In this document: positions 1 through 63,188 of the stretch, one piece after another
How positions within the stretch are numbered: the first letter of the stretch is position 1
Layout of the letters: each line of letters begins with the position of its first letter
Position numbers and translations under genes: made by a program
Assembly: GCA_024277675.1 (NCBI GenBank)
Contig: JAJRUS010000030.1
Coordinates: 1-63,188 of the forward strand
Reading direction: 5' to 3'
Length of the DNA: 63,188 bases
Origin: a bacterium
Lineage (GTDB): Bacteria; SZUA-182; SZUA-191; JAJRXT01
Notes under the pieces: model-generated
The model's input: only the letters and a program-made list of their open reading frames with translations
The model's database searches: none
What the model was told of the DNA's origin: nothing

Positions 1-311
1 TCCATATCCTCCAGGGTATCGGTTACTACCTCAACAACATCGGTAAAATTACGGCAACCGGCAGCCGCCACATTGACCGCCAGCGAACCCAGGGTATCGG
101 TATCGACAGCATCCAAAGCCAGCTTATACCAGCCGGCGACAAGCTCCGTCCAGCTACCGTCAGATGGAGCGGCAAAGGCTCCCCCATGCTTGCTTAAAGT
201 TACGGTGGGACTTACAATACCCGTCTCCGGAGTATAGCCATCGGTTGCATCCACCAGGTAAACATATAGAAAGCTGCCGGTGGCCTGCTTGATTTGAGTT
301 ACGTTTTTCAT
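1..311 (-). CDS. Hypothetical phage structural/tail-region protein, 5' part only (runs off the window)
   Basis: Not in the ORF track. My translation from ATG at 311: MKNVTQIKQATGSFLYVYLVDATDGYTPETGIVSPTVTLSKHGGAFAAPSDGSWTELVAGWYKLALDAVDTDTLGSLAVNV...; beta-rich, open to position 1, follows the tape-measure-like gene. Confidence 0.7.
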   Translation of the reverse strand, partial: MKNVTQIKQATGSFLYVYLVDATDGYTPETGIVSPTVTLSKHGGAFAAPSDGSWTELVAGWYKLALDAVDTDTLGSLAVNVAAAGCRNFTDVVEVVTDTLEDM

Positions 312-351
312 TGCCTGCTCCTTATTTAATAACTGTGGCCTGCCGTTATTC

Positions 352-993
352 TTACCTGATGCTTCTTATAAGTTGATAGGTGCTACCCTGTGAATTAAGG
401 TCCTGATGCACCATATTCAACACCATATCCGCATTCTCGCTTAAGGCCTTGGTCAACTGCTGCTGCATAAATTCTTCGGAGAAGGCGTTTATGATATAAG
501 TCGGCCGTTCCCGTTGTTTTGTCTCACCCTCAAAACGCACCGGCACCCCTCCCCCTTTAAGCGGCACCACTGCTTCCGGGCTGCCGGCTTCGGCTACCAG
601 CCCCAGCGTGGGCCGGTTATACACCCCCCCGTGCTGCATGGGAGTAACCGGTATAAACCGACCGGGCATAATGCCGCCTTCGGCAAACGACATAAGCCCT
701 AAGGCCCCTTCTACTGCACCGGAGGCCGCTCTTTGAGCCACAATGCGCGACAGGTCATTCAAAAATCCGTCGGCAAAATCAGCAAAAGCGGCTTTGGCCG
801 ATTTAGCCTGAGTGGTGAAATCATACAAGGCATCGCCCAGATTCCGTTGTACAGCGGCCGCCTCAACGGCATAGCGATTCTGCCGGGTCATCACATCCTT
901 GATGTCGGCTAAAGCCCGGACTGACATCCGTCTTATCTCTTCCATGTCCGTGGTTTGCTCCCTTATCATAGCTGCTGCCATAACCAACCCCAT
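352..993 (-). CDS. Short tail tape-measure-like protein (C-terminal lambda-H-type region only, 213 aa)
   Basis: Ala-rich helical segment (DALYDFTTQAKSAKAAFADFADGFLNDLSRIVAQRA) followed by FAEGG...HGGVYNRPTLGLVAEAGSPEAVVPL, typical of tape measure C-termini; start codon uncertain. Confidence 0.75.
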   Translation of the reverse strand: MGLVMAAAMIREQTTDMEEIRRMSVRALADIKDVMTRQNRYAVEAAAVQRNLGDALYDFTTQAKSAKAAFADFADGFLNDLSRIVAQRAASGAVEGALGLMSFAEGGIMPGRFIPVTPMQHGGVYNRPTLGLVAEAGSPEAVVPLKGGGVPVRFEGETKQRERPTYIINAFSEEFMQQQLTKALSENADMVLNMVHQDLNSQGSTYQLIRSIR

Positions 994-1421
994 CCTTCAA
1001 GTTAACTGCTATATTAGTATCTCAGCTTGTGTAGCGGGCTGGCCCGCCTCCGTGTCCTCTGTGGTTTAAGTCTTTTTTTAATTACCTGCTTATATGTCTG
1101 TGTAACATGAGTTATCAAGTAATCAGCATGCTGCCTACTATTACATATTATAACCATTCTGTCAAATACGGTTACGTTACGCAAATAGCAAGGGCGCTAC
1201 CGTTATGGCGGCCTATGTTACAATTTGCAACACATGCTTAAAATAGCCCCTCTTTTTGCGCTTTTTCGCTTGTTTTTACACTATGCCGGATTTTCGGGAA
1301 CAGCAGCTATTATTTGATCAGCCCTTAAGCAAACTTAAGTTGCATTAAGCGTCTTCAATCGTTATACTGCTTTTTGAGAATACCATTCTTTAATAACAGA
1401 TAAAAATTCAAGGAAAACCAT

Positions 1422-2810
1422 ATGTGTCTGTCTGATCCTGTATTATCTGCATACGGAGTAGCCTCCAGCATACCGGCCCCCATAAACCGCATGATGGCCA
1501 GATTCGCCGGAAGCTTCAGGAGCGGGGTGGATATAAACCTGGGCGTGGGCTATGTAAATGAGGAAACCATCCCCCGGGATTTGATTCAGAGTGCGCTTAC
1601 CCAGGTGCTGGCTGATCCCGAAAAGTATAAAGTCGCCCTAAACTACGGCGGTCCCAAAGGCTCGCCCAACCTGATACAGTCGCTGCGTGATTTTCATATA
1701 ACCCGGAAGATAGGCGGTCTGACCGAAGATGTGCTTAACCGTAAAGAAATGATTATCGGCCCCAGCGGGGCCACCAGCTCATTAGAGGGCATTGCCCACA
1801 CCCTGAACAGGGGTATAGTGATTACCGACGATCCCAAATATTTTATCTATACCCACCTACTGGAACGCCTAGGTTTTGAGCTGCTGTCCGTGCCGCAGGA
1901 CTGCGATGGGATACAACCCGAATTGCTTAAGCAGAAAATAGCCGCCCTGGGAGAGCGCCAGCAGGAGATCAGCTTTGTTTATATAGTAACCATAAACAAT
2001 CCCACCGGCGCTATCCTTACCAATGAACGCCGCAGAGAGATTGTGCGCATAATCAGCGATGTATGCCGTAAGCAAAACCGGCGGATTCCCATTATCTTCG
2101 ATAAGGCTTATGAATTACTGATTCACCACCCGGCGGTACCCGCTCCGGAATCGGCCTTATTATATGATGAGCTTAATATTGTATATGAAGTGGGCAGTCT
2201 GTCTAAGATTGTGGCCCCTGCCCTGCGTATCGGTTACTTAATCGGCCCCCCCGGCGATTTCATAAACGCCCTGGTGCAGAAGACCAGCGATGTGGGCTTC
2301 AGCGCCCCCCTGATTACCCAGGAGATCGCCAGTTACTTTCTGGATCATCATATACAAGCACAACTGCAAAAGGTAAACCAGGGCTATCGGGCCAAGGCAG
2401 CCGCTATCAGCCGGTATATCGACACCGAGCTGCGCCCGTTAGGGGTGAGCTATTGCGGGGGACAGGCGGCATTTTACTACTACCTGACCCTGCCGGAAGG
2501 GATACACACCCATGAGGACTCACCCTTCCACCGCTTTTTAAACCGCAATACCGGTGATAAGCAAATAGATTTTTTAAATGGAGTTGAAAAGGGGCCTATG
2601 GTTTCTTATATTCCGGGCAGCTTTTGTGTACATGCCCAAGGTGATCTGGTGGAGCTGGGCAAACGCCAGTTCCGCATATCCTATAGCTTTGAAAGCTTAG
2701 AGAAGATTGAGGAAGCCCTGGGCTATTTCCGGCAGGCCATTTTGTTCTCTCAGCAAGCCACCTGCGGTGGGGCAATGAACCTGCTGTGGAGCAATGAAAA
2801 GATAGACTGA
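1422..2810 (+). CDS. PLP-dependent aminotransferase, class I/II (MocR/Aro8, 2-aminoadipate transaminase-like)
   Basis: INNPTG, IIFDKAY and the PLP-lysine motif SLSKIVAPALRIG; lies on the opposite strand inside the phage tail module. Confidence 0.85.
   Translation: MCLSDPVLSAYGVASSIPAPINRMMARFAGSFRSGVDINLGVGYVNEETIPRDLIQSALTQVLADPEKYKVALNYGGPKGSPNLIQSLRDFHITRKIGGLTEDVLNRKEMIIGPSGATSSLEGIAHTLNRGIVITDDPKYFIYTHLLERLGFELLSVPQDCDGIQPELLKQKIAALGERQQEISFVYIVTINNPTGAILTNERRREIVRIISDVCRKQNRRIPIIFDKAYELLIHHPAVPAPESALLYDELNIVYEVGSLSKIVAPALRIGYLIGPPGDFINALVQKTSDVGFSAPLITQEIASYFLDHHIQAQLQKVNQGYRAKAAAISRYIDTELRPLGVSYCGGQAAFYYYLTLPEGIHTHEDSPFHRFLNRNTGDKQIDFLNGVEKGPMVSYIPGSFCVHAQGDLVELGKRQFRISYSFESLEKIEEALGYFRQAILFSQQATCGGAMNLLWSNEKID
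2758..2779 (+). repeat. 22-bp dispersed repeat ccacctg(c/t)ggtggggcaatgaa, copy 1, within the aminotransferase 3' end
   Basis: 21/22 identical to 51177..51198; a degenerate tandem copy follows at about 2780-2800. Confidence 0.75.
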
Positions 2811-2837
2811 GTCAGGCATTGAACCTCATAAACCTGC

Positions 2838-3154
2838 TTAAGGCTCTCTTTGGAGATAATCCCCTATTTCCCGCTCTATTAATTGCATCGCCTGTAAGTA
2901 TTTATAGGGTTGCCCTGATAAGCCCCCCTCATGCAGCAAGAACCCCTTGCGATAATGCTGATACAGGGCCATAAATTCCCCGGTGGCTCTGCTTAACAGC
3001 CTGACCGGACAACGGGTTAAGCGCTGACCTTCAAATTCAAATTGCGCCTGGGGCGTTGTGCAACAGCCCGGTATATTTTCAGCTTAGCGGTGCATACCCC
3101 ACAGTCAAACCCTTCACCTTGCAGGGCCAGGTATACACCTAGGCGCAGTTTTTT
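2838..3154 (-). pseudogene. gpGT-like frameshift extension of the tail assembly chaperone, broken by a further 1-nt frameshift near 3068
   Basis: The -1 frame reads KLRLGVYLALQGEGFDCGVCTAKLKIYR and then stops at 3017. The conserved-looking remainder (GCCTTPQAQFEFEGQRLTRCP...YRKGFLLHEGGLSGQPYKYLQAMQLIERE) lies in the next frame and ends at 2838. Confidence 0.65.
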
Positions 3155-3543
3155 GCCTCATCCTCCGATAACCGGGAAGCAGAGCGAAAAGCCGCCGCCA
3201 GCTCAGCACGCCAGGCCGGGGGCAGTACCGCCAGAAACTCATCCTGCTTATCCCGCTCACTGGGCCAGGTGATATCTTCACCGGCCTCATTCTTTAGTCG
3301 TTCCACCCGGAGCAGACAACTGCGGATAAGCTCCGCCTCGGCTCTTCTATCGGGCCGGTATATAGTGCGCAGACTCTCACCCTGATTGGGATCGCCCTCA
3401 AACTCGATCTCATCCGCCATAGCATACTGAGTCGCCAGATCCGCCACCCCATACCACCACAGCGTCTGCTCATGGGCGGGCAACTTACGCTCTTCCCTTA
3501 ATACATATGGATACTCTTTACCGAAAATACGCACCACCGCCAT
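3139..3543 (-). CDS. Tail assembly chaperone (gpG-like), 134 aa
   Basis: RBS GAGGAGG before ATG at 3543 (the track start at 3732 is too far upstream); position downstream of tail genes; slippery heptamer just before the stop. Confidence 0.7.
   Translation of the reverse strand: MAVVRIFGKEYPYVLREERKLPAHEQTLWWYGVADLATQYAMADEIEFEGDPNQGESLRTIYRPDRRAEAELIRSCLLRVERLKNEAGEDITWPSERDKQDEFLAVLPPAWRAELAAAFRSASRLSEDEAKNCA
3148..3154 (-). promoter_or_regulatory. Programmed -1 frameshift site A_AAA_AAC
   Basis: GCA AAA AAC TGC GCC TAG: X_XXY_YYZ heptamer in the correct phase at the chaperone 3' end, as in lambda G/GT. Confidence 0.75.
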
Positions 3544-3601
3544 AAAACCTCCTCTTCTAATTTTATGCTGTTGATTTATCAAAACGGTAAATTTATTTAT
3601 T

Positions 3602-4057
3602 TTAAGCCGGGTTATAGCGAATATACTCATCCACCGACAAATGTATTTCACCCACATGGGCCAGAATACCGGCAAAGCGCCGCCGCATAACCTTGGCCAC
3701 CCTGGGGGGATCAGCCCCGAAACAACTTCCATTTAAGTTATTATTCTCTCGCAGCTTATCGCATATCTTTTCCAACAGATCACGGAAAACTTTTTCGCTT
3801 TCAGCGCTGTCCTTCTGCCCATATACCCCTTCAATTTTTATCAGGTGCTTAAGGATATTTACTACATTTGCGTGAATTTTTTCATCCGATTGCGGGCAGG
3901 TAATAACCCAAGCATTAAGCCGGTTATTATCATCAGTAAACAGCTTCAACAACGTCTTCCAGTCAACTGTCCAGCGGTCATAATCGTGTACTTTGCCCAC
4001 CCCGTCCACCAATTCAATGATAGTTTTTAATTGGGTTATGATATCTGACAGGCTCAT
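3602..4057 (-). CDS. Tail completion/terminator-like protein, paralog B
   Basis: Clear paralog of 6798..7256 (GKVHDYDRWTVDWKT; NLNGSC; AGILAH; EYIRYNPA); size and position fit a tail completion protein, but the function is inferred. Confidence 0.6.
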   Translation of the reverse strand: MSLSDIITQLKTIIELVDGVGKVHDYDRWTVDWKTLLKLFTDDNNRLNAWVITCPQSDEKIHANVVNILKHLIKIEGVYGQKDSAESEKVFRDLLEKICDKLRENNNLNGSCFGADPPRVAKVMRRRFAGILAHVGEIHLSVDEYIRYNPA

Positions 4058-4452
4058 TTTTGCTCCTCTTCCTTTCTTGTTTCATTGGAGCTGGAGGCAT
4101 AAGGATAATTAGCACAGCTATCCATTTCTATATGGATATGGTTGCGTGTTCTCCTTATAAAATGCTCACTTACTACCTGATAAAACGGCCCCAAGCGAAC
4201 TTGCAGATCATGAACCAACTCGTCCTGGGCATCATCAGGCATGGAATCTGTCCAGATATCTATGGCCTGCCCAAAGAAGTGAAAGGATGGATTTTCCTTT
4301 TCAATATCTTCAGGCTCGGGTTCTCTCCTCCCTGAAGTTATCGTGGGTGTAGTATAACCATAATTAGCCCAAGTATCATCCATTATGGGGAAGAGATCGT
4401 AAATTTCTTGGCACATGTCCTCCATATTAATTCCATGGGCTATATCCGGCAC
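4054..4452 (-). CDS. M15-family Zn peptidase (peptidoglycan endopeptidase/endolysin-like), no signal peptide
   Basis: ITSGRR, SFHFFGQAID and NHIHIE motifs give the His/Asp/His zinc ligands of peptidase M15; ATGA overlap with the downstream gene. Confidence 0.75.
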   Translation of the reverse strand: MPDIAHGINMEDMCQEIYDLFPIMDDTWANYGYTTPTITSGRREPEPEDIEKENPSFHFFGQAIDIWTDSMPDDAQDELVHDLQVRLGPFYQVVSEHFIRRTRNHIHIEMDSCANYPYASSSNETRKEEEQK

Positions 4453-4455
4453 TAA

Positions 4456-5166
4456 TCAATTACCTCCTTTTCCTGAATAACAGCCACCAGTCGGAATAAA
4501 CCTTTCCAGGCTGGGGCACCAAATATATACCTGCCGATCTTCACCTACTGAAAAATAACCAAAACAGGGAAGCTTATTGTTTTGGAACACTTCCTGATAA
4601 ATTTGCTCAACTTGTTGTTGTTCGATAGCTATCGAATCCATTTTCTTTCTATATTCAGAAAGGGGTACTGATTTTTTCCAAGTGTTGGATTTTTTCTCGC
4701 CCGCTATCTTTTCAAATTCAACCTGTTGCAGAAAAAACTTAATTCCTTCTTTAATCTCTTCTGTAGAACAAGCAAGTGAGTAAGTACATTTAAATTGACA
4801 CCGCTTATTGCTGGATGTGTCGAAACAGAGACTTCCCAGAAAGTTGGTTATAGAATCTCTGACCTTGGCCTCACTGTAATCCTCCCCATGGGAATCGGTA
4901 TATATCCGCCAGGTGTTCCAAGCATCAGAAAAGATTTCCTTCTCCTCTTTGGTGTTGGGATCAATCCGGTAGATACGGAAGGACACATCCAGATGAATCA
5001 ATTCCGGCCCGGAGTACGAAAACACCAGCTTCTCCTTCACCCCATCGCCGGTTAAATCCTTATACATTACCTCAGAGTGCTCAAGCCTGAGCTTATCGGG
5101 CCCAGCCGCACCCAGCAAAAACAGGCAGGATATTGTTACAGCAACACGTGCAGATATTTTTCTCAT
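4456..5166 (-). CDS. Secreted hypothetical protein (candidate hydrolase inhibitor/immunity protein)
   Basis: N-terminal signal peptide (MRKISARVAVTISCLFLLGAA), DLTGDGVKE Ca-loop-like motif, Lys-rich, several Cys. Confidence 0.6.
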   Translation of the reverse strand: MRKISARVAVTISCLFLLGAAGPDKLRLEHSEVMYKDLTGDGVKEKLVFSYSGPELIHLDVSFRIYRIDPNTKEEKEIFSDAWNTWRIYTDSHGEDYSEAKVRDSITNFLGSLCFDTSSNKRCQFKCTYSLACSTEEIKEGIKFFLQQVEFEKIAGEKKSNTWKKSVPLSEYRKKMDSIAIEQQQVEQIYQEVFQNNKLPCFGYFSVGEDRQVYIWCPSLERFIPTGGCYSGKGGN

Positions 5167-5197
5167 ATTATTTTCCCCGACAATCTACGCTCTTCCT

Positions 5198-5341
5198 TTA
5201 ATACACTATGGCAGCCCAAACCGTCCTGTCCCAGGATTGCCATTTTGCATCATCCCGGATAGTTTCTTTTAACAGCTCATCATCGGTAACCAGAGGGCTA
5301 TATTCACCCGGGACAGTAACCACATCTTTAATAGTGAGACT
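5198..5341 (-). pseudogene. Start-less fragment of a second SleB-like hydrolase allele (SLTIKDVVTVPGEYSPLVTDDELLKETIRDDAKWQSWDRTVWAAIVY*)
   Basis: 5216..5330 matches 6402..6516 with 3 mismatches in 115 bp; it diverges after RTVW and stops at 5198; an in-frame TGA lies immediately upstream. Confidence 0.8.
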
Positions 5342-5361
5342 TCAGAACCAACCGCTTTTAA

Positions 5362-5952
5362 TTAATTCTCACTAAACATGTTACTAAGCCACCATTTTCC
5401 ATCACGATAGATAAAGGATGGCGAAACGAAGGTTTCTTTCTCCCAAAATGGTTTCTTTCCTTCCCAGTTAAAACTTATATACCCCCAACTTAAATAATAT
5501 CCTCCTCTGAAGCGTTTTTTAATTTCTGCGTTTATCTTTAAATTCTTCACATTTATCAAATAATCTTTAATTGACTTCCACTCTCTGGCCTCTTTGCGGT
5601 ACCCCCTAACTTTTTCTTGATAGCACTTGCTGTTAAACAAACGACAATATTCAAAGCTGTTTTTATCCTTAAGTCTGGCTAATAGTTCGTTTTTGTCCAA
5701 GTAGTAATCAGCTCCTACTGCCACCCTTATGCTACCATGTAAAAAATTTGCTAATCTATCAACATCCTCATTTACAATTATATGGAATAATTCCTCTCCT
5801 ACTTTTTGCAACTCTGCCAATCTTTTGTAGTAGGTAGCCTTTTCCTCACCAGACAACAAGTCAAGTTGGTTCTCCTTCCCCCAAGATGTCCCCATTCCAA
5901 AAGTTAAGAATACAATCAGTAAGGCAGATTGCAAACAGCAACATTTTTTCAT
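5362..5952 (-). CDS. Secreted hypothetical protein (candidate immunity protein for the upstream M23 hydrolase)
   Basis: Signal peptide (MKKCCCLQSALLIVFLTFGMGTSWG), Lys-rich, visibly AT-rich DNA, start overlaps the M23 gene stop. Confidence 0.6.
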   Translation of the reverse strand: MKKCCCLQSALLIVFLTFGMGTSWGKENQLDLLSGEEKATYYKRLAELQKVGEELFHIIVNEDVDRLANFLHGSIRVAVGADYYLDKNELLARLKDKNSFEYCRLFNSKCYQEKVRGYRKEAREWKSIKDYLINVKNLKINAEIKKRFRGGYYLSWGYISFNWEGKKPFWEKETFVSPSFIYRDGKWWLSNMFSEN

Positions 5953-6776
5953 TATGGTAAATATTCCTCCGGGTTGACCCGATTATCAATGGTTCCATCC
6001 GGTGAAACCGTAAAATGTAAATGTGCTGCGGTACTTCGTCCACTTAAATCAACATGTCCAATTACCTGCCCCCTTTTTACCTCTTGCCCCTCTCTTACCG
6101 ACGGTGTCATATGATAATAACCGGTGTAATAGCCTCTGATACCTCTGATTATCACCCTATTTGCTCCTGTGTCATCACGACCTTTCTTCACTACTACCCC
6201 ACTTTCCGCAGCATATACTGCTTCACCTTTCGCCGCCTTAATATCAATACCTTTGTGCTCCTCTTCTTTTTCAACATTAAAAGGATCCGGCCTTGTACCA
6301 AACCCGGAAGTAATTTGTCTGCCCCTAACCGGCCACATGGGAGTAGAGTCTTTTTGCAGGGGATTGTCAAAATCCGGGGCGCCGGCCACATCGGTGGCAA
6401 TCCAAACCGTCCTGTCCCAGGATTCCCAGTTTGCATCATCCCGGATAGTCTCTTTTAACAGCTCATCATCGGTAACCAGAGGGCTATATTCACCCGGGAC
6501 AGTAACCACATCTTTATAAGTAGGGCCTGCCTGTCTTTCCCGGTGGCTTCTTATCTCCCAGGCCATGGTTCGTCTGGCTTCATCGCTTGGGCCTGCCCCC
6601 CAGAAGATGGCCTTCGCCAACCAGTATATATCTTCCGGGATAAATAATATAGCCCCATTTTTGAGGTATGTCCTGGGGTATTCCTCCTCCAGAATAGCCT
6701 TATCATACTCATTCAACATATTATAATACTGGCGCTCTGCTTGGGGCAGTACGTCGGGGAAGGTAATCTCGGACAT
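5952..6776 (-). CDS. Peptidoglycan hydrolase: N-terminal SleB/Hydrolase_2-like domain plus C-terminal M23 metallopeptidase, no signal peptide
   Basis: M23: ITSGFGTRPDP, HKGIDI, YYHM, STAAHLHF. N-domain: YWLAKAIFWGAG...MAWEIRSHR...TYKDVVTVPGEYS resembles SleB. Confidence 0.85.
   Translation of the reverse strand: MSEITFPDVLPQAERQYYNMLNEYDKAILEEEYPRTYLKNGAILFIPEDIYWLAKAIFWGAGPSDEARRTMAWEIRSHRERQAGPTYKDVVTVPGEYSPLVTDDELLKETIRDDANWESWDRTVWIATDVAGAPDFDNPLQKDSTPMWPVRGRQITSGFGTRPDPFNVEKEEEHKGIDIKAAKGEAVYAAESGVVVKKGRDDTGANRVIIRGIRGYYTGYYHMTPSVREGQEVKRGQVIGHVDLSGRSTAAHLHFTVSPDGTIDNRVNPEEYLP
6402..6516. repeat. 115-bp direct repeat, copy within the M23 gene (other copy 5216..5330)
   Basis: Direct comparison by eye: 112/115 identical. 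Confidence 0.9.
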
Positions 6777-6797
6777 TGTCTTTTCTCCTCTGGCTAT

Positions 6798-7256
6798 TTA
6801 AGCTGGGGTATACCGAATATACTCTTGCACTCTGAGGAGTATCTCGCAACGATGCGCAAGAATACCGGCATAGGGGCTGGGCGAGAGCACGCTTACCTGG
6901 GGTGGATCGCTGGTTAAGCAACTGCCGTTTAGGTTGTCATGGGTACGCAATACCGAGCGAATCCCCTCAATCAAATCCTGAAAAGCCTTTTCACTCTCTT
7001 TGCTATCTTTTAATCCATAATAGCCCTTGATGATAAACGCATGCGTGCTGATATTCACCGCTCCTGCGGCATGTAGCCGTTCCTGGGCGCCGCTACGCGT
7101 AATCACCCAACCATTGATCTTATTATCCGCATCCTTGAAGTAACTCAAGAAGGTCTTCCAGTCGGTAGTCCAGCGCTCAAAGTCATGTACCTTGCCGATG
7201 CCGGGCACGGTTTCCAGTAGATTTTTAATTTCGGTGCGTATTTCAGCCAGTCCCAT
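6798..7256 (-). CDS. Tail completion/terminator-like protein, paralog A
   Basis: GKVHDFERWTTDWKT...NGWVITR...EYIRYTPA; paralog of 3602..4057; adjacent to the tail tube gene. Confidence 0.6.
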   Translation of the reverse strand: MGLAEIRTEIKNLLETVPGIGKVHDFERWTTDWKTFLSYFKDADNKINGWVITRSGAQERLHAAGAVNISTHAFIIKGYYGLKDSKESEKAFQDLIEGIRSVLRTHDNLNGSCLTSDPPQVSVLSPSPYAGILAHRCEILLRVQEYIRYTPA

Positions 7257-7267
7257 TTGCGCCCCCC

Positions 7268-8194
7268 CTATGTAAGCTCAATCTTTAGCTCATCATCACC
7301 ATTATTGCGGTTGCACTCAAAATCAGCCCCCAGGGTGCGCGCCCTGCTGCGTTCGGCCAGTCCCAACTTGGTATAACGGCATTTGGGTGCGGTAATGGTT
7401 ACAATATTTCCGGCGATAGCTCCCAGGGCAAGGGTTATGGCGCCTTCACTGCCATTGCGCCATTTACTGTACCAATCATAATCGGCTACCAGGGTTAATT
7501 CAGGGTCCAGCGAGCCTGCGGGACGCCGGCCGGTTAATAAGGCACTGCTATAGCCGCTGGGCCGGTTTATATCAGAGCGTAATTGCAGGGTGTTGGCTAT
7601 GTCCAAATCCAGTTTTTCAATTAGTGCCGAGTAGCTGTCAACCGAAAAGCCGGCCGACAGAAACCGTTCCGGTTCGCTACTGTCGTAGCTAACCCCGGCA
7701 AGCATAACCGCATCGGTAACTTCAAAATCAGCCCCGCTAAATTCAAAGGCCAGCCTGCCCGGCTCACCGGCTGAGAGGTTCAGGCGCACCGTGCCCCTGG
7801 CTCCCCACAGCTTACTCAGTAAGCCGTCCATATAAAGCGCCAGAGTTATTGAGGGAATAGAACTGGAAGCCGGGGCATAGCTGACGCTGGTCGAGGGTAC
7901 AATCGTCTCATCAAAGCCGCAGGCCCGCATAAGCTCCCCCCACTCAGGGGCCACCCCCGGACTGCCGGAACCCTTAAGCTCTACTTCAAAAGCAAGCCTG
8001 GCCGAGCGGCGTCCGCTCAACGATTTATAGGCCGATAAATCCGAGCCGACTATTTTTCGCTGATGCATCTCCACCTGGGGCTTAAAGCCGGGATTAATCA
8101 CCAGGAGTGCATCCCCCGCACCCGGATTTTCAGCCGTACCCTCCAGCGCTTCCAGCTTAGCCGCCAGTTGGGTTTTTTGTAATAAAATCGGCAT
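7268..8194 (-). CDS. Phage tail tube protein (siphovirus-type major tail protein)
   Basis: 308 aa; FEVELKGSG..GVAPEWGELMRACG, RRPAGSLDPE and ITAPKCRY pattern of phage tube proteins. Confidence 0.8.
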   Translation of the reverse strand: MPILLQKTQLAAKLEALEGTAENPGAGDALLVINPGFKPQVEMHQRKIVGSDLSAYKSLSGRRSARLAFEVELKGSGSPGVAPEWGELMRACGFDETIVPSTSVSYAPASSSIPSITLALYMDGLLSKLWGARGTVRLNLSAGEPGRLAFEFSGADFEVTDAVMLAGVSYDSSEPERFLSAGFSVDSYSALIEKLDLDIANTLQLRSDINRPSGYSSALLTGRRPAGSLDPELTLVADYDWYSKWRNGSEGAITLALGAIAGNIVTITAPKCRYTKLGLAERSRARTLGADFECNRNNGDDELKIELT

Positions 8195-8219
8195 AATGTT
8201 CTCTCCATGTATTAAAGAT

Positions 8220-8300
8220 TTTCACCACAAAGACCACAAAGAACTTCTTAAAAAATCTATTTGTTTTTTCCTCTGTGATCTTTGTGCTCTTTGTGGTAAA
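8220..8300. repeat. REP-like imperfect palindrome (caccacaaagaccacaaaga...tctttgtgctctttgtggt)
   Basis: Inverted arms visible; related half-copies at about 1051-1068 and 32772-32930. Confidence 0.7.
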
Positions 8301-8309
8301 TACTTCAGT

Positions 8310-8984
8310 TTATCTCTGTTTTCTGGGATGGTTCAGCCTATCCCCACCCCAGGGGTAATCCACATCCAGGTCTTTGACAGCCGAAGCGGCGCCGGGGCCT
8401 TTCTGCTTACCCATAAAATTGTTATATCTTTGTTGTAACTCTTTAGCCCGCTGGGCATAGGCATTTGATTTACCATGATAATCCACCACATCCGCCTCAA
8501 TGGTTGAATCAGAAGTCTGGGCGTAAATGCGAGATAAAGCCTCGCAACATAGAGCCGAGGCCAACAAAACCAGACCATCCTGCATGGAAGCCGGAATCTC
8601 ATCCAGGCTTGCCTCATCATATGGGGTGGTGTAGCTGAGGCGCAGGATTTCACCAGCTTGTGGAGTATGATTTATAAGTAGCAACTTCTCCCCGACAGTG
8701 GATTTATAAATGCTATAATCGGCGGCCTCCAGATAAACCGGCGCCCGTTTCCCGGTGGGATATTCCACTTTCTGCAGCCAGGAGACGCCGGCTTGCCAGT
8801 CAGTCGGCAGATTATACTGATAACCGCCGTCAGCGACAATATCGGCCACCCGCATTCGGGGATAATCCCTGCTGAAATAACTCAACGCCTCCAGGATAAA
8901 ATTATCGGTCTCCCCGGTTTTGAGCTTACCGGCCTCATCCTGCATGAGCCGTCTGACCTTAGTTCTATAATCTATGATTGACAT
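8310..8984 (-). CDS. Head-tail adaptor/connector protein
   Basis: Position after the capsid; helical N- and C-termini with a central beta insert (YQYNLPTDW...LRLSYTTPY; ASALCCEALS...). Confidence 0.6.
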   Translation of the reverse strand: MSIIDYRTKVRRLMQDEAGKLKTGETDNFILEALSYFSRDYPRMRVADIVADGGYQYNLPTDWQAGVSWLQKVEYPTGKRAPVYLEAADYSIYKSTVGEKLLLINHTPQAGEILRLSYTTPYDEASLDEIPASMQDGLVLLASALCCEALSRIYAQTSDSTIEADVVDYHGKSNAYAQRAKELQQRYNNFMGKQKGPGAASAVKDLDVDYPWGGDRLNHPRKQR

Positions 8985-9035
8985 TAAAATGCGGTCTCTT
9001 TCTTAAAGGTTACGATAATTTTGATTAAAGCAGGC

Positions 9036-9218
9036 CTAGCCTGCCTCGCCGCGCCATAGTTCACGGTCATACAACAATCTCTGCCTGAGCATACACTGCT
9101 CATCCACCGTATCGTACAGCGGGCAACCGGCATTAGTATTCTCGGCTAAGATAGCGGCACAGGTTTTTGAACTGGTAGCCGCAGATGAAAACGGGCAGTT
9201 ATAAGTAGGGGCTGCCAT
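9036..9218 (-). CDS. Small Cys-rich phage protein (60 aa)
   Basis: RBS GGAGG before ATG at 9218; four Cys (NCPF..TC..GCPL..QC). Confidence 0.55.
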   Translation of the reverse strand: MAAPTYNCPFSSAATSSKTCAAILAENTNAGCPLYDTVDEQCMLRQRLLYDRELWRGEAG

Positions 9219-9255
9219 AATATAATTCCTCCATAAAAAGTGCATTATACATAAA

Positions 9256-9278
9256 GGGGAGGCCATATATGCCTCCCC
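9256..9278 (-). terminator. Putative rho-independent terminator after the capsid gene
   Basis: 8-bp GC stem ggggaggc/gcctcccc followed by TTTAT on the minus strand. Confidence 0.55.
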
Positions 9279-9288
9279 CGAACAATCA

Positions 9289-11211
9289 TTATGCTACTAC
9301 CGATTTGTACATGCCGCGATGATCCAGCACACAGATACCGTAAATGTGGCGTATTTTATAAGTGATCTTATCCTGAGTGAACATCGAACCGGCAGTCGGC
9401 TGATCCTGAACGAATAATTCCGGTTCCTCGTTACCGTTAAAGAAACCGACCTCAACAGTGGGACAGTCCGCCGGGTCGCACACCACCGCCCAGTCGTTGG
9501 CATCCGTCCAGTAAGGCAGCACAATTACGCCCAGCCCATATGCTGAATGGATATTCGGCTCAGTACCGGCATTATTGGCAGCCCCTACCAAGGTGGACGA
9601 AGTGCTTAGACGATAGGCCGAATCCTCAAGCTCCAGCGGCACCAGCAGCCACTTAGCGGTAAGCCCCAGAATATCCACGCTATCCCCGTAAGCCGCCTGC
9701 TCACTCATGGTGATCTTGGCCGAGAGCAGGGAGTTAGCGCTTAAAGCGCTGCTGCCTAAGTTACTGTGCCCGGCATCGAATATGGGCAGCGCATCATATG
9801 AGGTGGCGTTATTGTTAACGATAATGTCAAACACGCTTTTATACAGGGTTCTGGCGGCCGCCCGGCCCAGTTTCTGGTGAATGTGGCGGATGGCCCCGAT
9901 ATCATCATTGGCGATCATCTCCAGGGTTAAATCCTCCAGACCACCTTTCTTGGCAATGCTGAAGGTGGCTTCCTCGTCACCGGGAGAGGTCAGGTTCTGG
10001 TAGCTGGCCGACTCGTTCACCGCTGGCAGAGTGCCGTAACCGCCGACCCGCATGCGCCGGTTAGTGCTGAAATCCCGCACTGCGGTCACATCGGATACAA
10101 TTTTACGCCAGTCATCCAACCCCGGTGTATTGTATTCAGCCAACATGCGGCGGGTGATGGACTCACCCAGAATCTCGGCCCAGGAGCTGCTGGTCAGCGA
10201 TTCGGTAAACTTGGTCAGATTACGGGCTTCCCGCAACTGCCCGCTTAAGGCATTGTCACCGGTGATAGTCACATAGGCTTCCCTGAAGGAGCGAAAGCGG
10301 GGCACTCCGGCTATATCCCGGTTGGCAAAAAAACCATCCAGCGCCTTTAAGGTACGCTCACCTCCCCCCAGGCCCAGCTCTACCTTAGTTGCTCCGGCTC
10401 CCTTGACCCGGTGAGTGCCGGAGATACGGGCCAGGAAATCCCGCTCATCTGAAATCGCCTCCCGTAGTTGAGTTTCATTGAAAACTCTCGAGGCAAAGCG
10501 GCGGCTTATCTTCTGCTGAGCCAATTGCGGCAGCCCGCTATTTTGCAGCGCTTCAACCAGCATTAATCTGCATTTAGCCTCCGCCAGCTCATTTTCCAGG
10601 CGTGACAGCCGCACATCGGAATCAGCGGCTGAGTCTGGCTGTTCAGCCACTTGTTGTTCAACAAAATCTCCCACATTTTCCAGCATAATTTCCTCCTCCT
10701 CATGTTTTGGACCAACACCGGCAACCAACTTCTCAATCCGGCCGCCAGCCGCTGGATTAACCACCACATCCACCAGATCCACCCGCTGAATACGGTCTAC
10801 CCATTTAACAAAACCCTTCTTTTCTCTAACCAGCCGGCTTACCCCCTGGGCCACTATAGAAAAGCCCACAATGTCATGCTTGCCCCGCTGCCAGGCATCC
10901 AGCATCAATACCCGCAGCCACTCGGCCGCCTCGGATATATGAAAGCCGGCCTTTATCTTGCCGTCCACAAACTGCGGCTCACTAAACCAACCCACAATAT
11001 TTTTTACATCTTTATTTATATATTTAATGTGCTGCTCATCCGCCCGGGCCAGCGCCCGCACCCCGGAAAAAAGCGGAACCGCTTCTTTCAGCACCGGCGG
11101 GGGATAATAGAAGCCATTACCGGACTTACCGGCTTCGATGATCACTACCTCCCACTCCCGCCCGGCTTTAGCCTGCGACTCTATAAGCGGTACATAAGAA
11201 TCAAGCTGCAT
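9289..11211 (-). CDS. Prohead protease-scaffold-major capsid fusion (Mu gpT-like capsid domain), 640 aa
   Basis: N-terminal protease motifs (EAGKSGNGFYY, EQH, GFSI, VDVVVNPAAGG), coiled-coil linker, C-terminal gpT-like LLVPLELE...WTDANDW...VEVGFFNG..EPE...ITYKIRHIYG. Confidence 0.85.
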   Translation of the reverse strand: MQLDSYVPLIESQAKAGREWEVVIIEAGKSGNGFYYPPPVLKEAVPLFSGVRALARADEQHIKYINKDVKNIVGWFSEPQFVDGKIKAGFHISEAAEWLRVLMLDAWQRGKHDIVGFSIVAQGVSRLVREKKGFVKWVDRIQRVDLVDVVVNPAAGGRIEKLVAGVGPKHEEEEIMLENVGDFVEQQVAEQPDSAADSDVRLSRLENELAEAKCRLMLVEALQNSGLPQLAQQKISRRFASRVFNETQLREAISDERDFLARISGTHRVKGAGATKVELGLGGGERTLKALDGFFANRDIAGVPRFRSFREAYVTITGDNALSGQLREARNLTKFTESLTSSSWAEILGESITRRMLAEYNTPGLDDWRKIVSDVTAVRDFSTNRRMRVGGYGTLPAVNESASYQNLTSPGDEEATFSIAKKGGLEDLTLEMIANDDIGAIRHIHQKLGRAAARTLYKSVFDIIVNNNATSYDALPIFDAGHSNLGSSALSANSLLSAKITMSEQAAYGDSVDILGLTAKWLLVPLELEDSAYRLSTSSTLVGAANNAGTEPNIHSAYGLGVIVLPYWTDANDWAVVCDPADCPTVEVGFFNGNEEPELFVQDQPTAGSMFTQDKITYKIRHIYGICVLDHRGMYKSVVA

Positions 11212-11214
11212 CAG

Positions 11215-11373
11215 TTAATCCCTCCCCCTCCGCCAGATTAATTTTTGACCGTGGCCGGTCACCAGTACCAGCCGGTCGCCATATTCCTTCCAGGCCAGCA
11301 GATCATCCCGTTTAAGCTTAAGTGCTTTCAGGGCCGATTTAAGCTCTCCCTGGCGCTCTTTCTTAATATCCAT
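11215..11373 (-). CDS. Small phage protein (52 aa) between portal and capsid
   Basis: Not in the track (<60 aa). RBS AAGGAG, then ATG: MDIKKERQGELKSALKALKLKRDDLLAWKEYGDRLVLVTGHGQKLIWRRGRD; fills the gap exactly. Confidence 0.65.
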   Translation of the reverse strand: MDIKKERQGELKSALKALKLKRDDLLAWKEYGDRLVLVTGHGQKLIWRRGRD

Positions 11374-11387
11374 TTCATCTCCTTCGG

Positions 11388-12734
11388 TTATGCTGGAGTT
11401 TTTAACTCCCGTTCAACATCTATATCCACCCCCAGCCGGGCGGCCAGTATGCCGAATACCTGGGCGGCGGTACGCTTGCTAACCCAACCCCGATCCTGCG
11501 CTGTCTGCAAGGCAACAGTTACCCGCTGCAGGGAGCTGGTCAGGGCGCCTATATCTTTAAGCGATATCTCCGGCATAATAAGGCTGAAGGGGGACATATC
11601 CCCATTACTCAGCTCAGCCGGTAGTGTCCGGTGGATGATGGCCTGGTCTATACAGAACCTGAATATATGCTCCAGCATGTATTTAAAATAGCGCTGGCGG
11701 GCAGCCAGACGTTTTATGGTAGGCTCGCCCATCTCGGCGGCGGTGGCCCGGTTGGTCTCTCCCCCTTCGGCAAACCAGTGCTCCGGAAAACCGGCGCCCC
11801 CCAGAATATGATTTTTTAAAAGGCGCGCCTCGCTTGATGCGTCATTGGCCTTTAGGTCCGGGGCTACCGCCCTATACTCCACATTTTCGTTATGCGCCCG
11901 CACCGAACCGGGTTTGGGGGCCGGGGTATTGCGCAGGAAGCGCTCAATCTCCTCCTGGGTCAGCCCTTTTAAGGTAACATCCCACACAAAGGCATTTATC
12001 AGCGCCGCCCGATCCAGCCGGTTGAACAAAAACTCATCATAGCCTGAAAGCCAGTCGGCCAGGGCCAGTAAATCAGAACGTCCGCGGGTGGAGTTTGAGA
12101 CACTGTTTACCTTGAAGAAAAAACACTCGCCGGTCAGATAGCCATAGGTTTCACTCATCGGGTCTTCATCCAGTTGGACTACCTTCAGCATCCGGCCCGC
12201 TTGTGTGCCTGTACCCTTTAGCTTGACATGGGTGATAAGCTCGCAATTATCGGCATCGGCCAGCACCTCATCGATGTGCAGCGGATCGATATAGCCCAGG
12301 CGTACCTGGCCGTTGTATTCATTAACTGCCGCCGTATAACACTGCTCGCCGTATAATCCCAGCTCCAGCACCTTCTGATGCTGCTTTAAGTCCCATAGAT
12401 TTACCGGATCGCGCCAGAAGGCGTCCAGGACACCTTTAACGGCATCATCGGCAGCCTCATAGGTTATTCCCTCGCCCACCACAAAATCCTTGGTCAGCTC
12501 AATAATACGATGGGCCAATGGATTGGTTTCATATAAATGGTAGGCGATCTGGAGCATCCGCTCCTGCTTTAAGGGAGATAAATCCTTGTTTTGACTGCCG
12601 GTCAGTTTACGGTACAAATGCTCATCGGCATCGATCCCGCCGCCACCCGGCAGGGCCTCGCGAATGCCCTGCTTAATCTGCCGGTTTATATAGTTACCGG
12701 CAACTAACTTCAATAATTTATGCTGCATCCCCAT
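11388..12734 (-). CDS. Phage portal protein
   Basis: 448 aa directly after the terminase; YETNPLAHRIIELTKDFVVGEG, RGRSDL, GAGFPEHWF, ATAAEM..PT. Confidence 0.85.
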   Translation of the reverse strand: MGMQHKLLKLVAGNYINRQIKQGIREALPGGGGIDADEHLYRKLTGSQNKDLSPLKQERMLQIAYHLYETNPLAHRIIELTKDFVVGEGITYEAADDAVKGVLDAFWRDPVNLWDLKQHQKVLELGLYGEQCYTAAVNEYNGQVRLGYIDPLHIDEVLADADNCELITHVKLKGTGTQAGRMLKVVQLDEDPMSETYGYLTGECFFFKVNSVSNSTRGRSDLLALADWLSGYDEFLFNRLDRAALINAFVWDVTLKGLTQEEIERFLRNTPAPKPGSVRAHNENVEYRAVAPDLKANDASSEARLLKNHILGGAGFPEHWFAEGGETNRATAAEMGEPTIKRLAARQRYFKYMLEHIFRFCIDQAIIHRTLPAELSNGDMSPFSLIMPEISLKDIGALTSSLQRVTVALQTAQDRGWVSKRTAAQVFGILAARLGVDIDVERELKTPA

Positions 12735-12738
12735 TAGC

Positions 12739-14514
12739 TTACCCCCATACCCTTTTGCGATTCGACCGATACCAGCCCTTGGGCGGCTCTAAACCACTTA
12801 TTGCCGCCGGTACAAAATGCATGAGCGCCCGATATAGATAAGTCAGCGCCTTTAGCATATCGATATGCCCTGAACCGGCAGGCTTGATAAGCCGCATCTT
12901 ATCATGTCCCTTAATTTCATAGCGGCAACTTTTAAGCTGCCGGCAAAGCTCGGCATATTCGGCGGAATCATCGTTGCGAAATATCTTAAGTCGCTCATTA
13001 TTAATCAGCGCCAACAGGCCATAACAATCCTGGCTGACCGAATTACTATCGGCGGCATATGCGGTAACTCCGGGATAATGTTTAGCCAGGTACTTGGCAA
13101 TCTGCTCGCCCACCCCCCTGGCATCCACCACGGCCGCCTTGGGCCGCCACAGCTTAAGCAGCTTAAGCAGGCTTGATTGCTGACCCGGCAGACCGCTTGG
13201 CTCATCTCCCAGAGATTTACCCGTCCACCAATAAATATCCACCAGCCGGCAGGCCGGATAGTCATTCCGCAGATTCCCCGGCTCAATCTCAAATACCAGC
13301 GCTACCGTACTGTCCCTGGCCCCCCTGCTTTTCTTGGCCGGATCATCCTCTTCGGCCTCGGCCTCACCGGCAATATCGATGCTGACTATATATTCCCGGC
13401 CATCCCGGGGAGCGGCATAGCGCTGATGTTCAGCATTAAGCAGGTTGCTGATATGATGAGCCTTCAGATACCCACCCAGCGTGTCCACATCCACCAGATC
13501 ATATTGAGTGAGAATCACCGGATGATCAGCCCCCAATTTGCGCAGCCGTTCCTCATAGTGCCTGGCATACTGGGGCAACAATTCACACCAGATGTGGGCC
13601 GGATAGGAAAGATTTAATTCAGGATTATGCTCCTGGTTATGCTGTACATATTCATATAATAAATCCTGTTTATCGGCGGCCACTCCCCACATGATAATCG
13701 GTACATTATGATAGGCCGCCATAGGGCCGAAATCCTCCTCGAACTTGCCCTTGTCCACCTTATGCGCCTCATCTATATCCAGCGCAATCGAGGCGGTAGA
13801 GCCCACCACATTGGCGCCCTTGTCGGTGGACAGGAAAACTAGCTGCGCCTGACCGTGTTCCAAAATAAAACCCTCCCGGCGCTTATAATCATTATTGATT
13901 AAGGGATCCATTTTTAAAAATTTCTCCACCCGCTGTTTTGAATTTATCATCTGAGGTTTCCAGGTGGGTGCGGTGCGAATGTAAGTACCGCCCTGCTCCC
14001 GGTAATTAATAAGCGCCCGCACACATAACATAGCCGAACATTCATTCTTCATGGTCTGTCTGGCGCTGCGCACCGTGATTACTTTGCCGGTTTTGTTTGT
14101 AATGTGCTCTTCAATTAAACTGATAGCCTCAGCCTGAGGCGGAAAAAGCGGCAAATTATATAATGTAGTACGATGAAAAACCACATCACTAAGCGCTCTC
14201 TCCACCAGAGACTCAAGCCGATTGGCCTGAGAATCATCCCCTATATTATCCATTTGCCGGGCCAGGCGCTGCCCCTTCTGGGCAATGCTCAGAGAACTTG
14301 AAAGCCTCAAAATATCCAGGGGTTTTATCTTATCCTCGTCCGTCGGCTGACTAAGCTCATCCAGCCGGCACAGATGATCAATTATTTTTTGTATCAATAA
14401 TTGATAGGCCTTGAAATGCTCGATGTTAATCTGTGCTATATCATGCTCATTTACCCCTGGGGTGATGCCCGGCTTTTTGGTTCTCCTCCCGCATTTTTTT
14501 TTATTTTTAGCCAT
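12739..14514 (-). CDS. Terminase large subunit with an ~110-aa N-terminal extension
   Basis: ATPase: PPQ adenine motif, SARQTMKNE (atypical Walker A), LDIDEAH (Walker B). Nuclease acidic motifs: SIDIAG, VVDARGVG, HIDMLKAL. Confidence 0.85.
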   Translation of the reverse strand: MAKNKKKCGRRTKKPGITPGVNEHDIAQINIEHFKAYQLLIQKIIDHLCRLDELSQPTDEDKIKPLDILRLSSSLSIAQKGQRLARQMDNIGDDSQANRLESLVERALSDVVFHRTTLYNLPLFPPQAEAISLIEEHITNKTGKVITVRSARQTMKNECSAMLCVRALINYREQGGTYIRTAPTWKPQMINSKQRVEKFLKMDPLINNDYKRREGFILEHGQAQLVFLSTDKGANVVGSTASIALDIDEAHKVDKGKFEEDFGPMAAYHNVPIIMWGVAADKQDLLYEYVQHNQEHNPELNLSYPAHIWCELLPQYARHYEERLRKLGADHPVILTQYDLVDVDTLGGYLKAHHISNLLNAEHQRYAAPRDGREYIVSIDIAGEAEAEEDDPAKKSRGARDSTVALVFEIEPGNLRNDYPACRLVDIYWWTGKSLGDEPSGLPGQQSSLLKLLKLWRPKAAVVDARGVGEQIAKYLAKHYPGVTAYAADSNSVSQDCYGLLALINNERLKIFRNDDSAEYAELCRQLKSCRYEIKGHDKMRLIKPAGSGHIDMLKALTYLYRALMHFVPAAISGLEPPKGWYRSNRKRVWG

Positions 14515-14537
14515 ACGGCGGTTTTTTTACTCCCCGG

Positions 14538-14789
14538 CTATAGGAGCCTATCGGACGTAGGCTCAATCTTCATATGCCAATACTTGGATTCCGGAACTAT
14601 ATGGGCTTTACGAATTACCCATTTTCCGCTTAACCAATATTTACCGACCAGAAAGCGGCGCTTCCCCTTCACCGCTTTTTTTATTAATTTTCCCAGGCGG
14701 CAATATTCCTGATAGGCGCCTTTCAACTCCAGATAGCGTTTAACCCAACACTCCAGGTCTGTTTCCATTGCAGGGGATACCTTACTCAT
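14538..14789 (-). CDS. Small basic hypothetical phage protein (83 aa), first gene of the cluster
   Basis: Co-oriented ORF upstream of the terminase; Lys/Arg/Trp-rich; no motif recognised. Confidence 0.55.
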   Translation of the reverse strand: MSKVSPAMETDLECWVKRYLELKGAYQEYCRLGKLIKKAVKGKRRFLVGKYWLSGKWVIRKAHIVPESKYWHMKIEPTSDRLL

Positions 14790-14853
14790 GCTATTATTTG
14801 ACCCGATCTATTCATAAAAAAGACGCCCTGGTAAATGCATTTAAGCTGGAACT

Positions 14854-14881
14854 ATTTTACATTATAACACTAATATGTCAA
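14854..14881 (-). promoter_or_regulatory. Putative sigma70 promoter for the phage cluster
   Basis: TTGACA-N16-TAAAAT on the minus strand about 65 bp upstream of the first ATG. Confidence 0.4.
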
Positions 14882-15035
14882 ATACAGTTACAAACCGTAA
14901 TACAGCAGAACCCAGCACATGAGGCCGCTATAGTTACAATTCGCAACATTTCTTATGTTATCGTTATATTATGTTGATTTGCTGTGTTTTCTGAATTGGA
15001 TTGTTTTTGAGGGGTATTCCGGGTTGATATTCTCT

Positions 15036-15067
15036 GCTACGAACCCTAAAGTCCGACAAGCTCCTAG
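15036..15067 (-). mobile_element. Isolated end of a CTAG-targeting IS/MITE
   Basis: 31/32 identical to 57216..57247 (right end of the MITE); its CTAG supplies the TAG stop of the TPR gene. Confidence 0.8.
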
Positions 15068-16959
15068 GGGTATTCCAGCAGCCTATCCATTATATCGTCC
15101 AGGCGATTATCTTTATCATAGTATTGGGAGGTTAGTTTGTATAACTCATCTATTATATAATTGGCAAGCGGATTGTGAGGATTCATCTCTAGCACCAACT
15201 TGCACTCTGTTCTGGCTGCTTCCTTCCAGTCATACAGCAGATAGATTACCCCCAGATTAAGCCGGGCCAAAGACAGCGGGGCTTTTTCACTAACATTCTT
15301 GGTAATATCCATTTTTGAAAAGGGAAATTCAGCCACCGCCCCGGCGGCCTGCTGCATATGCCTTTGCGCTTTTATAAGATCTCCTTGCGAGGTGTAAATA
15401 TTGGCCAATAGCAGGTGGCCCAAGGCCCTAGATTGATCGTCTTCAATAATTCTCAAGATGTTATTACAAGTCTTTATGGCTTGTGCCGACTTACCCTGCA
15501 TATGGTATACGATAGCCTTGGCAAAATAGGGATCGGCAAAAAACATCCCGGCGACGATAGACCGATCGAATTCTGCCAGCGCTGAATTTAAGTTCGATTT
15601 GGCCAAATGGCAAATTCCCAATAAGTAATGTCCCAAAACACGATACCACGGGTTGGTCTTTTTAAAACGTGACGGCACCACTAGATTTGGATACATCTTC
15701 AGGTAAAACTTCTTTCCCGCCTCATCAAGTTTACTATCAGGAGCAAAGAAGCTCTGTAACTCGTCCTGGGCCGTATCCCAATCACCAAGCTGCATATAAG
15801 CTAAACCTTGTAGCAGGTACGCTTCTTCAAAACCATAAAAACGATAGATAATTTCACTGGCTTTAGCTGCCGCTTTATCCCACTGCCCGGTCCTTAAATA
15901 AAGCTTAGCCAGGCTAAGTTGCACATCGAACTGCTCAGGCCTGATAAAAACAAGATTTTCATATACTTCTACAGCATTATCCCACTGCATCAACTTCCGG
16001 TAAACCGTACCCAGAAAAAGCAATGTTTTATCAGGTTGATATTTGGCCATTCTGGCTTTTCTCAATTCCTGCGCAGCCTGCATATACTGCGCCTGAACTA
16101 GATAGATCCTGCCCAGCAGAAAATGGGCTGCCGGTTCGGTTGGATCCAATTTCAATATTTCAACTGCAACTGTCTTGGCCTGTTGATACAACTGCTGTTT
16201 AAAATAGAGATTGGCTAATTTTATCTTAGGCGGAATTTCATCAGGTTCCAGTTCAACAATTTTTTTGTATAATTTCATCAGCTCATCGTCTTTTTGTTTC
16301 AGGGCATAAATTTCGGCCAGCCAATAGTAAGCCTTGGCATATGACGGATCCAGGGTTATGACCTTGGTGAGAAACGCCTGAGCCTGTTCTTGATTACCTT
16401 CATCCTGGTATATCCTGGCTAATTTCATATAGGTTTCAATTGAATCATGCTTGCTTTTTATTACCTGCTTAAAATGAAAGGTTGCTGCTTCTGTATCTTG
16501 TTGTTTAAGATAGACATCTCCCAGGAGGCTATGCATTTCAACCTGTATCTTATCCCCCTTTTTGGTCCTTGCCAGCAGATAATTGCCTTTTTCAATAGCT
16601 TTATCCAACCTACCGGTCAGATAGAATATGCGCATCAAGCGTAACTGAGTGTCTAGATGATCGGGTTTGAATTTCAGATACTGATTAAAGTAGGTTAGCG
16701 CCTGTTCTGTTCCCCCAATCTGCTGATACACCACCCCTAATTTATAGTAAGGATCAGCAAAATCAGGGTCTAAGTGGATAGCATACTCTAATTCCGAGAT
16801 GGCCTGGCTCATATTACGCTGATTGATGTACTTCAGGGCTTTCTGGAAACGGAGCCGGCTGTCTTGTTGCGGAGTGCGTTCAACTGTACAACCGGTTGCC
16901 ATGAAGCCAAACAGTAGAACCATCGGCCATATTATTGCCTTTAATTGCTTCTGGTTCAT
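15064..16959 (-). CDS. TPR-repeat lipoprotein (631 aa)
   Basis: Lipobox-like ATGC after a hydrophobic leader; numerous TPRs (DPYYKLGVVYQQIG, AAHFLLGRIYL, ARLNLGVIYL). Confidence 0.85.
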   Translation of the reverse strand: MNQKQLKAIIWPMVLLFGFMATGCTVERTPQQDSRLRFQKALKYINQRNMSQAISELEYAIHLDPDFADPYYKLGVVYQQIGGTEQALTYFNQYLKFKPDHLDTQLRLMRIFYLTGRLDKAIEKGNYLLARTKKGDKIQVEMHSLLGDVYLKQQDTEAATFHFKQVIKSKHDSIETYMKLARIYQDEGNQEQAQAFLTKVITLDPSYAKAYYWLAEIYALKQKDDELMKLYKKIVELEPDEIPPKIKLANLYFKQQLYQQAKTVAVEILKLDPTEPAAHFLLGRIYLVQAQYMQAAQELRKARMAKYQPDKTLLFLGTVYRKLMQWDNAVEVYENLVFIRPEQFDVQLSLAKLYLRTGQWDKAAAKASEIIYRFYGFEEAYLLQGLAYMQLGDWDTAQDELQSFFAPDSKLDEAGKKFYLKMYPNLVVPSRFKKTNPWYRVLGHYLLGICHLAKSNLNSALAEFDRSIVAGMFFADPYFAKAIVYHMQGKSAQAIKTCNNILRIIEDDQSRALGHLLLANIYTSQGDLIKAQRHMQQAAGAVAEFPFSKMDITKNVSEKAPLSLARLNLGVIYLLYDWKEAARTECKLVLEMNPHNPLANYIIDELYKLTSQYYDKDNRLDDIMDRLLEYP

Positions 16960-18054
16960 GTTAATTGTTTCCTGAGATAGGCTTCTATAAATGAATTGAT
17001 TTCTCCATCCATAACGGCTCCGGCATTGCCGACTTCCATCGAGGTACGGTGATCCTTGACCAACTGATAGGGCTGGAAAACATAAGAACGTATTTGATTA
17101 CCCCAGGCAATCCCCTTCTTCTCGGCCTCCAATTCCTCCCGGATTCCCTGGCGTTCTTTACGTCGATATTCATATACCCGGGCCCGCAAAATTTTCATCG
17201 CCGTATCCTTGTTGCGATGTTGCGAGCGTTCATTCTGGCACTGCGCTACAATACCGGTCGGCAAATGGGTAATACGTATTGCCGAATCGGTTACATTCAC
17301 ATGTTGCCCGCCCGCCCCGCTTGACCTGAAGGTATCAACCCTTAATTCCTTTGGATCTATATCCAAATCAATACTATCATCCACCTCAGGGCAGACGAAC
17401 ACCGAAGCAAATGAAGTATGCCGGCGCTTATTGGCATCGAAAGGTGAAATGCGCACCAGCCGATGCACCCCAAATTCGGCCTTTAAATATCCATAAGCGT
17501 ACTCGCCGCTCACCGTAAAGGTAACGCTCTTTAAACCGGCCTCCTCACCGGGCAGCGAATCTACGATCTGGGTTTGATAGCCCTGCTTCTCGGCCCATTT
17601 CAAATACATGCGCAGCAGCATATCCGCCCAGTCCTGGGACTCGGTACCCCCGGCTCCCGGATGGATGGCCACAATCGCATTATTTATATCGTGCTCCCCG
17701 GCCAGCAATGTTCTAAGCTGAAGCTGTCGTAACTCCTGCTCCAGCTTATCCAACTCAGCTTCCAGTTCCGGAAGCATTGAAGCCGCTTGCTCTTCCTCGG
17801 CCACTTCAACCAGTTGGCGAAGCTCATCTCCCTGATGTTCTAACTCATTCCATTTGTTAATTTCATTCTGGAGTGTGGAGCGTTCCTTTAATGTCTTCTG
17901 GGCGGTTACATTATCCTGCCAGAAATCCGGCTGAGATGCTTTAATATCCAACTGCTTAAGTCTCTCCTGCTTGTGCTTTAAGTCAAAGATGACTCCGCAA
18001 ATCATGCACCGAATTCAAATATTGAAACAATCTTTCGCTTAGTTCCTCAAACAT
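16956..18054 (-). CDS. prfB: Peptide chain release factor 2 with programmed +1 frameshift
   Basis: GGQ motif and SPF tripeptide (RISPFD). True start ATG at 18054 gives MFEELSERLFQYLNSVHDLRSHL, then CTT-TGA-C, continuing DLKHKQERL. Confidence 0.97.
17982..17997 (-). promoter_or_regulatory. prfB autoregulatory frameshift site
   Basis: CGGAGTCAT CTT TGA C: internal SD-like GGAG plus the canonical CTTTGAC. Confidence 0.92.
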
Positions 18055-18074
18055 CTTTTTTATCTCCTATATTC

Positions 18075-19643
18075 TTAAAGTTGATGTTTCAAACCCGCCT
18101 TAAGCAAACAACCTGCGGTTACTATTATACACCACCAGCTAAATATATCACCATAATCGGCATAAAAAGTTTTTCCCTTGCAAAGCGCAACCCTATCCAC
18201 CAGGTAGTCGGCTACAAAAATGGAAGTCGAACTCATAATCCGCCCCAACGGATCAATGAAGCCTGAAATACCGGTATTGGCCGCCCGCACCACATAGCTT
18301 CGGTTTTCCACCGCCCGTAAAGTAAGCATGGAAAAATGTTGAAACGGGGCCGAGGTCCTGCCGAACCAGGCATCATTAGTAATATTCACCAAAATCCGGG
18401 CGCCCCGGTCAAAAAATTTGCGCACCACCTGCGGGAAAATAGCCTCAAAGCATATCACCACCCCCAGCTTCCCTTTAGGTATTTGCAGGATTGAATATTC
18501 ACTGCCGGCGCTGAAATCACCTGCCTGAGCTACCAATTTACCGGCAAAACCAAGCATACTTTTAAACGGCACATATTCCCCAAAGGGCACTAAATGCAAT
18601 TTGTGATAAATACCGGCTATTTTCTCCTCCGGGGAGATCAAAAAGGCGCTGTTATATAACCTGGGTTGAAATAAACTCACTTGATAACTGGGGCTGCCGA
18701 ACAGCAGCCAGGTATCCCAGGATTTGACCCAGTTTAGTATTTGAGGTTGATATTTTTCATTCGACTGAAAGTAAAACGGGATGGCCGATTCAGGCCACAC
18801 AATCAACTGTGGTTTCTCCGCCGCCGCCTTTTGGCTTAAGTCCTTATATATCTGTATAGTCTCTGCCTGATAAGCCGGTTCCCACTTCTTATCCTGCTCG
18901 ATATTCCCCTGCACCACCGCTACCTTGAACAACTCCGATTGCTGAATAGAGGTGGTATAGACCGACATCCTCCACCAACCGTAAGCCAGATAAATCAGTA
19001 AAATACTAAGACCGGCCAAACCGGCACGCAAAGCCGGGGGGGGTACTCCCCATTTTCCCCCCGGATAAGTGCGGATAAAAGATATAAATATGCTGGCAAT
19101 TGCACAATTTACAGCCACAATTAAAAAAGAAATCCCATACACCCCGGTCAGCTCGGCCATTTGTATTACCGGCAGGTTGAGGTATTGAGAATAGCCTAAT
19201 AGCGCCCAGGGAAACCCGGACAGCAAATAGGTTCGTAAATACTCTAAGCTAACCCATAAAACCGGCCCCAGCAAACACCATGAAACACCCGTTGCCTTAT
19301 CACACCAACTGAGTATACCGGCAAAAGCCCCCACATATAACGCCAGATAAATCACTAAAAGTAATAGCAGCACAAGACTTATACCCCAACTAAGCTTTCC
19401 GTAAATAGTCAGCGTATAAGCAATCCAGTAAATAGTTCCCAGATAATGTACTACGCCACACAAAATACCGAGCCAGACAGAGCGCCGCATACCCCGGCCA
19501 TAGATTGAAAGCAGCAGGGGAACCAATGCTACCCAGGCCAATATCTCCAGATCGAAGCGAGGGAAGCTCAAGGTAAGCAGGCAGCCGGAAAGCACAGCTC
19601 CAGCGATTGCTTTAAGGGTTATTCTCTCTTCAGTCGCCGGCAC
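18075..19643 (-). CDS. lnt: Apolipoprotein N-acyltransferase
   Basis: VVQGNIEQ, VWPESA, YHKLHLVPFGEYVP, ICFEAIFP, NITNDAWFG, RAANTGIS. Confidence 0.95.
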   Translation of the reverse strand: MPATEERITLKAIAGAVLSGCLLTLSFPRFDLEILAWVALVPLLLSIYGRGMRRSVWLGILCGVVHYLGTIYWIAYTLTIYGKLSWGISLVLLLLLVIYLALYVGAFAGILSWCDKATGVSWCLLGPVLWVSLEYLRTYLLSGFPWALLGYSQYLNLPVIQMAELTGVYGISFLIVAVNCAIASIFISFIRTYPGGKWGVPPPALRAGLAGLSILLIYLAYGWWRMSVYTTSIQQSELFKVAVVQGNIEQDKKWEPAYQAETIQIYKDLSQKAAAEKPQLIVWPESAIPFYFQSNEKYQPQILNWVKSWDTWLLFGSPSYQVSLFQPRLYNSAFLISPEEKIAGIYHKLHLVPFGEYVPFKSMLGFAGKLVAQAGDFSAGSEYSILQIPKGKLGVVICFEAIFPQVVRKFFDRGARILVNITNDAWFGRTSAPFQHFSMLTLRAVENRSYVVRAANTGISGFIDPLGRIMSSTSIFVADYLVDRVALCKGKTFYADYGDIFSWWCIIVTAGCLLKAGLKHQL

Positions 19644-20169
19644 AACTCACCTCTGCCAGATATGCTTTAAAATCAAAATCAGGGCTGTGTTTAGGGGTGT
19701 GGCACAGCATACACACCTTCCTTAGCCGGCAATTAATGCAATCGCCCACCGCATCCCAGCCCGACAGCTTTACATCCTTTATATGTCGGCTGCCGGCGCT
19801 ATGGCAGGCTTCACATTGTACTCCGGCCAGATGAGCGCTATCGGTGGGATTAAGAAAGCCGCCCGGTTCTCCATAACCGGTAGTATGACACCTTAAACAA
19901 CTGGATTGGAGGGACTGTCGTCCTTTTTTAGATAAAGTAGCAAAGGCTTGGGCATGATGTGTATTTTGCCACTTTTTAAACTGCGCAGGATGACAGGCTG
20001 AACACTTATCAGCCCCGACATAACCTCCCGCTTCAGCGCCGGGTAAGCGTTGTGGAACCACTACCACCGGCAAGGGTTTATTATCTTCAGCCGGGCTGTT
20101 ATTGACATAGCCAATCAAACACAAAAAAAATATGCTGCCGGTAATTATCCTTATCCGCTTTAGTAGCAT
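19630..20169 (-). CDS. Periplasmic multiheme cytochrome c (c554/C13-like, 4 CxxCH)
   Basis: CSACH, CLRCH, CEACH, CMLCH plus an extra CINCR; signal peptide if started at 20169 (the track start at 20250 overlaps pgsA). Confidence 0.85.
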   Translation of the reverse strand: MLLKRIRIITGSIFFLCLIGYVNNSPAEDNKPLPVVVVPQRLPGAEAGGYVGADKCSACHPAQFKKWQNTHHAQAFATLSKKGRQSLQSSCLRCHTTGYGEPGGFLNPTDSAHLAGVQCEACHSAGSRHIKDVKLSGWDAVGDCINCRLRKVCMLCHTPKHSPDFDFKAYLAEVSCAGD

Positions 20170-20185
20170 ATTATTAAAACCTGGC

Positions 20186-20782
20186 CTAACCTGGTTCGAC
20201 AGATTTTCTGTATTTTTTGATATTAATCGCATAAATCGCCAGAGAAGCAATGGAGAAGAATATAGTAGTGCGCCAGCCCCATTTAATTACTTCCGCTGAC
20301 AATCTTTCTGGCAATCTTAACAGCACAAACACCACAGTCATTGCCTGGGCGGTAACCATAAGTTTGCCAAACAGGTGCGGCACTACTACAAATGATTCTT
20401 CCAACACCAACAGAAAAAAGCACCAGGCTCCCAACACAAAAAGGTCGCGGCTTACTACTATTATAGTGGCCCAGATAGGAAAATTATACCTAATAGAAAT
20501 AACCACGAAGGCGACATCTATACTTATTTTATCCGCCACCGGATCTAAAAAACTCCCCAAGGTACTTGGTTTACCCCATTTTTTGGCAATAAGGCCGTCA
20601 AAACAATCCGTTAGGATCATTATACCGGCAGTAGCAATAGCCCAAAAATGCAAATAAGGGTATTTATCAGTATAAAGCAGACACAAGGCAAAAACCGGGG
20701 CCAGTACTATTCTTGAAGCAGTTAACGCATTGGCAATATTATTCGCTAAATTCGGGGTTTTAAATTTTGATTTAAATGACAT
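20186..20782 (-). CDS. pgsA: CDP-alcohol phosphatidyltransferase (PgsA-like)
   Basis: ANALTASR and DCFDGLIAKKWGKPSTLGSFLDPVADK signature; substrate specificity not determinable. Confidence 0.8.
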   Translation of the reverse strand: MSFKSKFKTPNLANNIANALTASRIVLAPVFALCLLYTDKYPYLHFWAIATAGIMILTDCFDGLIAKKWGKPSTLGSFLDPVADKISIDVAFVVISIRYNFPIWATIIVVSRDLFVLGAWCFFLLVLEESFVVVPHLFGKLMVTAQAMTVVFVLLRLPERLSAEVIKWGWRTTIFFSIASLAIYAINIKKYRKSVEPG

Positions 20783-20798
20783 GGGGGTCGGAACCCTT

Positions 20799-21566
20799 TC
20801 AGAGACTCAGAGCGGATTTGTCCACCGCATAGATTAAAATCTGACCAAAGGGAACCGGTTGGCGAACCAGAACCTGCTGCTGGCGGATTAGCTCCAACAA
20901 GGCCAGAAAGGTTACAATCAGTTTTAACTTAGTATCCTGTGCTTCAAATAAATCCTCAAAGCTGAGTTGTTTATGCACTAAAAGTTTATTTAAAATAAAT
21001 TCGGTTTGCTGCTCAATATTAATACTACCTGGAGCGGATACCTCGTAATACTCGGCTTGCCCTACCCTGTCAATTACTTGCTGAAAACAGCGCAACAACT
21101 CAAACAAGGATACTTCCAGGCCGGGGTCTTCATTGGAAACTAAATCTTCAGGCGGCGGGGCCTGGCGGGTAAAAATTTCTTCCCGTTCTTCCTCGCATTC
21201 CCGCAATTGCTGGGCTACATTTTTAAATCGCTTATACTCCAAAAGCTGCTGAACCAGTTGTGCCCGTGGGTCTTCGGGTTCAGCTTCCTCCTCACTGGTA
21301 GAAGGCAATAATGTTCTGGACTTTATATATATCAAGGTAGCCGCCATCACCAGGAATTCACCGGCAATATCCAGATTAAGCGTCTCCATCAATTTTAAGT
21401 ATTCTATATATTGCTGCGTTATCATGACAATGGGTATATCATATATATCCAACTCATGCTTACGGATAAGATGCAGCAACAGATCAAGCGGCCCCTCGAA
21501 AACCCCCAGTTTCACCTGATACAAGGATATATCCTTCTTTTGTAAAATAGCGGCACATGACCCCAA
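20799..21566 (-). CDS. scpA: Segregation and condensation protein A
   Basis: FEGPLDLLLHLI, AGEFLVMAATLIYIKSRTLLP, VTFLALLELIR. Confidence 0.95.
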   Translation of the reverse strand: MGSCAAILQKKDISLYQVKLGVFEGPLDLLLHLIRKHELDIYDIPIVMITQQYIEYLKLMETLNLDIAGEFLVMAATLIYIKSRTLLPSTSEEEAEPEDPRAQLVQQLLEYKRFKNVAQQLRECEEEREEIFTRQAPPPEDLVSNEDPGLEVSLFELLRCFQQVIDRVGQAEYYEVSAPGSINIEQQTEFILNKLLVHKQLSFEDLFEAQDTKLKLIVTFLALLELIRQQQVLVRQPVPFGQILIYAVDKSALSL

Positions 21567-21628
21567 AGCTTACCCTATCAACTCGTTTCCTGTAAATTAT
21601 GCGGGCACCCGCATAATTTACCTTAAGC

Positions 21629-22570
21629 CTATTTTTTATTATTCAACAAGCGCAAAGTCCAATCGGGGAGATAATCAATCTTCGGCAATATGTGGTTTTT
21701 GTTCCAGAAATGTACCGAATCACGCTTAAGTTCAAAGCCCAGGGTAGCCTCCAGGCCGCACATCATATCGCAGACTTCGCAGTTTCGTTCCTCCATCGGC
21801 TCCACCGTACATCCATGAGTAATTCTGCCGTCAGCGGTAACCAACAACAAAATCCAGGGGTGACAGAGCTTGTCCGGCCGTCCCACAGTTTTCAAATAGG
21901 AATCGGAACTGAGTATCTTTGGATATTTCCGCTTTAATTCAAGCAGTCGCCGGGCACAGGCTATCCGCTCCTCCCTGGACAACACCAACTGCTCAATATC
22001 CTTATAAGGATACATAAAGTTAAAGATCAGGCCTTTCAAGCTGGTACTTGACAGCTCGCCACAAATATCTTCAAGCTCAGTTACATTAAGCCTCGATAAG
22101 GTAGTCATGGAGTATGTGTTTTTATCCGGATAATCTTTAAGGGTGGCCATAATCTGCCGATAGGCGCCCTCCCCGCGCACTTGATCGTGCGATATCTCAG
22201 TACCATCGATGCTAATCCAGACCGCATCCGAATCCAGGCCATCCAGTTTTCTGGTGCCATTGGTAAACAGCACACAAACCAACCCCTTGCGCTTGATATA
22301 GCTAATAATCTCAGCTATATCATCCCTTAAGGTAGGCTCGCCACCCTCAATAAACACCACCGCACACCCGCGCTTATACAGCGTATCGATAAGCTCCCTC
22401 CAGCGGGCCAGCGGCAGATCACGGGTAACTTTATTGACCCAGGTACAGTGTTTACAGCGCAGATTACAGCGCTGGGTCACCTTGATAGAAGCCACCGCCG
22501 GCGAGGTATCCCCGGCATAGCTGTACTTTAGTTTACGATAAGCAAGATAAACAAGCGAATTGCGGAACAT
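21629..22570 (-). CDS. Radical SAM protein with C-terminal Cys-rich (twitch-like) region, paralog 1
   Basis: CNLRCKHC, EGGEPTLR, FTNGT, SIDG; C-terminal C...C...CEVCDMMC. Confidence 0.9.
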   Translation of the reverse strand: MFRNSLVYLAYRKLKYSYAGDTSPAVASIKVTQRCNLRCKHCTWVNKVTRDLPLARWRELIDTLYKRGCAVVFIEGGEPTLRDDIAEIISYIKRKGLVCVLFTNGTRKLDGLDSDAVWISIDGTEISHDQVRGEGAYRQIMATLKDYPDKNTYSMTTLSRLNVTELEDICGELSSTSLKGLIFNFMYPYKDIEQLVLSREERIACARRLLELKRKYPKILSSDSYLKTVGRPDKLCHPWILLLVTADGRITHGCTVEPMEERNCEVCDMMCGLEATLGFELKRDSVHFWNKNHILPKIDYLPDWTLRLLNNKK

Positions 22571-22584
22571 GAGAAGATTCCTTC

Positions 22585-22742
22585 AATGCTAAAGCTCAAA
22601 TGACAAAACCTTTTTCAGACAGGATATACAGGATGAAAAGAGGTTAAACAATCCTGTCCCATCCTGTTAATCCCGTCAAAAATTAATTTTGGCATTTGGA
22701 TTTTGGGCTTGATTTGAACTTTGGATTTTGACATTTGTCATT
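22585..22742. repeat. Nested REP-like palindromes between radical SAM genes
   Basis: Outer arms caaatgacaaa / tttgacatttgtcatt enclose inner arms acaggatatacaggat / atcctgtcccatcctgt; the inner family recurs at about 58065-58092. Confidence 0.65.
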
Positions 22743-22750
22743 ATTTTCCC

Positions 22751-23725
22751 TCAAAATCTCTTCAGCATATAATCCAAGACAGCATTATTATATGAATACA
22801 GCCCCCAGTAATTGCGATAGGCCATTTTCCTGGTCTCAAAATCACCATCCTTCATAGCGTGCATAAGCGGCACCTGGCTGCAACCGCAGCCCCGACACTC
22901 AGCCTCAGCTCCATAGGCGCAGTGGTATTTGTACTCACCGTCGGCAGCGTAGAACTCAAACAACTTTTTGGTAATACATTTCTCCAGCGAATTCCAGCAG
23001 CTTAAGCCCCCATCGGTTTTTAAATAATGCCCTACCCGCTCGGTAAGGAGGATCTTGTGCCCATACTCACCACGATAACCGACAAGCTCATCCACCACCA
23101 CATCCCTTTCCTTCAGCGGAATGAACTCCTGGTTTGAATCATTGGCTGAAACGCTGGGACAATAAAAACAAAAATATATGCCCCTGACGTTCTCACGATG
23201 CACAAAAGCCTCTATGGTTTCCCGTAAATATGGCCGGTTTGATTGGCATACGGTGATGTGGATCATCACTTTAGTCGATTGCCGATCCAGGACATCGGTT
23301 ACCTTTTTAAAGATGCCCTTACCCCGCAAACCATCATGAATCCGCTCCGGCCCGTCAATGGAGAGCGAATAAAGCGCATTATTAACCGGCGGATAGCCCA
23401 GGGTGCCGTTAGTGAAAATCATCACAAAGTCAAATATCCGGCCGGCCTCGGCGCAGATATTCGGGCGCAAGAGCGGCTCACCCCCCAAAAGATAAATAAC
23501 CTTAAACCCCTTACGGCGCAACTTTTTCATTAAAGCTATCATCTGCCCATCGTCCAAATCAGGATTCTTCTTCTGCCGCCACCAGTAGCAGTGGTTACAG
23601 CGCAGATTGCAGCGGTTGGTTATATCCAGCCCCCCGCCGATGAGCGTCTCCTGCGCCAGATATTTGGAGAAATTAAAGGCGGTGTGATAGCGTCTCAGGG
23701 TATGCAAAAATGACATAATAAACAT
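22751..23725 (-). CDS. Radical SAM protein, paralog 2
   Basis: CNLRCNHC, LGGEPLLR, FTNGT, SIDG; C-terminal C...C...CRGCGC. Confidence 0.9.
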   Translation of the reverse strand: MFIMSFLHTLRRYHTAFNFSKYLAQETLIGGGLDITNRCNLRCNHCYWWRQKKNPDLDDGQMIALMKKLRRKGFKVIYLLGGEPLLRPNICAEAGRIFDFVMIFTNGTLGYPPVNNALYSLSIDGPERIHDGLRGKGIFKKVTDVLDRQSTKVMIHITVCQSNRPYLRETIEAFVHRENVRGIYFCFYCPSVSANDSNQEFIPLKERDVVVDELVGYRGEYGHKILLTERVGHYLKTDGGLSCWNSLEKCITKKLFEFYAADGEYKYHCAYGAEAECRGCGCSQVPLMHAMKDGDFETRKMAYRNYWGLYSYNNAVLDYMLKRF

Positions 23726-23767
23726 CCTATGATATACAACTGAACAGGACCCGACTTGTTGGGCGGG

Positions 23768-24640
23768 CTAATCAAAGAAAAATCTCTTGGTCATCCATAA
23801 CTGGCGGGGATTGGTGCGAAATGGATTTTTCAAAGCCCCCATTATACAGCCGCAACGTGAACAATCTACGCTGTTGCTAAAGCAACGACGCGGCTTAAAG
23901 AAAACATCAAAATGATAAGCATAATCACGCCAATAGCATTTTCGGGCGGCATCCCTGTTCACCAATGCATCCACGGTGGATTTGGTCATATCAACCCAGC
24001 GGCGGTTGGTTTCAATCTGCTGATATATCAGCCGGCGCGCCTCTTCCCGCTGCTCATCATCTAACACCAACTCATCATTCTCACCCACATCCGGGGTATA
24101 AAAATCAAAAACGGCCCCTTTTACCCGTAGCTCCTTGGCCAGGCGAACAATTTCAGCCACCTCCCGATAATTACGCTGACTCAACACACAATTTAATATT
24201 ACCCGCTTATCCCCGCTATAGTTTTTTTCAATCAGGTCGAAGACACCCTGGCCGCGTAAACGGTCATTGGTTTCCCGACCGCCATCCAGAGAAATCACAA
24301 TCCGGTGCTTAAAGCAGCGGTCTATGGGTATGGTACCGTTTGAGATTACCCCAATTCCCGGAAAATGCCGGGAAGCCAGAAACAATACATCCTGCCTCAG
24401 CGCCGGTTCACCCCCCACAAACAATACCAGCTTCACTCCCCTGGCGGAATACTGCCTGAACCGTCCATCCCATTCATCAATTCCAATATCTTCCGGCAGC
24501 GGATCGTTTTTATAATGATAACAATGCGTACAGCGCAAATTACAGCGATTGGTAGCATCAACCTCCATGATGAAGTTTTTCCCTAAAAACAACCGCTTCA
24601 ATTCGCCGGCAACTATATCCAAATAAATACGGGTATTCAT
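23768..24640 (-). CDS. Radical SAM protein, paralog 3
   Basis: CNLRCTHC, VGGEPALR, ISNGT, SLDG; C-terminal C...C...CSRCGC. Confidence 0.9.
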   Translation of the reverse strand: MNTRIYLDIVAGELKRLFLGKNFIMEVDATNRCNLRCTHCYHYKNDPLPEDIGIDEWDGRFRQYSARGVKLVLFVGGEPALRQDVLFLASRHFPGIGVISNGTIPIDRCFKHRIVISLDGGRETNDRLRGQGVFDLIEKNYSGDKRVILNCVLSQRNYREVAEIVRLAKELRVKGAVFDFYTPDVGENDELVLDDEQREEARRLIYQQIETNRRWVDMTKSTVDALVNRDAARKCYWRDYAYHFDVFFKPRRCFSNSVDCSRCGCIMGALKNPFRTNPRQLWMTKRFFFD

Positions 24641-24778
24641 TTGCGGCCTAATATAGCATTTTAAAACCGCAATGGCAAGACAAGCTACCCCATTTTCCTA
24701 TGATAGGCGCTTGATCAATATTCTTACTAAGGATAAATATGGGGGAAACTAACTGGTTTAGCCGGGGAATAAGTTTTT

Positions 24779-24855
24779 CTAGGAGGCTTGTCGGACTTGG
24801 GGGAACAATATTCGATGTTTCGGCCTGTCCTCAGGCCGAAACATGGGGGAACAAT
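24779..24855 (+). repeat. Degenerate IS/MITE end followed by a 13-bp-stem hairpin flanked by 12-bp direct repeats
   Basis: ctaggag(g)cttgtcggactt at 24779; stem atgtttcggcctg/caggccgaaacat at 24815-24844; tgggggaacaat at 24798 and 24844. Confidence 0.7.
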
Positions 24856-24881
24856 TACCTAACCGGACAATGCGAGGATAG

Positions 24882-25523
24882 TTATAAGACTTTTTTAACG
24901 CTCTGCCGGGCCTGCCTGTAATTTTTAAGTACCCGCCGGCTATATTTTTGTGGTATATTGGCCTGGGTGAGGATTAATCGGCCAACAGCAGTGGGGCCCA
25001 TATTATAAGCGGTTAAAGCCAATTCCATATTTTCGAAACGCCGAAACATTTTGGCCAGATAATAGGCTCCCATTTTGATGTTCAGGCGTGGTTCGTGCAA
25101 GCTGGCAATTCCATTAAGCTTGAAACCCATTTCCCGGGCGACCTCTTGGGCGGTGGGGAGCCTGAGTTGCATCAATCCTCGAGCTCCGGCGGTAGAACAG
25201 GCTTCATTTTTAAATTCACTTTCTGTTTTTATTAAAGCTACAATTAACCGGGGATCGAACCCTTGTTCCTGGCTTTCCCGATAAATAAGTTTTACTAACC
25301 GGCATTTATCCTGATAGGAAAGCCGGGGAGCCAACTGGTACAGAGAATTAAATACCTCTTGTCTTTGCTTTAGCGCAACCTGGGCACGCGTATCCGCTAC
25401 TAATTTCAACTTATCAGGATATGCCGTTGGGGAATGTGAACCGGGATGAAACCAAGGTTCAGCTCCCAAAACCCCAAGCGCTAACAAGGGCAATATTAAT
25501 TGTTTTAACCGATTTTTCATCAT
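24882..25523 (-). CDS. Lytic transglycosylase (SLT domain)
   Basis: LIKTESEF...AGARGLMQL...ALTAYNMG; signal peptide. Confidence 0.9.
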   Translation of the reverse strand: MMKNRLKQLILPLLALGVLGAEPWFHPGSHSPTAYPDKLKLVADTRAQVALKQRQEVFNSLYQLAPRLSYQDKCRLVKLIYRESQEQGFDPRLIVALIKTESEFKNEACSTAGARGLMQLRLPTAQEVAREMGFKLNGIASLHEPRLNIKMGAYYLAKMFRRFENMELALTAYNMGPTAVGRLILTQANIPQKYSRRVLKNYRQARQSVKKVL

Positions 25524-25756
25524 AATAACTCACTTAATAACAGCAATGAGACACCCACCCTACAACTATCATATTGATAATTATAGGTTTTTCCAAATAG
25601 CTGTAATTTACATCTTAATGTTTTCTGTGGATGACGTATATTAATACCACATATTTTTAGTTTGTCAACCCCCTAAAACCAGAAAAACCCTTTAAAATAA
25701 TAAAAAAGCCAAGAACAGGGCATTATTACCCGTTTTCTGCGAAACAGGAGTAAAGC

Positions 25757-26242
25757 ATGGAAAAACCAGCTACAGACTATTATGCAAAAGAGTTGGGACA
25801 GCTTTTAATCGCTAAAAAACTTAGCCTTTCAGTAGCCGAATCCTGTACTGCCGGACTAATTTCTCACCAAATAACCAATGTCCCCGGAAGTTCCCGCTAC
25901 TTCCATGGGGGAATAATAGCTTATGCTGATCAAATTAAAATAAACATATTAAAAGTCCCTGAAGGGGTAATAAAGCGCTGTGGAGCAGTGAGCGCCCTTA
26001 CCGTTTGGCATATGGTTCGCCAGGCAGCTTGCGTATTTGACACCCAATGCGCCATAGCGGTATCCGGAATCGCCGGCCCCGGCGGCGGAACTCCCACCAA
26101 GCCCATCGGCTTAGTGTGGATTGCCGTTTTAACTCCTGAAGGAATTATCACCAATAAATATAATTTTAAGGGAAATAGGGCACAGATAAAACATCAGGCA
26201 GCCGGCGCCGCCCTCCATATGATGCTATCCAGCCTGAAGTGA
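25757..26242 (+). CDS. pncC: Nicotinamide-nucleotide amidohydrolase (CinA C-terminal domain)
   Basis: VAESCTAGLI, PGSSRYF, GAVS, SGIAGPGGGTPTKPIGLV. Confidence 0.9.
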   Translation: MEKPATDYYAKELGQLLIAKKLSLSVAESCTAGLISHQITNVPGSSRYFHGGIIAYADQIKINILKVPEGVIKRCGAVSALTVWHMVRQAACVFDTQCAIAVSGIAGPGGGTPTKPIGLVWIAVLTPEGIITNKYNFKGNRAQIKHQAAGAALHMMLSSLK

Positions 26243-26263
26243 TTTTATACGCCATAAAGCTAA

Positions 26264-26290
26264 AGGGAGAGATAATTACTATCCCTCCCT
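26264..26290. terminator. Hairpin between convergent pncC and XRE genes
   Basis: agggagagata/tatccctccct imperfect 11-bp stem. Confidence 0.4.
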
Positions 26291-26327
26291 CTGGCTTACT
26301 TCATGGTATTTCGGCTTGCTGAAGCTT

Positions 26328-26537
26328 CTAATTGTTAGATTCGCGGAAGAACTTGCTCAATGGAATACCTAACGCATCGGTAATCTTCTTCAGCGTCTTA
26401 ATGGTAACATTGGGCAGCCCACCGGTTTCAATCTTGGACAAATACTCCCGCTTGATTCCGGTTTTGTGCTCCATTTGCTCCTGGGTGAGCTTCTTGGCAA
26501 GTCTGATATCTCTGATCTTCTGTCCTACTGGATACAT
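26328..26537 (-). CDS. XRE-family helix-turn-helix regulator
   Basis: IRDIRLAKKLTQEQMEHKTGIKREYLSKIETG...NVTIKTLKKI. Confidence 0.9.
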   Translation of the reverse strand: MYPVGQKIRDIRLAKKLTQEQMEHKTGIKREYLSKIETGGLPNVTIKTLKKITDALGIPLSKFFRESNN

Positions 26538-26710
26538 AAGCCATCACTCCTTTGAAATATTAGGGGTTTATTTAAAAAATTAACCATTTAAAACTTGAGA
26601 AATTCGTCACTATTATGTTTCCTTATATATAAAGATAAATATCAAGCAATCTTTATTCCATCTGCAATCAAATTTCTAAAAAAAACTGCTCAATGTATTA
26701 CAATGCCAAA

Positions 26711-27871
26711 TTAACTTCTCTGTGCCAGCGACTGAATCCAAGTTGCGGTCAGCGCTCCCACTTCCTCTAATCCGGCTTTATCTAACAAGGAGATATTATC
26801 GTAACGAGTATGAATAAGCAGGGATTTGCTGGCGGCACACGCCAGAGTTACAGCGGGAAAACCATTCTCGGCAAAAGGAATATGATCTACTAACAAGCCC
26901 GGTAAAAGCCCTCGACGTCCAAGTTTAATATGCTGCCTGTGAGCCAATTTGACAATTTCATCCGTCAACTCAGGGTCTTTTTGACCCAACAATACCAGTT
27001 TCTTTTCAATTCCCACCCCGTCTAAATTTATAAAATAAGTATTCTCTCGCCTCCACTCATTAAGATGTCCGGCTGCATATTGGCTGGCCCCTAAAAGCCC
27101 GTATTCCTCAGCGCCGGTGAATAAACACTTTATTTCTATACCCGCCGGGCAATGCCGACTGAACATGCGAGCCAGCTCCAGCACTACCCCCACACTGCCG
27201 GCATTATCCAATCCACCACTGGATTTATTCTGGGTGGAGACCATCAATAACCTCAAAACCGACAAAACGGCGACAGTAAACCATAAATCATATTTAATGT
27301 CAAGTAAAAAATTACAAAATAAATTACAATGTTGTAACCCCAATCCTACCAACAATAAAAACACAGCCCCCATTGCCAGTACTAAACAAAAAATCCTCAC
27401 CGGCAGCGAAACAGTCTGGCTCTTTGAGTCATAGTGGGCTATCAGATATACTGTTGTGCGGGGTTTGTCAGCAGCCTCAGGCTGACCGGCAATTATATTC
27501 TTGCTGCTTAAGCGCTTTTCAGGTTCTCTTTTGTCTTCCGACACCTTTTGGGCCAGCTTAAGCCAGATTTTTTTAGACACCGGCTGCACAAACAACAATA
27601 TTGACAACAAAACAAAAGCCAGCCACGGCAAAGACTCATAACTCAGCCAGGAAAATCCTAACAATATAAGCGCCGACATTAAAAAAAACCGGCTAAAACC
27701 CCACGGAGTATAAGCAATATTAAACTCCTCTTCGGCAACTGTATAACCATATTGCTCCAGTTGCTCCTTTATATAACCCGCCGCCCTAAGCTCTCCCTCA
27801 GTTCCCACCAACCGCGGATAAGCTATCGCCTGGGCATGCTTAAAAGCTGATGCTGAATCAAATGTATCCAT
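26711..27871 (-). CDS. Membrane-bound M28 family peptidase
   Basis: AHYDS, DNAGSV, FTGAEEYGL, DHIPF, HTRYD; two hydrophobic hairpins. Confidence 0.9.
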   Translation of the reverse strand: MDTFDSASAFKHAQAIAYPRLVGTEGELRAAGYIKEQLEQYGYTVAEEEFNIAYTPWGFSRFFLMSALILLGFSWLSYESLPWLAFVLLSILLFVQPVSKKIWLKLAQKVSEDKREPEKRLSSKNIIAGQPEAADKPRTTVYLIAHYDSKSQTVSLPVRIFCLVLAMGAVFLLLVGLGLQHCNLFCNFLLDIKYDLWFTVAVLSVLRLLMVSTQNKSSGGLDNAGSVGVVLELARMFSRHCPAGIEIKCLFTGAEEYGLLGASQYAAGHLNEWRRENTYFINLDGVGIEKKLVLLGQKDPELTDEIVKLAHRQHIKLGRRGLLPGLLVDHIPFAENGFPAVTLACAASKSLLIHTRYDNISLLDKAGLEEVGALTATWIQSLAQRS

Positions 27872-27917
27872 ATTTGCACTTATGAATTAATCATAAGAAA
27901 TCCCCACTTCTATACAA

Positions 27918-27947
27918 ACTATAGTACAGTTAATACATATTTGTCAA
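27918..27947 (-). promoter_or_regulatory. Putative sigma70 promoter of the M28 gene
   Basis: TTGACA-N18-TATAGT on the minus strand upstream of ATG at 27871. Confidence 0.4.
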
Positions 27948-28299
27948 CATATAGATTGCAAATTAAGCCCAAAAAAGAATTATTTGTGCTTTCTGCGTTT
28001 AAGCCGGTCTAGTCATAAATTTGGAGTATTGGGCGAATTGAGAGAAAAATAGATATTTTGAGGTAAGCCTGGAAGTAGAGCCGCTGGCCTTAAGCAGAAC
28101 TGAGCCTGGTTTGCTGCATAATATGCATATGATAATCCATTTAACGTCTGTCACCCTGAGCGAAGTGAATAGTCTAACAAAAACATCATTTGGTATTGAA
28201 CAAATTTATCCGCCGGGGTAAAATCTTTATCAATTACAAGGGCCTGGTAAAAAGTTGTCATTTTATCTGAACAACTTCTAAAAAAGGGGGCACAGCCCC

Positions 28300-29637
28300 A
28301 TGGGTTTGCGGCGGGAGCTGAATTTATTCGATGCGGTTATGATGGTGGTGGGTAATATTGTGGGGGTGGGTATATTTACCACCAGCGGCATTGTGGCCCA
28401 GTATATCCAGCATCCCATCTGGATGCTCGGCGCCTGGGCAGTAGGCGGGTTGGTGGCGCTGGCCGGTGCGCTGACCCTTGGTGAACTGGGGGCCTGCCTG
28501 CCCCGGGCCGGGGGGGATTATGCTTTCTTAAGGGAAGCCTATCATCCACAGGTGGCGTTTTTGTACGGTTGGGCCTGTTTTTGGGCCACCTTCTCCGGCA
28601 GTATCGCTATTCTGGCCATCGCCCTGGCCGATTATTTAAGTATTTTCTTTCCCCGCCTCTCGCTGCAAAACACTATTATCAATTGGCCAATTACTATATC
28701 CGGCGGACATCTGCTGGCCATTTCGGCAATAATTGTGCTTTGCCTGTTTAATTACCTGGGTTTAAAGCCGGGCCGCCGGCTACAGAATATTTTATCTGTA
28801 TTAAAAATTGCGCTTATTGCGGGGATTATCTGGCTGGGGCTTAGCTCTCCTTTAGGCTACTGGGGTAATTTCAAGCTGGCCGCAACAACAACCGCCGGTT
28901 TTGGCCTGTTGGCCTTCTGTCAGGGTTTAGTGCCGGTGTGGTTTACTTATTCCGGCTGGAACAGTATTACCTACCTGGGCGAGGAGGTAAAATCACCGGG
29001 CAGAAACATCCCCCTCTCGGCCGCCATGGCAGTGTTGATCAGCTTAATCCTGTATCTGCTGCTGAATGTAGTATATATCTACGCCATGTCTACATCCGGC
29101 ATGTCCGGGGTGATTAGGGTAGCGCAACTGGCTATTGAATTATTGCGCGGTAACTTAGCCGCCGGGTTGGTATCGGCTGTGGTGGCCCTCTCCATCCTGG
29201 GTTGTTTGAATGCCACTATCATTGTGGGCGCCCGCATATACTACGCCATGGCGCAGGATGGATTGTTTTTTGCCGGCTGGGGCGAGGTGCATCCCCGCCA
29301 CGGCAGTCCCGGTACAGCTACCCTGGGACAAGGCATGTGGGCCTGTGTGTTGATAGTCAGCGGCACCTTCGCCCAATTACTTAATTTTGTTGTATTTGTA
29401 ATGCTGATTCTGTCGGCGCTTACCGGTGCGGGATTGTTTAGATTGAGAAGCGCCAGGCCCGACTTACCCCGCCCTTATAAAGTATGGGGCTATCCCTTCA
29501 CTCCGCTTATATTTATAATATTCTGCCTGGGAGTGGCGCTGGGTAACCTGATACAAGAACCCATCCAGGCTGCCTGGGGTATAGCGGTTATCCTGACCGG
29601 GCTGCCGGCTTACCGGTTATGGCAACGTAAACCTTAA
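28300..29637 (+). CDS. APC-family amino acid permease
   Basis: VGNIVGVGIF, AELG..LPRAGGDY, FTYSGW, EEVKSPGRNIP, LPRPYKVWGYP; about 12 TM segments. Confidence 0.92.
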   Translation: MGLRRELNLFDAVMMVVGNIVGVGIFTTSGIVAQYIQHPIWMLGAWAVGGLVALAGALTLGELGACLPRAGGDYAFLREAYHPQVAFLYGWACFWATFSGSIAILAIALADYLSIFFPRLSLQNTIINWPITISGGHLLAISAIIVLCLFNYLGLKPGRRLQNILSVLKIALIAGIIWLGLSSPLGYWGNFKLAATTTAGFGLLAFCQGLVPVWFTYSGWNSITYLGEEVKSPGRNIPLSAAMAVLISLILYLLLNVVYIYAMSTSGMSGVIRVAQLAIELLRGNLAAGLVSAVVALSILGCLNATIIVGARIYYAMAQDGLFFAGWGEVHPRHGSPGTATLGQGMWACVLIVSGTFAQLLNFVVFVMLILSALTGAGLFRLRSARPDLPRPYKVWGYPFTPLIFIIFCLGVALGNLIQEPIQAAWGIAVILTGLPAYRLWQRKP

Positions 29638-29784
29638 GGGTATCTTGAAAAATTGCTCTCCTCTCCGATTGACGGCGTCGCAGATCGTCTCAAAATGCTC
29701 ATGTACCAGCATGTACACTGCGCTTTTTCGACTCGCTGCTCCTTGTTCTCGAAGAAAATTTCTAATTTTTCAAGATACCCTTAA
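29634..29784. mobile_element. MITE-like element with 18-bp terminal inverted repeats bounded by TTAA
   Basis: ttaagggtatcttgaaaa ... ttttcaagatacccttaa; the left TTAA contains the permease stop codon; non-coding interior. Confidence 0.8.
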
Positions 29785-29917
29785 CCTATAAAACAATCAC
29801 TCGCCAAGACCGGGTTAACAAATTTAACCGGATTATGGTATAGTATTGGGGAAAATCGGCCAGCAGTCGGCGATTATATATGGAGCAAGTAGGCTGATCT
29901 TTAGGGGGTTTACCGGG

Positions 29918-31003
29918 ATGAAGGTATTATTTATCACGCGTTGTTATCCCCCCATCATCGGGGGCATGGAGAAAGTCAGCTATGAATTGACCACTCATAT
30001 GTCAAGCCTGGTAGAGGCCCATATCATTGCCAATCGCCGCGGCAAGGGGTACTTACCCCTTTTTCTGCCTTACGCCTTGGTGCGCGCCGTATACTTAATA
30101 AAGCGGCATAAAATTCAATTGCTGCATTTGAGTGACGGCTTTATGTCTTTACTGGGGGTGGGCATTAAATTATTTTGCAGAATACCCATTGTAGTAACCA
30201 CACACGGACTTGATGTAACCTATCAACATCAGTTGTATAAGTGGCTGATACCAAAGTGTATACAAAAGATGGATAAAATCATCTGTATCAGCCGGCATAC
30301 CCGGGAAGAATGCCTTAGGCGAGGGGTTAAGCCTGAGCGCTGCGGATTTATTCCCAATGGAGTAAACGGGCAGGAATTTATGCTGGATGAGCCTGATTTA
30401 AGGTTAGAGTTGGCAAGGCTTCTGGGGGTTGAGCTAACCGGCAAACGAATTTTATTAAGTGTGGGACATCTGGTAAAACGTAAAGGATTCCAGTGGTTTA
30501 TAGAATCGGTAATGCCGGAATTGGCCGAAGACACAATTTATGTTATAATTGGCGGCTATGGTAACGCCAGTGCGGGTAACGAAAAGGAGGCATACAACAG
30601 CTTAATACATAAACTGGGTTTACAGCAACGGGTGTTTCTGTTGGGTGAAGTGTCTTTACGCACCCTCAAGGTAGCTTATAATACCGCCGATTTACTTATT
30701 ATGCCTAACATCAAAGTAAATAATGATATAGAAGGCTTTGGCATAGTGATTTTAGAGGGTGGTTCCTGTGGCTTACCGGCTATAGCTTCCGACTTAGAAG
30801 GCATCAGGGATGCCGTTTCTCAGGGCCAGAACGGATTTTTAGTGCCGGCCGGGGATGCCGCCGGCTATATAAAGCAGATAGAGGCTTATCAGCCGACCGG
30901 GGAATTTAACCGCCGGGTTCGTGATTTTACCCTGAAGCGCTTTGAGTGGTCGAAAATCGCCCGACAATACCTAGACGTCTTTCAGGAACATGTAGCTAAA
31001 TGA
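29918..31003 (+). CDS. GT4 glycosyltransferase
   Basis: MKVLFITRCYPPIIGGME; EGFGIVILE; likely start ATG at 29918. Confidence 0.9.
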   Translation: MKVLFITRCYPPIIGGMEKVSYELTTHMSSLVEAHIIANRRGKGYLPLFLPYALVRAVYLIKRHKIQLLHLSDGFMSLLGVGIKLFCRIPIVVTTHGLDVTYQHQLYKWLIPKCIQKMDKIICISRHTREECLRRGVKPERCGFIPNGVNGQEFMLDEPDLRLELARLLGVELTGKRILLSVGHLVKRKGFQWFIESVMPELAEDTIYVIIGGYGNASAGNEKEAYNSLIHKLGLQQRVFLLGEVSLRTLKVAYNTADLLIMPNIKVNNDIEGFGIVILEGGSCGLPAIASDLEGIRDAVSQGQNGFLVPAGDAAGYIKQIEAYQPTGEFNRRVRDFTLKRFEWSKIARQYLDVFQEHVAK

Positions 31004-32019
31004 AAATACTGCTAATCGCTCCCTGCAGTAAGCCATATCAACATGGGAGCTTTATGTTAAAATACTTAACCGGCATGGGGCATGAGGTTTGCGCTTTCGA
31101 TTATCGGCAGCATCCGCCCACCGCTCTTGGTCGCTGGCCGCTGGTCAGCAACCACTGGATATATCCGGTGTTGCTTAGAAGCCTGCCGGTTAAAAACAGG
31201 CTGCTTATTCGGCAGGCGCTTGATTTTAAGCCGGAATTGATACTGGTGGTCAAGGGAGAGTCGGTGCTTCCCCAAACTATTGAGTACTTGAAACAGCATA
31301 CCGGGGCGTTAGCCATCAACTGGTTTCCCGATGATCCGCATTTATTTAATGCCGTGGCCAGGCACAACGCTAATGCCTATGATGTAATATTTACCAGTTC
31401 CGCCGATGCAGTAGCCTGGTATAAGGAATTGGGTATAAAGCGGGTGCATTGGCTGGGGTTTGCCTGCGACCCTGAGATACATAAGCAGTTGGAGCTTACC
31501 CCGGAAGAGCAGACTCAATATGAATCGGAAATTTGCTTTGTGGGCACCTATTATCCGGAGCGCCAGCGTATTTTGAAGCAACTGGCTGATTTCAAATTAA
31601 AGTTCTGGGGACCGCACTGGTATCGCCCGCTTATAGGAAATAAGCTATATAAACATTATATGGGAAGCGCCATCTACCATCAAGATATGGTTAAGGCCTA
31701 TAATGCGGCAAAAATTGTGATTAACATCCACCCGGCGGTAATGCGGCATAAAGGCTTGAGGGCCAATATGAAGGCCTATGAGATCGCCGGCAGCGGCGCA
31801 TTTCAATTGTGTGATAAAACCAAGGGCCTGGAGGAAGTGTTTGCTATTGGAGATGAGATCGCCTGTTATCAGGATGAGCATGATGTAGCGGCGGTGGTCA
31901 GGCATTATTTGAAGCGCCCTGAAGAGCGTGATAAAATAGCCAGGGCGGCTCAGCAGCGGGCCTATAACGAGTATACTTTTCAGCACAGGTTAACCCGCAT
32001 CCTGGCGGAGGTAGGCTAG
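31000..32019 (+). CDS. CgeB-like glycosyltransferase (DUF3880 / Glyco_trans_1_2)
   Basis: NWFPDDPH, FACDPEIH, ICFVGTYYPER, NMKAYEIAGSG, HTFxHR-like end (YTFQHR). Confidence 0.85.
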   Translation: MKILLIAPCSKPYQHGSFMLKYLTGMGHEVCAFDYRQHPPTALGRWPLVSNHWIYPVLLRSLPVKNRLLIRQALDFKPELILVVKGESVLPQTIEYLKQHTGALAINWFPDDPHLFNAVARHNANAYDVIFTSSADAVAWYKELGIKRVHWLGFACDPEIHKQLELTPEEQTQYESEICFVGTYYPERQRILKQLADFKLKFWGPHWYRPLIGNKLYKHYMGSAIYHQDMVKAYNAAKIVINIHPAVMRHKGLRANMKAYEIAGSGAFQLCDKTKGLEEVFAIGDEIACYQDEHDVAAVVRHYLKRPEERDKIARAAQQRAYNEYTFQHRLTRILAEVG

Positions 32020-32808
32020 GTGCCTGAAATTTCTGTAACCATAATTACCTATAATGAAGAAAAACGTATTGCTGATTGTCTCTCCAGTGTAGCCTGGGCT
32101 GATGAGATAGTGGTAATCGACGCTTACAGCAGCGATAATACGCCGGAAATCTGCCGGAAATTCGGCGCCCGGGTTATCAAGCACAAATGGCCGGGGCATA
32201 TCGAGCAGAAAAATTACGCCCTGTCGCAGGCAAGCCATGACTGGATTTTCAGCCTGGACGCAGATGAGGTAGCCTCACCGGAGTTGGCAACACAAATAAA
32301 AAAATTAATGCAACCGGCACAGCCGGCGGCGGCGGCGGGCTATTTTGTCCCCCGCCAAACCAACTATCTGGGCCGCTGGATTAAACACTGCGGCTGGTAT
32401 CCCGATTACAAACTACGGCTGTTTGATAAACGGGTAGCCCACTGGGGGGGCGAAGACCCGCATGACAGCGTTATCTGTAAGGGAAAAACCGCTAAATTGA
32501 CTGGCAAGTTGTATCATTATTCTTTTGATGGTATAACCGACCACTTGGATACCATAGACCGTTTCACCGGCATTGCCGCCGCTGAACGTCATAAAAAGGG
32601 AATAAAAGCTAATCCGGTACAGTTGGCGCTACGCCCGCCGCTCACCTTTCTCAAAATGTATTTTTTGCAGATGGGTTTTTTGGATGGCATACCGGGGCTG
32701 ATTATCTGTATATTATCGGCTTATCACGTGTTTATAAAATACGCCAAGCTGTGGGAGTTGGGAAAAGAAGATTTTAACCACAGAGAACACAGAGGAAAAA
32801 CAAAATAA
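32020..32808 (+). CDS. GT2 glycosyltransferase (LPS core beta-1,4-glucosyltransferase/WaaE-like)
   Basis: IITYNEE, IDAYSSDNT, FSLDADE, GWYPDYKLRLF, GFLDGIPG. Confidence 0.9.
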   Translation: MPEISVTIITYNEEKRIADCLSSVAWADEIVVIDAYSSDNTPEICRKFGARVIKHKWPGHIEQKNYALSQASHDWIFSLDADEVASPELATQIKKLMQPAQPAAAAGYFVPRQTNYLGRWIKHCGWYPDYKLRLFDKRVAHWGGEDPHDSVICKGKTAKLTGKLYHYSFDGITDHLDTIDRFTGIAAAERHKKGIKANPVQLALRPPLTFLKMYFLQMGFLDGIPGLIICILSAYHVFIKYAKLWELGKEDFNHREHRGKTK

Positions 32809-32930
32809 CTATAAGGAAGGGTCATTGACCCAAACCATGAAACCAGGAACAGGCATAGCTGTTTTTAAAAAGGGGCTGTGCCCCTTCTTGGCTTCCTGGT
32901 TTCCTAATGAAAAATTCTTTGTGCTCTCTG
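32772..32930. repeat. Nested REP-like repeats overlapping the GT2 3' end
   Basis: Outer arms accacagagaacacagag / ctttgtgctctctg; inner ctataaggaa...ttcctggtttccta family, also at about 51098 and 58033. Confidence 0.65.
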
Positions 32931-32948
32931 CATTCTGGCAATTAAAAT

Positions 32949-33977
32949 ATGAATAAATCAACTAAACGAATTCTGGTAACCCGCAACGATAAACTGGGGG
33001 ATGTGGTCGTCTCCACCCCGGTTTTTTTATCGCTGCGCCATAGCTTCCCCGATGCCCATATAGCCGCCCTGGTCAGCCCGGCCGGCTTTGAGGCGGTAAA
33101 GGATAATCCCCGTTTAAACGAAGTGCTGGTAGATGATAAACAAGGAGAACATCGAGCTCGGCGGGGATTTAAGCAATTGGTGGCCGAGGTTAAAAAGAGA
33201 AACTTTGACAGCGCCCTGATTTTGTTTTCCGACTGGCGCATGGGACGGCTCTGCATGCTGGCCGGTATACCTGAACGCATCGGCCCGGCTTCTAAGCTGG
33301 CTCAATTGTTTTACACCAGACGCATCCGGCAGCGCCGCTCACGATCAATTAAACACGAGGCTGATTACAACCTGGAACTGGCCGGCGAGCTGGGCGCCGT
33401 TATAGTGCGCAAAACCGAGCTATGGACCTCGGCTTTTGTCAAGCAGAAGGCAGAACAGTTCTTTAATAAACTAAACCTCGATCCCAAACAGCCTATAGTG
33501 GGCATTCATCCAGGCGGCGGCGGATCGAGTCGTAATTGGTCAGTTGAAAAATATGCCGAACTGGCTAACGAATTGACAGACAAACTGGGGGTCACCGTTT
33601 TTATAACCAACGGCCCCGGCGAAGAGGAATTGGTAGAGCGACTTGCCGATATGCTGACAGCGCCGGCTTACAGCTATCCCAACCATTACGGCATCCAGTT
33701 TCTGGCCGAGCTGATCAAACGCTTCAAGGTATTTGTAAGCGCCAACACCGGCCCCATGCATATAGCCGCTGCGGTAGGCACTCCCAGCGTATCCTTTTTC
33801 AGTCCGCTGATTGTCACCCGACCTAAGCGCTGGGGGCCGATAGGCAATAGTAACATTGTACTATCGCCCGAATTACCGGAATGCAAAAATTGCAGACCCC
33901 AAAATTGCGGTCATGCCGATTGCCTGGAGTCGATTCCAATAACAGAAGCATTGGCCGCAGTAAAAAAGTTACTATAA
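32949..33977 (+). CDS. GT9 LPS heptosyltransferase-like
   Basis: RNDKLGDVV, GIHPGGGG..RNW, SANTGPMHIAAAVG. Confidence 0.92.
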   Translation: MNKSTKRILVTRNDKLGDVVVSTPVFLSLRHSFPDAHIAALVSPAGFEAVKDNPRLNEVLVDDKQGEHRARRGFKQLVAEVKKRNFDSALILFSDWRMGRLCMLAGIPERIGPASKLAQLFYTRRIRQRRSRSIKHEADYNLELAGELGAVIVRKTELWTSAFVKQKAEQFFNKLNLDPKQPIVGIHPGGGGSSRNWSVEKYAELANELTDKLGVTVFITNGPGEEELVERLADMLTAPAYSYPNHYGIQFLAELIKRFKVFVSANTGPMHIAAAVGTPSVSFFSPLIVTRPKRWGPIGNSNIVLSPELPECKNCRPQNCGHADCLESIPITEALAAVKKLL

Positions 33978-33981
33978 CATC

Positions 33982-35097
33982 ATGATACATAACATTTTAT
34001 ACATCCAAGGGGTAACCATCATGGGCGGAGCGCCCCTTAGCCTGATTGAGCTGGCCGGCCGCTTAGATAAAAAGCGTTTTAACCCCTTAATCCTAACCTC
34101 CCGGACGGGTCAATTCACTGAAAAATTAACCAGGGCCGGCTTAGCCTATCGTATAGTACCTATGGGGATGTGGCGCAAGGGAAAGTCCTTTCCGCTGATA
34201 CCTTTTTCTTTATACAGGATTTACAGCCTGATTAAGCGGGAAAACATCTCACTGGTACATGCCAACACCCTGTGGGACAATCCTTATGCCTGCCTGCCGG
34301 CTAATTGCTGCAATATCCCGGCAGTATGCCATATTCGCTCCACCCCTAAACCGGGTATGCTAAAAAAATACTTTTTGCATAAATCAAGCCGCATAATCAC
34401 CGTATCCGAATATACCAAAGGCGCCCTGGGCGAGTGCAACAAAGTACCTGTATCAACCATCTACAACGGCATTGATTTAGCCTATGGTCAACTGGATGGA
34501 GCAAGCCGGCGGGTGCGGGCTGAACTGGGATTTTCCCCGGATAACATAGTGGTGGGACTGATCAGCCGGCTGGACCCTTTAAAGGGCCAGGAAACACTTA
34601 TCCAGGCGGCTAAGCAGGTGGTAGGTAAATTTCCACAAACCCGTTTCCTGCTGGCCGGCGAACCAAAAGATAAAACCCCCGACTATTTACAACAGTTGAA
34701 ATTTATGGTAAAAAGCGCTGGACTCAATGCTTATTTTGTATTTACCGGCTATTATAGCAACACCATAGAACTTACCGCCGCCCTGGATATTTCGGTATTA
34801 CCTTCATTGAGCGAGGGCTTTGGCCGCACAAATTTAGAAGCCATGGCACAAAGAAAACCGGTTATCTCCACCAATATCGGTGGCATCCCGGAAGTAGTGG
34901 AAGCCGGGGTAACCGGATTTCTGATACCTCCTAACGACCCAGACTGCCTGGCCCAGAAGCTCATCGAGTTATTGGCTTGCCGAGATAAACGTAAGCTTAT
35001 GGGCGAACGGGGGTATAAAGTAGTGGCCCGGAAATTTGACTTAAACCAACAAGTAAAAAAAGTGGAAACCCTCTATGAGGAGCTGCTTAAGCATTAG
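33982..35097 (+). CDS. GT4 glycosyltransferase
   Basis: EGFGRTNLEAMA...IGGIPEVV. Confidence 0.92.
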   Translation: MIHNILYIQGVTIMGGAPLSLIELAGRLDKKRFNPLILTSRTGQFTEKLTRAGLAYRIVPMGMWRKGKSFPLIPFSLYRIYSLIKRENISLVHANTLWDNPYACLPANCCNIPAVCHIRSTPKPGMLKKYFLHKSSRIITVSEYTKGALGECNKVPVSTIYNGIDLAYGQLDGASRRVRAELGFSPDNIVVGLISRLDPLKGQETLIQAAKQVVGKFPQTRFLLAGEPKDKTPDYLQQLKFMVKSAGLNAYFVFTGYYSNTIELTAALDISVLPSLSEGFGRTNLEAMAQRKPVISTNIGGIPEVVEAGVTGFLIPPNDPDCLAQKLIELLACRDKRKLMGERGYKVVARKFDLNQQVKKVETLYEELLKH

Positions 35098-35103
35098 CAT
35101 ATT

Positions 35104-36231
35104 ATGCCCAGACTGCGCATCCTGCATACCAATTTCCATAAATACATGGTGGGGGAATCTAAAAGGATACTGGCCAATGTATATGGCCTGCACCAGTGCG
35201 GCCATTATGTAGTCTTGGCTTCACCGCCCGAATCAGCGGTTATTAAGCAAGCTAAAGAGATGGGCCTGCATACCTTTACCGAAGTGCAATTTAACAGCGG
35301 TTTTCGGCCATTAAGTTTTTTAAAGGATATGCTGGCCCTGAAGCGCTTGATTGAGCAAGACAAAATAAACATTGTGCATACCCACGGCTCCAAGGATAGC
35401 TGGAGCGGGGCGTTGGCCGCCCGGCTGGCAGTTGGAAATGTTCGGGTCGCAAGAACCAGGCATAATCATTATCCGGTAAGCCGGCACCTGTTTAACAAGT
35501 GGTTATACCGGCGGCTTACCCATAGATTAGTGGCCATTTCTGAATATATTAAAGCCGGTTTTACCAGGGACAATTTCATCCCTGAAGGAAAAATATCGCT
35601 TATATATAGTGCAGTGGATGTAGCTGAATATAACCCATTACAAGATGGGCGGGTTTTTAGAGCGGAACTCGGTATATCCGGGGATGAACAACTGGTGGGC
35701 ATGGTAGCCTTTATCATCCCCCGTAAAGGGCATGAATATTTTTTAGCGGCAGCCATAAAAATTTTGCAGGCTGAAAAAACCAAAGTCAAATTTGTAATTG
35801 TGGGGGATGGAAATGATGCGCTGGAGGCGGAGTTAAAGCAAAAAGTACAGCAGGCGGGATTATCCCGGCGAATCTTATTTACCGGTTTTCGTAAAGACAT
35901 TAAATCAGTGCTGGCCGGACTGGATATCTTTGTGCTGCCCACCCTGGAAGAGGCGCTGGGGCTGGCCTTTGTCGAAGCGCTGGCCATGAAAAAACCGGTA
36001 GTTGCCACCCAGGTGGGCGGGGTGCCTGAGATAGTCCGCCATCATGAAACCGGGTTGCTGGTGCCGCCCAGGAATGCGGATAGTTTAGCAGAAGCTATTA
36101 CCAGCTTGCTGCATGATAAGAAACTGGCTGGCCGGTTGGCTGAAAACGGCAGGCGACTGGTTGAAGCTGAATTTTCCACCAAGGCGCTGGTCGAAAAAAC
36201 CGCAAAGCTATATCAGGAAATATTAAACTAA
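35104..36231 (+). CDS. GT4 glycosyltransferase
   Basis: HTHGSKDSW; EALGLAFVEALA...VGGVPEIV. Confidence 0.92.
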   Translation: MPRLRILHTNFHKYMVGESKRILANVYGLHQCGHYVVLASPPESAVIKQAKEMGLHTFTEVQFNSGFRPLSFLKDMLALKRLIEQDKINIVHTHGSKDSWSGALAARLAVGNVRVARTRHNHYPVSRHLFNKWLYRRLTHRLVAISEYIKAGFTRDNFIPEGKISLIYSAVDVAEYNPLQDGRVFRAELGISGDEQLVGMVAFIIPRKGHEYFLAAAIKILQAEKTKVKFVIVGDGNDALEAELKQKVQQAGLSRRILFTGFRKDIKSVLAGLDIFVLPTLEEALGLAFVEALAMKKPVVATQVGGVPEIVRHHETGLLVPPRNADSLAEAITSLLHDKKLAGRLAENGRRLVEAEFSTKALVEKTAKLYQEILN

Positions 36232-36248
36232 AAGGAATTAGTTTTAAA

Positions 36249-37376
36249 TTGCGCATTTTGCAGCTAATAAGCAGCGCCAAATGGACCGGGGCCGCCGATC
36301 CTGCGGTAAATCTGGCTAAAGGACTAAGGCTTAGGGGGCATGAGGTATATCTGGGCTGTATCCCCGGCCGCTCTTTGTCCAAACAAGCCATGAAGCTGGG
36401 CATACAGCCTTTGTATGATTTTGAGTTAAATACCAATAATCCCTTAACTGTAATAGCGGATATAAAAAACTTAAACCGCTTTATTTCCGCCAGACAATTA
36501 GATATCCTGCATCTGCATTTATCGCATGATCACTGGTTGGGCGCCCTGGCGGCAAAATGCAGCGGGTCAGGGGTTAAGGTGGTCAGAACATTGCACCGGC
36601 TTAACAAGCTGCGCATTGACCCCATACACAAGTATTTATTTAAAAACTTAACTGATTTTACCATCACCCTGTCTGCTGCCGCCCGGCAAAAATTAATCCA
36701 GGCGGTGGGTTTATCCACAAATCAGGTGGCCACCATTTATGGCGGAGTGGATGAGGTCAGGTTTAATCCGAAAATATCGGGACATGCTATCCGTAAGCGG
36801 CTGGGATTAGTTGAAGATACTCCCCTGATAGGGCTGGTATCCCATCTACATGAAAACCGGGGACACAAACAGGCGTTGGCTGCCTTTCCCCATATAAAAA
36901 AACTGGCCCCCGAAGCCAAACTGATATTTTTGGGTGAAACCGATGAGCCTTATTACAGCCGGCTGAAAAAACAAGTACAGGACATGGGATTAACACAGGA
37001 TGTTAAGTTTGTGGTGGATGGTAACGCAGATGAATGGCCTGAACATGTAGCCATGTTGGATGTAGTCATGTATCTTGCGCCGGGATCTGAGGATTCGGCG
37101 CGGGCGGTAGTGGAGGCTATGGCGCTGGGCAAGCCGGTGGTAGCTATTGATGTGGGCGCTATTCCTGAAATAGTAGCGCCCGAAAAAACGGGGCTGATAA
37201 TACAGGATTTGCAACCCCAGACTATAGCCGGGGCGGTGAGTTACTCACTCACTCATCCCAATGAGGCAAAAAAGTGGGGGCAAGCCGGCCGGAAACAAAT
37301 AGAAGCCCGATTTACTAATCAACTGCGGGCGCAACATACCGAACAGGTTTATGTTAAGTTATGTCAAGAAACTTGA
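36249..37376 (+). CDS. GT4 glycosyltransferase
   Basis: SSAKWTGAAD; SEDSARAVVEAMALG. Confidence 0.9.
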   Translation: MRILQLISSAKWTGAADPAVNLAKGLRLRGHEVYLGCIPGRSLSKQAMKLGIQPLYDFELNTNNPLTVIADIKNLNRFISARQLDILHLHLSHDHWLGALAAKCSGSGVKVVRTLHRLNKLRIDPIHKYLFKNLTDFTITLSAAARQKLIQAVGLSTNQVATIYGGVDEVRFNPKISGHAIRKRLGLVEDTPLIGLVSHLHENRGHKQALAAFPHIKKLAPEAKLIFLGETDEPYYSRLKKQVQDMGLTQDVKFVVDGNADEWPEHVAMLDVVMYLAPGSEDSARAVVEAMALGKPVVAIDVGAIPEIVAPEKTGLIIQDLQPQTIAGAVSYSLTHPNEAKKWGQAGRKQIEARFTNQLRAQHTEQVYVKLCQET

Positions 37377-38482
37377 GTATATTACAAATAATATCCAAGG
37401 CAAGCATAAGCAGCGGCGGGCCTCGACAGGCGTATCAACTGGCGAACGAATTGGCTGAACGGGAACACCGGCTGAGCTTTGTGTGTCGGCCACTGGTACA
37501 CAGCCTGGAAGATGTACCTAACAGCAAGGTAAAGTTAGTCGAAATTGGGATGAGAAATGAGTTTGACCTGTCTTCCATTAGGGCATTATACAAATTAATG
37601 AAAAAAGAAAAAACCGATGTAGTGCATGTACATAAAGGGTTGGCCCATTCGCTGGCTTACCCGGCGGCCTGTTTAGCCAGGGTGCCCGTATTTATAGTCA
37701 ACCGGGGGGTAAGCTTTCCGCTGGATATGTTTAATCGAATCAAATATAAATGGAAGAGGATCAGCAAAATTGTGGCCGTATCCGAAGAGGTCAGGCAAAT
37801 ATTAATTAAAAGTGGTAAAATTGACCCTCAAAAGATTGCAGTCATCTATGGCGGTACGGATTTAGCCGTATTTGACTGGCGCATCAAGCCTGGCGGAGTG
37901 CGGGAAGAGTTCGGCATCAAGCCCGGCGATACACTTATCGGCGTTATTGCCGATATTCGCAAATGGAAGGGGCATATTACCCTGCTTAAAGCCGCCCGCC
38001 AACTGCTGAGCCTGTATCCGGATACGATTTTCCTGCTGGCGGGCAGGGATGATAATGCCTGGGCTGATGAGTTAAAGCAAAAGACAGCGGAGTGGGGGCT
38101 TGAAAAGAAGGTGATATTTGCCGGTTATCGCCGGGATATACCTCGCTTGCTTGCGACTATGGATTTTACCGTAAATTGTTCTACTTCCGGAGAGGGATTA
38201 ACCGGCGCCCTGCGGGAATCGCTGGCTATGAAAAAACCGGCGGTCGCTACCGATATTGGCGGTAATCGCGAGTTGATAATAAATCGGCAAACCGGCCTGC
38301 TGATCCCCCCTGACCGACCCCAGGCGTTGGTAGAAGCAGTTAGCTATTTTATAGAAAATCCTGCTGAGCGGTGCAGCATGGGGGAGGTAGGTTATAAAAT
38401 GGTCAGAGAAAGATTCACCGTCTCGGCCCGAATATCCAAACTGGAAAACCTCTATCATGAACTACTGGCCCAACAGGATTAA
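37361..38482 (+). CDS. GT4 glycosyltransferase
   Basis: GEGLTGALRESLAM...DIGGNREL. Confidence 0.9.
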   Translation: MSRNLSILQIISKASISSGGPRQAYQLANELAEREHRLSFVCRPLVHSLEDVPNSKVKLVEIGMRNEFDLSSIRALYKLMKKEKTDVVHVHKGLAHSLAYPAACLARVPVFIVNRGVSFPLDMFNRIKYKWKRISKIVAVSEEVRQILIKSGKIDPQKIAVIYGGTDLAVFDWRIKPGGVREEFGIKPGDTLIGVIADIRKWKGHITLLKAARQLLSLYPDTIFLLAGRDDNAWADELKQKTAEWGLEKKVIFAGYRRDIPRLLATMDFTVNCSTSGEGLTGALRESLAMKKPAVATDIGGNRELIINRQTGLLIPPDRPQALVEAVSYFIENPAERCSMGEVGYKMVRERFTVSARISKLENLYHELLAQQD

Positions 38483-38520
38483 TTTGTTCGGCGGGAAAAT
38501 CACTCATGAGAGGATAGCAT

Positions 38521-38781
38521 ATGGACTATAAAACAATTTGGTTGGCAATAGGTTTTGGAGGACAGCTTTTGTTTTCCCTGCGCTTTTTGGTACAATGGAT
38601 TGCCAGCGAACGGTCTAAAAAAAGCGTGATTCCGATATCTTTTTGGTACTTAAGTATTGCCGGAGGCTTAACTCTTTTAGCTTATGCTATCTGGCGCCGG
38701 GATCCGGTGTTCATTCTGGGTCAGAGCACCGGCTGTTTTATATATGCCCGTAATCTGTATCTTATCCGTCACGCAGGTTAG
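38521..38781 (+). CDS. Lipid A biosynthesis N-terminal (LAB_N) domain membrane protein
   Basis: GFGGQLLFSLRFLVQWIASE..KKSVIPISFWYLS..RRDPVFILGQ..IYARNL. Confidence 0.92.
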   Translation: MDYKTIWLAIGFGGQLLFSLRFLVQWIASERSKKSVIPISFWYLSIAGGLTLLAYAIWRRDPVFILGQSTGCFIYARNLYLIRHAG

Positions 38782-38787
38782 GAGATT

Positions 38788-40050
38788 ATGTTGAGCTTGG
38801 GTAGAAAACAGTTATTGGCTGGGTTAGTATTTTTAATCCTGATTTTCAGCATTGATTTAGCCTATCATATGAAAACGGGCAAGGTGCGTACCGATTTCAA
38901 GTATCATTATCTGGCCACCAGAGTCCTGTTGGATGGTGGGGATATTTACAATGTGGCGCAAGTAGGTTTAAAGTTCAAATATTTTCCCACCAATGCGGTA
39001 CTTTTTACTGTATTTGGCATCTGGCCCGTATATGTGGCTCAAAGCCTGTGGTTCACCTTCAACCTGGGAATGGTGTTTATTCTTTTTTATATGGTATATC
39101 GGATGATAAGCCCGGTTTCGTCAAGGGGATGGTTTATATCCATAATTTTATTTGCCAGTTTCATCTGGGTAAACCTGAAATTGGGTCAAGTAAATTTTGT
39201 CGTTTTTTTCCTTACGGTTGCCGGATTATATCATTTCTCCCGCCGCAGAAATTTTGGGGCGGGCTTTATTATCGGTTTGGCGGCGGTATTGAAGTTTATG
39301 CCGATTTTCTTTGGGGTATATTTTTTATGGAAGCGCCAGTGGCGGGTGGTTTATGGCCTGCTGGTAAGTTTAGTTTTCTTTTTGCTGATTTTGCCGTTAC
39401 TTGCCATGGGGCCGAGCTATTACTACCAGATGATGCAGCGTTATGTGGCCGAGGGAAGCAACCGGGTGAGCCAGATGAGCGGCAGTAACACGGTTTACGG
39501 CCAATCAGTTCAAGTACTTACCTATGCCTTGCTACACCGGACAGATAAGACCCCGGCCTTTCGTGAGGGGCCGAACTATATAAACCTTACCGAACTGGGG
39601 CATTCACGGGCTAAAGCTATCGCCCTGTCGTTGAGCGCCTTGTGGATCGTACTCGCCCTGTGGGCTACCCGAAAGAGCATATCTCATAACAATATGGCTG
39701 TATGGCTGTGGGAGTTTTGTATCGTATTTACCCTGATGTTGCTGGTCAGCCCGGAGGCACGGGAGGCTCATTTTTTAACCCTGTATTTCCCCTATAGCGT
39801 GTTGATTGCGGTGGCGGCCTGGGCAAAGGAAAAAGGGGAACTTAGCTGGAGCACAGGCTACCGGTTTTTAATCAGCATGCTGGGTATATGCTACATGCTA
39901 CTGCTGATGAAACACCAATCACTGTTTGGCGCCCGGTTTTCCACCACTGCCCTGGCCTATTCGGTAATGGGAATATCCAGCCTGATTATATTTTTATATC
40001 TGATAGTCAATCACCCTCTGGCTCAGCGGATAGAATATGCAGCAGAGTAA
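38788..40050 (+). CDS. GT87 (DUF2029) polyprenyl-phosphate-sugar-dependent glycosyltransferase
   Basis: DFKYHY...GGDIY, FKYFP, NLKLGQVN, LKFMP; multi-TM. Confidence 0.8.
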   Translation: MLSLGRKQLLAGLVFLILIFSIDLAYHMKTGKVRTDFKYHYLATRVLLDGGDIYNVAQVGLKFKYFPTNAVLFTVFGIWPVYVAQSLWFTFNLGMVFILFYMVYRMISPVSSRGWFISIILFASFIWVNLKLGQVNFVVFFLTVAGLYHFSRRRNFGAGFIIGLAAVLKFMPIFFGVYFLWKRQWRVVYGLLVSLVFFLLILPLLAMGPSYYYQMMQRYVAEGSNRVSQMSGSNTVYGQSVQVLTYALLHRTDKTPAFREGPNYINLTELGHSRAKAIALSLSALWIVLALWATRKSISHNNMAVWLWEFCIVFTLMLLVSPEAREAHFLTLYFPYSVLIAVAAWAKEKGELSWSTGYRFLISMLGICYMLLLMKHQSLFGARFSTTALAYSVMGISSLIIFLYLIVNHPLAQRIEYAAE

Positions 40051-40768
40051 CCCCCGGATAGAGCTTTCAATCGTCTTGCCGGTTTACAACGAACTGGAAA
40101 ACCTGCCTTTACTGACCCGGGAGTTACACAACGTTATCCAGGGCTTAACCTATACTACCGAGATTATCATGGTTAACGACGGCAGCACCGACGGCAGCCT
40201 GGAGGAAATGCAACGCTTGCGGGATATGTACCAGGATTTGAATATCCGTATTATCTGCCTGGATAAAAATCACGGCTTAACCGCCGCCCTGGCCGCCGGC
40301 TTCGAACGGGCGCGGGGTGACTGGATAGTAAGCCTGGACGCCGACCTGCAGAACGACCCGGCCGACATTCCCAAGCTGCTGACCCATGTTCCCGAATACG
40401 ATGTAGTAATCGGCTGGCGCCAAGTCCGCCATGACAACCTTGTCAGAAAAATTTCTTCTGTAATTGCCAATACCATAAGAAATCTGACCACTCATGAAAC
40501 AGTAAAAGATGTTGGTTGTACATTAAAAGTGTATAAGAAGGAATACCTGGATAAACTCAAGCTCTATAACGGCCTGCACCGCTTCTTGCCCACCTTGCTC
40601 AAGCTGGAAGGCGCCCGGGTGACAGAGGTAGCGGTAAACCACCGCCCCAGAATCCATGGCAAGCCCAAATATAATATATCAAACCGGTTGTTTGCCAGCT
40701 TAAAAGACTTATTCGCCGTGCGCTGGATGCAGAAAAGACAACTGAAATACACCGATAAAGAGCTGTAA
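40037..40768 (+). CDS. GT2 polyprenyl-phosphate glycosyltransferase (ArnC/Dpm1-like)
   Basis: VLPVYNE, NDGSTDGS, LDADLQNDPADIP, DVGCTLK, GLHRFLP, HRPR..GKPKY. Confidence 0.9.
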   Translation: MQQSNPRIELSIVLPVYNELENLPLLTRELHNVIQGLTYTTEIIMVNDGSTDGSLEEMQRLRDMYQDLNIRIICLDKNHGLTAALAAGFERARGDWIVSLDADLQNDPADIPKLLTHVPEYDVVIGWRQVRHDNLVRKISSVIANTIRNLTTHETVKDVGCTLKVYKKEYLDKLKLYNGLHRFLPTLLKLEGARVTEVAVNHRPRIHGKPKYNISNRLFASLKDLFAVRWMQKRQLKYTDKEL

Positions 40769-41908
40769 TTGGGGCTGATGAATAAGAAAAATGCCTTACA
40801 TATAATAACCCAATTGCCCGGCGGAGGGGTGGAGCAACTCTTAGTAGACCTGCTACCACAATTAAACCGGGATTCTTTCAACATGAGTGTGTGCTGTATT
40901 CATAAGCGGGGCAAGCTGGCAGATATAATAGCAGCGCAAGGAATTCCGGTACGGCTGATAAAACTTAAAAACCGCTGGGACCCGCTGGGAATTTATCGAC
41001 TGGTGCGGCTGATGCAAAGGGAGGAGATAAAAATTGTGCATACACATATGTATGCCAGCAGCATCTCCGGCGTAGCGGCGGCTAAGTTAGCCAAAGCTCC
41101 GGTTAGCATTGTAAATATGCACTCATTACATGAATGGCGATCCGACAGTCGTATACGGATGGCGACCAGATTGTTTAGTACGGTGGATAAGGTGGTGGCG
41201 GTTTCTGATAGTATACGGCGAGACCTGCTGCAAAAACTGGGGCTTGAAGCGAATAAGCTAATAACTATAGCTAACGGGGTGGATTTGGCCAGGTTTACTG
41301 AAACCACGGATGCAGCAAGCCAAAAACGGCAACTGGGCATAAAGCCGACTGAGTTTGTAATCGGAGCTGTCGGCCGCTTAGTGTGTTTTAAGGGCTTTAA
41401 TTATTTGTTGGAAGCCGCTAAAATTATTAATTCGCAGCTACCCAATTTCAAACTGGTTATTGTAGGCGGGGGAGAGTTAGAGCAAACGTTAAAACAAAAG
41501 GCTCAAACACTGGGGATCATGGATAAAGTAATATTCAGCGGTCGACAGAATAATGTAGTCCCTTTTTTAGCCGGCTTCGATATAGCCGTACTTCCTTCCA
41601 TCAGCGAGGGCTTCGGCATAGCCGCACTGGAAGCCATGGCTATGGGAAAAGCGGTGGTAGCCAGCCGGGTGGGCGGTATACCGGAAGTGGTCGAAGCTGG
41701 AATTACCGGATTATTGGTGCCTGCTGAAGATGCGGCTGCGCTGGCAGAGGCAATCATCAAGTTATTAAATACTCCTGAATTGAGGAAAAGCATGGGCCAG
41801 GCCGGTAGAATCCGGGTGGAGAAATTTTTCAGCATGCAGCGGGTATTTGAGCAAACCGCCAATTTATATAGAACACTACTCCGGGAAAAGGGAATATATG
41901 AAAATTAA
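40769..41908 (+). CDS. GT4 glycosyltransferase
   Basis: GGVEQ; EGFGIAALEAMA...VGGIPEVV. Confidence 0.92.
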   Translation: MGLMNKKNALHIITQLPGGGVEQLLVDLLPQLNRDSFNMSVCCIHKRGKLADIIAAQGIPVRLIKLKNRWDPLGIYRLVRLMQREEIKIVHTHMYASSISGVAAAKLAKAPVSIVNMHSLHEWRSDSRIRMATRLFSTVDKVVAVSDSIRRDLLQKLGLEANKLITIANGVDLARFTETTDAASQKRQLGIKPTEFVIGAVGRLVCFKGFNYLLEAAKIINSQLPNFKLVIVGGGELEQTLKQKAQTLGIMDKVIFSGRQNNVVPFLAGFDIAVLPSISEGFGIAALEAMAMGKAVVASRVGGIPEVVEAGITGLLVPAEDAAALAEAIIKLLNTPELRKSMGQAGRIRVEKFFSMQRVFEQTANLYRTLLREKGIYEN

Positions 41909-42671
41909 ACTCCCCATTCTTTTTTATCATAAAATTCATGAGCCAAGACCGGGTGCACGCAGTATAAACTTATATGTGCCGCCGGCCAGCTTTGAGCAAC
42001 AGTTGCGTTATTTACACAAACGAGGCTATAAAAGCATTTCCCTGAAGCAGGCTATTGAGAAAATCAGGCAGAGCAAGCCCATCGCGCCTAAATCAGTAGC
42101 CATTACCTTTGATGACGGCTATCTGGATAACTATGAATATGCCTATCCCATATTGAAAAAATACAATTTCACCGCCACCATATTTATGGTAACTGATTTT
42201 GCAGGCCGGGATAACAGTTGGCCCCACAGCAAAGAAACCCTCCCCGAACGTTTAATGTCCTGGGATAATATAAGAGAAATGGCGCAACACGGCATGTCGT
42301 TCGGCTCTCATACCTGCAATCACTGGAATTTAAATAAGCTGTCGGTAGATGAGATAAGCCGGGAGTTGGTGCGCTCTAAAAGAAAGCTGGAAAATGAATT
42401 GCAGCAAGAAGTTATCAGCTTCTGTTATCCCTATGGGGAATATAACAGCCAGGTGCTGGGACTGGTCGAACATAGCGGCTATCTGGGAGCCTGTGCCACC
42501 GAACATGGCAACCGGCATACCCCTGATGATATTTACACCCTCAAGCGGGTTTTTATCTGGCATGACACACCAATGTGGAAATTTGGCTATTACCTGAGTT
42601 CCTTTTATGATTATGAACATACCCGCAAGCAAAAACGCAAGGCGCTTAAAAAGCGGGCGGCGACAGACTGA
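41898..42671 (+). CDS. Polysaccharide deacetylase (CE4/NodB)
   Basis: ILFYHKI, ITFDDGY, FGSHTCNH, FCYPYG; likely start ATG at 41898. Confidence 0.92.
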   Translation: MKIKLPILFYHKIHEPRPGARSINLYVPPASFEQQLRYLHKRGYKSISLKQAIEKIRQSKPIAPKSVAITFDDGYLDNYEYAYPILKKYNFTATIFMVTDFAGRDNSWPHSKETLPERLMSWDNIREMAQHGMSFGSHTCNHWNLNKLSVDEISRELVRSKRKLENELQQEVISFCYPYGEYNSQVLGLVEHSGYLGACATEHGNRHTPDDIYTLKRVFIWHDTPMWKFGYYLSSFYDYEHTRKQKRKALKKRAATD

Positions 42672-43801
42672 TGACAGCCAAACTCCGAGTTATGAGAATA
42701 ATATCCGACCTGCCGGTGGGGGGGGTGGAAAATCGCCTGTTGGCTCTCTTGCCCAAGCTGCAAAACATATATGATGTCCGGATTTGTTGTATCCGGGCGC
42801 CGGGAGCGCTGGCCGATGATTTCGAACGGGCGGGTATTCCGGTTATCGTCAAGTATTTCAAGAGCAGACTGCACCCGTTCAGCCTTTATCAGTTGGCGGC
42901 TTACATGCGCCAGGAACATATCGACATAGTCCACACGCATATGTACCGGCCAAATGTATCCGGTGTCATAGCCGCCCGGCTGGCTGGGGTACCGGTGGTT
43001 ATCTCCCAGGTGCACAATGTGGAACATTGGGATAATAAACGCCAACTCCGCATGGATTCACGACTCAGCGGCTGGCGGGACAGGGTGGTGGCGGTTTCTG
43101 AAGCAGTAAGACAAGACTATATTAAGCAAACCGGCACAGCTCCCGAAAAATGCGTAGTGCTCTATAATGGTATAGACATTTCTCTGTTTGATAAAAATAA
43201 ACCGGCTGTCGATGAACGGGAACGCTGGGGCATCGGGCGGCAGGATAAAGTGGTGGGCATTATCGCCAGACTGGTACCCCAGAAAGATCATCTAACCTTT
43301 ATACAAGCCGCTCAGCATATATGCAGGGTCATTCCCCAGGTAAAATTTTTGATTGTGGGCGAAGAGGAAGGTCGTGGCGGGGTGCTGGAAAAACTTAACA
43401 TCACCATCGCTGAACTGGGATTAACCAGGCAGGTAATTTTCACCGGTACCCGAAAAAATATCGCCGAGCTGTTGGGGATTATGGATGTATCGGTGCTCAG
43501 TTCCATACGAGAGGGATTTTCCAATGTGGTATTGGAATCTATGGCTGCCGGAGTACCGATGGTGGTCACTGATGTGGGAGGGAACGCCGAGGCTATCCTG
43601 GATGGGGTAACCGGTTTTGTCGTACCGCCCCGCTCACCTCAGGCGCTGGCACAGGCAATCATTAATATATTGCAGGATGATACGCTGGCTGCATCCATGT
43701 GCCGGGCTTCCCGTGAACGGGCAAAGCTCTTCAGCCTGGATGCGATGTATGAAAACACCATAACACTCTATCAAGGCTTGTCAAATGAAAAAAATGTGTA
43801 G
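42671..43801 (+). CDS. GT4 glycosyltransferase
   Basis: GGVENR; EGFSNVVLESMAAG. Confidence 0.92.
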   Translation: MTAKLRVMRIISDLPVGGVENRLLALLPKLQNIYDVRICCIRAPGALADDFERAGIPVIVKYFKSRLHPFSLYQLAAYMRQEHIDIVHTHMYRPNVSGVIAARLAGVPVVISQVHNVEHWDNKRQLRMDSRLSGWRDRVVAVSEAVRQDYIKQTGTAPEKCVVLYNGIDISLFDKNKPAVDERERWGIGRQDKVVGIIARLVPQKDHLTFIQAAQHICRVIPQVKFLIVGEEEGRGGVLEKLNITIAELGLTRQVIFTGTRKNIAELLGIMDVSVLSSIREGFSNVVLESMAAGVPMVVTDVGGNAEAILDGVTGFVVPPRSPQALAQAIINILQDDTLAASMCRASRERAKLFSLDAMYENTITLYQGLSNEKNV

Positions 43802-44924
43802 CCATAAGCCTACGATCCTGCGCATTGCCGGCTTTAAAAAATTGGGCGGCGGGGCACAAGAACATGTGCGCCAACTTTGCCTGGGATTAACCGAATTGGG
43901 TTACCGTACCATTCTGGCCTGCCCGGATGGACCCTTCGCAACCCGGATGGAACAGGCCGGGGTGAGGGTGGAACGCATAGGCCTGCGCCGGAATATCCCC
44001 GCCATAAAAAAACTACGGGAGCTTATACTGCGGGAAAAGCCGGGAATAGTTCACAGCCACCAATATTATGCCAATAAGCGAGGTCTGATTGCGGCCAAAC
44101 TAAGCCGGGTGCCTATAATAATTACTACCTTACACCAGGATATTAATTTTGATGATTACGGCAATCATAAGATGAACTTCCCGCTTTGGACTTACAATAA
44201 GCTACTGGCTCACATTCCACATAAAATAATAACAGTCTCCGAAGCCACCCGCACCCATACCTTAGCCCAGTTAAAAGTATGCCCGGAAAAGGTCGTTACG
44301 GTACATAACGGGATAGACTTAAACAAAATTCGGGCGATACAGGATGAATACAAGCAAGCTATTATAAAGGAATTCAAACTCGTACCGGACGGAAAATACA
44401 TAGGCATAGTAGCTCGCTTAGATATGCAAAAGGGACATGAATACCTTTTTAAAGCCATTCCCTTGTTACCTGATGGACTGAACGTCAAAACACTGGTGGT
44501 AGGTGATGGATATGCTAAAGATCGCTTAAAAAAATTAACCCTTGACCTGGGGATATCAGAAAGCGTAATTTTTACCGGCTTAAGACATGATGTACCGGCA
44601 ATCATAGCCTGTATGGACGTAGTGGTATTGCCCTCATTGAATGAAGCTTTCGGCCGGGTCATTCTGGAGGCCATGGCGCTTTCCAAACCTGTGGTAACCA
44701 CTAACGTAGGCGGCTCAAGAGAGATTATTGAACAGCATAGAACAGGAATATTGGTGCCTTCCAAGAATCCCGAGGCGTTGGCTTCGGCGATTGCCGGGCT
44801 TTTAGCTAATAATGAACTCGCCAGGCATATGGGGATCGAAGGCCAAAAAAGAGTATATCAATATTTTGATTCAACCACCTTTGTAAAAAAGACAGCCACA
44901 GTTTATGAGGCTCTCCATGAATAA
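43785..44924 (+). CDS. GT4 glycosyltransferase
   Basis: GGGAQEH; EAFGRVILEAMA. Confidence 0.92.
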   Translation: MKKMCSHKPTILRIAGFKKLGGGAQEHVRQLCLGLTELGYRTILACPDGPFATRMEQAGVRVERIGLRRNIPAIKKLRELILREKPGIVHSHQYYANKRGLIAAKLSRVPIIITTLHQDINFDDYGNHKMNFPLWTYNKLLAHIPHKIITVSEATRTHTLAQLKVCPEKVVTVHNGIDLNKIRAIQDEYKQAIIKEFKLVPDGKYIGIVARLDMQKGHEYLFKAIPLLPDGLNVKTLVVGDGYAKDRLKKLTLDLGISESVIFTGLRHDVPAIIACMDVVVLPSLNEAFGRVILEAMALSKPVVTTNVGGSREIIEQHRTGILVPSKNPEALASAIAGLLANNELARHMGIEGQKRVYQYFDSTTFVKKTATVYEALHE

Positions 44925-44959
44925 CCGTCTATAAAGAAATGTTAGCGGGTTAAACTGAA

Positions 44960-46201
44960 ATGAATTTATCGTTAGCAGAAAAAGAGAAATGGCTGTTACT
45001 GCTGGATAAAATTATAATATGGGATATTTTTATTTTTATACTGCTGCTGCCCTTTTCCCACATAACCACCTTACATTCAATCGCCAAGGTGCTGCCGCCG
45101 GTCGCCTGGGCGGCCAAGATGTTGCTGCGTAAGAAGATATCGCTCAAAAAAGATATGCTGTCATGGCCCATATTGGGATATGTGGGAGCCTGCCTGTTTT
45201 CATTACTCCACTCGGCAGATGTCTATTACAGCCTCAAAGAGATTCGTAGCGATATCATAGCGCCTGTATTACTGTATCTGGTCATTGTAAATAACATACG
45301 GCAAAAACATTTACGTATTATTTTTAGCTGCTTCCTGCTCTCAGCCTCAATTATTTCATCATACGGTATATGGGCATATATCAATGGTACGGGTGTGCTA
45401 TCCGGTCGGGCATTGTTGACCTTTTATTCTCACACCATCGCCGGGAGATATTTGAGCATATTGATTATTTTGAGTATGGGATTGGTGTATACCGTCAAAT
45501 CTCACCGGGGAAAAGCCGGTATTATACTCTGCCTGCTGGTTTCCAGCATAGCCCTTCTTCTGACGCAGGCCCGACAAGGGATTGTGGCCACCCTGATAGC
45601 AGGTATAATCTTTGCCCTGCTGAGGGATAAGCGATTGTTACTGATTATGGTGTTGGGATTGATGCTGACAGTGCCCTTTCTTCCCCGAAATACAATCATG
45701 CGCATGAAAAGTATTGTCATGCTCCCCACATATACCAATGAAACATCTACCATGCACAGCCGATATGGTATTTGGCAAGCGGCGGCTTTTATGCTCAGAG
45801 ACAACTGGTTATGGGGTTCAGGCTTTGGCTGGAAAAACGTGCGTCCCGGATTAAACGACTATCGCACTATATACAAGTTACAGATACCTGACCCGGAAAT
45901 AGAACACGCACATAATATTTTTCTCCAGGAGTGGCTGGAAACCGGTCTGGTCGGCTTTATCATGTTTTTGTGGCTGGTAGTAAGCCTATTCAGAAGTATA
46001 TGGCTGGTATTCCGCCACGGGCTTAAGCGCTACCCTGAAGCAGATTGTCTGGCCTCGGTTACCGCTACCCTGTGTGGGTTTTTTATTATGGGAATGGTCA
46101 CCTTCTTTTTGCGGTACGAGATGGTCTATTTATTCTGGATATCTATGGCACTATTTATAGTATTATCCGAACCCACAAGACAGGCAGCGCAGCATAATTA
46201 A
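44960..46201 (+). CDS. O-antigen ligase family protein (WaaL/Wzy_C)
   Basis: LLLTQARQG, SRYGIW...WLWGSGFG, HAHNIFLQ..LETGLVG. Confidence 0.88.
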   Translation: MNLSLAEKEKWLLLLDKIIIWDIFIFILLLPFSHITTLHSIAKVLPPVAWAAKMLLRKKISLKKDMLSWPILGYVGACLFSLLHSADVYYSLKEIRSDIIAPVLLYLVIVNNIRQKHLRIIFSCFLLSASIISSYGIWAYINGTGVLSGRALLTFYSHTIAGRYLSILIILSMGLVYTVKSHRGKAGIILCLLVSSIALLLTQARQGIVATLIAGIIFALLRDKRLLLIMVLGLMLTVPFLPRNTIMRMKSIVMLPTYTNETSTMHSRYGIWQAAAFMLRDNWLWGSGFGWKNVRPGLNDYRTIYKLQIPDPEIEHAHNIFLQEWLETGLVGFIMFLWLVVSLFRSIWLVFRHGLKRYPEADCLASVTATLCGFFIMGMVTFFLRYEMVYLFWISMALFIVLSEPTRQAAQHN

Positions 46202-46223
46202 ACCTGATAGCCGCCAATTGATG

Positions 46224-47630
46224 CTAATAGGCGTTTTTATTTATCAGCCCTTTCCAGACAGTAAGCCAGATTATCTTCAGATCAAATGTCAACGACCAGT
46301 TTTCTATATAATAGGTATCGTATTCCACTCGTTTCTCAATAGAAGTATCGCCTCGCCAGCCATTAATCTGCGCCCAACCGGTAACCCCCGCCTTCACCCG
46401 ATGGCGCTGCATATAGTGGGCGACCTCGGCCTTAAATTGTTTGACAAAATGAGGCCGCTCAGGACGCGGCCCCACCAGACTCATTTCTCCTTTTAAAACA
46501 TTAAACAACTGCGGCAACTCATCCAGACTGGTAGAGCGCAAAAATGCCCCAAAACGTGTACGGCGCGGGTCATCTTTAGCTGTCCAGCACGGCCCGTTTT
46601 TATCTTCCGCATCTACCCACATAGTGCGAAATTTATACATCATAAAGGCCCGGTTATCCAGGCCCATGCGTTCCTGTTTATAGAAAACCGGCCCCTTTGA
46701 GGTCAGCTTTATCAGCATTGCAATCAGCATGAAAAGCGGAGCCAGCAGCGCCAGCATAAGCGTAGCCAGCATAAGGTCTTCCGTACCTTTTAAAAAGCGG
46801 TTCCCCATTTGTTCCATAGCTGTTTTGTCCAGCCCGATGAGCGGGATACCGTCCAGTTCGTCAATCTCCGCCTGATGGGTGATAACCGCAAACAAATCAG
46901 GCACAATACGCACCCGCAAGCCCTCTTTTTGACAAATATTAATTAAACGCAACATATGTTCGTGCGCACTTAAGGGCAGCGCAATAATTACTTCATCAAC
47001 CCCATTCCCGGCTAAAATTTTCAGCATATCATCCGTTTTGCCCAACACCTTGACCCCGTCAATCTGCTGCCCCTGTTTTGCCGGGTCATCATCCAGAAAA
47101 CCGACTACTTTATAACCCAAACCGGGACGGGTCTCTATTTTGGCCGCAATCTGCTGCCCCAACCTGGCGGCTCCAATAATCAATAAATAGCGCAAATTAT
47201 AGCCGCGGCGACGCAGCCGGTTCAAATACGAACGCACTAAAGTCCGGGAAAGCTGTAGCAGAATAAGGTTAATCACCCAAAAATAAACCACCACTATACG
47301 AGAATAAGAAAAACTGCGATAGAAGAACATTAAGCCGGTAATAATTACCACCCCTAAACTTACCGCCTTAAAAAGATGGAAAAACTCATCCAACCGGGAC
47401 AGCCCCCGCTTCGGTTCATAAAGCTTATTCTCACGAAAAAGAAACAACCAGATCAAATTGATATATAAAAGAAAGGGCAAATAAGGCTGGATAGGGGGGA
47501 CACCCCTCGTTATTGGCACCAAGGGCAACGTAAAACGCAGATAATATGCCAGCATAAAAGAAACAGAGTTGACCAGCAGGTCATTTATGATGAATAACTT
47601 TAAAAACAGCTGACTGTGTCTTTTAAGCAT
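46224..47630 (-). CDS. wcaJ: Undecaprenyl-phosphate glucose phosphotransferase
   Basis: YKFRTM, DDPRRT, SLDELPQLFNVLKGEMSLVGPRPE, VKAGVTGWAQING, YIENWS. Confidence 0.9.
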   Translation of the reverse strand: MLKRHSQLFLKLFIINDLLVNSVSFMLAYYLRFTLPLVPITRGVPPIQPYLPFLLYINLIWLFLFRENKLYEPKRGLSRLDEFFHLFKAVSLGVVIITGLMFFYRSFSYSRIVVVYFWVINLILLQLSRTLVRSYLNRLRRRGYNLRYLLIIGAARLGQQIAAKIETRPGLGYKVVGFLDDDPAKQGQQIDGVKVLGKTDDMLKILAGNGVDEVIIALPLSAHEHMLRLINICQKEGLRVRIVPDLFAVITHQAEIDELDGIPLIGLDKTAMEQMGNRFLKGTEDLMLATLMLALLAPLFMLIAMLIKLTSKGPVFYKQERMGLDNRAFMMYKFRTMWVDAEDKNGPCWTAKDDPRRTRFGAFLRSTSLDELPQLFNVLKGEMSLVGPRPERPHFVKQFKAEVAHYMQRHRVKAGVTGWAQINGWRGDTSIEKRVEYDTYYIENWSLTFDLKIIWLTVWKGLINKNAY

Positions 47631-48744
47631 GGGGGATGTTTCCTCCAGCCTGATACTGGGAAAACTTCTGCTCGATCAAGGCTTGCATCCGCTTACGAAA
47701 TGCTTGCCTTCCAAATTGCAAAGCGCCTTTTCTAATAAGCTCAGCATCAAAACGCAGCCGGCCAAGGCGTTCCAATGCCGGAACAAGAGAATCAGCGGTT
47801 TGCGCTGGAAAGAATAACCCCCGTTCCGGCTCAACTACGGTTTCCAACGCCCCTCCCACAGCATAGGCAACCACCGGACAGCCACAGCTCTGGGCCTCCA
47901 ACGGCACCATGCCGCAGTATTCTTCTCCGGTAAAAAGCAGCGCCCGGCAATTACGGTAATGTTCCCTGATTTGTTCATTGCTTTGATAGCCCAGAAATTT
48001 TATTTGTGAAGCAGCCATGTTTTGCAAACGGACACGTTCGACCCCATCACCAATAATTACCAATGGCAGTTGTAATCGTTTACAGGCGGCAATAGCTATA
48101 TCAACCCGTTTATAGGGCACCAGGGCCGATACCACCAAAAAATAATCTTGCCGGGGTTTATTGACCGGAGTAAAAAAATCAGTATCTATTGGTGGATAAA
48201 CCACTTCCGCCGGACGGCGATAGTGTTTTCCGATTCGCCTGGCGGTGTGCTCGGAATTAGCAATAAAATAATCTACTCTGTCGGCTGAAATCCTGTCCCA
48301 AAGACGCAGCCGCGACATGAACCAGGCGATGCAGCAGCGCGAAACGGCATTTGTTCGCTTTTTGTCAAAGTATTGGTGGTACATATCCCAGGCGTAACGC
48401 ATCGGGGCATGGATATAGCTGATATGACAAGTGCCGGGGCGGGTGATTACCCCCTTGGCCACACAGTGGCTGCTACTGATTACCAGATCGTAGCCTGCCA
48501 TATCAAACCCCTCAATGGCGATAGGAAATAAAGGCAGATACAACTGATGCCTTTTTCGGGCGAAAGGCAGTCGTTGAATAAATGTGGTTTTGATGGGCAT
48601 CCGGTTAATCGTTTCGGAAATATTTTCCGGCAGATGAACCAGGGTATATATATCAGCCTCCGAATAAAGCTTACACAGCTCTTCCAATACATATTCCCCA
48701 CCCCGCATCCCGGTAAGCCAGTCATGGATTAAGGCTACTTTCAT
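47623..48744 (-). CDS. GT4 glycosyltransferase
   Basis: MKVALIHDWLTGMRGGE, VISSSHCVAKG, EYCGMVPLEAQSCG. Confidence 0.92.
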   Translation of the reverse strand: MKVALIHDWLTGMRGGEYVLEELCKLYSEADIYTLVHLPENISETINRMPIKTTFIQRLPFARKRHQLYLPLFPIAIEGFDMAGYDLVISSSHCVAKGVITRPGTCHISYIHAPMRYAWDMYHQYFDKKRTNAVSRCCIAWFMSRLRLWDRISADRVDYFIANSEHTARRIGKHYRRPAEVVYPPIDTDFFTPVNKPRQDYFLVVSALVPYKRVDIAIAACKRLQLPLVIIGDGVERVRLQNMAASQIKFLGYQSNEQIREHYRNCRALLFTGEEYCGMVPLEAQSCGCPVVAYAVGGALETVVEPERGLFFPAQTADSLVPALERLGRLRFDAELIRKGALQFGRQAFRKRMQALIEQKFSQYQAGGNIPHA

Positions 48745-48759
48745 GATTATCCTTTTACC

Positions 48760-48831
48760 AAGCTCTCGGTAAACCCTCAGTGTTCGCCTGGCAGCCGCTT
48801 TCCAGGAAAACTTTTCGGCCCGCTCATGTCC
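48760..48831 (-). pseudogene. Remnant C-terminus of a deleted GT4 gene
   Basis: Translates GHERAEKFSWKAAARRTLRVYREL, the typical last helix of GT4 enzymes; no start codon. Confidence 0.6.
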
Positions 48832-48887
48832 TGAAAAGTTGCGGGATAAATAATTCCGTAAAAATATAGCTCAGGCAAAAATCTCAT

Positions 48888-49958
48888 TCAGTGATTCTTC
48901 AGTAATCTCTCGACGATACCTTTCCCGGCCTCGCCCCTACCGTATAATTCCGAAGTATTCGTTAAGGGTTCCATAGCCCAGGAAAACCCGGCACAGATAG
49001 CCTCCTTTTCCGCCCCGACCACTCGATTAGCCCCACATTCCACTAATTCGCTCCACTCCGTTTCTTCACGCACAGTAAGGCATTTTTTGCCGAAGAAGTA
49101 TGCCTCTTTCTGAAGTCCGCCGGAATCCGTTATCACAAATGCACAATTCTCCAAATACCCCAGCATCGACAGATATGATAAAGGCTCCATAATCTCCAAC
49201 TGCCCATCCACTGCAACATTTTCATTTTCTAAAACTTTTCGCGTCCGGGGATGAAGCGGCAGGATTACCGGTACCGGAGCCTCATTCATTGCCGATAAAA
49301 TACCACCTAATCGGTTCAAATCATTGGTGTTCTCAGCCCGATGCAGAGAAGCCATGGCATATGCCCCGGCCCTATCCGGCAAGCTGGCTTTTTCCCGATA
49401 ATAAAGCGTCGCATCATACATCACATCACCTACCACATAAACACCTTCAGTGATTCCTTCCTGTGCCAACAGGTCTTTTGCCCTGCCGGAAGGACAGAAT
49501 AGACAGTCCGCAATATGATCGGTCAATATACGATTTATCTCCTCAGGCATCCTTCGATTAAAAGAGCGCAAACCGGCTTCAACATGGGCCACCCGCAGTT
49601 GTAATTTGGTGGCGGCCAGTGCGCCGGCCAGGGTAGAATTTGTATCCCCATAAACCAGCATCCAGTCTGGTTGGCGAGCTATGATCTGGTTTTCAATTCC
49701 AGCCAGCATAGTACCGGTAACCTCGCCATGCTTGCCGGAGCCCACCTCCAGATTTATTGCCGGAGCCGGAATTTCCAGCTCATCGAAAAAGGCCTGGCTC
49801 ATCATATAATCATAATGCTGACCTGTATGGATTAACTGCTCCTCAATGACCATTGACGGATGTCGCCGGTTATGCCCGGCAATTGCACGGCTTACCACCG
49901 CCGCTTTGATAAATTGTGGTCGAGCGCCCACAATGGTTAATATTTTTAGTGCAACCAT
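48888..49958 (-). CDS. wecB: UDP-N-acetylglucosamine 2-epimerase (non-hydrolysing)
   Basis: GARPQFIK, HTGQHYD, YGDTNST, HVEAGLRS, HRAEN, TDSGGLQKEA. Confidence 0.95.
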   Translation of the reverse strand: MVALKILTIVGARPQFIKAAVVSRAIAGHNRRHPSMVIEEQLIHTGQHYDYMMSQAFFDELEIPAPAINLEVGSGKHGEVTGTMLAGIENQIIARQPDWMLVYGDTNSTLAGALAATKLQLRVAHVEAGLRSFNRRMPEEINRILTDHIADCLFCPSGRAKDLLAQEGITEGVYVVGDVMYDATLYYREKASLPDRAGAYAMASLHRAENTNDLNRLGGILSAMNEAPVPVILPLHPRTRKVLENENVAVDGQLEIMEPLSYLSMLGYLENCAFVITDSGGLQKEAYFFGKKCLTVREETEWSELVECGANRVVGAEKEAICAGFSWAMEPLTNTSELYGRGEAGKGIVERLLKNH

Positions 49959-50143
49959 GCTGTTAAAACCTTATAATGTTGCTCATTCAGCAACCGGCAA
50001 TTTATAAAAATAACGGGAATATATTACCCTGTTGCCATCAGAAAAGCAAGTTGCGACTTAACTCGATGGATAGTCTTGCCAAGCATTGACAAAATCTGTT
50101 TTCAATGCTATTAGAACTATGGGGTCTGTGAACCCTGGGATTA

Positions 50144-51097
50144 ATGATTCTTACGGAGGGTAGCTATATTAATATACTAAAGAAGAGATTAGACCTCATC
50201 ATCCTGGTCATCATCATTCCGGCCTTAGTGGTTTATGTGTTCCGGCATCAGGAAGAATTTAAACTTATTAAGCAAATAGACTACCTGTTTCTCTTTCCCA
50301 TGGCCTTGATTGTACTGGCTATCTTCGCCTTAAACGGTTTAATCACCAAATTATACGTCAAATTATTCGGCACTGAATTAACCCCCCGGGAATGGTTCGG
50401 GTTATCGGCGATTACCGCCATGGGCAATTATCTGGCGCCATTCAGGGGTGGGATTGCCGGTAAAGCGCTGTACCTTAAGAAAAAGCATCAGTTCCCCTAT
50501 ACCTCCTTCCTGGCGGCCTATACCTCATCGTATATATTATTGTTTCTGGTGGGTAGTCTGCTGGGGCTTTTGTCCCTGGAGCTCTTCTATTTGAGCCACC
50601 AATTAGTCGATTGGCGGCTGGTGGCCTTCTTTTTTGTAGTCTTAGCCGTAATTATAGCAGCGCTTAAAGCCTCCAGCTATACGCCCACCGGCGAAGGCCG
50701 CATCGCTCAACACTGGCGCAACCTGAATCAGGGCTGGCAATATATCAAGGACGATAAATCGCTGCTGCTCAAAGTCAGCCTGCTATTCCTTACCAATTTT
50801 ATAATGATTAGTTTGCAGCTTTATTTCGGCTATATGGCGATAGCGCATCAAATACCTTATCAAGCGGCGCTGTTTATGGCGGTGATCCTCTCCTTCTCCA
50901 TATTTACCAGCATAACCCCCGGTAACTTAGGTGTTCAGGAATCGGTTATCGCTATTTTGAGCCAATTGTTCGGGCTGGGCTTTAATGAAGGGCTGCTGGT
51001 AGCCGGACTCCTGCGAATAGTGCTGATGAGCGTAGCCTTCACCCTGGGCCCCATCTACAGCTACATATTCGCTAAATCCATCTCAGTAGAGAAATAG
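50144..51097 (+). CDS. LPG_synthase_TM (UPF0104) flippase-like membrane protein
   Basis: MGNYLAPFRGG, ITPGNLGVQE; multi-TM. Confidence 0.8.
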   Translation: MILTEGSYINILKKRLDLIILVIIIPALVVYVFRHQEEFKLIKQIDYLFLFPMALIVLAIFALNGLITKLYVKLFGTELTPREWFGLSAITAMGNYLAPFRGGIAGKALYLKKKHQFPYTSFLAAYTSSYILLFLVGSLLGLLSLELFYLSHQLVDWRLVAFFFVVLAVIIAALKASSYTPTGEGRIAQHWRNLNQGWQYIKDDKSLLLKVSLLFLTNFIMISLQLYFGYMAIAHQIPYQAALFMAVILSFSIFTSITPGNLGVQESVIAILSQLFGLGFNEGLLVAGLLRIVLMSVAFTLGPIYSYIFAKSISVEK

Positions 51098-51176
51098 CTA
51101 TAAGGAACCCAGGAATGCAGGAAGTGGAAGATAGGGTCGAAATGCGGGGTCAGGTTCCAGCGGGTTGTTGCCTCAA

Positions 51177-51198
51177 CCACCTGTGGTGGGGCAATGAA
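51177..51198 (+). repeat. 22-bp dispersed repeat, copy 2
   Basis: 21/22 identical to 2758..2779. Confidence 0.75.
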
Positions 51199-51274
51199 AA
51201 TCTAGCTTATTCGTTAAGTTGGTAGTTGCTGCGACACCGTAAATCGGAGAAAAGAGCAATTTTTAAAGGTGTCC

Positions 51275-51721
51275 TTAATCCTTTACCACCCACACTTTAA
51301 CCACTGCTTCAATTTCGGGGTGCAGCTTTACCGGTATATCATAGATGCCCAGGACTTTAATAGGCTCTTTCAGCATAATCAGCTTCTTATCAAGCTCTAT
51401 GCCTTCAGCTTTCAGTCCTTTTACAATATCGATAGCGGTTACCGAACCGAATAATTTATCGTTTTCGCCCACCTGTTTCCTCACCGTACAGGGCGTCTTC
51501 GCCAGTAGTTGAACAAATTCCTCCAGCCGCTCCCGCTCTTTTTCAGCCTGGATTTGTTTCTTCCGGCGCTTTATTTCCAGTTGTTTTTTGCTCTGAGCGG
51601 TAGCCTTTAAGGCCAAACCTTTGGGCAGCAGGTAATTCCTGGCATAACCATCGGCTACCTTAACTATCTCCCCGAAGGGACCCAGTTTATCTACATCATC
51701 TAATAAAATTACCTCCATCAC
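51275..51721 (-). CDS. rplI: 50S ribosomal protein L9
   Basis: VADGYARNYLLPKGLA, KLFGSVT, IKVLG. Confidence 0.97.
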   Translation of the reverse strand: MMEVILLDDVDKLGPFGEIVKVADGYARNYLLPKGLALKATAQSKKQLEIKRRKKQIQAEKERERLEEFVQLLAKTPCTVRKQVGENDKLFGSVTAIDIVKGLKAEGIELDKKLIMLKEPIKVLGIYDIPVKLHPEIEAVVKVWVVKD

Positions 51722-51786
51722 GGCTTCTCCTCAGCTTAATTTTTAGATTGTAAAAACTATAAGACAGTGTTTATCTTATGGCGCCC

Positions 51787-52740
51787 TTATGCTTTAGCCT
51801 GTTTTATCTTTCTGAAATCAAACCAAACATCAAACAACCCCAGGGGAAACAACAGCAGTATAAACACCGGCTGAATTATCAGGGTACCGGCTACCAGCAG
51901 CTTAAGAATCGAGGTCATGCGTGGGTTAGTCCAAAAGAATATACCGATAGCCAGGCCCTGCAATGTATAGACCGCTAAAAAGACTAAGGTTGCATTAAGT
52001 CCCCACACGTTCAGTGTAGAAATCCCCAGCATCCATAGGAAAATAGAAGCTATCAGCCCCCAGACCCAGAGATCCGGCGCTAAAAATCGCGAAAACGGGG
52101 TACGGTCGGCCACCATATAACCCAGCTTAACCAGCACTATTCTGGCCAGCAGATAATTGGCGATAACCAAAAACAGCGACATACTGATATACATACCGGG
52201 ATAAGCCAACAACACAAATTCTTTGAGCTTTCGGGAGCCTTCCATTAAGGCCGCTTTTTGCTCACTATCTAAGTCCATCTGCTCATAAGCCCGATTGACC
52301 TCCCCTACCTGCCGCTCAACCTCAACGGTTAGATATTCTTTGGGGTTAACCCCCTGGGTGGTAACCATTATTCCCAATAGCAGTATCGCCGCCGCTACAT
52401 TAACCAGGAAAACGAAGAAGATAATCTTCTCCTGGGCTAATTTCTGCTTAAACCCATACGCCAAGGCTAAACTTAAAAAACCAAACTCAAAGAAAAAAGT
52501 CACCCCGTACAATTGCCCTCCCCAGACAGAGAGCACAACCAGCAGGGCAAACAAAAGCACTGTCCCTGAAAGCAAGCCGTGGCGCAGACTAAAGACGGTT
52601 ATCGCCACCGGCGTCAATATAATCAGGAATACACCTATTATGCGGAGGGGAATGTTGAAACCGATGAATAGACAAACTACGATTAAAGCTAAAAACAGAA
52701 AAAATTCTTTAGCCGGATTAACGGTATTAGCGGCAGACAA
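51787..52740 (-). CDS. DUF2232 / YybS family membrane protein
   Basis: Multi-TM; QGLA; GLFDVWFDFRK; canonical slot between rpsR and rplI. Confidence 0.88.
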   Translation of the reverse strand: MSAANTVNPAKEFFLFLALIVVCLFIGFNIPLRIIGVFLIILTPVAITVFSLRHGLLSGTVLLFALLVVLSVWGGQLYGVTFFFEFGFLSLALAYGFKQKLAQEKIIFFVFLVNVAAAILLLGIMVTTQGVNPKEYLTVEVERQVGEVNRAYEQMDLDSEQKAALMEGSRKLKEFVLLAYPGMYISMSLFLVIANYLLARIVLVKLGYMVADRTPFSRFLAPDLWVWGLIASIFLWMLGISTLNVWGLNATLVFLAVYTLQGLAIGIFFWTNPRMTSILKLLVAGTLIIQPVFILLLFPLGLFDVWFDFRKIKQAKA

Positions 52741-52789
52741 ACGCTTTCTTCCCTATGTTCAAATGCCAAACAGGGCAATATTACTACCC

Positions 52790-53032
52790 CTATTCAACGG
52801 AAAACGGCAACAAGGCTATATTGCGCGCCCTTTTAATAGCAGTGGTTAGCTGGCGCTGGTGCGGTGCACAATTCCCCGAAATACGCCGCGGGATTATTTT
52901 ACCCCGATCGGTAATAAAATTGCGCAACCTTCTGGTATCCTTATAATCTATATAATCAACCTTGTCTACACAAAATTTACATACCTTCCTACGCGAAAAA
53001 CTTGATCTTCTTTCCCTCATGCGCCTAAACAC
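52790..53032 (-). CDS. rpsR: 30S ribosomal protein S18
   Basis: CKFC...IDYKD...[13 protein letters not shown]...[12 protein letters not shown]. Confidence 0.98.
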
Positions 53033-53112
53033 CTATTTGCTTGGGTTACTCAAGAAAAGCGCTAAAACTGCGCTCACAATTATGTTTATACTTAATGGAG
53101 CCTTGCAATTGA

Positions 53113-53157
53113 GGTCATTGACCCCTTGGGAACAGGTTCCCTTGGGGACATATCCCC
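53113..53157. repeat. Three tandem mini-palindromes (ggtcattgacc, gggaacaggttccc, ggggacatatcccc)
   Basis: Seen directly between ssb and rpsR; matching units at about 32820 and 11590. Confidence 0.55.
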
Positions 53158-53188
53158 TTTTTCAAGGCACCCTTGACAACAGCAAAAA

Positions 53189-53590
53189 CTAAAATGGAAT
53201 TCCCTCATCACTGCCGCCAGGCATATCTTCACCCGCCCGGTCTGTTGCCTGACCCCTTTCGCCGGCTCGAGGTAAGAACTGAACACTGTTGGCTACCACC
53301 TCTATCTTAGTGCGCCGCTGGCCATCTTCGGTCTCCCAGGAATGCTGCCGCAGGCGGCCCTCCAACATCACCCCACTGCCCTTGCTCAAAAATTCACTAC
53401 AATTTTCAGCCTGTTTTCCCCACACGGTGATATCTATGAAACACACCTCATCTTTTAATTCACCATTCTGGCGATAGCGGCGGTTCACCGCCAGGCCGAA
53501 GCTACACAGCGAATTTCCCCCGGGAGTATAGCGTAATTCCGGGTCCCGGGTCAGATTACCCATCAAAATAACCTTATTAAAACTAGCCAT
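53189..53590 (-). CDS. ssb: Single-stranded DNA-binding protein
   Basis: NKVILMGNLTRDPELRYT, EGRL, acidic C-terminus DEGIPF. Confidence 0.97.
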   Translation of the reverse strand: MASFNKVILMGNLTRDPELRYTPGGNSLCSFGLAVNRRYRQNGELKDEVCFIDITVWGKQAENCSEFLSKGSGVMLEGRLRQHSWETEDGQRRTKIEVVANSVQFLPRAGERGQATDRAGEDMPGGSDEGIPF

Positions 53591-53592
53591 TA

Positions 53593-53934
53593 TTATTCCT
53601 CCTTGGGCGAACTATCCGCCTCATCGGCTTTCTTTATCTGGCCGGGACGTATATTCAGCGTAACGAACCTGATAATAGGGTCCGCCAGCTTATAATGGCG
53701 TTCAATAGGGGCTATTCCCTTTGGCTCACACTGAAAATGCAACAGGATATAATTACCCTGTTTGTATTTCTGAATCTCATATGCCAGATCCCGCAATCCC
53801 CATTTTTCCAGATTGGTGATTTCTCCGCCCTGTTTCTTAATCACATTTTCAAGCTTGCTTAAGCTTTCCTCAAACTGTTCTTCCTCCAAATCCGGTTTTA
53901 AGACAACCATACTTTCATAATCTTTCATACTCAT
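53593..53934 (-). CDS. rpsF: 30S ribosomal protein S6
   Basis: YESMVVLKPDL, WGLRDLAYEIQK..GNY, VIRF-like. Confidence 0.97.
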   Translation of the reverse strand: MSMKDYESMVVLKPDLEEEQFEESLSKLENVIKKQGGEITNLEKWGLRDLAYEIQKYKQGNYILLHFQCEPKGIAPIERHYKLADPIIRFVTLNIRPGQIKKADEADSSPKEE

Positions 53935-54155
53935 CCCCCTTTTGGCTATATACAGCCCTAAAGTTATTTTAGAGCAAGGAGCTATTTTAGCCCAATTTAT
54001 GTAAAACTAACACAGCGCAAGGAATAAATCAAGCTGTTTTTAACCCGACTAAGTCGGGCTTTGTTACCAGCGAAACTACAGCTAACTGTAAAATTTAGAC
54101 TTATCAGCTTCCAGTCAAGGTTTTTTTTGCAAACTACGCTTTTAAGGACGTTGGA

Positions 54156-54731
54156 TTAGTAACCGGATAAGCTGATTTTACCTTTTTCCAGATCGATTAC
54201 CACCTTAAACTTATTCAAAAAACTTAAACCAAGCAGCCGGGTTTTTCCGACCACCACTGGAATATTATTGACTTTTGCATTGCCAATCCTAACCGAATCA
54301 AGTCTGATCCTGGGCGCTTCAATCACTTTTCCATCCGCCAGCCTTACCTTTACCGTGGCTGCCTGAGTCAAATCCAGCCCCAGAACCCGGGCATCTTCTT
54401 CGGTTATTAACACATCGGTTGAGCCTGTATCCAGTAAAAATTCCACCGGATAATTCCCATTTAGAAATCCTGATACTACAATGGTCTTCTTTCTACGGAC
54501 GAAATTGACCACCGTGCTATCCGGAGAATCACCCGGCTCAAAGTTCCGCCCGACAGGGTCAAGAATGATTTTAACTTTATCCCTGTATTTTTCGGGAATG
54601 GACTCTTCTTTATCGGTGGCATACTGAATCCCTTCGTCATCTGTCCAGATAAAGGCCTTGCCCCAAACCACAGATGCACTACCGATCAAGGATATCAGCA
54701 AGATAAAGAATGTCTTTTTTAACACAAGCAT
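54156..54731 (-). CDS. Secreted retropepsin-like aspartyl protease with N-terminal DUF4124-like segment
   Basis: WTDDEGIQYATD..IPEKYR; FLLDTGS; LLGLSFL. Confidence 0.88.
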   Translation of the reverse strand: MLVLKKTFFILLISLIGSASVVWGKAFIWTDDEGIQYATDKEESIPEKYRDKVKIILDPVGRNFEPGDSPDSTVVNFVRRKKTIVVSGFLNGNYPVEFLLDTGSTDVLITEEDARVLGLDLTQAATVKVRLADGKVIEAPRIRLDSVRIGNAKVNNIPVVVGKTRLLGLSFLNKFKVVIDLEKGKISLSGY

Positions 54732-54732
54732 A

Positions 54733-55044
54733 TTACCCGGTCTGCTTTTGCTTTTGCGCCAGCTTTTTTACCTGCTTATCTAATTTATCGATTCGGTCAT
54801 TTACGGCCGCCAGCTCCGCTTTTGAAACAAAGGGGTTCTTGGCGGTAATCCTGCTAATTAACTCATTAATCAACTCCTCGCTCTTCTCCTTACCGCAACT
54901 GATTTTTTCCTCTAACTCGTCGACAAACTTAGCCCGCTCAGCTTCATCGAGTTTGCCCTTTTTTACCATTTCATCCAGAAAATCCATTACCTTAGCCTGA
55001 GTATCCAATCCACTTAATATCAAGCGCTTAAATAAATCGAACAT
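54733..55044 (-). CDS. Phasin/PHA-granule-associated-like coiled-coil protein
   Basis: RBS GGAGG before ATG at 55044; FLDEMVKKGKL...SKAELAAVNDRIDKLD. Confidence 0.7.
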   Translation of the reverse strand: MFDLFKRLILSGLDTQAKVMDFLDEMVKKGKLDEAERAKFVDELEEKISCGKEKSEELINELISRITAKNPFVSKAELAAVNDRIDKLDKQVKKLAQKQKQTG

Positions 55045-55067
55045 TTTTATCCTACCTCCTTTACATG

Positions 55068-55739
55068 TTATTGGGACTGAGTTGTGCCGCCGGCCATTTC
55101 CTCCGCCATGCGCCGGCATACCCAGTCCACCAATTTTTGTTTGACGCTTTCCACATCATCGGCGGAGAATATCATGTCCCGGCCCCGGCCAAAGCCCTCC
55201 CATATTTTTTTGCCGCTGTTTATATCCCATATTTGTACCTGAATATTGGTTTCAAACACACCGGGATATTTGGGAATAATCGGATAATCAGAATTTATAT
55301 TAATAATATAGCCGGCGCCCAGTTTCTGATATAAACCCCTGAGTTCATCGAAATTTTTATCCGCTACGGCAGCTTGATGATATTTCTCCAGATACGCAAA
55401 GTAATCCTCCCATAAATCCACATCGGTAAACAAATCGCTGGCTTGAGCAGCGCTTATAAACTTGATGTTATTAAATTTTTTGGCTATATTTTCGTAAAAA
55501 TATTTAGTTACAACCTCCTCGCCTAACCCCCCGCCGACTGAACTCCTCACCGGTAAAAGCGCTATTGTAACATTCCGGAGCCGGCTTAAATTAAATTCAG
55601 CAGCTTTATTCACCGCGCCGACTTTAAAATCAACCTTAGCGGTTTCAGGCTCTTGGAAAAATTCTAAAACCGCCGAATTCGAACAGCTAACTAAGCATAT
55701 AATTGCTAACAACCAGCTCGCTTTCTTAATTCTACACAT
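55068..55739 (-). CDS. Lipoprotein (penicillin-binding-protein-activator/CsgG-like fold possible)
   Basis: Lipobox LVSC; IALLPV; VQIWDINSGKKIWEG. Confidence 0.65.
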   Translation of the reverse strand: MCRIKKASWLLAIICLVSCSNSAVLEFFQEPETAKVDFKVGAVNKAAEFNLSRLRNVTIALLPVRSSVGGGLGEEVVTKYFYENIAKKFNNIKFISAAQASDLFTDVDLWEDYFAYLEKYHQAAVADKNFDELRGLYQKLGAGYIININSDYPIIPKYPGVFETNIQVQIWDINSGKKIWEGFGRGRDMIFSADDVESVKQKLVDWVCRRMAEEMAGGTTQSQ

Positions 55740-55741
55740 TG

Positions 55742-56542
55742 CTATATCCCTAATACCGCCAACATATCATATAATCCCGGCGAAGCATTAACCACAAACC
55801 TGGCCGCTCTGGCCGCACCCTTGGCAAAGGTGTCGCGACTGGTGGCTCTATGGGTAAGCTCTACAGACTCGCCGATACCGGCAAATATTGCGGTATGCGT
55901 ACCCACAATATCCCCGCCGCGTATTGTATGCACCCCGATTTCATCAGGCCGGCGTTCCCCAATTCGCCCCCGACGGCCATAAACCCCAACCTCATCCAAA
56001 TCCCGTTTTAATGCCTGGGCGATAACCTGCGCCATTTTAAGCGCCGTCCCACTGGGGGCATCCTGTTTGAACCGGTGATGCGCCTCGACTATTTCCACAT
56101 CGAAATCATCGCCCAGAACTTCAGCGATTATCTTTAAAAGCTTAAACGTCAAATTTACCCCTACACTCATATTGGGGGAGAAGACAACCGCTGTCTTTTG
56201 TGCCAGCCGGTTTAGCGCCTCCAATTGCTCCGCTGAGAAACCGGTGCTGCCGATTACCATTGGTTTGCCGGCTTTGGCGGCTATCTCCAGGTGCTTAAGA
56301 CTTACTTCCGGATTAGTGAACTCAATTACCACATCCCCTTCATCAATAACCCCCTCTAAGCCTTCCAGGATATTAATTCCCAACTGACCCCGACCTGCTA
56401 CCAGTCCCACATCTTTGCCCAGATCAGGATGACCGGGGGCCTCCAGCCCAGTGCTTACCGTCATCCCCGCCGAATCACAAACCGCATTTACAATGCGCTG
56501 TCCCATTCGACCGGCAGCGCCGGATACTATAACTTTTAGCAT
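55742..56542 (-). CDS. dapB: 4-hydroxy-tetrahydrodipicolinate reductase
   Basis: GAAGRMG, VIGSTG, SPNMSVG, EAHHRFKQDAPSGTA, RGGDIVGTH. Confidence 0.97.
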   Translation of the reverse strand: MLKVIVSGAAGRMGQRIVNAVCDSAGMTVSTGLEAPGHPDLGKDVGLVAGRGQLGINILEGLEGVIDEGDVVIEFTNPEVSLKHLEIAAKAGKPMVIGSTGFSAEQLEALNRLAQKTAVVFSPNMSVGVNLTFKLLKIIAEVLGDDFDVEIVEAHHRFKQDAPSGTALKMAQVIAQALKRDLDEVGVYGRRGRIGERRPDEIGVHTIRGGDIVGTHTAIFAGIGESVELTHRATSRDTFAKGAARAARFVVNASPGLYDMLAVLGI

Positions 56543-56647
56543 TTATGATACCTCGTTTCTTGTTTTAATTCCCATTTTTTCATACAGCATCAAACAAACC
56601 AAATAGTTGCCCTGCCCTCCACCAAGTAACCTTAATATCAAGCGGGG

Positions 56648-56830
56648 TTATGCTCGATATAACCCACACATAATCTTTAGCAAAGTCAAACCATTCTGTT
56701 TTCCTGGGGTCAAGAAAGGCTGAGTTATCGATCGAATGGATAGAAATCCCCCTTGATTTAATTGGTCAGAAACCCATTTTTCATGATCCTGTTTCAGCCC
56801 CTGCAACCTTTCCAGTGTCCATTCTTGAGG
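56648..56830 (-). pseudogene. Fragment resembling the C-terminal helix of HNH-endonuclease effector domains
   Basis: EWTLERLQGLKQDHEKWV resembles the (y/w)T.e.L...K..HE.wV tail of HNH domains; no start codon or HNH core present. Confidence 0.4.
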
Positions 56831-57499
56831 AGTTACTGTAATAAATCCCACTGCCATAACTAGCCGTGTTGCCACTGATAGTGCAATTGGTAATCGTCGG
56901 AGAGGAGCCATTGCAATAAATCCCACCACCGTTTGGAGACGATCCATTGGTGATAGTAAACCCATCCAGCACCGACAACGGCCCATCGCCAGAGTTAAAG
57001 GTTACCACGTTGCCGCTGGCATTGCCGTCAATTATAGTGCTGGCTGCTCCGTTTACCGATTGAACGGTGATAATCTTGCCTAGGAGCCTGTCGGGCTTTA
57101 GATGATTCTACTGCGTAAAGTAAGAAACATATCCATTTTCCCGGTCATTTGAGGCGAATAGTGTATCTATTTAACGAAAATGACCGGGAAAATGGATATG
57201 TTTCTTACTTTCCTCGCTACGAACCCTAAAGTCCGACAAACTCCTAGAAAATTGATATTCTCCACATATGTCCCATCATCAACCAACACCGTATCCCCAG
57301 AATTGGCCGCGTCAATCGCCGACTGAATGGTGGAATATTCCAACGGTACATCAAGCGTGGCCGCCTGCGCCAGGCTCACGGACCCCCACCCTCCGTAAAT
57401 TACCAGCACCAAACTCAAACACAGCCCCACATCCAGATCCACCGCATCTTCCCCATCGCTTCCCCCTCCTTGATATGGATTAAGTAGGTATTTAAGCAT
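56781..57499 (-). pseudogene. Secreted right-handed beta-helix (pectin-lyase-like/DUF1565) gene interrupted by a MITE and truncated
   Basis: YSTIQSAIDAANSGDTVLVDDGTYVENINFLG | MITE | KIITVQSVNGAASTIIDG...LDGFTITNG...GGGIYCNGSSPTITNCTISGN joins seamlessly if the MITE plus one CTAG is removed. Confidence 0.88.
57080..57247. mobile_element. 160-bp MITE with CTAG target duplication
   Basis: CTAG at 57080 and 57244; 18-bp TIRs gagcctgtcgggctttag / ctaaagtccgacaaactc (15/18 match); perfect 34-bp internal inverted repeat 57117-57150 / 57178-57211. Confidence 0.92.
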
Positions 57500-57511
57500 T
57501 CCCGGGTAATA

Positions 57512-57804
57512 TTATAAAGAATCTAGCTGTCTTGCCCCATGATGAACAGTCAGAATCTCCACTTCATCAGGAAGCACTCGATAAATGATCCGGTAATTTC
57601 CAAAGATAATCTCTCGGATAGCCTTACGGCCAATCTCTGGTACAATCCGACCCGAAAAAGGAAAATTCTCCAGACGCTCGGCTACCCCAAATACTCGGTC
57701 AGCAAATATTTCTGCATATCGGGGGGTACATCCCGGGCAATAACCAGACAAACGGCATCCAAATCTTCAAGCGCCTGGTCAGTCCAGCTTACTTTATTAA
57801 CCAC
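57512..57804 (-). pseudogene. RelE/ParE-family toxin, frameshifted in a C6 run
   Basis: GTG at 57804 gives VNKVSWTDQALEDLDAVCLVIARDVP; the remainder RYAEIFADRVF...FPFSGRIVPE...REIIFGNYRIIYRV..VEILTVHHGAR is in another frame; span 293 nt is not a multiple of 3. Confidence 0.85.
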
Positions 57805-57974
57805 TGTTTCATCCGATCTTTTGCCTCTTCCTGGGACACCTTTTGACCAGCATCTGCCTGGCTTATCCCTCGTTCAACTTTGTAAAGTAGGTACAGGCGC
57901 TCCATGGCGTCTTCAATGGTGGCATCCTGTGGAAGCTCCTGAACAATGTTTAAAACCTGCTCCTTAACTGTCAT
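57789..57974 (-). CDS. Antitoxin paired with the RelE/ParE toxin
   Basis: 61 aa, MTVKEQVLNIVQELPQDATIEDAMERLYLLYKVERGISQADAG..SQEEAK; overlaps the toxin start. Confidence 0.85.
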   Translation of the reverse strand: MTVKEQVLNIVQELPQDATIEDAMERLYLLYKVERGISQADAGQKVSQEEAKDRMKQWLIK

Positions 57975-58107
57975 AAATTATCCCCCCTAAAACCATTACC
58001 AAGCCTACCATAAACTTGGGTCGCTGACCCCTTCCTGGTTTCCTTATAGTCTTTTTTGTGTTTTATCCTGTCAATCCTGTTAATCCGGTCAAAGTTTGTG
58101 GTTTTTC

Positions 58108-58983
58108 TTATATCAATCCATATTGCCCCAAGGTATTTTTAAGCTTAGCCAGATTATCCGCACTCATAGGGCACAGGGGCGGCCTTAAGTATCCATCTAT
58201 CTTGCCCATCAACGATAAGCCTGTCTTTACCGGAATGGGATTGGTCTCATAGAACATTGCCTCACACAGGGAAAATAGCTCTATTTGCAACTTGGCTGCT
58301 GCTGCTACATCTCCTGTTTCAAAAGCATTCACCAGCCCCGCCACCCGATCGGGCACAATATTGGCCACTACCGAGATAACCCCCTTACCGCCAATAGCCA
58401 GTACCGGCAGGATAATAAAATCATCGCCGGCAAGTAAGGTTATCTTATCCCCGCACCGGCTCAGGATTTCAGTCATCTGGGTCAGTGAGCCGCTGGCCTC
58501 TTTTATGGCTACGATATTATCAAGCAGAGCCAAACGGGCTACAGTAGCGGGCAGCATATTAATCCCGGTTCGGCCCGGTACATTATACAATACGATGGGA
58601 ATATCCACACTGTTGGCAATTTGAGTGAAGTGTTCATATAAACCGGCCTGGGTAGGCTTATTATAATAAGGCGTAATAACCAGCGCCCCATCGGCGCCGG
58701 CCGCCTGTGCGCTCTTGGTCAGCCGGATTGCCTCGGCAGTGCAGTTTGAACCGGTACCGGCCACCACCGGCACCCTTTTTCCGACTATATTTATGGCAAG
58801 CTCAATTACCCGCTCATGCTCAGCATGGGACAGGGTGGCCGACTCACCGGTAGTACCACAGGGCACGATGGCTTTAGTCCCATTTGCTATTTGAAACTCA
58901 ATCAACCGCTCATAAGCCGCCTCATCTAATTCCCCATTAGCCTTAAATGGAGTAACGATGGCCACCATAGATCCTTTAAACAT
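58108..58983 (-). CDS. dapA: 4-hydroxy-tetrahydrodipicolinate synthase
   Basis: GTTGES, TPYYNKP, LYNVPGRTG, IKEASG, ETNPIPVK. Confidence 0.97.
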   Translation of the reverse strand: MFKGSMVAIVTPFKANGELDEAAYERLIEFQIANGTKAIVPCGTTGESATLSHAEHERVIELAINIVGKRVPVVAGTGSNCTAEAIRLTKSAQAAGADGALVITPYYNKPTQAGLYEHFTQIANSVDIPIVLYNVPGRTGINMLPATVARLALLDNIVAIKEASGSLTQMTEILSRCGDKITLLAGDDFIILPVLAIGGKGVISVVANIVPDRVAGLVNAFETGDVAAAAKLQIELFSLCEAMFYETNPIPVKTGLSLMGKIDGYLRPPLCPMSADNLAKLKNTLGQYGLI

Positions 58984-59026
58984 GTTAATCTCTCCCTTTA
59001 AATTTTCTCCGTCCGGCAGGTATCAT

Positions 59027-60160
59027 CTAATTCAAGCGCCGGCTCTCGTTTTGCTTATTAAAATATTTATCTATTGTTCCTGATTTTATAATTGCTTCGG
59101 CAAAATTATTAGCCATTCGAGCCGTGCCTTCATTGGTGAAATGCCAGTTATCAGCAAAATATTTACCACATTCAGGCGGTATCAATTTACGCTGATCCAC
59201 AAAAATAAAATTCCCCTCTTCGGCCACGGATTTAACGATACTGTTCATAATACTTAAAGCCCTGGCCGCCTTGGGATGCGTTAACGAACAAAAGGCAAAA
59301 GAAGCCAATACCAGGTCTATGCCCCGCCCATTACAAATATGCCCTATATTGCTTAAGTTACGCTTATAAATGCTGATTCCCGCCAGTTTATTCCTGGACT
59401 TCACTGAATCTACAAAAACATTTTTAGAGAGATCCCCCTGGGTTATATTAAACACATTTTTGGCAATTAATCCAGAAAATACGCTGAAAACATAACTGCG
59501 AAATAAACCAGCCGGAATTTTTTGTAATAGCTTATATGGATAGTCCAGGTCTTTGGTTGATTGAGTATAATCTCCCCTGAAATCGGGATATCCCAAACGA
59601 GCCAAATCATTTATGCCATGATATACAATCACTAAATCAGGATCGAAATCCAGCCCCCGCAGCTCAAAATTGACCAAACTATAAGCTGAAAAAGCCCAAC
59701 TTACCCCAAAATTCAGGACTTCGATTTTATCCGTTTTATAATGGGTGCGCAATATATCCTGTAGCTTTTCCGGCCAGGTATATGGTTCGCCGATCCTGCA
59801 TATTGTAGTAGATCCCCCGAAGCATTCTACCCTGAATGTTCCTCTGGGTTTGCGTTGGGATAGCTTTTCCCTGCCCCGAAAGCCAAACCGGTTTATAGTA
59901 AACGTACCCGTAATGGGATCATCGCTTTTGTAATACGTTCCAGATAATTTAACCGTTGACTTAACCCCGGGATTAAGACTCCACGGTAAAAACGGATGGC
60001 CCGATAGCGTAGTCGGCGCAAATCCGGTAGGCGGCGCCAGCCGCCAATATTTGATATTATAGCCTTCTAACTGAAAAAATAAACGGAACAGTCCTTCGGT
60101 ACTTAGCGCAATAAAAACAATCGCAACGAGTATATAGGCTGTCCACTTAATTTTTTTCAG
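59027..60160 (-). CDS. Membrane-anchored SGNH/GDSL hydrolase (377 aa, probable CTG start)
   Basis: Frame is open from CTG at 60160 (GGAG 7 nt upstream) with a TM anchor; motifs FGGSTT, YHGIND, DNWH. The track shows only the last 241 aa. Confidence 0.8.
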   Translation of the reverse strand: MKKIKWTAYILVAIVFIALSTEGLFRLFFQLEGYNIKYWRLAPPTGFAPTTLSGHPFLPWSLNPGVKSTVKLSGTYYKSDDPITGTFTINRFGFRGREKLSQRKPRGTFRVECFGGSTTICRIGEPYTWPEKLQDILRTHYKTDKIEVLNFGVSWAFSAYSLVNFELRGLDFDPDLVIVYHGINDLARLGYPDFRGDYTQSTKDLDYPYKLLQKIPAGLFRSYVFSVFSGLIAKNVFNITQGDLSKNVFVDSVKSRNKLAGISIYKRNLSNIGHICNGRGIDLVLASFAFCSLTHPKAARALSIMNSIVKSVAEEGNFIFVDQRKLIPPECGKYFADNWHFTNEGTARMANNFAEAIIKSGTIDKYFNKQNESRRLN

Positions 60161-60175
60161 CTTTATTCTCCGGGC

Positions 60176-61438
60176 CTATGATTGCAAAAATGGAGGAATA
60201 CTCTCCCCCTGGATCAGGGTTTCGTAGCTCTCCCGCCGGCGAATAACATAATATTTATCATCCCTGACCAGCACTTCCGCCGCCCTGGGTCGGGAGTTAT
60301 AGTTTGAAGACATACTGAATCCATAAGAACCGGCGCTTAATATTGCCAGCAGTTCTCCTTCACGAAATTCGGGCAGAACCCGCTGCTGCGCCAGGAAATC
60401 GCCCGACTCACAAATCGGCCCCACTACATCCACTTCCACCTCCGGCCGTTCAGCTTTATGCACCGGAACAATCTTGTGATAGGCATTATACAGGCTGGGA
60501 CGAATAAGATCATTCATGCCCGCATCCACAATTACAAACCCCTTGGCAGGGGTGGTCTTTTTGTAAATTACCCTGGCTACCAAAATACCGGCATTACCGG
60601 CAACCACCCGGCCCGGTTCTAAAATGACCTTACAGCCGCCAAGCTCATTAATCAGCGGCATAATGGCCCGGGCGAAATTTTCGGGCGAGGGCGGCGTTTC
60701 ACCATTATAAGTAATGCCCAGGCCGCCCCCCAGATTGAGGTACTCTATATCAATCCCAATCGCCCGAAGCTGTTTTATAAGCTCTACAATCTTCTTCAAA
60801 CCGTCCACAAACGGCCCTGTTTCCGTTATCTGAGAGCCGATATGCTTATGCACCCCTGCCACTTGAATGTTCTTAAGCTCAGCGGCGACTTTATATTCTT
60901 CAATGGCCTGATTGATACTGATACCGAATTTATTTTTCTTTAAGCCGGTAGAGATATAGGGATGCGTCTGTGGATCGACATCAGGATTAACCCGCAGGGC
61001 CACCCGCGCCTTTAAGCCCAGGCTACCGGCCAGCTGATTAAGCGCCTGTAATTCGGCTTGAGATTCCACATTAAAAAGCAGTACCCCCGATTTCAGGGCG
61101 TACTCCATCTCAAGTGCAGTCTTACCTACCCCGGCATAGACAATCTTATCCGGCGCAACCCCGGCACAAAGAGCCCGATACAACTCTCCACCTGAAACAA
61201 TATCCATTCCGGCCCCGGCCTGCGCCAAGCTGCTCAAAATCGCCAGGTTGGAGTTAGCCTTCACCGCGAAACACACCAGATGGTCAAGCGGGGCAAAAGC
61301 CTCGTCAACCGCCCTGAAATGCCGCAATAGTGTATTATAGCTGTAAATATATACCGGCGTGCCCACCTTATCGGCAATCTCTTTAATGGGCACCTGCTCA
61401 GCGTATAATTCGTTATCTTGATATTGGAAAAAGTTCAT
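60176..61438 (-). CDS. lysA: Diaminopimelate decarboxylase
   Basis: FAVKANSN, DIVSGGE, HIGSQI, LGGGLG, EPGR, GPICESGD, GSYGFSMSSNYNSRPR. Confidence 0.97.
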   Translation of the reverse strand: MNFFQYQDNELYAEQVPIKEIADKVGTPVYIYSYNTLLRHFRAVDEAFAPLDHLVCFAVKANSNLAILSSLAQAGAGMDIVSGGELYRALCAGVAPDKIVYAGVGKTALEMEYALKSGVLLFNVESQAELQALNQLAGSLGLKARVALRVNPDVDPQTHPYISTGLKKNKFGISINQAIEEYKVAAELKNIQVAGVHKHIGSQITETGPFVDGLKKIVELIKQLRAIGIDIEYLNLGGGLGITYNGETPPSPENFARAIMPLINELGGCKVILEPGRVVAGNAGILVARVIYKKTTPAKGFVIVDAGMNDLIRPSLYNAYHKIVPVHKAERPEVEVDVVGPICESGDFLAQQRVLPEFREGELLAILSAGSYGFSMSSNYNSRPRAAEVLVRDDKYYVIRRRESYETLIQGESIPPFLQS

Positions 61439-61509
61439 GGATTGTTTATTCTTCCTAAATAGTTAGCCTGGGAGAGTTTCCTTGACAGCCCATTCATAGG
61501 CCTGCTGGT

Positions 61510-61845
61510 TCATAATAGAATTCCGTCCCGGACAATATTTTTTATAAAAGAAGTCTCCATCTCATAGAGTTCATCATATTTATCGCTGTTTAAAACCTTT
61601 GGAGATATGCAAACTTCCGTTTCAATTAGTATATCTGTAGCTATCCCGTAAACCACATCGCATATCCGCCAGTCTGCCCCGGACACAATCACCAATACAT
61701 CCAGATCAGAACCTTTACGCGCAGTTCCACGGGCCTTGGAACCAAACAGTTTTAATTCTGACAGGTTTCTACCCAAGGCAGCCTTAAGCGCTTTTTTGAA
61801 TTTTCCTAGCGCCAGTTGCTCATCCTTGCTTAGCCTTGCTTCCAT
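61510..61845 (-). CDS. Minimal nucleotidyltransferase (MNT antitoxin-type)
   Basis: LFGSKARG..RKGSDLDVLVIV; ends FIKNIVRDGILL. Confidence 0.9.
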   Translation of the reverse strand: MEARLSKDEQLALGKFKKALKAALGRNLSELKLFGSKARGTARKGSDLDVLVIVSGADWRICDVVYGIATDILIETEVCISPKVLNSDKYDELYEMETSFIKNIVRDGILL

Positions 61846-61860
61846 ATTTATTTTCCTTGT

Positions 61861-62535
61861 TCAGTTTGTGCTTTTAGGTATCCAAGGCTCTCTAAATATT
61901 TTCTTCCAATCATATTGGCAAGTAGGAAGAAAGCTTGAGGGACACGACCCATGAATAAACCTTCGGTACTTCCTGAGTAATTCCTCCATAAACTTTAGGC
62001 AATTATCAATTTCTTTGTAAGTTGGCAGACTTTTAAATTCTGACCGATCATGGTGCGCCACTCTTTTATTAACAAATTTTCTTAGGTTTTCTGCCTTGTC
62101 TTTAATTTGCCTGATATCTTCACAAACTATTGCTGGATCAACATGTGTTTTAACCTCGCCTGAGAATTGATCAAAACCACGATGAGCGGTCTTTTCAGAT
62201 AAAACAGTGTCCCTATAACGAGCAACATACCAATCCCGTGTAAGAATTTGGGGGTCTCTAATAATTTCTTCCAACAAGCTTACAAATGATATGCTTCTTC
62301 TGTCGGCATCAATTTGCCTACGAATACCCATTACCATATATGTTGCATAAGTATAGGTCATATAGTCATAAAATGAGCTTGCTATCTGTATCTTGGGATT
62401 GGCATCGATAATTTCTTTGACCTCACTATATATATGACGAGCAACCGAAAGAGCAGTTATGTCCTTATCAATCTGATCAAGCCACTCATCCCATTTAGTA
62501 AGTTTGTTTTTGTTTTTCCCCACTGTCACTCTCAT
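61861..62535 (-). CDS. Hypothetical protein resembling HEPN (AbiU2-like) domains
   Basis: All-helical; IRRQID..SISFVSLL; FVNKRVAHHD (degenerate Rx4-6H); PTYKEIDNCL. Confidence 0.55.
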   Translation of the reverse strand: MRVTVGKNKNKLTKWDEWLDQIDKDITALSVARHIYSEVKEIIDANPKIQIASSFYDYMTYTYATYMVMGIRRQIDADRRSISFVSLLEEIIRDPQILTRDWYVARYRDTVLSEKTAHRGFDQFSGEVKTHVDPAIVCEDIRQIKDKAENLRKFVNKRVAHHDRSEFKSLPTYKEIDNCLKFMEELLRKYRRFIHGSCPSSFLPTCQYDWKKIFREPWIPKSTN

Positions 62536-62695
62536 CCTGTACTTCTGATCTGCTGGTTTGCTGTTTCTCTTGTTCCTGCTCTATAACTTTACTCAATGGA
62601 GTCGGTGGGCCTTTTTTACCGCAAGCGGTCAGCAAAAACATCACACAACAAAGCACAGCAAGAATGTATTGCATTTTATTAATGCATTTATACAT
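62495..62695 (-). CDS. Small lipoprotein (LPAM/YifL-LptM-like)
   Basis: LTACGKKGPPTP; this family typically sits upstream of lysA. Confidence 0.85.
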   Translation of the reverse strand: MYKCINKMQYILAVLCCVMFLLTACGKKGPPTPLSKVIEQEQEKQQTSRSEVQDESDSGEKQKQTY

Positions 62696-62697
62696 AG

Positions 62698-63188
62698 CTA
62701 GTTACGCCTATTTCTCTCAGCAATTACTTTAAGCGGCAATCCCCAGATTTTACAGAATGCTTCCCCAGCCTTATGTTCGAAAGCATCCTGCTCATCATAG
62801 GTAGCAAGTGAGAAATCATACAGCGAGTTATCCGATTTTCGGCCAACCACCATGCAGTTACCCTTGTGCAATTTAAGTCTGATGACTCCGGTAATCGCTG
62901 GTTGTATTTGAGCAAAAAAGGCATCCAAGGCCTCTCTAAGGGGTGAAAACCACAGCCCGTCATAGATCAGCTGGGTATATTTCTGGCTCAAATGCCGCTT
63001 AAAGTGAATGGTTTCCTTATCCAGCACCAGTTTCTCCAGCTCAGCATTGGCTAAGTGCAGGATAGTTGGCGCCGGGGCCTCATACACCTCACGCGATTTG
63101 ATGCCTACCAGCCGATTCTCAACCATATCGCTGCGCCCGACTCCATATTCTCCACCCAGGCGATTTAGTTCCTGCACCATATCTAACA
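62698..63188 (-). CDS. argG: Argininosuccinate synthase, 3' part (5' end off the window)
   Basis: GVGRSDMVENRLVGIKSREVYEAP, YDGLWFSP, LHKGNC, SLYD..LATY. Confidence 0.97.
   Translation of the reverse strand, partial: LDMVQELNRLGGEYGVGRSDMVENRLVGIKSREVYEAPAPTILHLANAELEKLVLDKETIHFKRHLSQKYTQLIYDGLWFSPLREALDAFFAQIQPAITGVIRLKLHKGNCMVVGRKSDNSLYDFSLATYDEQDAFEHKAGEAFCKIWGLPLKVIAERNRRN

Follow-up and report, generated by a model that had tools for sequence, protein, structure and literature searches.

The question raised by this locus is whether a phage-derived gene cluster lodged beside the housekeeping genes of an uncultivated vent bacterium is kept by its host as particle-making machinery or is the residue of a decaying prophage. 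The window, i.e. the whole stretch of DNA analyzed, is an entire contig of 63,188 nt, and searches with its proteins found no sequence that extends it. A minus-strand phage head-and-tail cluster runs from a promoter at 14854–14948 to the left edge of the window and continues past it; since this edge is the contig end, the far end of the cluster lies off the contig. The gene order is an 83-aa ORF, the large terminase (TerL), the portal, a protease-capsid fusion, an adaptor, the tube, two tail-terminator paralogues, a G/T chaperone pair and a 213-aa tape measure. Our leading reading, which we hold at slightly less than even confidence, is that the cluster is a long-maintained, GTA-like, non-autonomous head-neck-tail cassette that derives from a Mu-like transposable siphophage, is vertically inherited and has been domesticated. 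Possibly, it is now decaying. The features of the promoter-proximal part are the following.

14854–14948, minus strand: regulatory module 1, with palindrome TGTTGCGAATTGTAAC at 14933–14948, a second box GTAACTGTATTTGACA at 14876–14891 with the -35, and the -10 TAAAAT at 14854–14859
14538–14789, minus strand: 83-aa ORF, no family match
12739–14514, minus strand: TerL, 591 aa (Pfam Terminase_6C)
11388–12734, minus strand: portal protein, 448 aa (phrog_10963, E=3.5e-48)
11215–11373, minus strand: conserved 52-aa ORF between portal and capsid, with homologues at the same place in L001, L003, L019 and L020
9289–11211, minus strand: prohead protease/major capsid fusion, 640 aa (Phage_capsid_4, E=5.9e-47; Mu-like_gpT)
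9036–9218, minus strand: 60-aa Cys-rich protein, 83–95% identical in five of five relatives; the ORF is open up to 9266
8310–8984, minus strand: head-tail adaptor, 224 aa (weak SU10_adaptor match on orthologues; position kept)
7268–8194, minus strand: tail tube protein, 308 aa (Phage_tube_2, E=8e-16; phrog_290)
6798–7256, minus strand: tail terminator, 152 aa (AlphaFold model, pLDDT 85; Foldseek matches)

The series of minus-strand ORFs from 14789 to 6798, that is from the 83-aa ORF through the 152-aa protein, is uninterrupted, in agreement with an earlier note on this DNA that had described the structural genes as intact. The same note had considered the ATPase motifs of the terminase to be eroded, a view that the comparison with the family contradicted: the Walker A motif RQTMKNE agrees with [SA]RQxGKNE, the consensus of the family, and the Walker B motif DIDEAH is conserved, its DE being invariant. 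TerL relatives numbered 743 among the protein representatives, yet the protein had no sequence match in PHROG, NCBIfam or PDB, and its N-terminus carries about 100 aa of extra basic sequence relative to typical family members. The 83-aa ORF, which may encode a small terminase or a regulator, is kept in L003 (78%) and L001 (65%) with a dN/dS of 0.08–0.16 and is missing from L002 and L020. The portal is 90% identical to the L003 copy, and the dN/dS of the adaptor is 0.08–0.14. Residues 12–186 of the capsid fusion match the protease phrog_15531, and an NCBIfam scaf_prot_MCP2 match fell below the cut-off. Sequence searches of the PDB with the tube, adaptor and capsid found nothing, and the closest full-length matches in metagenome and IMG/VR scans with the capsid alignment were about 50% identical (partial matches up to 59%). 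In Foldseek, the predicted model of the 152-aa protein matched lambda gpU, T5 p142 and other terminators with query-normalized TM-scores of about 0.6, and by this model the protein matches a tail terminator. The GC3 of the core genes (0.54–0.62) slightly exceeds that of the host (mean 0.51 ± 0.06).

Between the 152-aa protein and the contig end, tail genes alternate with inserted and accessory ones:

4054–6776, minus strand: accessory block of low GC, about 0.40–0.41 over 4–6 kb
5952–6776, minus strand: M23 peptidase, in the accessory block
5362–5952, minus strand: secreted 196-aa protein, in the accessory block
4456–5166, minus strand: secreted 236-aa protein, in the accessory block
4054–4452, minus strand: 132-aa endolysin-like peptidase; the sole tool match is weak (phrog_894 endolysin, E=1.1e-4)
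3602–4057, minus strand: second tail-terminator paralogue, 151 aa, 54% identical to that at 6798–7256
3139–3543, minus strand: tail assembly chaperone G, 134 aa, with a -1 slippery heptamer A_AAA_AAC at 3148–3154
2841–3147, minus strand: T portion of the G-T chaperone, its frame disrupted by the loss of 1 nt near 3070–3083
1422–2810, plus strand: class I/II aminotransferase (Aminotran_1_2, E=3.8e-22), inserted between gpT and the tape measure
1137–1232, minus strand: regulatory module 2, a second palindrome and promoter copy upstream of the tape measure
352–993, minus strand: short tail tape measure, 213 aa (phrog_24, phrog_339; Tape_meas_lam_C, E=1.1e-4, just below the cut-off)
1–311, minus strand: 5' part (103 codons) of the following tail gene, cut by the contig end; 80% identity with a 173-aa protein of L019

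The slippery site of the chaperone is kept in L019 and L006, and the dN/dS of G against L019 is 0.15. Relative to an intact relative, the T frame has suffered the 1-nt deletion, and T remains in two frames (3157–3020 and 3083–2841); the suspicion that gpGT is eroded was therefore justified, and the copy in the window may be freshly impaired. A 197-aa ORF at 3139–3732 was not accepted as genuine, since the conserved protein begins with MAVVR (3543) and what precedes it is just the terminator gene read in its other frame. The tape measure had likewise been listed as eroded, a view that needs qualification. Compared with the 336-aa tape measure of L019, both termini are kept and about 120 internal residues are gone; however, short tape measures are typical here, with 336 aa in L019, the sole other copy of the clade that retains the gene, and 227 aa in the nearest outgroup, L006. 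The window protein is 62% identical to the C-terminal half of its L019 counterpart, and we rejected the notion that it is a C-terminal fragment, given that its N-terminus also aligns. A podovirus-like minimal particle was also rejected, since a tape measure and G/T chaperones are present.

Within the accessory block, the motifs H..D and HxH mark the 132-aa protein as a probable M15-type peptidase. A 127-nt direct repeat (5209–5335 and 6395–6521; 94–97% identical) duplicates an internal piece of the M23 gene, and the N-terminal domain of the M23 protein is shared with a Hydrolase_2 protein of L002. PADLOC gave no meaningful match for the accessory genes. All NCBIfam matches of the aminotransferase were below their cut-offs; the relatives have no counterpart of this gene, and L019 carries other inserted genes at the same spot. 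The aminotransferase gene, the second promoter/operator copy, the low-GC accessory block and the ORF that runs from 311 off the left edge had not been noticed in the first reading.

On its upstream side, TerL is separated from the host genes TPR, prfB and lnt only by the 83-aa ORF and the promoter. The earlier description of this border, with nothing but one small ORF and a near-consensus promoter to the left of the TPR/prfB operon, was accurate. No integration, replication or lysogeny genes were found on the TerL side, the far side being beyond the contig end. One could then suppose that an entire temperate prophage is present here, with the genes for lysogeny, replication and lysis control located past the tail and off the left contig end: the cluster does run off the edge of a window that is a whole contig, and L003 and L019 are likewise cut before its far end. 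We regard this as quite improbable. Both flanks are visible in L001 and L002, where no integrase, transposase or replication genes were found within 10 kb on each side; Mu-like relatives have their early genes upstream of TerL and not after the tail; and long co-divergence at one locus, described below, is unusual for an active prophage. In L019, the 173-aa homologue is followed by DUF2460 (distal tail protein), a hub protein and an NlpC/P60 protein. There were no matches for the 173-aa tail protein in the metagenome scan, nor for the hub protein in the IMG/VR scans.

Host REP-type repeats inside the cluster had been invoked as a sign of long residence, and this argument fell away: what the cluster contains is a local hairpin at 8224–8297 with a single weak match at 32788, and the MITE-end remnant at 15036–15067 is outside the cluster. 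A direct repeat whose copies are 42 kb apart (15036 and 57216) was rejected as a pair of att sites, because the repeat is the end of a MITE and its copies are separated by housekeeping genes. Scans for tRNAs and Rfam families found no integration target, and a search for public sequencing runs that would show coverage, excision or transcripts found none.

Residence is better judged from the relatives. In L003 (MAG Dive96_bin10.231, GTDB phylum SZUA-182), the cluster occupies this same lnt-prfB-TPR junction, across which the spacer too is homologous. This is the only relative with the cluster at this locus, and the other copies are at other loci. L182 and L183, which are the next-closest, more distant host relatives, have an empty site, with TPR followed by hisHAF. 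The synteny check proposed earlier was thus satisfied by L003 and contradicted by the next-closest relatives. Host genes stand directly upstream of TerL in the window and in L001, L002, L003 and L020, which make up four different contexts.

Between the window and L003, dS was 0.65–1.5 for the cluster and 0.69–1.0 for the host flanks, and dN/dS was 0.07–0.16 and 0.07–0.18, respectively. When changes were polarized with outgroups, the window branch had 43 nonsynonymous and 151 synonymous changes and the L003 branch 39 and 165. The dN/dS check suggested in the earlier note accordingly revealed purifying selection for the window/L003 pair alone, with values of about 0.1 on each of the two branches. 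A coincidental match between cluster and flank dS is conceivable if related phages had integrated independently. Vertical inheritance together with purifying selection, by which GTAs are judged, was found for the window/L003 pair only and not lineage-wide; with a single shared-locus relative, copies at other loci and empty sites in the next host relatives, the history is not simply one of vertical inheritance across the lineage.

These data also bear on the rival view that the cluster is what is left of a cryptic (defective) Mu-like prophage that lost its early region and does nothing for the host; the selection signal would then date from a time when the element, or recombining relatives, were active phage. 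Such a remnant would account for the patchy distribution with its empty site in close host relatives, for the foreign genes and duplications within the operon, and for the fact that four of the six copies carry inactivating lesions or lack tail modules. L003 has nonsense codons in the portal and adaptor and a 5' frameshift in TerL, L001 has frameshifts in the capsid and tube, and L001 and L002 are without the G/T chaperones, tape measure and tail tip. However, neutral decay at a dS of about 0.8 with a shared junction would have put stops in every ORF, whereas zero to one lesion per gene was seen, and both branches show about four synonymous changes per nonsynonymous change. Nor was a close gene-conversion donor seen: the MAG carrying L003 has a second, more Mu-like cluster, L007, whose capsid is only about 53% identical. 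We therefore consider a functionless remnant unlikely, at roughly one chance in four, and continue with the domesticated cassette.

The promoter of the cluster is the best sigma-70-like site of the region, TTGACA-16-TAAAAT at 14881–14854 (11 of 12 matches); a TTGACA/TATAAT promoter with a 9-nt spacer was rejected, given that the 16-nt spacing to TAAAAT fits. The 16-nt palindrome has the consensus GTTRC-N5-GYAAC, and its spacing to the second box, 56–57 nt from start to start, is the same in both window copies and in L001, L003 and L006. In L101, the palindrome by itself lies some 50 nt upstream of a solitary terminator gene. We entertain, as a rather doubtful extension, an independent GTA-like domestication of a Mu-like siphophage in SZUA-182, run by a dedicated operator that also precedes this unlinked solitary terminator gene and would constitute a small host-integrated regulon. 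A palindromic operator implies a trans-acting factor, which the visible cluster does not encode, and in three different host contexts the left boundary falls at a similar point, some 55 nt upstream of the palindrome. Both observations would suit an element that depends on a helper, either like a satellite or as the late half of a split phage, and for which a co-resident Mu-like phage supplies the late activator or repressor and transposition; such dependence would explain copies at several loci with the same left boundary, and the MAG with L003 does hold the more Mu-like L007. Even so, we think this improbable: the boundary showed neither Mu-end nor att repeats, the joint divergence of cluster and host flanks speaks against recent mobility, and known satellites have integrase and replication genes, none of which were seen here.

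Under the domesticated-cassette reading, the cluster would descend from a Mu-like transposable siphophage whose early, transposition and lysis-control region was lost. It would have entered the chromosome immediately downstream of the TPR gene in a common ancestor of this host and MAG Dive96_bin10.231, and would have been passed on vertically ever since. Purifying selection on the packaging, capsid, connector and tube genes suggests some benefit to the host, i.e. domestication. Transcription would start from the strong sigma-70-type promoter, with the 16-nt palindrome as a putative operator bound by a factor encoded elsewhere, and the second promoter/operator copy would allow the tail genes downstream of the inserted opposite-strand gene still to be expressed. 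TerL, the portal and the protease-capsid fusion may produce DNA-filled heads, and the adaptor, terminator, tube, G/G-T chaperones and 213-aa tape measure, together with the tip, a short non-contractile tail of about 30 nm. The tip itself would be RcGTA-like, with DUF2460, hub and NlpC/P60 proteins as seen in relatives, and the M23 and endolysin-like peptidases could serve release or entry. Since replication and transposition genes are missing, such particles could not propagate the cluster and would act like a gene transfer agent, a class defined by particles that carry essentially random host DNA and do not transfer their own cluster complete. Of the alternatives posed at the outset, GTA- or tailocin-like domestication versus decay, the checks favor long residence under selection over simple decay, and the tailocin, the RcGTA family, the REP argument and two of the three signs of erosion drop out.

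If correct, this would be a GTA candidate from a different phage type (Mu-like) in a phylum without a cultured member; GTAs have been proven in only a handful of lineages (PMC11841831). The selection and co-divergence evidence is concrete and the operator is testable, which could broaden the view of how often bacteria keep phage particle machinery, and the operator, the N-terminally extended TerL and the short tape measure are specific targets. Were the cluster only a decaying remnant, it would still be a useful example of slow head-gene erosion.

Among known systems, a tailocin was rejected, as capsid, portal and TerL are present and conserved, and so was a PICI or capsid-forming PICI satellite, whose integrase, regulatory and primase/replication modules are absent from the visible 15 kb and from the L001 and L002 flanks. 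PBSX of Bacillus subtilis, Dd1, VSH-1 and BaGTA are phage-derived structural clusters of the defective-prophage type that are not self-propagating and whose DNA-filled particles have been proven experimentally; the present cluster, whose particles are predicted from its genes, resembles them in kind. RcGTA is a morphogenesis-only cluster of about 15 kb beside housekeeping genes, with a small ORF and TerL first, a layout that the visible part of our cluster shares. The 213-aa tape measure compares with the 220 positions of the RcGTA_tape profile, so that the similar shortness pointed out previously holds for length. Further likenesses are the distal tail families of the relatives (DUF2460/TIGR02217, the Phage_BR0599/TIGR02218 hub and NlpC/P60) and host co-divergence under purifying selection, the particles here being predicted from gene content. 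In contrast, the tape measure, distal tail and hub of the relatives match RcGTA_tape, TIGR02217 and TIGR02218 at 22–25 bits against cut-offs of 80–220, and the capsid (fused protease and Mu gpT-like), portal, Phage_tube_2 tube and TerL come from other families, as does the host from another phylum. NCBIfam had no match for the TerL, portal, adaptor, tube, terminator, G or tape measure of the window. With no RcGTA family match above curated cut-offs, membership in that family was rejected. The same tail-tip genes are reported in true phages such as RDJLphi1 and phiJL001 (PMC3070671). The GTA small terminase is without a specific DNA-binding domain, and GTA candidates resemble defective prophages and are hard to recognize outside Alphaproteobacteria (PMC11841831).

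The head resembles that of remote relatives among the Mu-like transposable siphophages, for example Microcystis phage Mae-JY22 and the L184 prophage, with capsids 36–47% identical and the portal, adaptor, terminator and tube in the same order. A Mu-type head module was recognized by Phage_capsid_4 and Mu-like_gpT; L184 has Mu Gam, and Mae-JY22 is Mu-like. In L184, Gam, Dam and an amidase lie upstream of TerL, and Mae-JY22 is similar, whereas our cluster has no repressor, transposase A/B, Gam, Dam, lysis or DUF3486 genes upstream of TerL and is also without the MuF-like and stopper genes. Its TerL is of another type, with no tblastn match to the TerL of L184 or L006, and its tape measure of 213 aa contrasts with the 631–751 aa of Mu-like phages. 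Mu itself has several C-dependent late promoters, an arrangement that the cluster may resemble in having more than one putative late promoter with the same operator.

A single phage morphogenesis array lies on the minus strand between position 14948 and the left edge at position 1, where the assembly ends, the window being the entire contig.

Features of the array, from its first element to the left edge
14854-14948, minus strand: promoter/operator, the first element
minus strand, after the promoter/operator and before TerL: 83-aa ORF
12739-14514, minus strand: TerL (Terminase_6C the only family recognised)
minus strand: portal (phrog_10963)
11215-11373, minus strand: conserved 52-aa ORF
minus strand: prohead-protease/major-capsid fusion (Phage_capsid_4 and Mu-like gpT; protease part matched separately)
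minus strand, after the capsid fusion: 60-aa Cys-rich protein
minus strand, between the Cys-rich protein and the tube: adaptor
minus strand: tube protein (Phage_tube_2)
minus strand: 152-aa protein; its AlphaFold model (pLDDT 85) resembles tail terminators, e.g. lambda gpU and T5 p142
low-GC accessory block: M23 peptidase, two secreted proteins, small endolysin-like peptidase
3602-4057, minus strand: second terminator paralogue, 54% identical to the 152-aa protein
3139-3543, minus strand: chaperone G
minus strand, downstream of chaperone G: remains of T
1422-2810, strand opposite to the cluster: aminotransferase
1137-1232, minus strand: second promoter/operator copy
352-993, minus strand: tape measure, 213 aa
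minus strand: start of a further tail gene, which continues off the left edge

The small peptidase of the accessory block gave a weak match to phrog_894, and its zinc-ligand motifs, as we read them, suggest an M15-type fold. A 127-nt direct repeat (5209-5335 and 6395-6521; copies 94-97% identical) has one copy inside the M23 peptidase gene and the other between the genes of the two secreted proteins, which suggests that duplication or recombination took place recently in this block. The aminotransferase gene contains two overlapping copies of the 22-nt motif CCACCTGYGGTGGGGCAATGAA at its 3' end (2758-2798), and a further copy lies between host genes (51177-51198), with ...TCGGAM... encoded at both sites; the host copy is adjoined by a 50-nt inverted repeat (29634-29683 / 51229-51278).

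The regulatory module comprises a 16-nt palindrome, TGTTGCRAATTGTAAC, and, 56-57 nt further downstream as counted between their starts, GTAACYGTATTTGACA; the TTGACA of the latter and a TAAAAT 16 nt beyond it form the best promoter-like site predicted in the region. The window has two copies of the module, one ahead of the 83-aa ORF and one ahead of the tape measure; others are found in L003 (the relative carrying the cluster at the same locus), the clade copy L001 and the nearest outgroup, L006. No obvious DNA-binding regulator is encoded in the visible cluster. In L101, the palindrome alone precedes, by ~50 nt, a solitary terminator homologue (10001-10459; 152 aa, 70% identical), which stands among host genes (FGE-sulfatase, PilZ, gltX and ispF).

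Relatives with capsid identities of 72-82% make up a small clade, and the remote ones, at 36-49%, are Mu-like. Among the latter, the prophage L184 has genes for Mu Gam, Dam and an amidase ahead of TerL, and its tape measure is 751 aa long; the closest deposited phage, Microcystis phage Mae-JY22 (41 kb), encodes Gam, DUF3486 and Dam, and IMG/VR holds many contigs of 35-46 kb at ~40% identity. The small ORF/TerL end directly adjoins host genes in four different contexts within the clade: lnt-prfB-TPR in the window and L003, gyrA-PBP1 in L001, an RnfC-like gene in L002 and an HhH-GPD gene in L020. The tail end of the clade is visible in L019, which encodes G, T, a 336-aa tape measure, a homologue (80% identical) of the ORF running off the window's edge, DUF2460, a hub and NlpC/P60. 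Chaperones, tape measure and tip are missing from L001 and L002, where non-phage genes lie on both sides. A full prophage whose early genes lie off the contig is very improbable.

The MAG that yielded L003 contains a second, more Mu-like head-tail cluster (L007, contig JAJRUU010000149.1), with a capsid 53% identical and with MuF-like and stopper genes present. A terminator and a Tlde1-like (L,D-transpeptidase-type) gene go together as a pair, which is found at three different positions within the cluster (L006 5782-6972; L019 11681-12633; L001 14001-14719). In the window and in L002, a peptidoglycan hydrolase comes after the terminator instead; these two hydrolases share the N-terminal domain, and the catalytic domain is swapped (M23 versus Hydrolase_2).

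According to the supplement of PMC9769843, the L003 and L002 MAGs were assigned to GTDB phylum SZUA-182 and derive from vent chimneys of the Southwest Indian Ridge. The ScpA-CDP-lnt-prfB-TPR synteny of these relatives is found in the window as well. The site is empty in two relatives that are further removed (TPR identity 63-65%), TPR being followed directly by hisH-hisA-hisF, and the window's similarity to both stops at the TPR stop codon. The junction is common to the window and L003, with a spacer alignable throughout; ~460 extra nt lie between promoter and 83-aa ORF in L003 (5950-6439) and are absent from the window. A helper-dependent element, which would account for the varied loci of the clade, is rather improbable. 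Elsewhere in the host region, prfB (16956-18054, its true start being the ATG at 18054) contains CTT TGA C, the classical site of programmed +1 frameshifting, within 17980-18054, and 33900-45000 holds about ten paralogous glycosyltransferase-like ORFs with the motif EAMA-KPVV in common (repeat family D1), probably an exopolysaccharide locus.

Nei-Gojobori estimates between the window and L003 gave dS of 0.65-1.5 and dN/dS of 0.07-0.16 for the cluster genes, and 0.69-1.0 and 0.07-0.175, respectively, for the flanking host genes. Polarising the changes against the outgroups L001 and L020 placed 43 nonsynonymous and 151 synonymous ones on the window branch and 39 and 165 on the L003 branch; this synonymous majority on both branches indicates that, as judged from sequence, the cluster genes stayed under purifying selection in both lineages after they diverged. 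At such a distance, neutral decay would be expected to have left each gene with many stop codons. In L003, portal and adaptor have one nonsense codon each and TerL is frameshifted at a 5' poly-A; L001 has frameshifts in capsid and tube, and the window has the gpT deletion. Because these lesions are few, they are either recent or assembly errors. A remnant without function, which the lesions favour and the substitution pattern does not, is an unlikely reading.

Erosion had been claimed in the earlier note for TerL, the tape measure and gpGT, and only the last was borne out, the T frame having lost 1 nt from an A-run near 3070-3083. The canonical -1 slippery heptamer A_AAA_AAC, three codons ahead of the G stop, is kept in the window, L019 and L006. 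The TerL motifs proved typical of the family: across five clade members (mean column identity 84%), RSARQTMKNECS and the Walker B DIDEAH are invariant, in 129 family representatives, whose consensus is [SA]RQxGKNE, the K, N and E as well as the Walker B DE do not vary, and the Gly-to-Met change is common to the closest of them. Nor is the tape measure a fragment, since both termini align with the 336-aa relative and ~120 internal residues are absent; the next outgroup has 227 aa and Mu-like relatives 631-751 aa. The REP repeats reported inside the cluster came down to one hairpin (8224-8297) with a single weak match elsewhere. Just outside the cluster, overlapping the TPR stop codon, lies the solo end of a MITE-like element (15036-15067; 32 nt, 97% identical), with an 11-nt direct repeat, GGAATACCCCT, on its flanks. 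The ~177-nt element itself (57071-57247), in which terminal inverted repeats, CTAGGAGNNTGTCGGRCTTTAG, enclose a 45-nt hairpin (57117-57211), appears to be an insertion in a coding region.

The best reading, which we favour only tentatively in view of the lesions, the copies that have lost the tail module and the variety of loci, is that of a non-autonomous Mu-like phage derivative lacking early genes, with GTA-like architecture. Its fixation at this locus would predate the split of the window and L003 lineages, and selection would have maintained it afterwards. The earlier proposal of a GTA- or tailocin-like particle holds as regards GTA-like architecture; the cluster is neither a member of the RcGTA family nor a tailocin. 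The L019 tip genes fall in the same broad families as RcGTA g12-g14, with scores far below the family cut-offs. The likeness to GTAs is one of gene content: a set confined to morphogenesis, a tape measure of short length and a tip resembling that of RcGTA.

Follow-up and report, generated by a model that had tools for sequence, protein, structure and literature searches.

The cassette lies in a GTA-like phage head-tail cluster of a hydrothermal-vent bacterium, within the 63,188-nucleotide stretch of contig JAJRUS010000030.1 that we refer to as the window. Hosts of the related elements are uncultivated vent and groundwater bacteria. All cassette and flank genes are read from the minus strand and run as follows: tube, terminator A, 274-aa protein, 196-aa protein, 127-nt fragment, 236-aa protein, 132-aa protein, terminator B and chaperone. 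ORF coordinates bear out the gene order, co-orientation and junctions given in an earlier note on this DNA: the 274-aa and 196-aa genes overlap, as do the 132-aa gene and B151, and 3 nt separate the 236-aa and 132-aa genes. The features are as follows.

7268..8194, minus strand: tail tube gene, 308 aa (Pfam Phage_tube_2, E=8e-16), 5' flank of the cassette
6798..7256, minus strand: A152, tail terminator paralogue A by predicted fold, 152 aa (AF2, Foldseek)
5952..6776, minus strand: 274-aa protein, SleB-like/M23 chimera
6357..6776, minus strand: its N-terminal 140 residues, a truncated SleB-like module (similarity to L002 Hydrolase_2)
5952..6356, minus strand: its C-terminal M23 domain, candidate toxin domain (Pfam M23, E=7e-25)
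5362..5952, minus strand: 196-aa exported NTF2-like protein, candidate immunity protein for the M23 domain (signal peptide, AF2, homologue context)
5209..5335, strand not applicable: direct-repeat copy of residues 86-128 of the 274-aa gene (partner copy 6395-6521)
5198..5323, minus strand: hydrolase-fragment ORF, 41 codons, within the 196/236 intergenic region
4456..5166, minus strand: 236-aa exported Cys-rich protein, candidate second immunity protein (signal peptide, four invariant Cys)
4054..4452, minus strand: 132-aa LAS/M15-like protein, candidate second effector (metallopeptidase motifs, PHROG 894)
3602..4057, minus strand: B151, tail terminator paralogue B by predicted fold, 151 aa (53% identity to A152)
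3139..3543, minus strand: tail assembly chaperone-like gene, 134 aa (L004 118-aa homologue), 3' flank of the cassette
2838..3138, minus strand: second chaperone-position gene, CxxC-containing, frameshifted in the window (L004 102-aa homologue)
1422..2810, plus strand: class I/II aminotransferase gene (Pfam Aminotran_1_2, E=4e-22), between the chaperone genes and the tape measure
352..993, minus strand: short tape measure protein, 213 aa (PHROG tape-measure families)

The carrier element and its tail terminators

In the related element L004 the tube homologue is followed directly by the chaperones, a short tape measure and DUF2460. The chaperone-like gene of the window is homologous to the L004 gene 5' of the tape measure and is 91% identical to its counterpart in L008. 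The second chaperone-position gene is split over two frames in the window and is an intact 100-aa ORF in L008, which also has the aminotransferase gene in the same position and orientation (87% amino acid identity). The tape measure scores just below the Tape_meas_lam_C cut-off and is 36% identical to a 227-aa L004 protein that sits 5' of DUF2460. With one chaperone-position gene frameshifted and an aminotransferase gene interrupting the tail module, the window element may be impaired; in some relatives the tail is missing or the tube gene is split.

The cluster consists of structural genes only, which have dN/dS values of 0.06-0.15, and the terminase has host genes directly beside it. In relatives the tape measure is short, and DUF2460, BR0599 hub and NlpC/P60 genes are present. 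In its restriction to structural genes, its short tape measure and its strong purifying selection the carrier resembles RcGTA, likewise a structural-genes-only head-tail cluster within host DNA, with a tape measure of ~210-230 aa and the same DUF2460, BR0599 hub and NlpC/P60 genes as in the window's relatives (PMC7296036). These features support a domesticated-looking element, as suggested in the earlier note. Its statement that no holin or spanin is present holds for window positions 1-14500, where neither was found; coverage of the element is incomplete, as it extends past the left window edge.

The genes that flank the cassette, previously described as completion genes, are indeed paralogues (53% identity, E=1e-59). 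The AF2 model of A152 (pLDDT 88) has as its best Foldseek matches lambda gpU, T5 p142 and the pyocin/diffocin collar (E~1e-5), and by predicted fold A152 and B151 are lambda gpU-type tail terminators. A152 is 74-75% identical to the terminator of L002, which is likewise followed by a SleB-like gene. B151 is 87% identical to its L008 counterpart, with a dN/dS of 0.06, and the B-type terminator occurs as a truncated copy in L033. The GC content of B151 is 0.44, as compared to 0.57 for the adjacent chaperone gene. Compositionally, B151 belongs to a second foreign, low-GC block that also holds the 236-aa and 132-aa genes.

Two candidate enzymes and their exported partners

The 274-aa protein had been read as a SleB-M23 hydrolase. 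The M23 assignment is solid, with intact HxxxD and HxH motifs (HKGID at residue 174, HLH at 252). The SleB-like part has no Pfam match of its own; it is recognized from its similarity to the 190-aa Hydrolase_2 protein of L002 (45% identity, E=4e-34), stopping ~50 residues short of that protein's C-terminus. Residues 1-140 are backbone-like in composition (GC 0.51, GC3 0.56), unlike the M23 part (GC3 0.35). The protein is therefore a chimera of a backbone-like, C-terminally truncated SleB-like N-terminus and an M23 peptidase. The orphan hydrolase fragment reported earlier is real: positions 5209-5335 match 6395-6521 at 94% with sharp edges. The two 127-nt copies bracket the M23 part and the 196-aa gene (GC 0.36, GC3 0.39), which form a foreign low-GC block bounded by the direct repeat.

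Neither the 274-aa nor the 132-aa enzyme has an N-terminal hydrophobic segment, and both are acidic (pI 5.1 and 4.4), in agreement with the earlier description. Both partners have signal-peptide-like N-termini, as had been claimed. Their supposed Lys-rich character holds for the 196-aa protein (pI 9.1) and not for the 236-aa protein (pI 6.4).

Structure prediction of the 196-aa protein, a check the earlier note had proposed, yielded an exported globular protein with an NTF2-like fold (AF2 pLDDT 86). It carries a conserved YCxLFxxxC motif, and a Cys pair is conserved in its family, whose members have a signal peptide or a lipobox. Distant homologues were retrieved with E-values of 9e-13 to 2.5e-7 in a search of 1.8 billion proteins. 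In three independent contigs they lie directly 3' of M23 domains, and in two of the three these are Rhs/YD C-terminal toxin domains. In L036 the homologue begins 16 nt past an ORF that begins with a 37-residue match to TIGR03696 Rhs_assc_core (39.3 bits, cut-off 32.5) and otherwise consists of an M23 domain, 35% identical to that of the window. In L039 and its sister contigs L040-L043 it lies 22 nt behind a YD-repeat protein with the C-terminal arrangement DPMNYVDPSGT, linker, M23 domain. In L038 it follows an M23-like ORF; as a point against the pairing, L037 contains a family member without an M23 gene nearby. A gene directly behind an Rhs C-terminal M23 toxin occupies the canonical immunity position, and NTF2-fold immunity families are already known (PMC3482391). 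The 196-aa protein is thus a candidate immunity protein for the M23 domain, and the effector-immunity reading of this pair gains independent support, within an interpretation in the earlier note that is partly supported as a whole.

The second pair has the reverse order, with the partner 5' of the enzyme. The 132-aa protein, previously called an M15 peptidase, has LAS-type motifs (SGRR at 40, SFHFFGQAID at 56, with its H-x6-D, and HIHIE at 105), all kept in L008, and matches PHROG 894 'endolysin' (E=1e-4 and 6e-6). It has no match in Pfam, NCBIfam or PDB sequences, and we make the enzyme assignment tentatively. Homologues of the 236-aa protein (GC 0.43), which share four invariant Cys, were found only in related elements (L008, L033 and L034/L035, with a tandem pair in L034). 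By analogy we regard the 236-aa and 132-aa proteins as a candidate immunity/effector pair; alternatively, the 236-aa protein might be the partner of a lost SleB-like gene whose fragment sits 5' of it.

Cassettes turn over in related elements

The slot beside the terminator differs in content among related elements. L002 has SleB and a 279-aa protein that contains a transmembrane segment; L011, L033 and L004 have a Tlde1/YkuD-like enzyme followed by a convergent gene for an exported 140-189-aa protein; and L032 has a terminator, a 194-aa protein, NlpC/P60, a second terminator and a paralogue of the 194-aa protein. The wall enzymes are acidic and signal-less, and their exported partners are unrelated. 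The Tlde1 matches score 21-30 bits, under the Pfam gathering score of 30.1. Association with a terminator recurs at three different operon positions and in several backbones. The terminator-Tlde1-partner unit of L033 is an insertion: the two genes on either side of it are neighbours in L031. Displaced cassettes have left behind the window fragment and, in L033, truncated copies of a 132-like gene and a B-type terminator and an N-terminal SleB-like remnant. Between the window and L008 the 236-aa and 132-aa proteins are 59% and 52% identical, versus 87-91% for B151, the chaperone and the aminotransferase; dS is likewise higher in the cassette, which diverges more than its flanks. The neighbourhood comparison suggested earlier supports a polymorphic locus, as cassette content varies among close relatives and displaced remnants are present.

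Possible roles of the cassettes

On balance, we favour the view that these are polymorphic wall-enzyme/immunity cassettes in an RcGTA-like tail operon, probably particle-borne. The slot beside the tail terminator gene of a siphovirus-derived cluster would serve as a cargo site swappable by recombination. One pair would consist of the conserved truncated SleB-like module fused to an M23 peptidoglycan endopeptidase, with its coupled 196-aa immunity protein; the other, the 236-aa Cys-rich protein and the 132-aa LAS-type enzyme, would have come in together with the second terminator paralogue. Lacking export signals, the enzymes would most likely be made along with the late structural proteins, be particle-borne or set free alongside the particle, and become active in the periplasm of the cell that is hit, while the exported partners would bind and neutralise them inside element-carrying cells. 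Turnover by recombination would resemble that of polymorphic toxin loci.

The closest known systems share parts of this arrangement. As in Rhs/YD toxin-immunity cassettes (Zhang et al. 2012, PMC3482391), a C-terminal domain that varies, here the M23 candidate toxin, stands behind a conserved N-terminal part, with a coupled gene for an NTF2-fold candidate immunity protein immediately 3'; toxin and immunity genes are swapped as units, leaving homologous stubs, and the window's own candidate immunity family also occurs behind Rhs M23 toxins. Unlike these cassettes, the window lacks Rhs/YD repeats, PAAR and VgrG, as well as any other known trafficking domain; a truncated SleB-like module, encoded next to a terminator gene within a phage tail operon, serves as the carrier. 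T6SS Tae/Tai, with which the locus had first been compared, and Tlde1/Tldi1 also combine signal-less wall enzymes with exported immunity proteins, and a Tlde1-like domain, albeit below the gathering score, occupies the slot in relatives. However, the window contains no T6SS genes or carrier domains. Tae/Tai is an analogy only; the closest real link is to the Rhs cassettes. MuF toxins of temperate phages are likewise polymorphic toxin/immunity modules within a morphogenesis operon and presumed particle-borne, but their fusion partner is a head protein and their action mostly cytoplasmic, whereas the candidate toxins here would attack the wall, stand alone or are joined to a SleB-like module, and are encoded among the tail genes beside the terminators.

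The enzymes could instead be virion-associated lysins used for entry and their partners Spackle-like periplasmic inhibitors that exclude related particles, the polymorphism then reflecting an entry/exclusion arms race and not killing. T4 Spackle, a phage-encoded periplasmic protein, blocks the gp5 tail lysozyme. The two come from unlinked genes, form one fixed pair that serves in superinfection exclusion, and have no homology to the window proteins. The tail-operon location of the cassettes fits such a role, and M23 domains of cultured phages mostly belong to proteins of the virion, namely tape measures, Brochothrix NF5 gp16 and further virion-associated proteins. Yet relatives already possess a g14-like NlpC/P60 entry peptidase at the usual place, so the cassette enzymes are extra; the slot also holds Tlde1/YkuD-like domains, a toxin family not known for wall opening; and the 196-aa family is linked to Rhs toxins, not phage entry. 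RcGTA, which probably ejects its peptidase into the recipient periplasm (PMC7296036), also speaks for this explanation, which we nevertheless judge unlikely.

Somewhat more doubtful still is that genuine toxin/immunity modules simply ended up at a tolerant site in a prophage that is decaying or domesticated, functionally unconnected to particle or terminators, with delivery by another route (T6SS, lysis-release) or retention mainly for the immunity genes. The blocks are compositionally foreign, the M23/196-family pair is known outside phage contexts, the window and its relatives show signs of decay, a lone terminator gene lies in host DNA in L030, and terminator identity mostly follows the head genes. 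Chance lodging does not readily account for the recurrent terminator association, for window genes co-oriented and translationally coupled with late genes, for a toxin domain fused to an element-conserved module in place of an Rhs, PAAR or VgrG carrier, or for a 236-aa family found only in such elements.

A lysis cassette of endolysins with holin-, antiholin- or spanin-like partners is very improbable: the enzymes are signal-less wall hydrolases matching PHROG 'endolysin', no other lysis genes were seen in the window or L031/L033, and the 279-aa partner in L002 combines a single transmembrane segment with a short tail in the cytoplasm and a large domain in the periplasm, the topology of T4 holin T, but members of the 196-aa family, which have a globular NTF2-like domain and either a cleavable signal peptide or a lipobox, are neither hole-formers nor coiled-coil/proline-rich spanins and are found behind Rhs toxins, transcription of the partner genes of Tlde1-like enzymes is convergent and leads away from the late operon, and two different enzyme/partner pairs plus remnants are unlike a fixed lysis module.

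For the favoured reading of particle-borne enzyme/immunity cassettes, RcGTA offers the nearest model of delivery: its g14, a small signal-less wall peptidase of ~150 residues, is probably held in the tail channel and ejected into the recipient periplasm (PMC7296036). RcGTA differs in having one fixed peptidase, without a cognate exported inhibitor, cassette polymorphism or duplicated terminators; the hosts here are not Alphaproteobacteria. A handful of enzyme molecules per particle may be insufficient to kill a cell. The 196-aa partner family, in the immunity slot behind Rhs toxins, is what suggests an antibacterial outcome, and if this is correct, a phage-like particle would bear antibacterial cargo.

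Two hydrolase and partner pairs between tail-terminator paralogues

At the left end of the window, on the minus strand, two pairs of enzyme and exported partner lie between two paralogous tail-terminator genes. From the upstream flank to the downstream flank the genes are as follows.

7268-8194, minus strand: tail tube, upstream flank of the cassette
6798-7256, minus strand: terminator A, 152 aa, cassette flank
5952-6776, minus strand: 274-aa hydrolase with an M23 (peptidoglycan endopeptidase) domain at its C-terminus
5362-5952, minus strand: 196-aa protein, exported partner
5198-5323, minus strand: short ORF that includes a duplicate of an internal stretch of the 274-aa hydrolase gene
4456-5166, minus strand: 236-aa protein, exported partner
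4054-4452, minus strand: 132-aa protein with LAS-type motifs
3602-4057, minus strand: terminator B, 151 aa, cassette flank
3139-3543, minus strand: chaperone-like gene, downstream flank

All of the genes named in an earlier note, which had proposed a phage-tail-associated effector/immunity array here, are present on the minus strand in the order it described. Its statement that the junctions are mostly coupled holds for the 132-aa gene and terminator B, which overlap, and for the 196-aa gene, which overlaps the 274-aa gene at the latter's stop codon; the 236-aa and 132-aa genes are separated by 3 nt. As had been claimed, the hydrolases are acidic (pI 5.1 and 4.4) and lack a hydrophobic segment at the N-terminus, whereas the N-termini of both partners resemble signal peptides; of the partners, which had both been described as Lys-rich, only the 196-aa protein is basic. 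A promoter and terminator scan of window positions 2800-8400 gave counts not above chance. Among sequencing runs, a few percent of the words were found in two hydrothermal-vent runs only (typed 'DNA?'), with no RNA. An inverted repeat of 22 nt (91% complementary, 36-nt spacer) at 8221-8300, in the 115-nt gap between the adaptor-like and tube genes, may be a regulatory or terminator hairpin.

Terminators A and B are 53% identical. Their earlier label, 'completion' proteins, is appropriate because the AlphaFold model of the 152-aa family (pLDDT 88) matches tail terminators: Foldseek returned lambda gpU, T5 p142, and pyocin and diffocin collars (3fzb, 8bcu, 6u5f), all with a probability of 1.0 and with TM-scores up to 0.74. 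A gpU-type fold, a length of ~130-160 aa and a location in the tail module are the features of lambda gpU-like terminators, and both proteins have them. Scans of viral contigs with the terminator, the 236-aa family and the N-terminus of the 274-aa hydrolase found nothing.

An M23 toxin-like domain and its putative immunity family

Judged from its sequence, the C-terminus of the 274-aa protein is certainly an M23 domain (Pfam E=7e-25, both zinc motifs intact). The 'SleB' label given to the rest of the protein is borne out in part: residues 1-140 share 45% identity with a Hydrolase_2 (SleB-type) protein of 190 aa that occupies the corresponding position in the related contig L002, and have no Pfam match of their own. 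They end ~50 residues before the end of the L002 homologue, the alignment in the catalytic Glu region is ambiguous around 'EAR', and a PDB sequence search with this module gave no match. The M23 part is unlike the N-terminal part in composition and is without counterpart in the L002 homologue. GC3 is 0.56, a backbone-like value, over the N-terminal 140 codons, compared with 0.35 for the M23 codons and 0.39 for the 196-aa gene. The M23 part and the 196-aa gene form a block (5336-6394) between two copies of a 127-nt direct repeat (6395-6521 and 5209-5335, 94% identity) whose boundaries are sharp. By these measures the 274-aa protein is a chimera, and the drop in GC3 together with the bracketing repeat argues that a unit of putative toxin domain plus immunity gene was fused to a gene already present, with a duplicated stub remaining. 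By analogy, such joining corresponds to cassette swapping in the polymorphic-toxin manner, and the 274-aa protein, with its candidate toxin domain, has the build that characterizes polymorphic toxins, a variable C-terminal domain on a conserved N-terminal part. No trafficking module (Rhs/PAAR/VgrG, TPS, LXG, MuF and others) was detected in the 274-aa or 132-aa protein by Pfam, NCBIfam or PHROGs.

A word-indexed homology search with the 196-aa protein returned the query itself only; when 1.8 billion representative proteins were scanned in full with HMMER, 20 distant homologues with 27-35% identity were recovered. Most are ~170-200 aa long, nearly all carry a signal peptide or lipobox, and a YCxLFxxxC motif is common to them. 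Modeling of the 196-aa protein on the homologue alignment confidently predicts an NTF2-like fold (pLDDT 86). The top PDB matches of the model are all NTF2, SnoaL or scytalone-dehydratase folds (best E 2.5e-3), and a BFVD fold search with it gave nothing significant. NTF2-fold immunity families are known in polymorphic toxin systems (PMC3482391). The genomic context of four homologues was as follows.

P0037 (contig L036): ORF ending 16 nt upstream, whose first 37 residues match the end of TIGR03696 Rhs_assc_core (39.3 bits, over the cut-off) and whose remainder is an M23 domain
P0043 (contig L039 and its four sister contigs, L040-L043): YD-repeat protein 22 nt upstream, its end made up of ...DPMNYVDPSGT, a Pro-rich linker and an M23 domain
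P0039 (contig L038): M23-like ORF directly upstream
P0038 (contig L037): M23 gene absent from the vicinity

Because homologues directly follow Rhs C-terminal M23 toxin domains in L036 and L039, and an M23-like ORF in L038, the 196-aa family occupies the canonical immunity slot of such toxins, and would neutralize them. In the window, the 196-aa gene likewise has the position of a downstream immunity gene and belongs to a toxin-linked family. The M23 domain and its partner are a conserved pair that is also found on Rhs toxins. Additional copies of the family, as in paralogue arrays, were not found near the homologues.

FGE-sulfatase-domain genes occur 3' of the Rhs-M23/immunity pair in L039 (3651-4457) and L040 (1275-2081), and one lies beside a lone terminator-family gene, 70% identical to terminator A, among host genes of the contig L030 (10001-10459). 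This may be coincidence or a shared neighborhood.

Cassette turnover in related elements

Related elements were found in vent, groundwater and sediment metagenomes and in MAGs, and their head genes are 57-85% identical to those of the window. They include 'Dive96' MAGs (L002/L006 and L008), Candidatus Schekmanbacteria (L004/L007), and further elements in L003, L031 and L033. In close relatives, the wall enzyme that follows the terminator (T) varies; these enzymes are acidic and lack signal peptides, and the exported partner differs from one to the next.

L002: T, SleB-type protein of 190 aa, and, overlapping it, a 279-aa protein that has a transmembrane segment
L011 and L033: T, Tlde1/YkuD-like enzyme of 146 and 157 aa, exported protein of 140 aa in convergent orientation
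L004: the same trio as in L011 and L033, but 3' of the portal gene
L032: T, 194-aa protein, NlpC/P60 (137 aa), T, paralogue of the 194-aa protein

The cassette variation anticipated in the earlier note was evident in this gene-neighborhood comparison, with contents differing among the window, L002, L008, L011, L032 and L033. L008 shares the window's order for the 236-like and 132-like genes, terminator B, the chaperone and the aminotransferase; the cassette genes are 59% and 52% identical between the two, whereas the flanks are 87-91% identical, and dS is also higher in the cassette. L033 contains decayed copies of the 236-aa, 132-aa and terminator B genes 3' of the tube gene, an intact T/Tlde1-like/partner unit inserted between genes that are adjacent in L031, and then a remnant of the N-terminus of the SleB-like gene. 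Cassette replacement is thus accompanied by displaced fragments, the 127-nt fragment in the window and the truncated copies in L033, as in polymorphic toxin loci. In Mae-JY22, a cultured phage relative, and in metagenomic relatives that are more distant, the terminator, tube and chaperone genes follow one another in this order without the cassette.

The 236-aa, 132-aa and terminator B genes form a second low-GC block (0.43-0.44, compared with 0.57 in the adjoining chaperone gene), and terminator B shares the foreign composition of the rest of its cassette. The label 'M15' for the 132-aa protein finds some support in LAS-type motifs, which are kept in its sole full-length homologue, and in weak PHROG 'endolysin' matches; there was no match in Pfam or NCBIfam, among PDB sequences (searched singly or as a profile), or by tblastn against phages and plasmids. 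Two tandem 236-family genes lie 3' of the second chaperone-position gene in L034/L035. We considered whether the partners (196, 140/189, 236 and L002 279) constitute one immunity family; profile comparisons show no relationship, and by this measure the families are mutually unrelated.

In L033 the terminator gene moved along with the Tlde1-like enzyme and its partner. Terminators also group by the kind of enzyme that follows, a weak hint given that their identity follows the head genes as well; identity alone is confounded as a measure of whether a terminator travels with its effector.

Several further features of the relatives were recorded. An acidic, signal-less ~195-aa family with no database match follows each terminator paralogue in L032 (666-1250 and 2142-2729) and may represent a novel family of effectors. 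Beside the T/Tlde1-like/partner unit of L004, the opposite strand encodes a PIN/MazE toxin-antitoxin pair (7580-8223). In L031 (5914-6680) and L010 (545-1285) there is no 308-aa Phage_tube_2 gene, and the terminator is located between the adaptor-like gene and the chaperone.

The carrier element and the possible role of the cassette

From right to left, the visible element encodes the large terminase, portal, a 640-aa capsid protein (Phage_capsid_4), a Cys-rich 59-aa protein, a 224-aa adaptor-like protein, the tube, the cassette, a chaperone and a frameshifted second chaperone-position gene, followed by an opposite-strand aminotransferase gene, a 213-aa tape measure and a further tail gene that runs off the window's left edge. 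The tube, chaperones and short tape measure are those of a non-contractile tail; eCIS/PVC have sheath, baseplate and AAA+ ATPase genes followed by payloads, and the element as visible in the window has no sheath gene. Host genes (a TPR protein, a release-factor gene and lnt) start directly past the terminase, as they do in L002 and L003; the left end of this head-tail cluster is beyond the window. The annotated regions outside the element, 15-24 kb and 53-61 kb, contain housekeeping genes and no T6SS genes, and the cassette effectors have no T6SS carrier domains (Hcp/VgrG/PAAR). A long same-strand run of ORFs, most of about 340-420 aa, occupies 29846-46201 (plus strand).

Fuller relatives encode a 190-340-aa tape measure, DUF2460, a BR0599-type hub, an NlpC/P60 peptidase and a very large distal protein, an order that on homology is the tail plan of the gene transfer agent RcGTA. 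Homologues of g12 (DUF2460), g13 (BR0599 hub) and g14 (NlpC/P60) are present in L004, L031 and L033; the window ends at position 1 before this part. The portal, capsid, adaptor-like, tube, terminator and chaperone genes have dN/dS values of 0.06-0.15. Because of this strong purifying selection and an aminotransferase insertion common with L008, the element appears to be an old resident that selection has preserved in the host lineage, as is expected of GTAs. Signs of decay are seen in the window (the frameshifted gene) and in relatives. Taken at the level of gene comparison, cassettes turn over on a maintained GTA-like carrier.

The aminotransferase gene (class I/II; window 1422-2810, plus strand; L008 2283-3620) separates the tail chaperone genes from the tape measure, an unusual place for a metabolic gene, with 87% aa identity and a dN/dS of 0.08 between the two. 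A CxxC-containing gene at 2838-3138 (minus strand) is split over two frames in the window and is an intact 100-aa ORF in L008; the split may mean that the gene is a pseudogene or undergoes programmed frameshifting, or that the assembly contains an error. The Cys-rich ~59-aa protein (9042-9218, minus strand), encoded between the capsid and adaptor-like genes, is the element's most conserved protein and shares 90% identity with L002 and L003.

Rhs, CDI, T6SS and phage MuF systems are established carriers of polymorphic toxin/immunity cassettes, and the tails of phages and GTAs are known to include wall peptidases as fixed components. The logic of the locus appears to be that of polymorphic toxin/immunity systems, with one immunity family in common with Rhs toxins. 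Because it has none of the known trafficking domains and is located in a siphovirus-type tail operon, the locus is not a member of the Rhs, T6SS, MuF or eCIS families. We propose that the enzymes are made together with the tail genes and would exit the cell with or in the particle, that they would then work in the recipient's periplasm, and that the exported partners would shield element-carrying cells. RcGTA provides a physical precedent: a peptidase of ~150 residues probably resides inside its tail channel and is expelled into the periplasm of the recipient before the DNA (PMC7296036). Most enzymes of the slot are 130-160 aa long.

The most serious rival is an entry lysin with Spackle-like exclusion, which predicts identical gene anatomy; it is a poor fit with the Tlde1-like domains and with the Rhs link, and we consider it unlikely. 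Because relatives already have a canonical g14-like NlpC/P60 peptidase, the terminator-adjacent enzymes are extra, which favors a cargo role over a simple entry role. Improbable, too, are cassettes that merely hitch-hike with no tie to the particle, given that the association with terminators recurs, the genes are translationally coupled and an N-terminal module is element-specific. A lysis cassette is very improbable: the earlier note's observation that holin and spanin are missing stands, with no small transmembrane proteins in window 1-14500 or in the L031/L033 tail modules, the 196-family partner is a cleaved or lipidated globular NTF2-like protein, partners are convergent in relatives, and there are two pairs plus remnants.

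A more far-reaching form of the cargo proposal is that headed, non-contractile GTA-like particles of uncultivated bacteria also serve as interbacterial weapons, whose small, tail-loaded wall effectors would be expelled into the target cell's periplasm; terminator paralogues would act as effector-specific loading adaptors, and terminator-effector-immunity triads would be the unit that moves. We put this forward as speculative and rather doubtful as a whole; the evidence for the adaptor and mobile-triad reading is only suggestive, with hints from the joint move in L033, from the foreign composition of terminator B and, more weakly, from the grouping of terminators by enzyme type. Such triads would be the siphovirus counterpart of T6SS Hcp/VgrG-effector-immunity islands.

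If correct, the proposal would join two established ideas in a swappable wall-toxin/immunity slot within the tail operon of a GTA-like element, and would define a new family of exported, NTF2-like immunity proteins against M23 toxins. Duplicated tail-terminator genes would gain a function, and protein-cargo delivery by domesticated siphovirus-type particles would become directly testable, as would killing versus exclusion.
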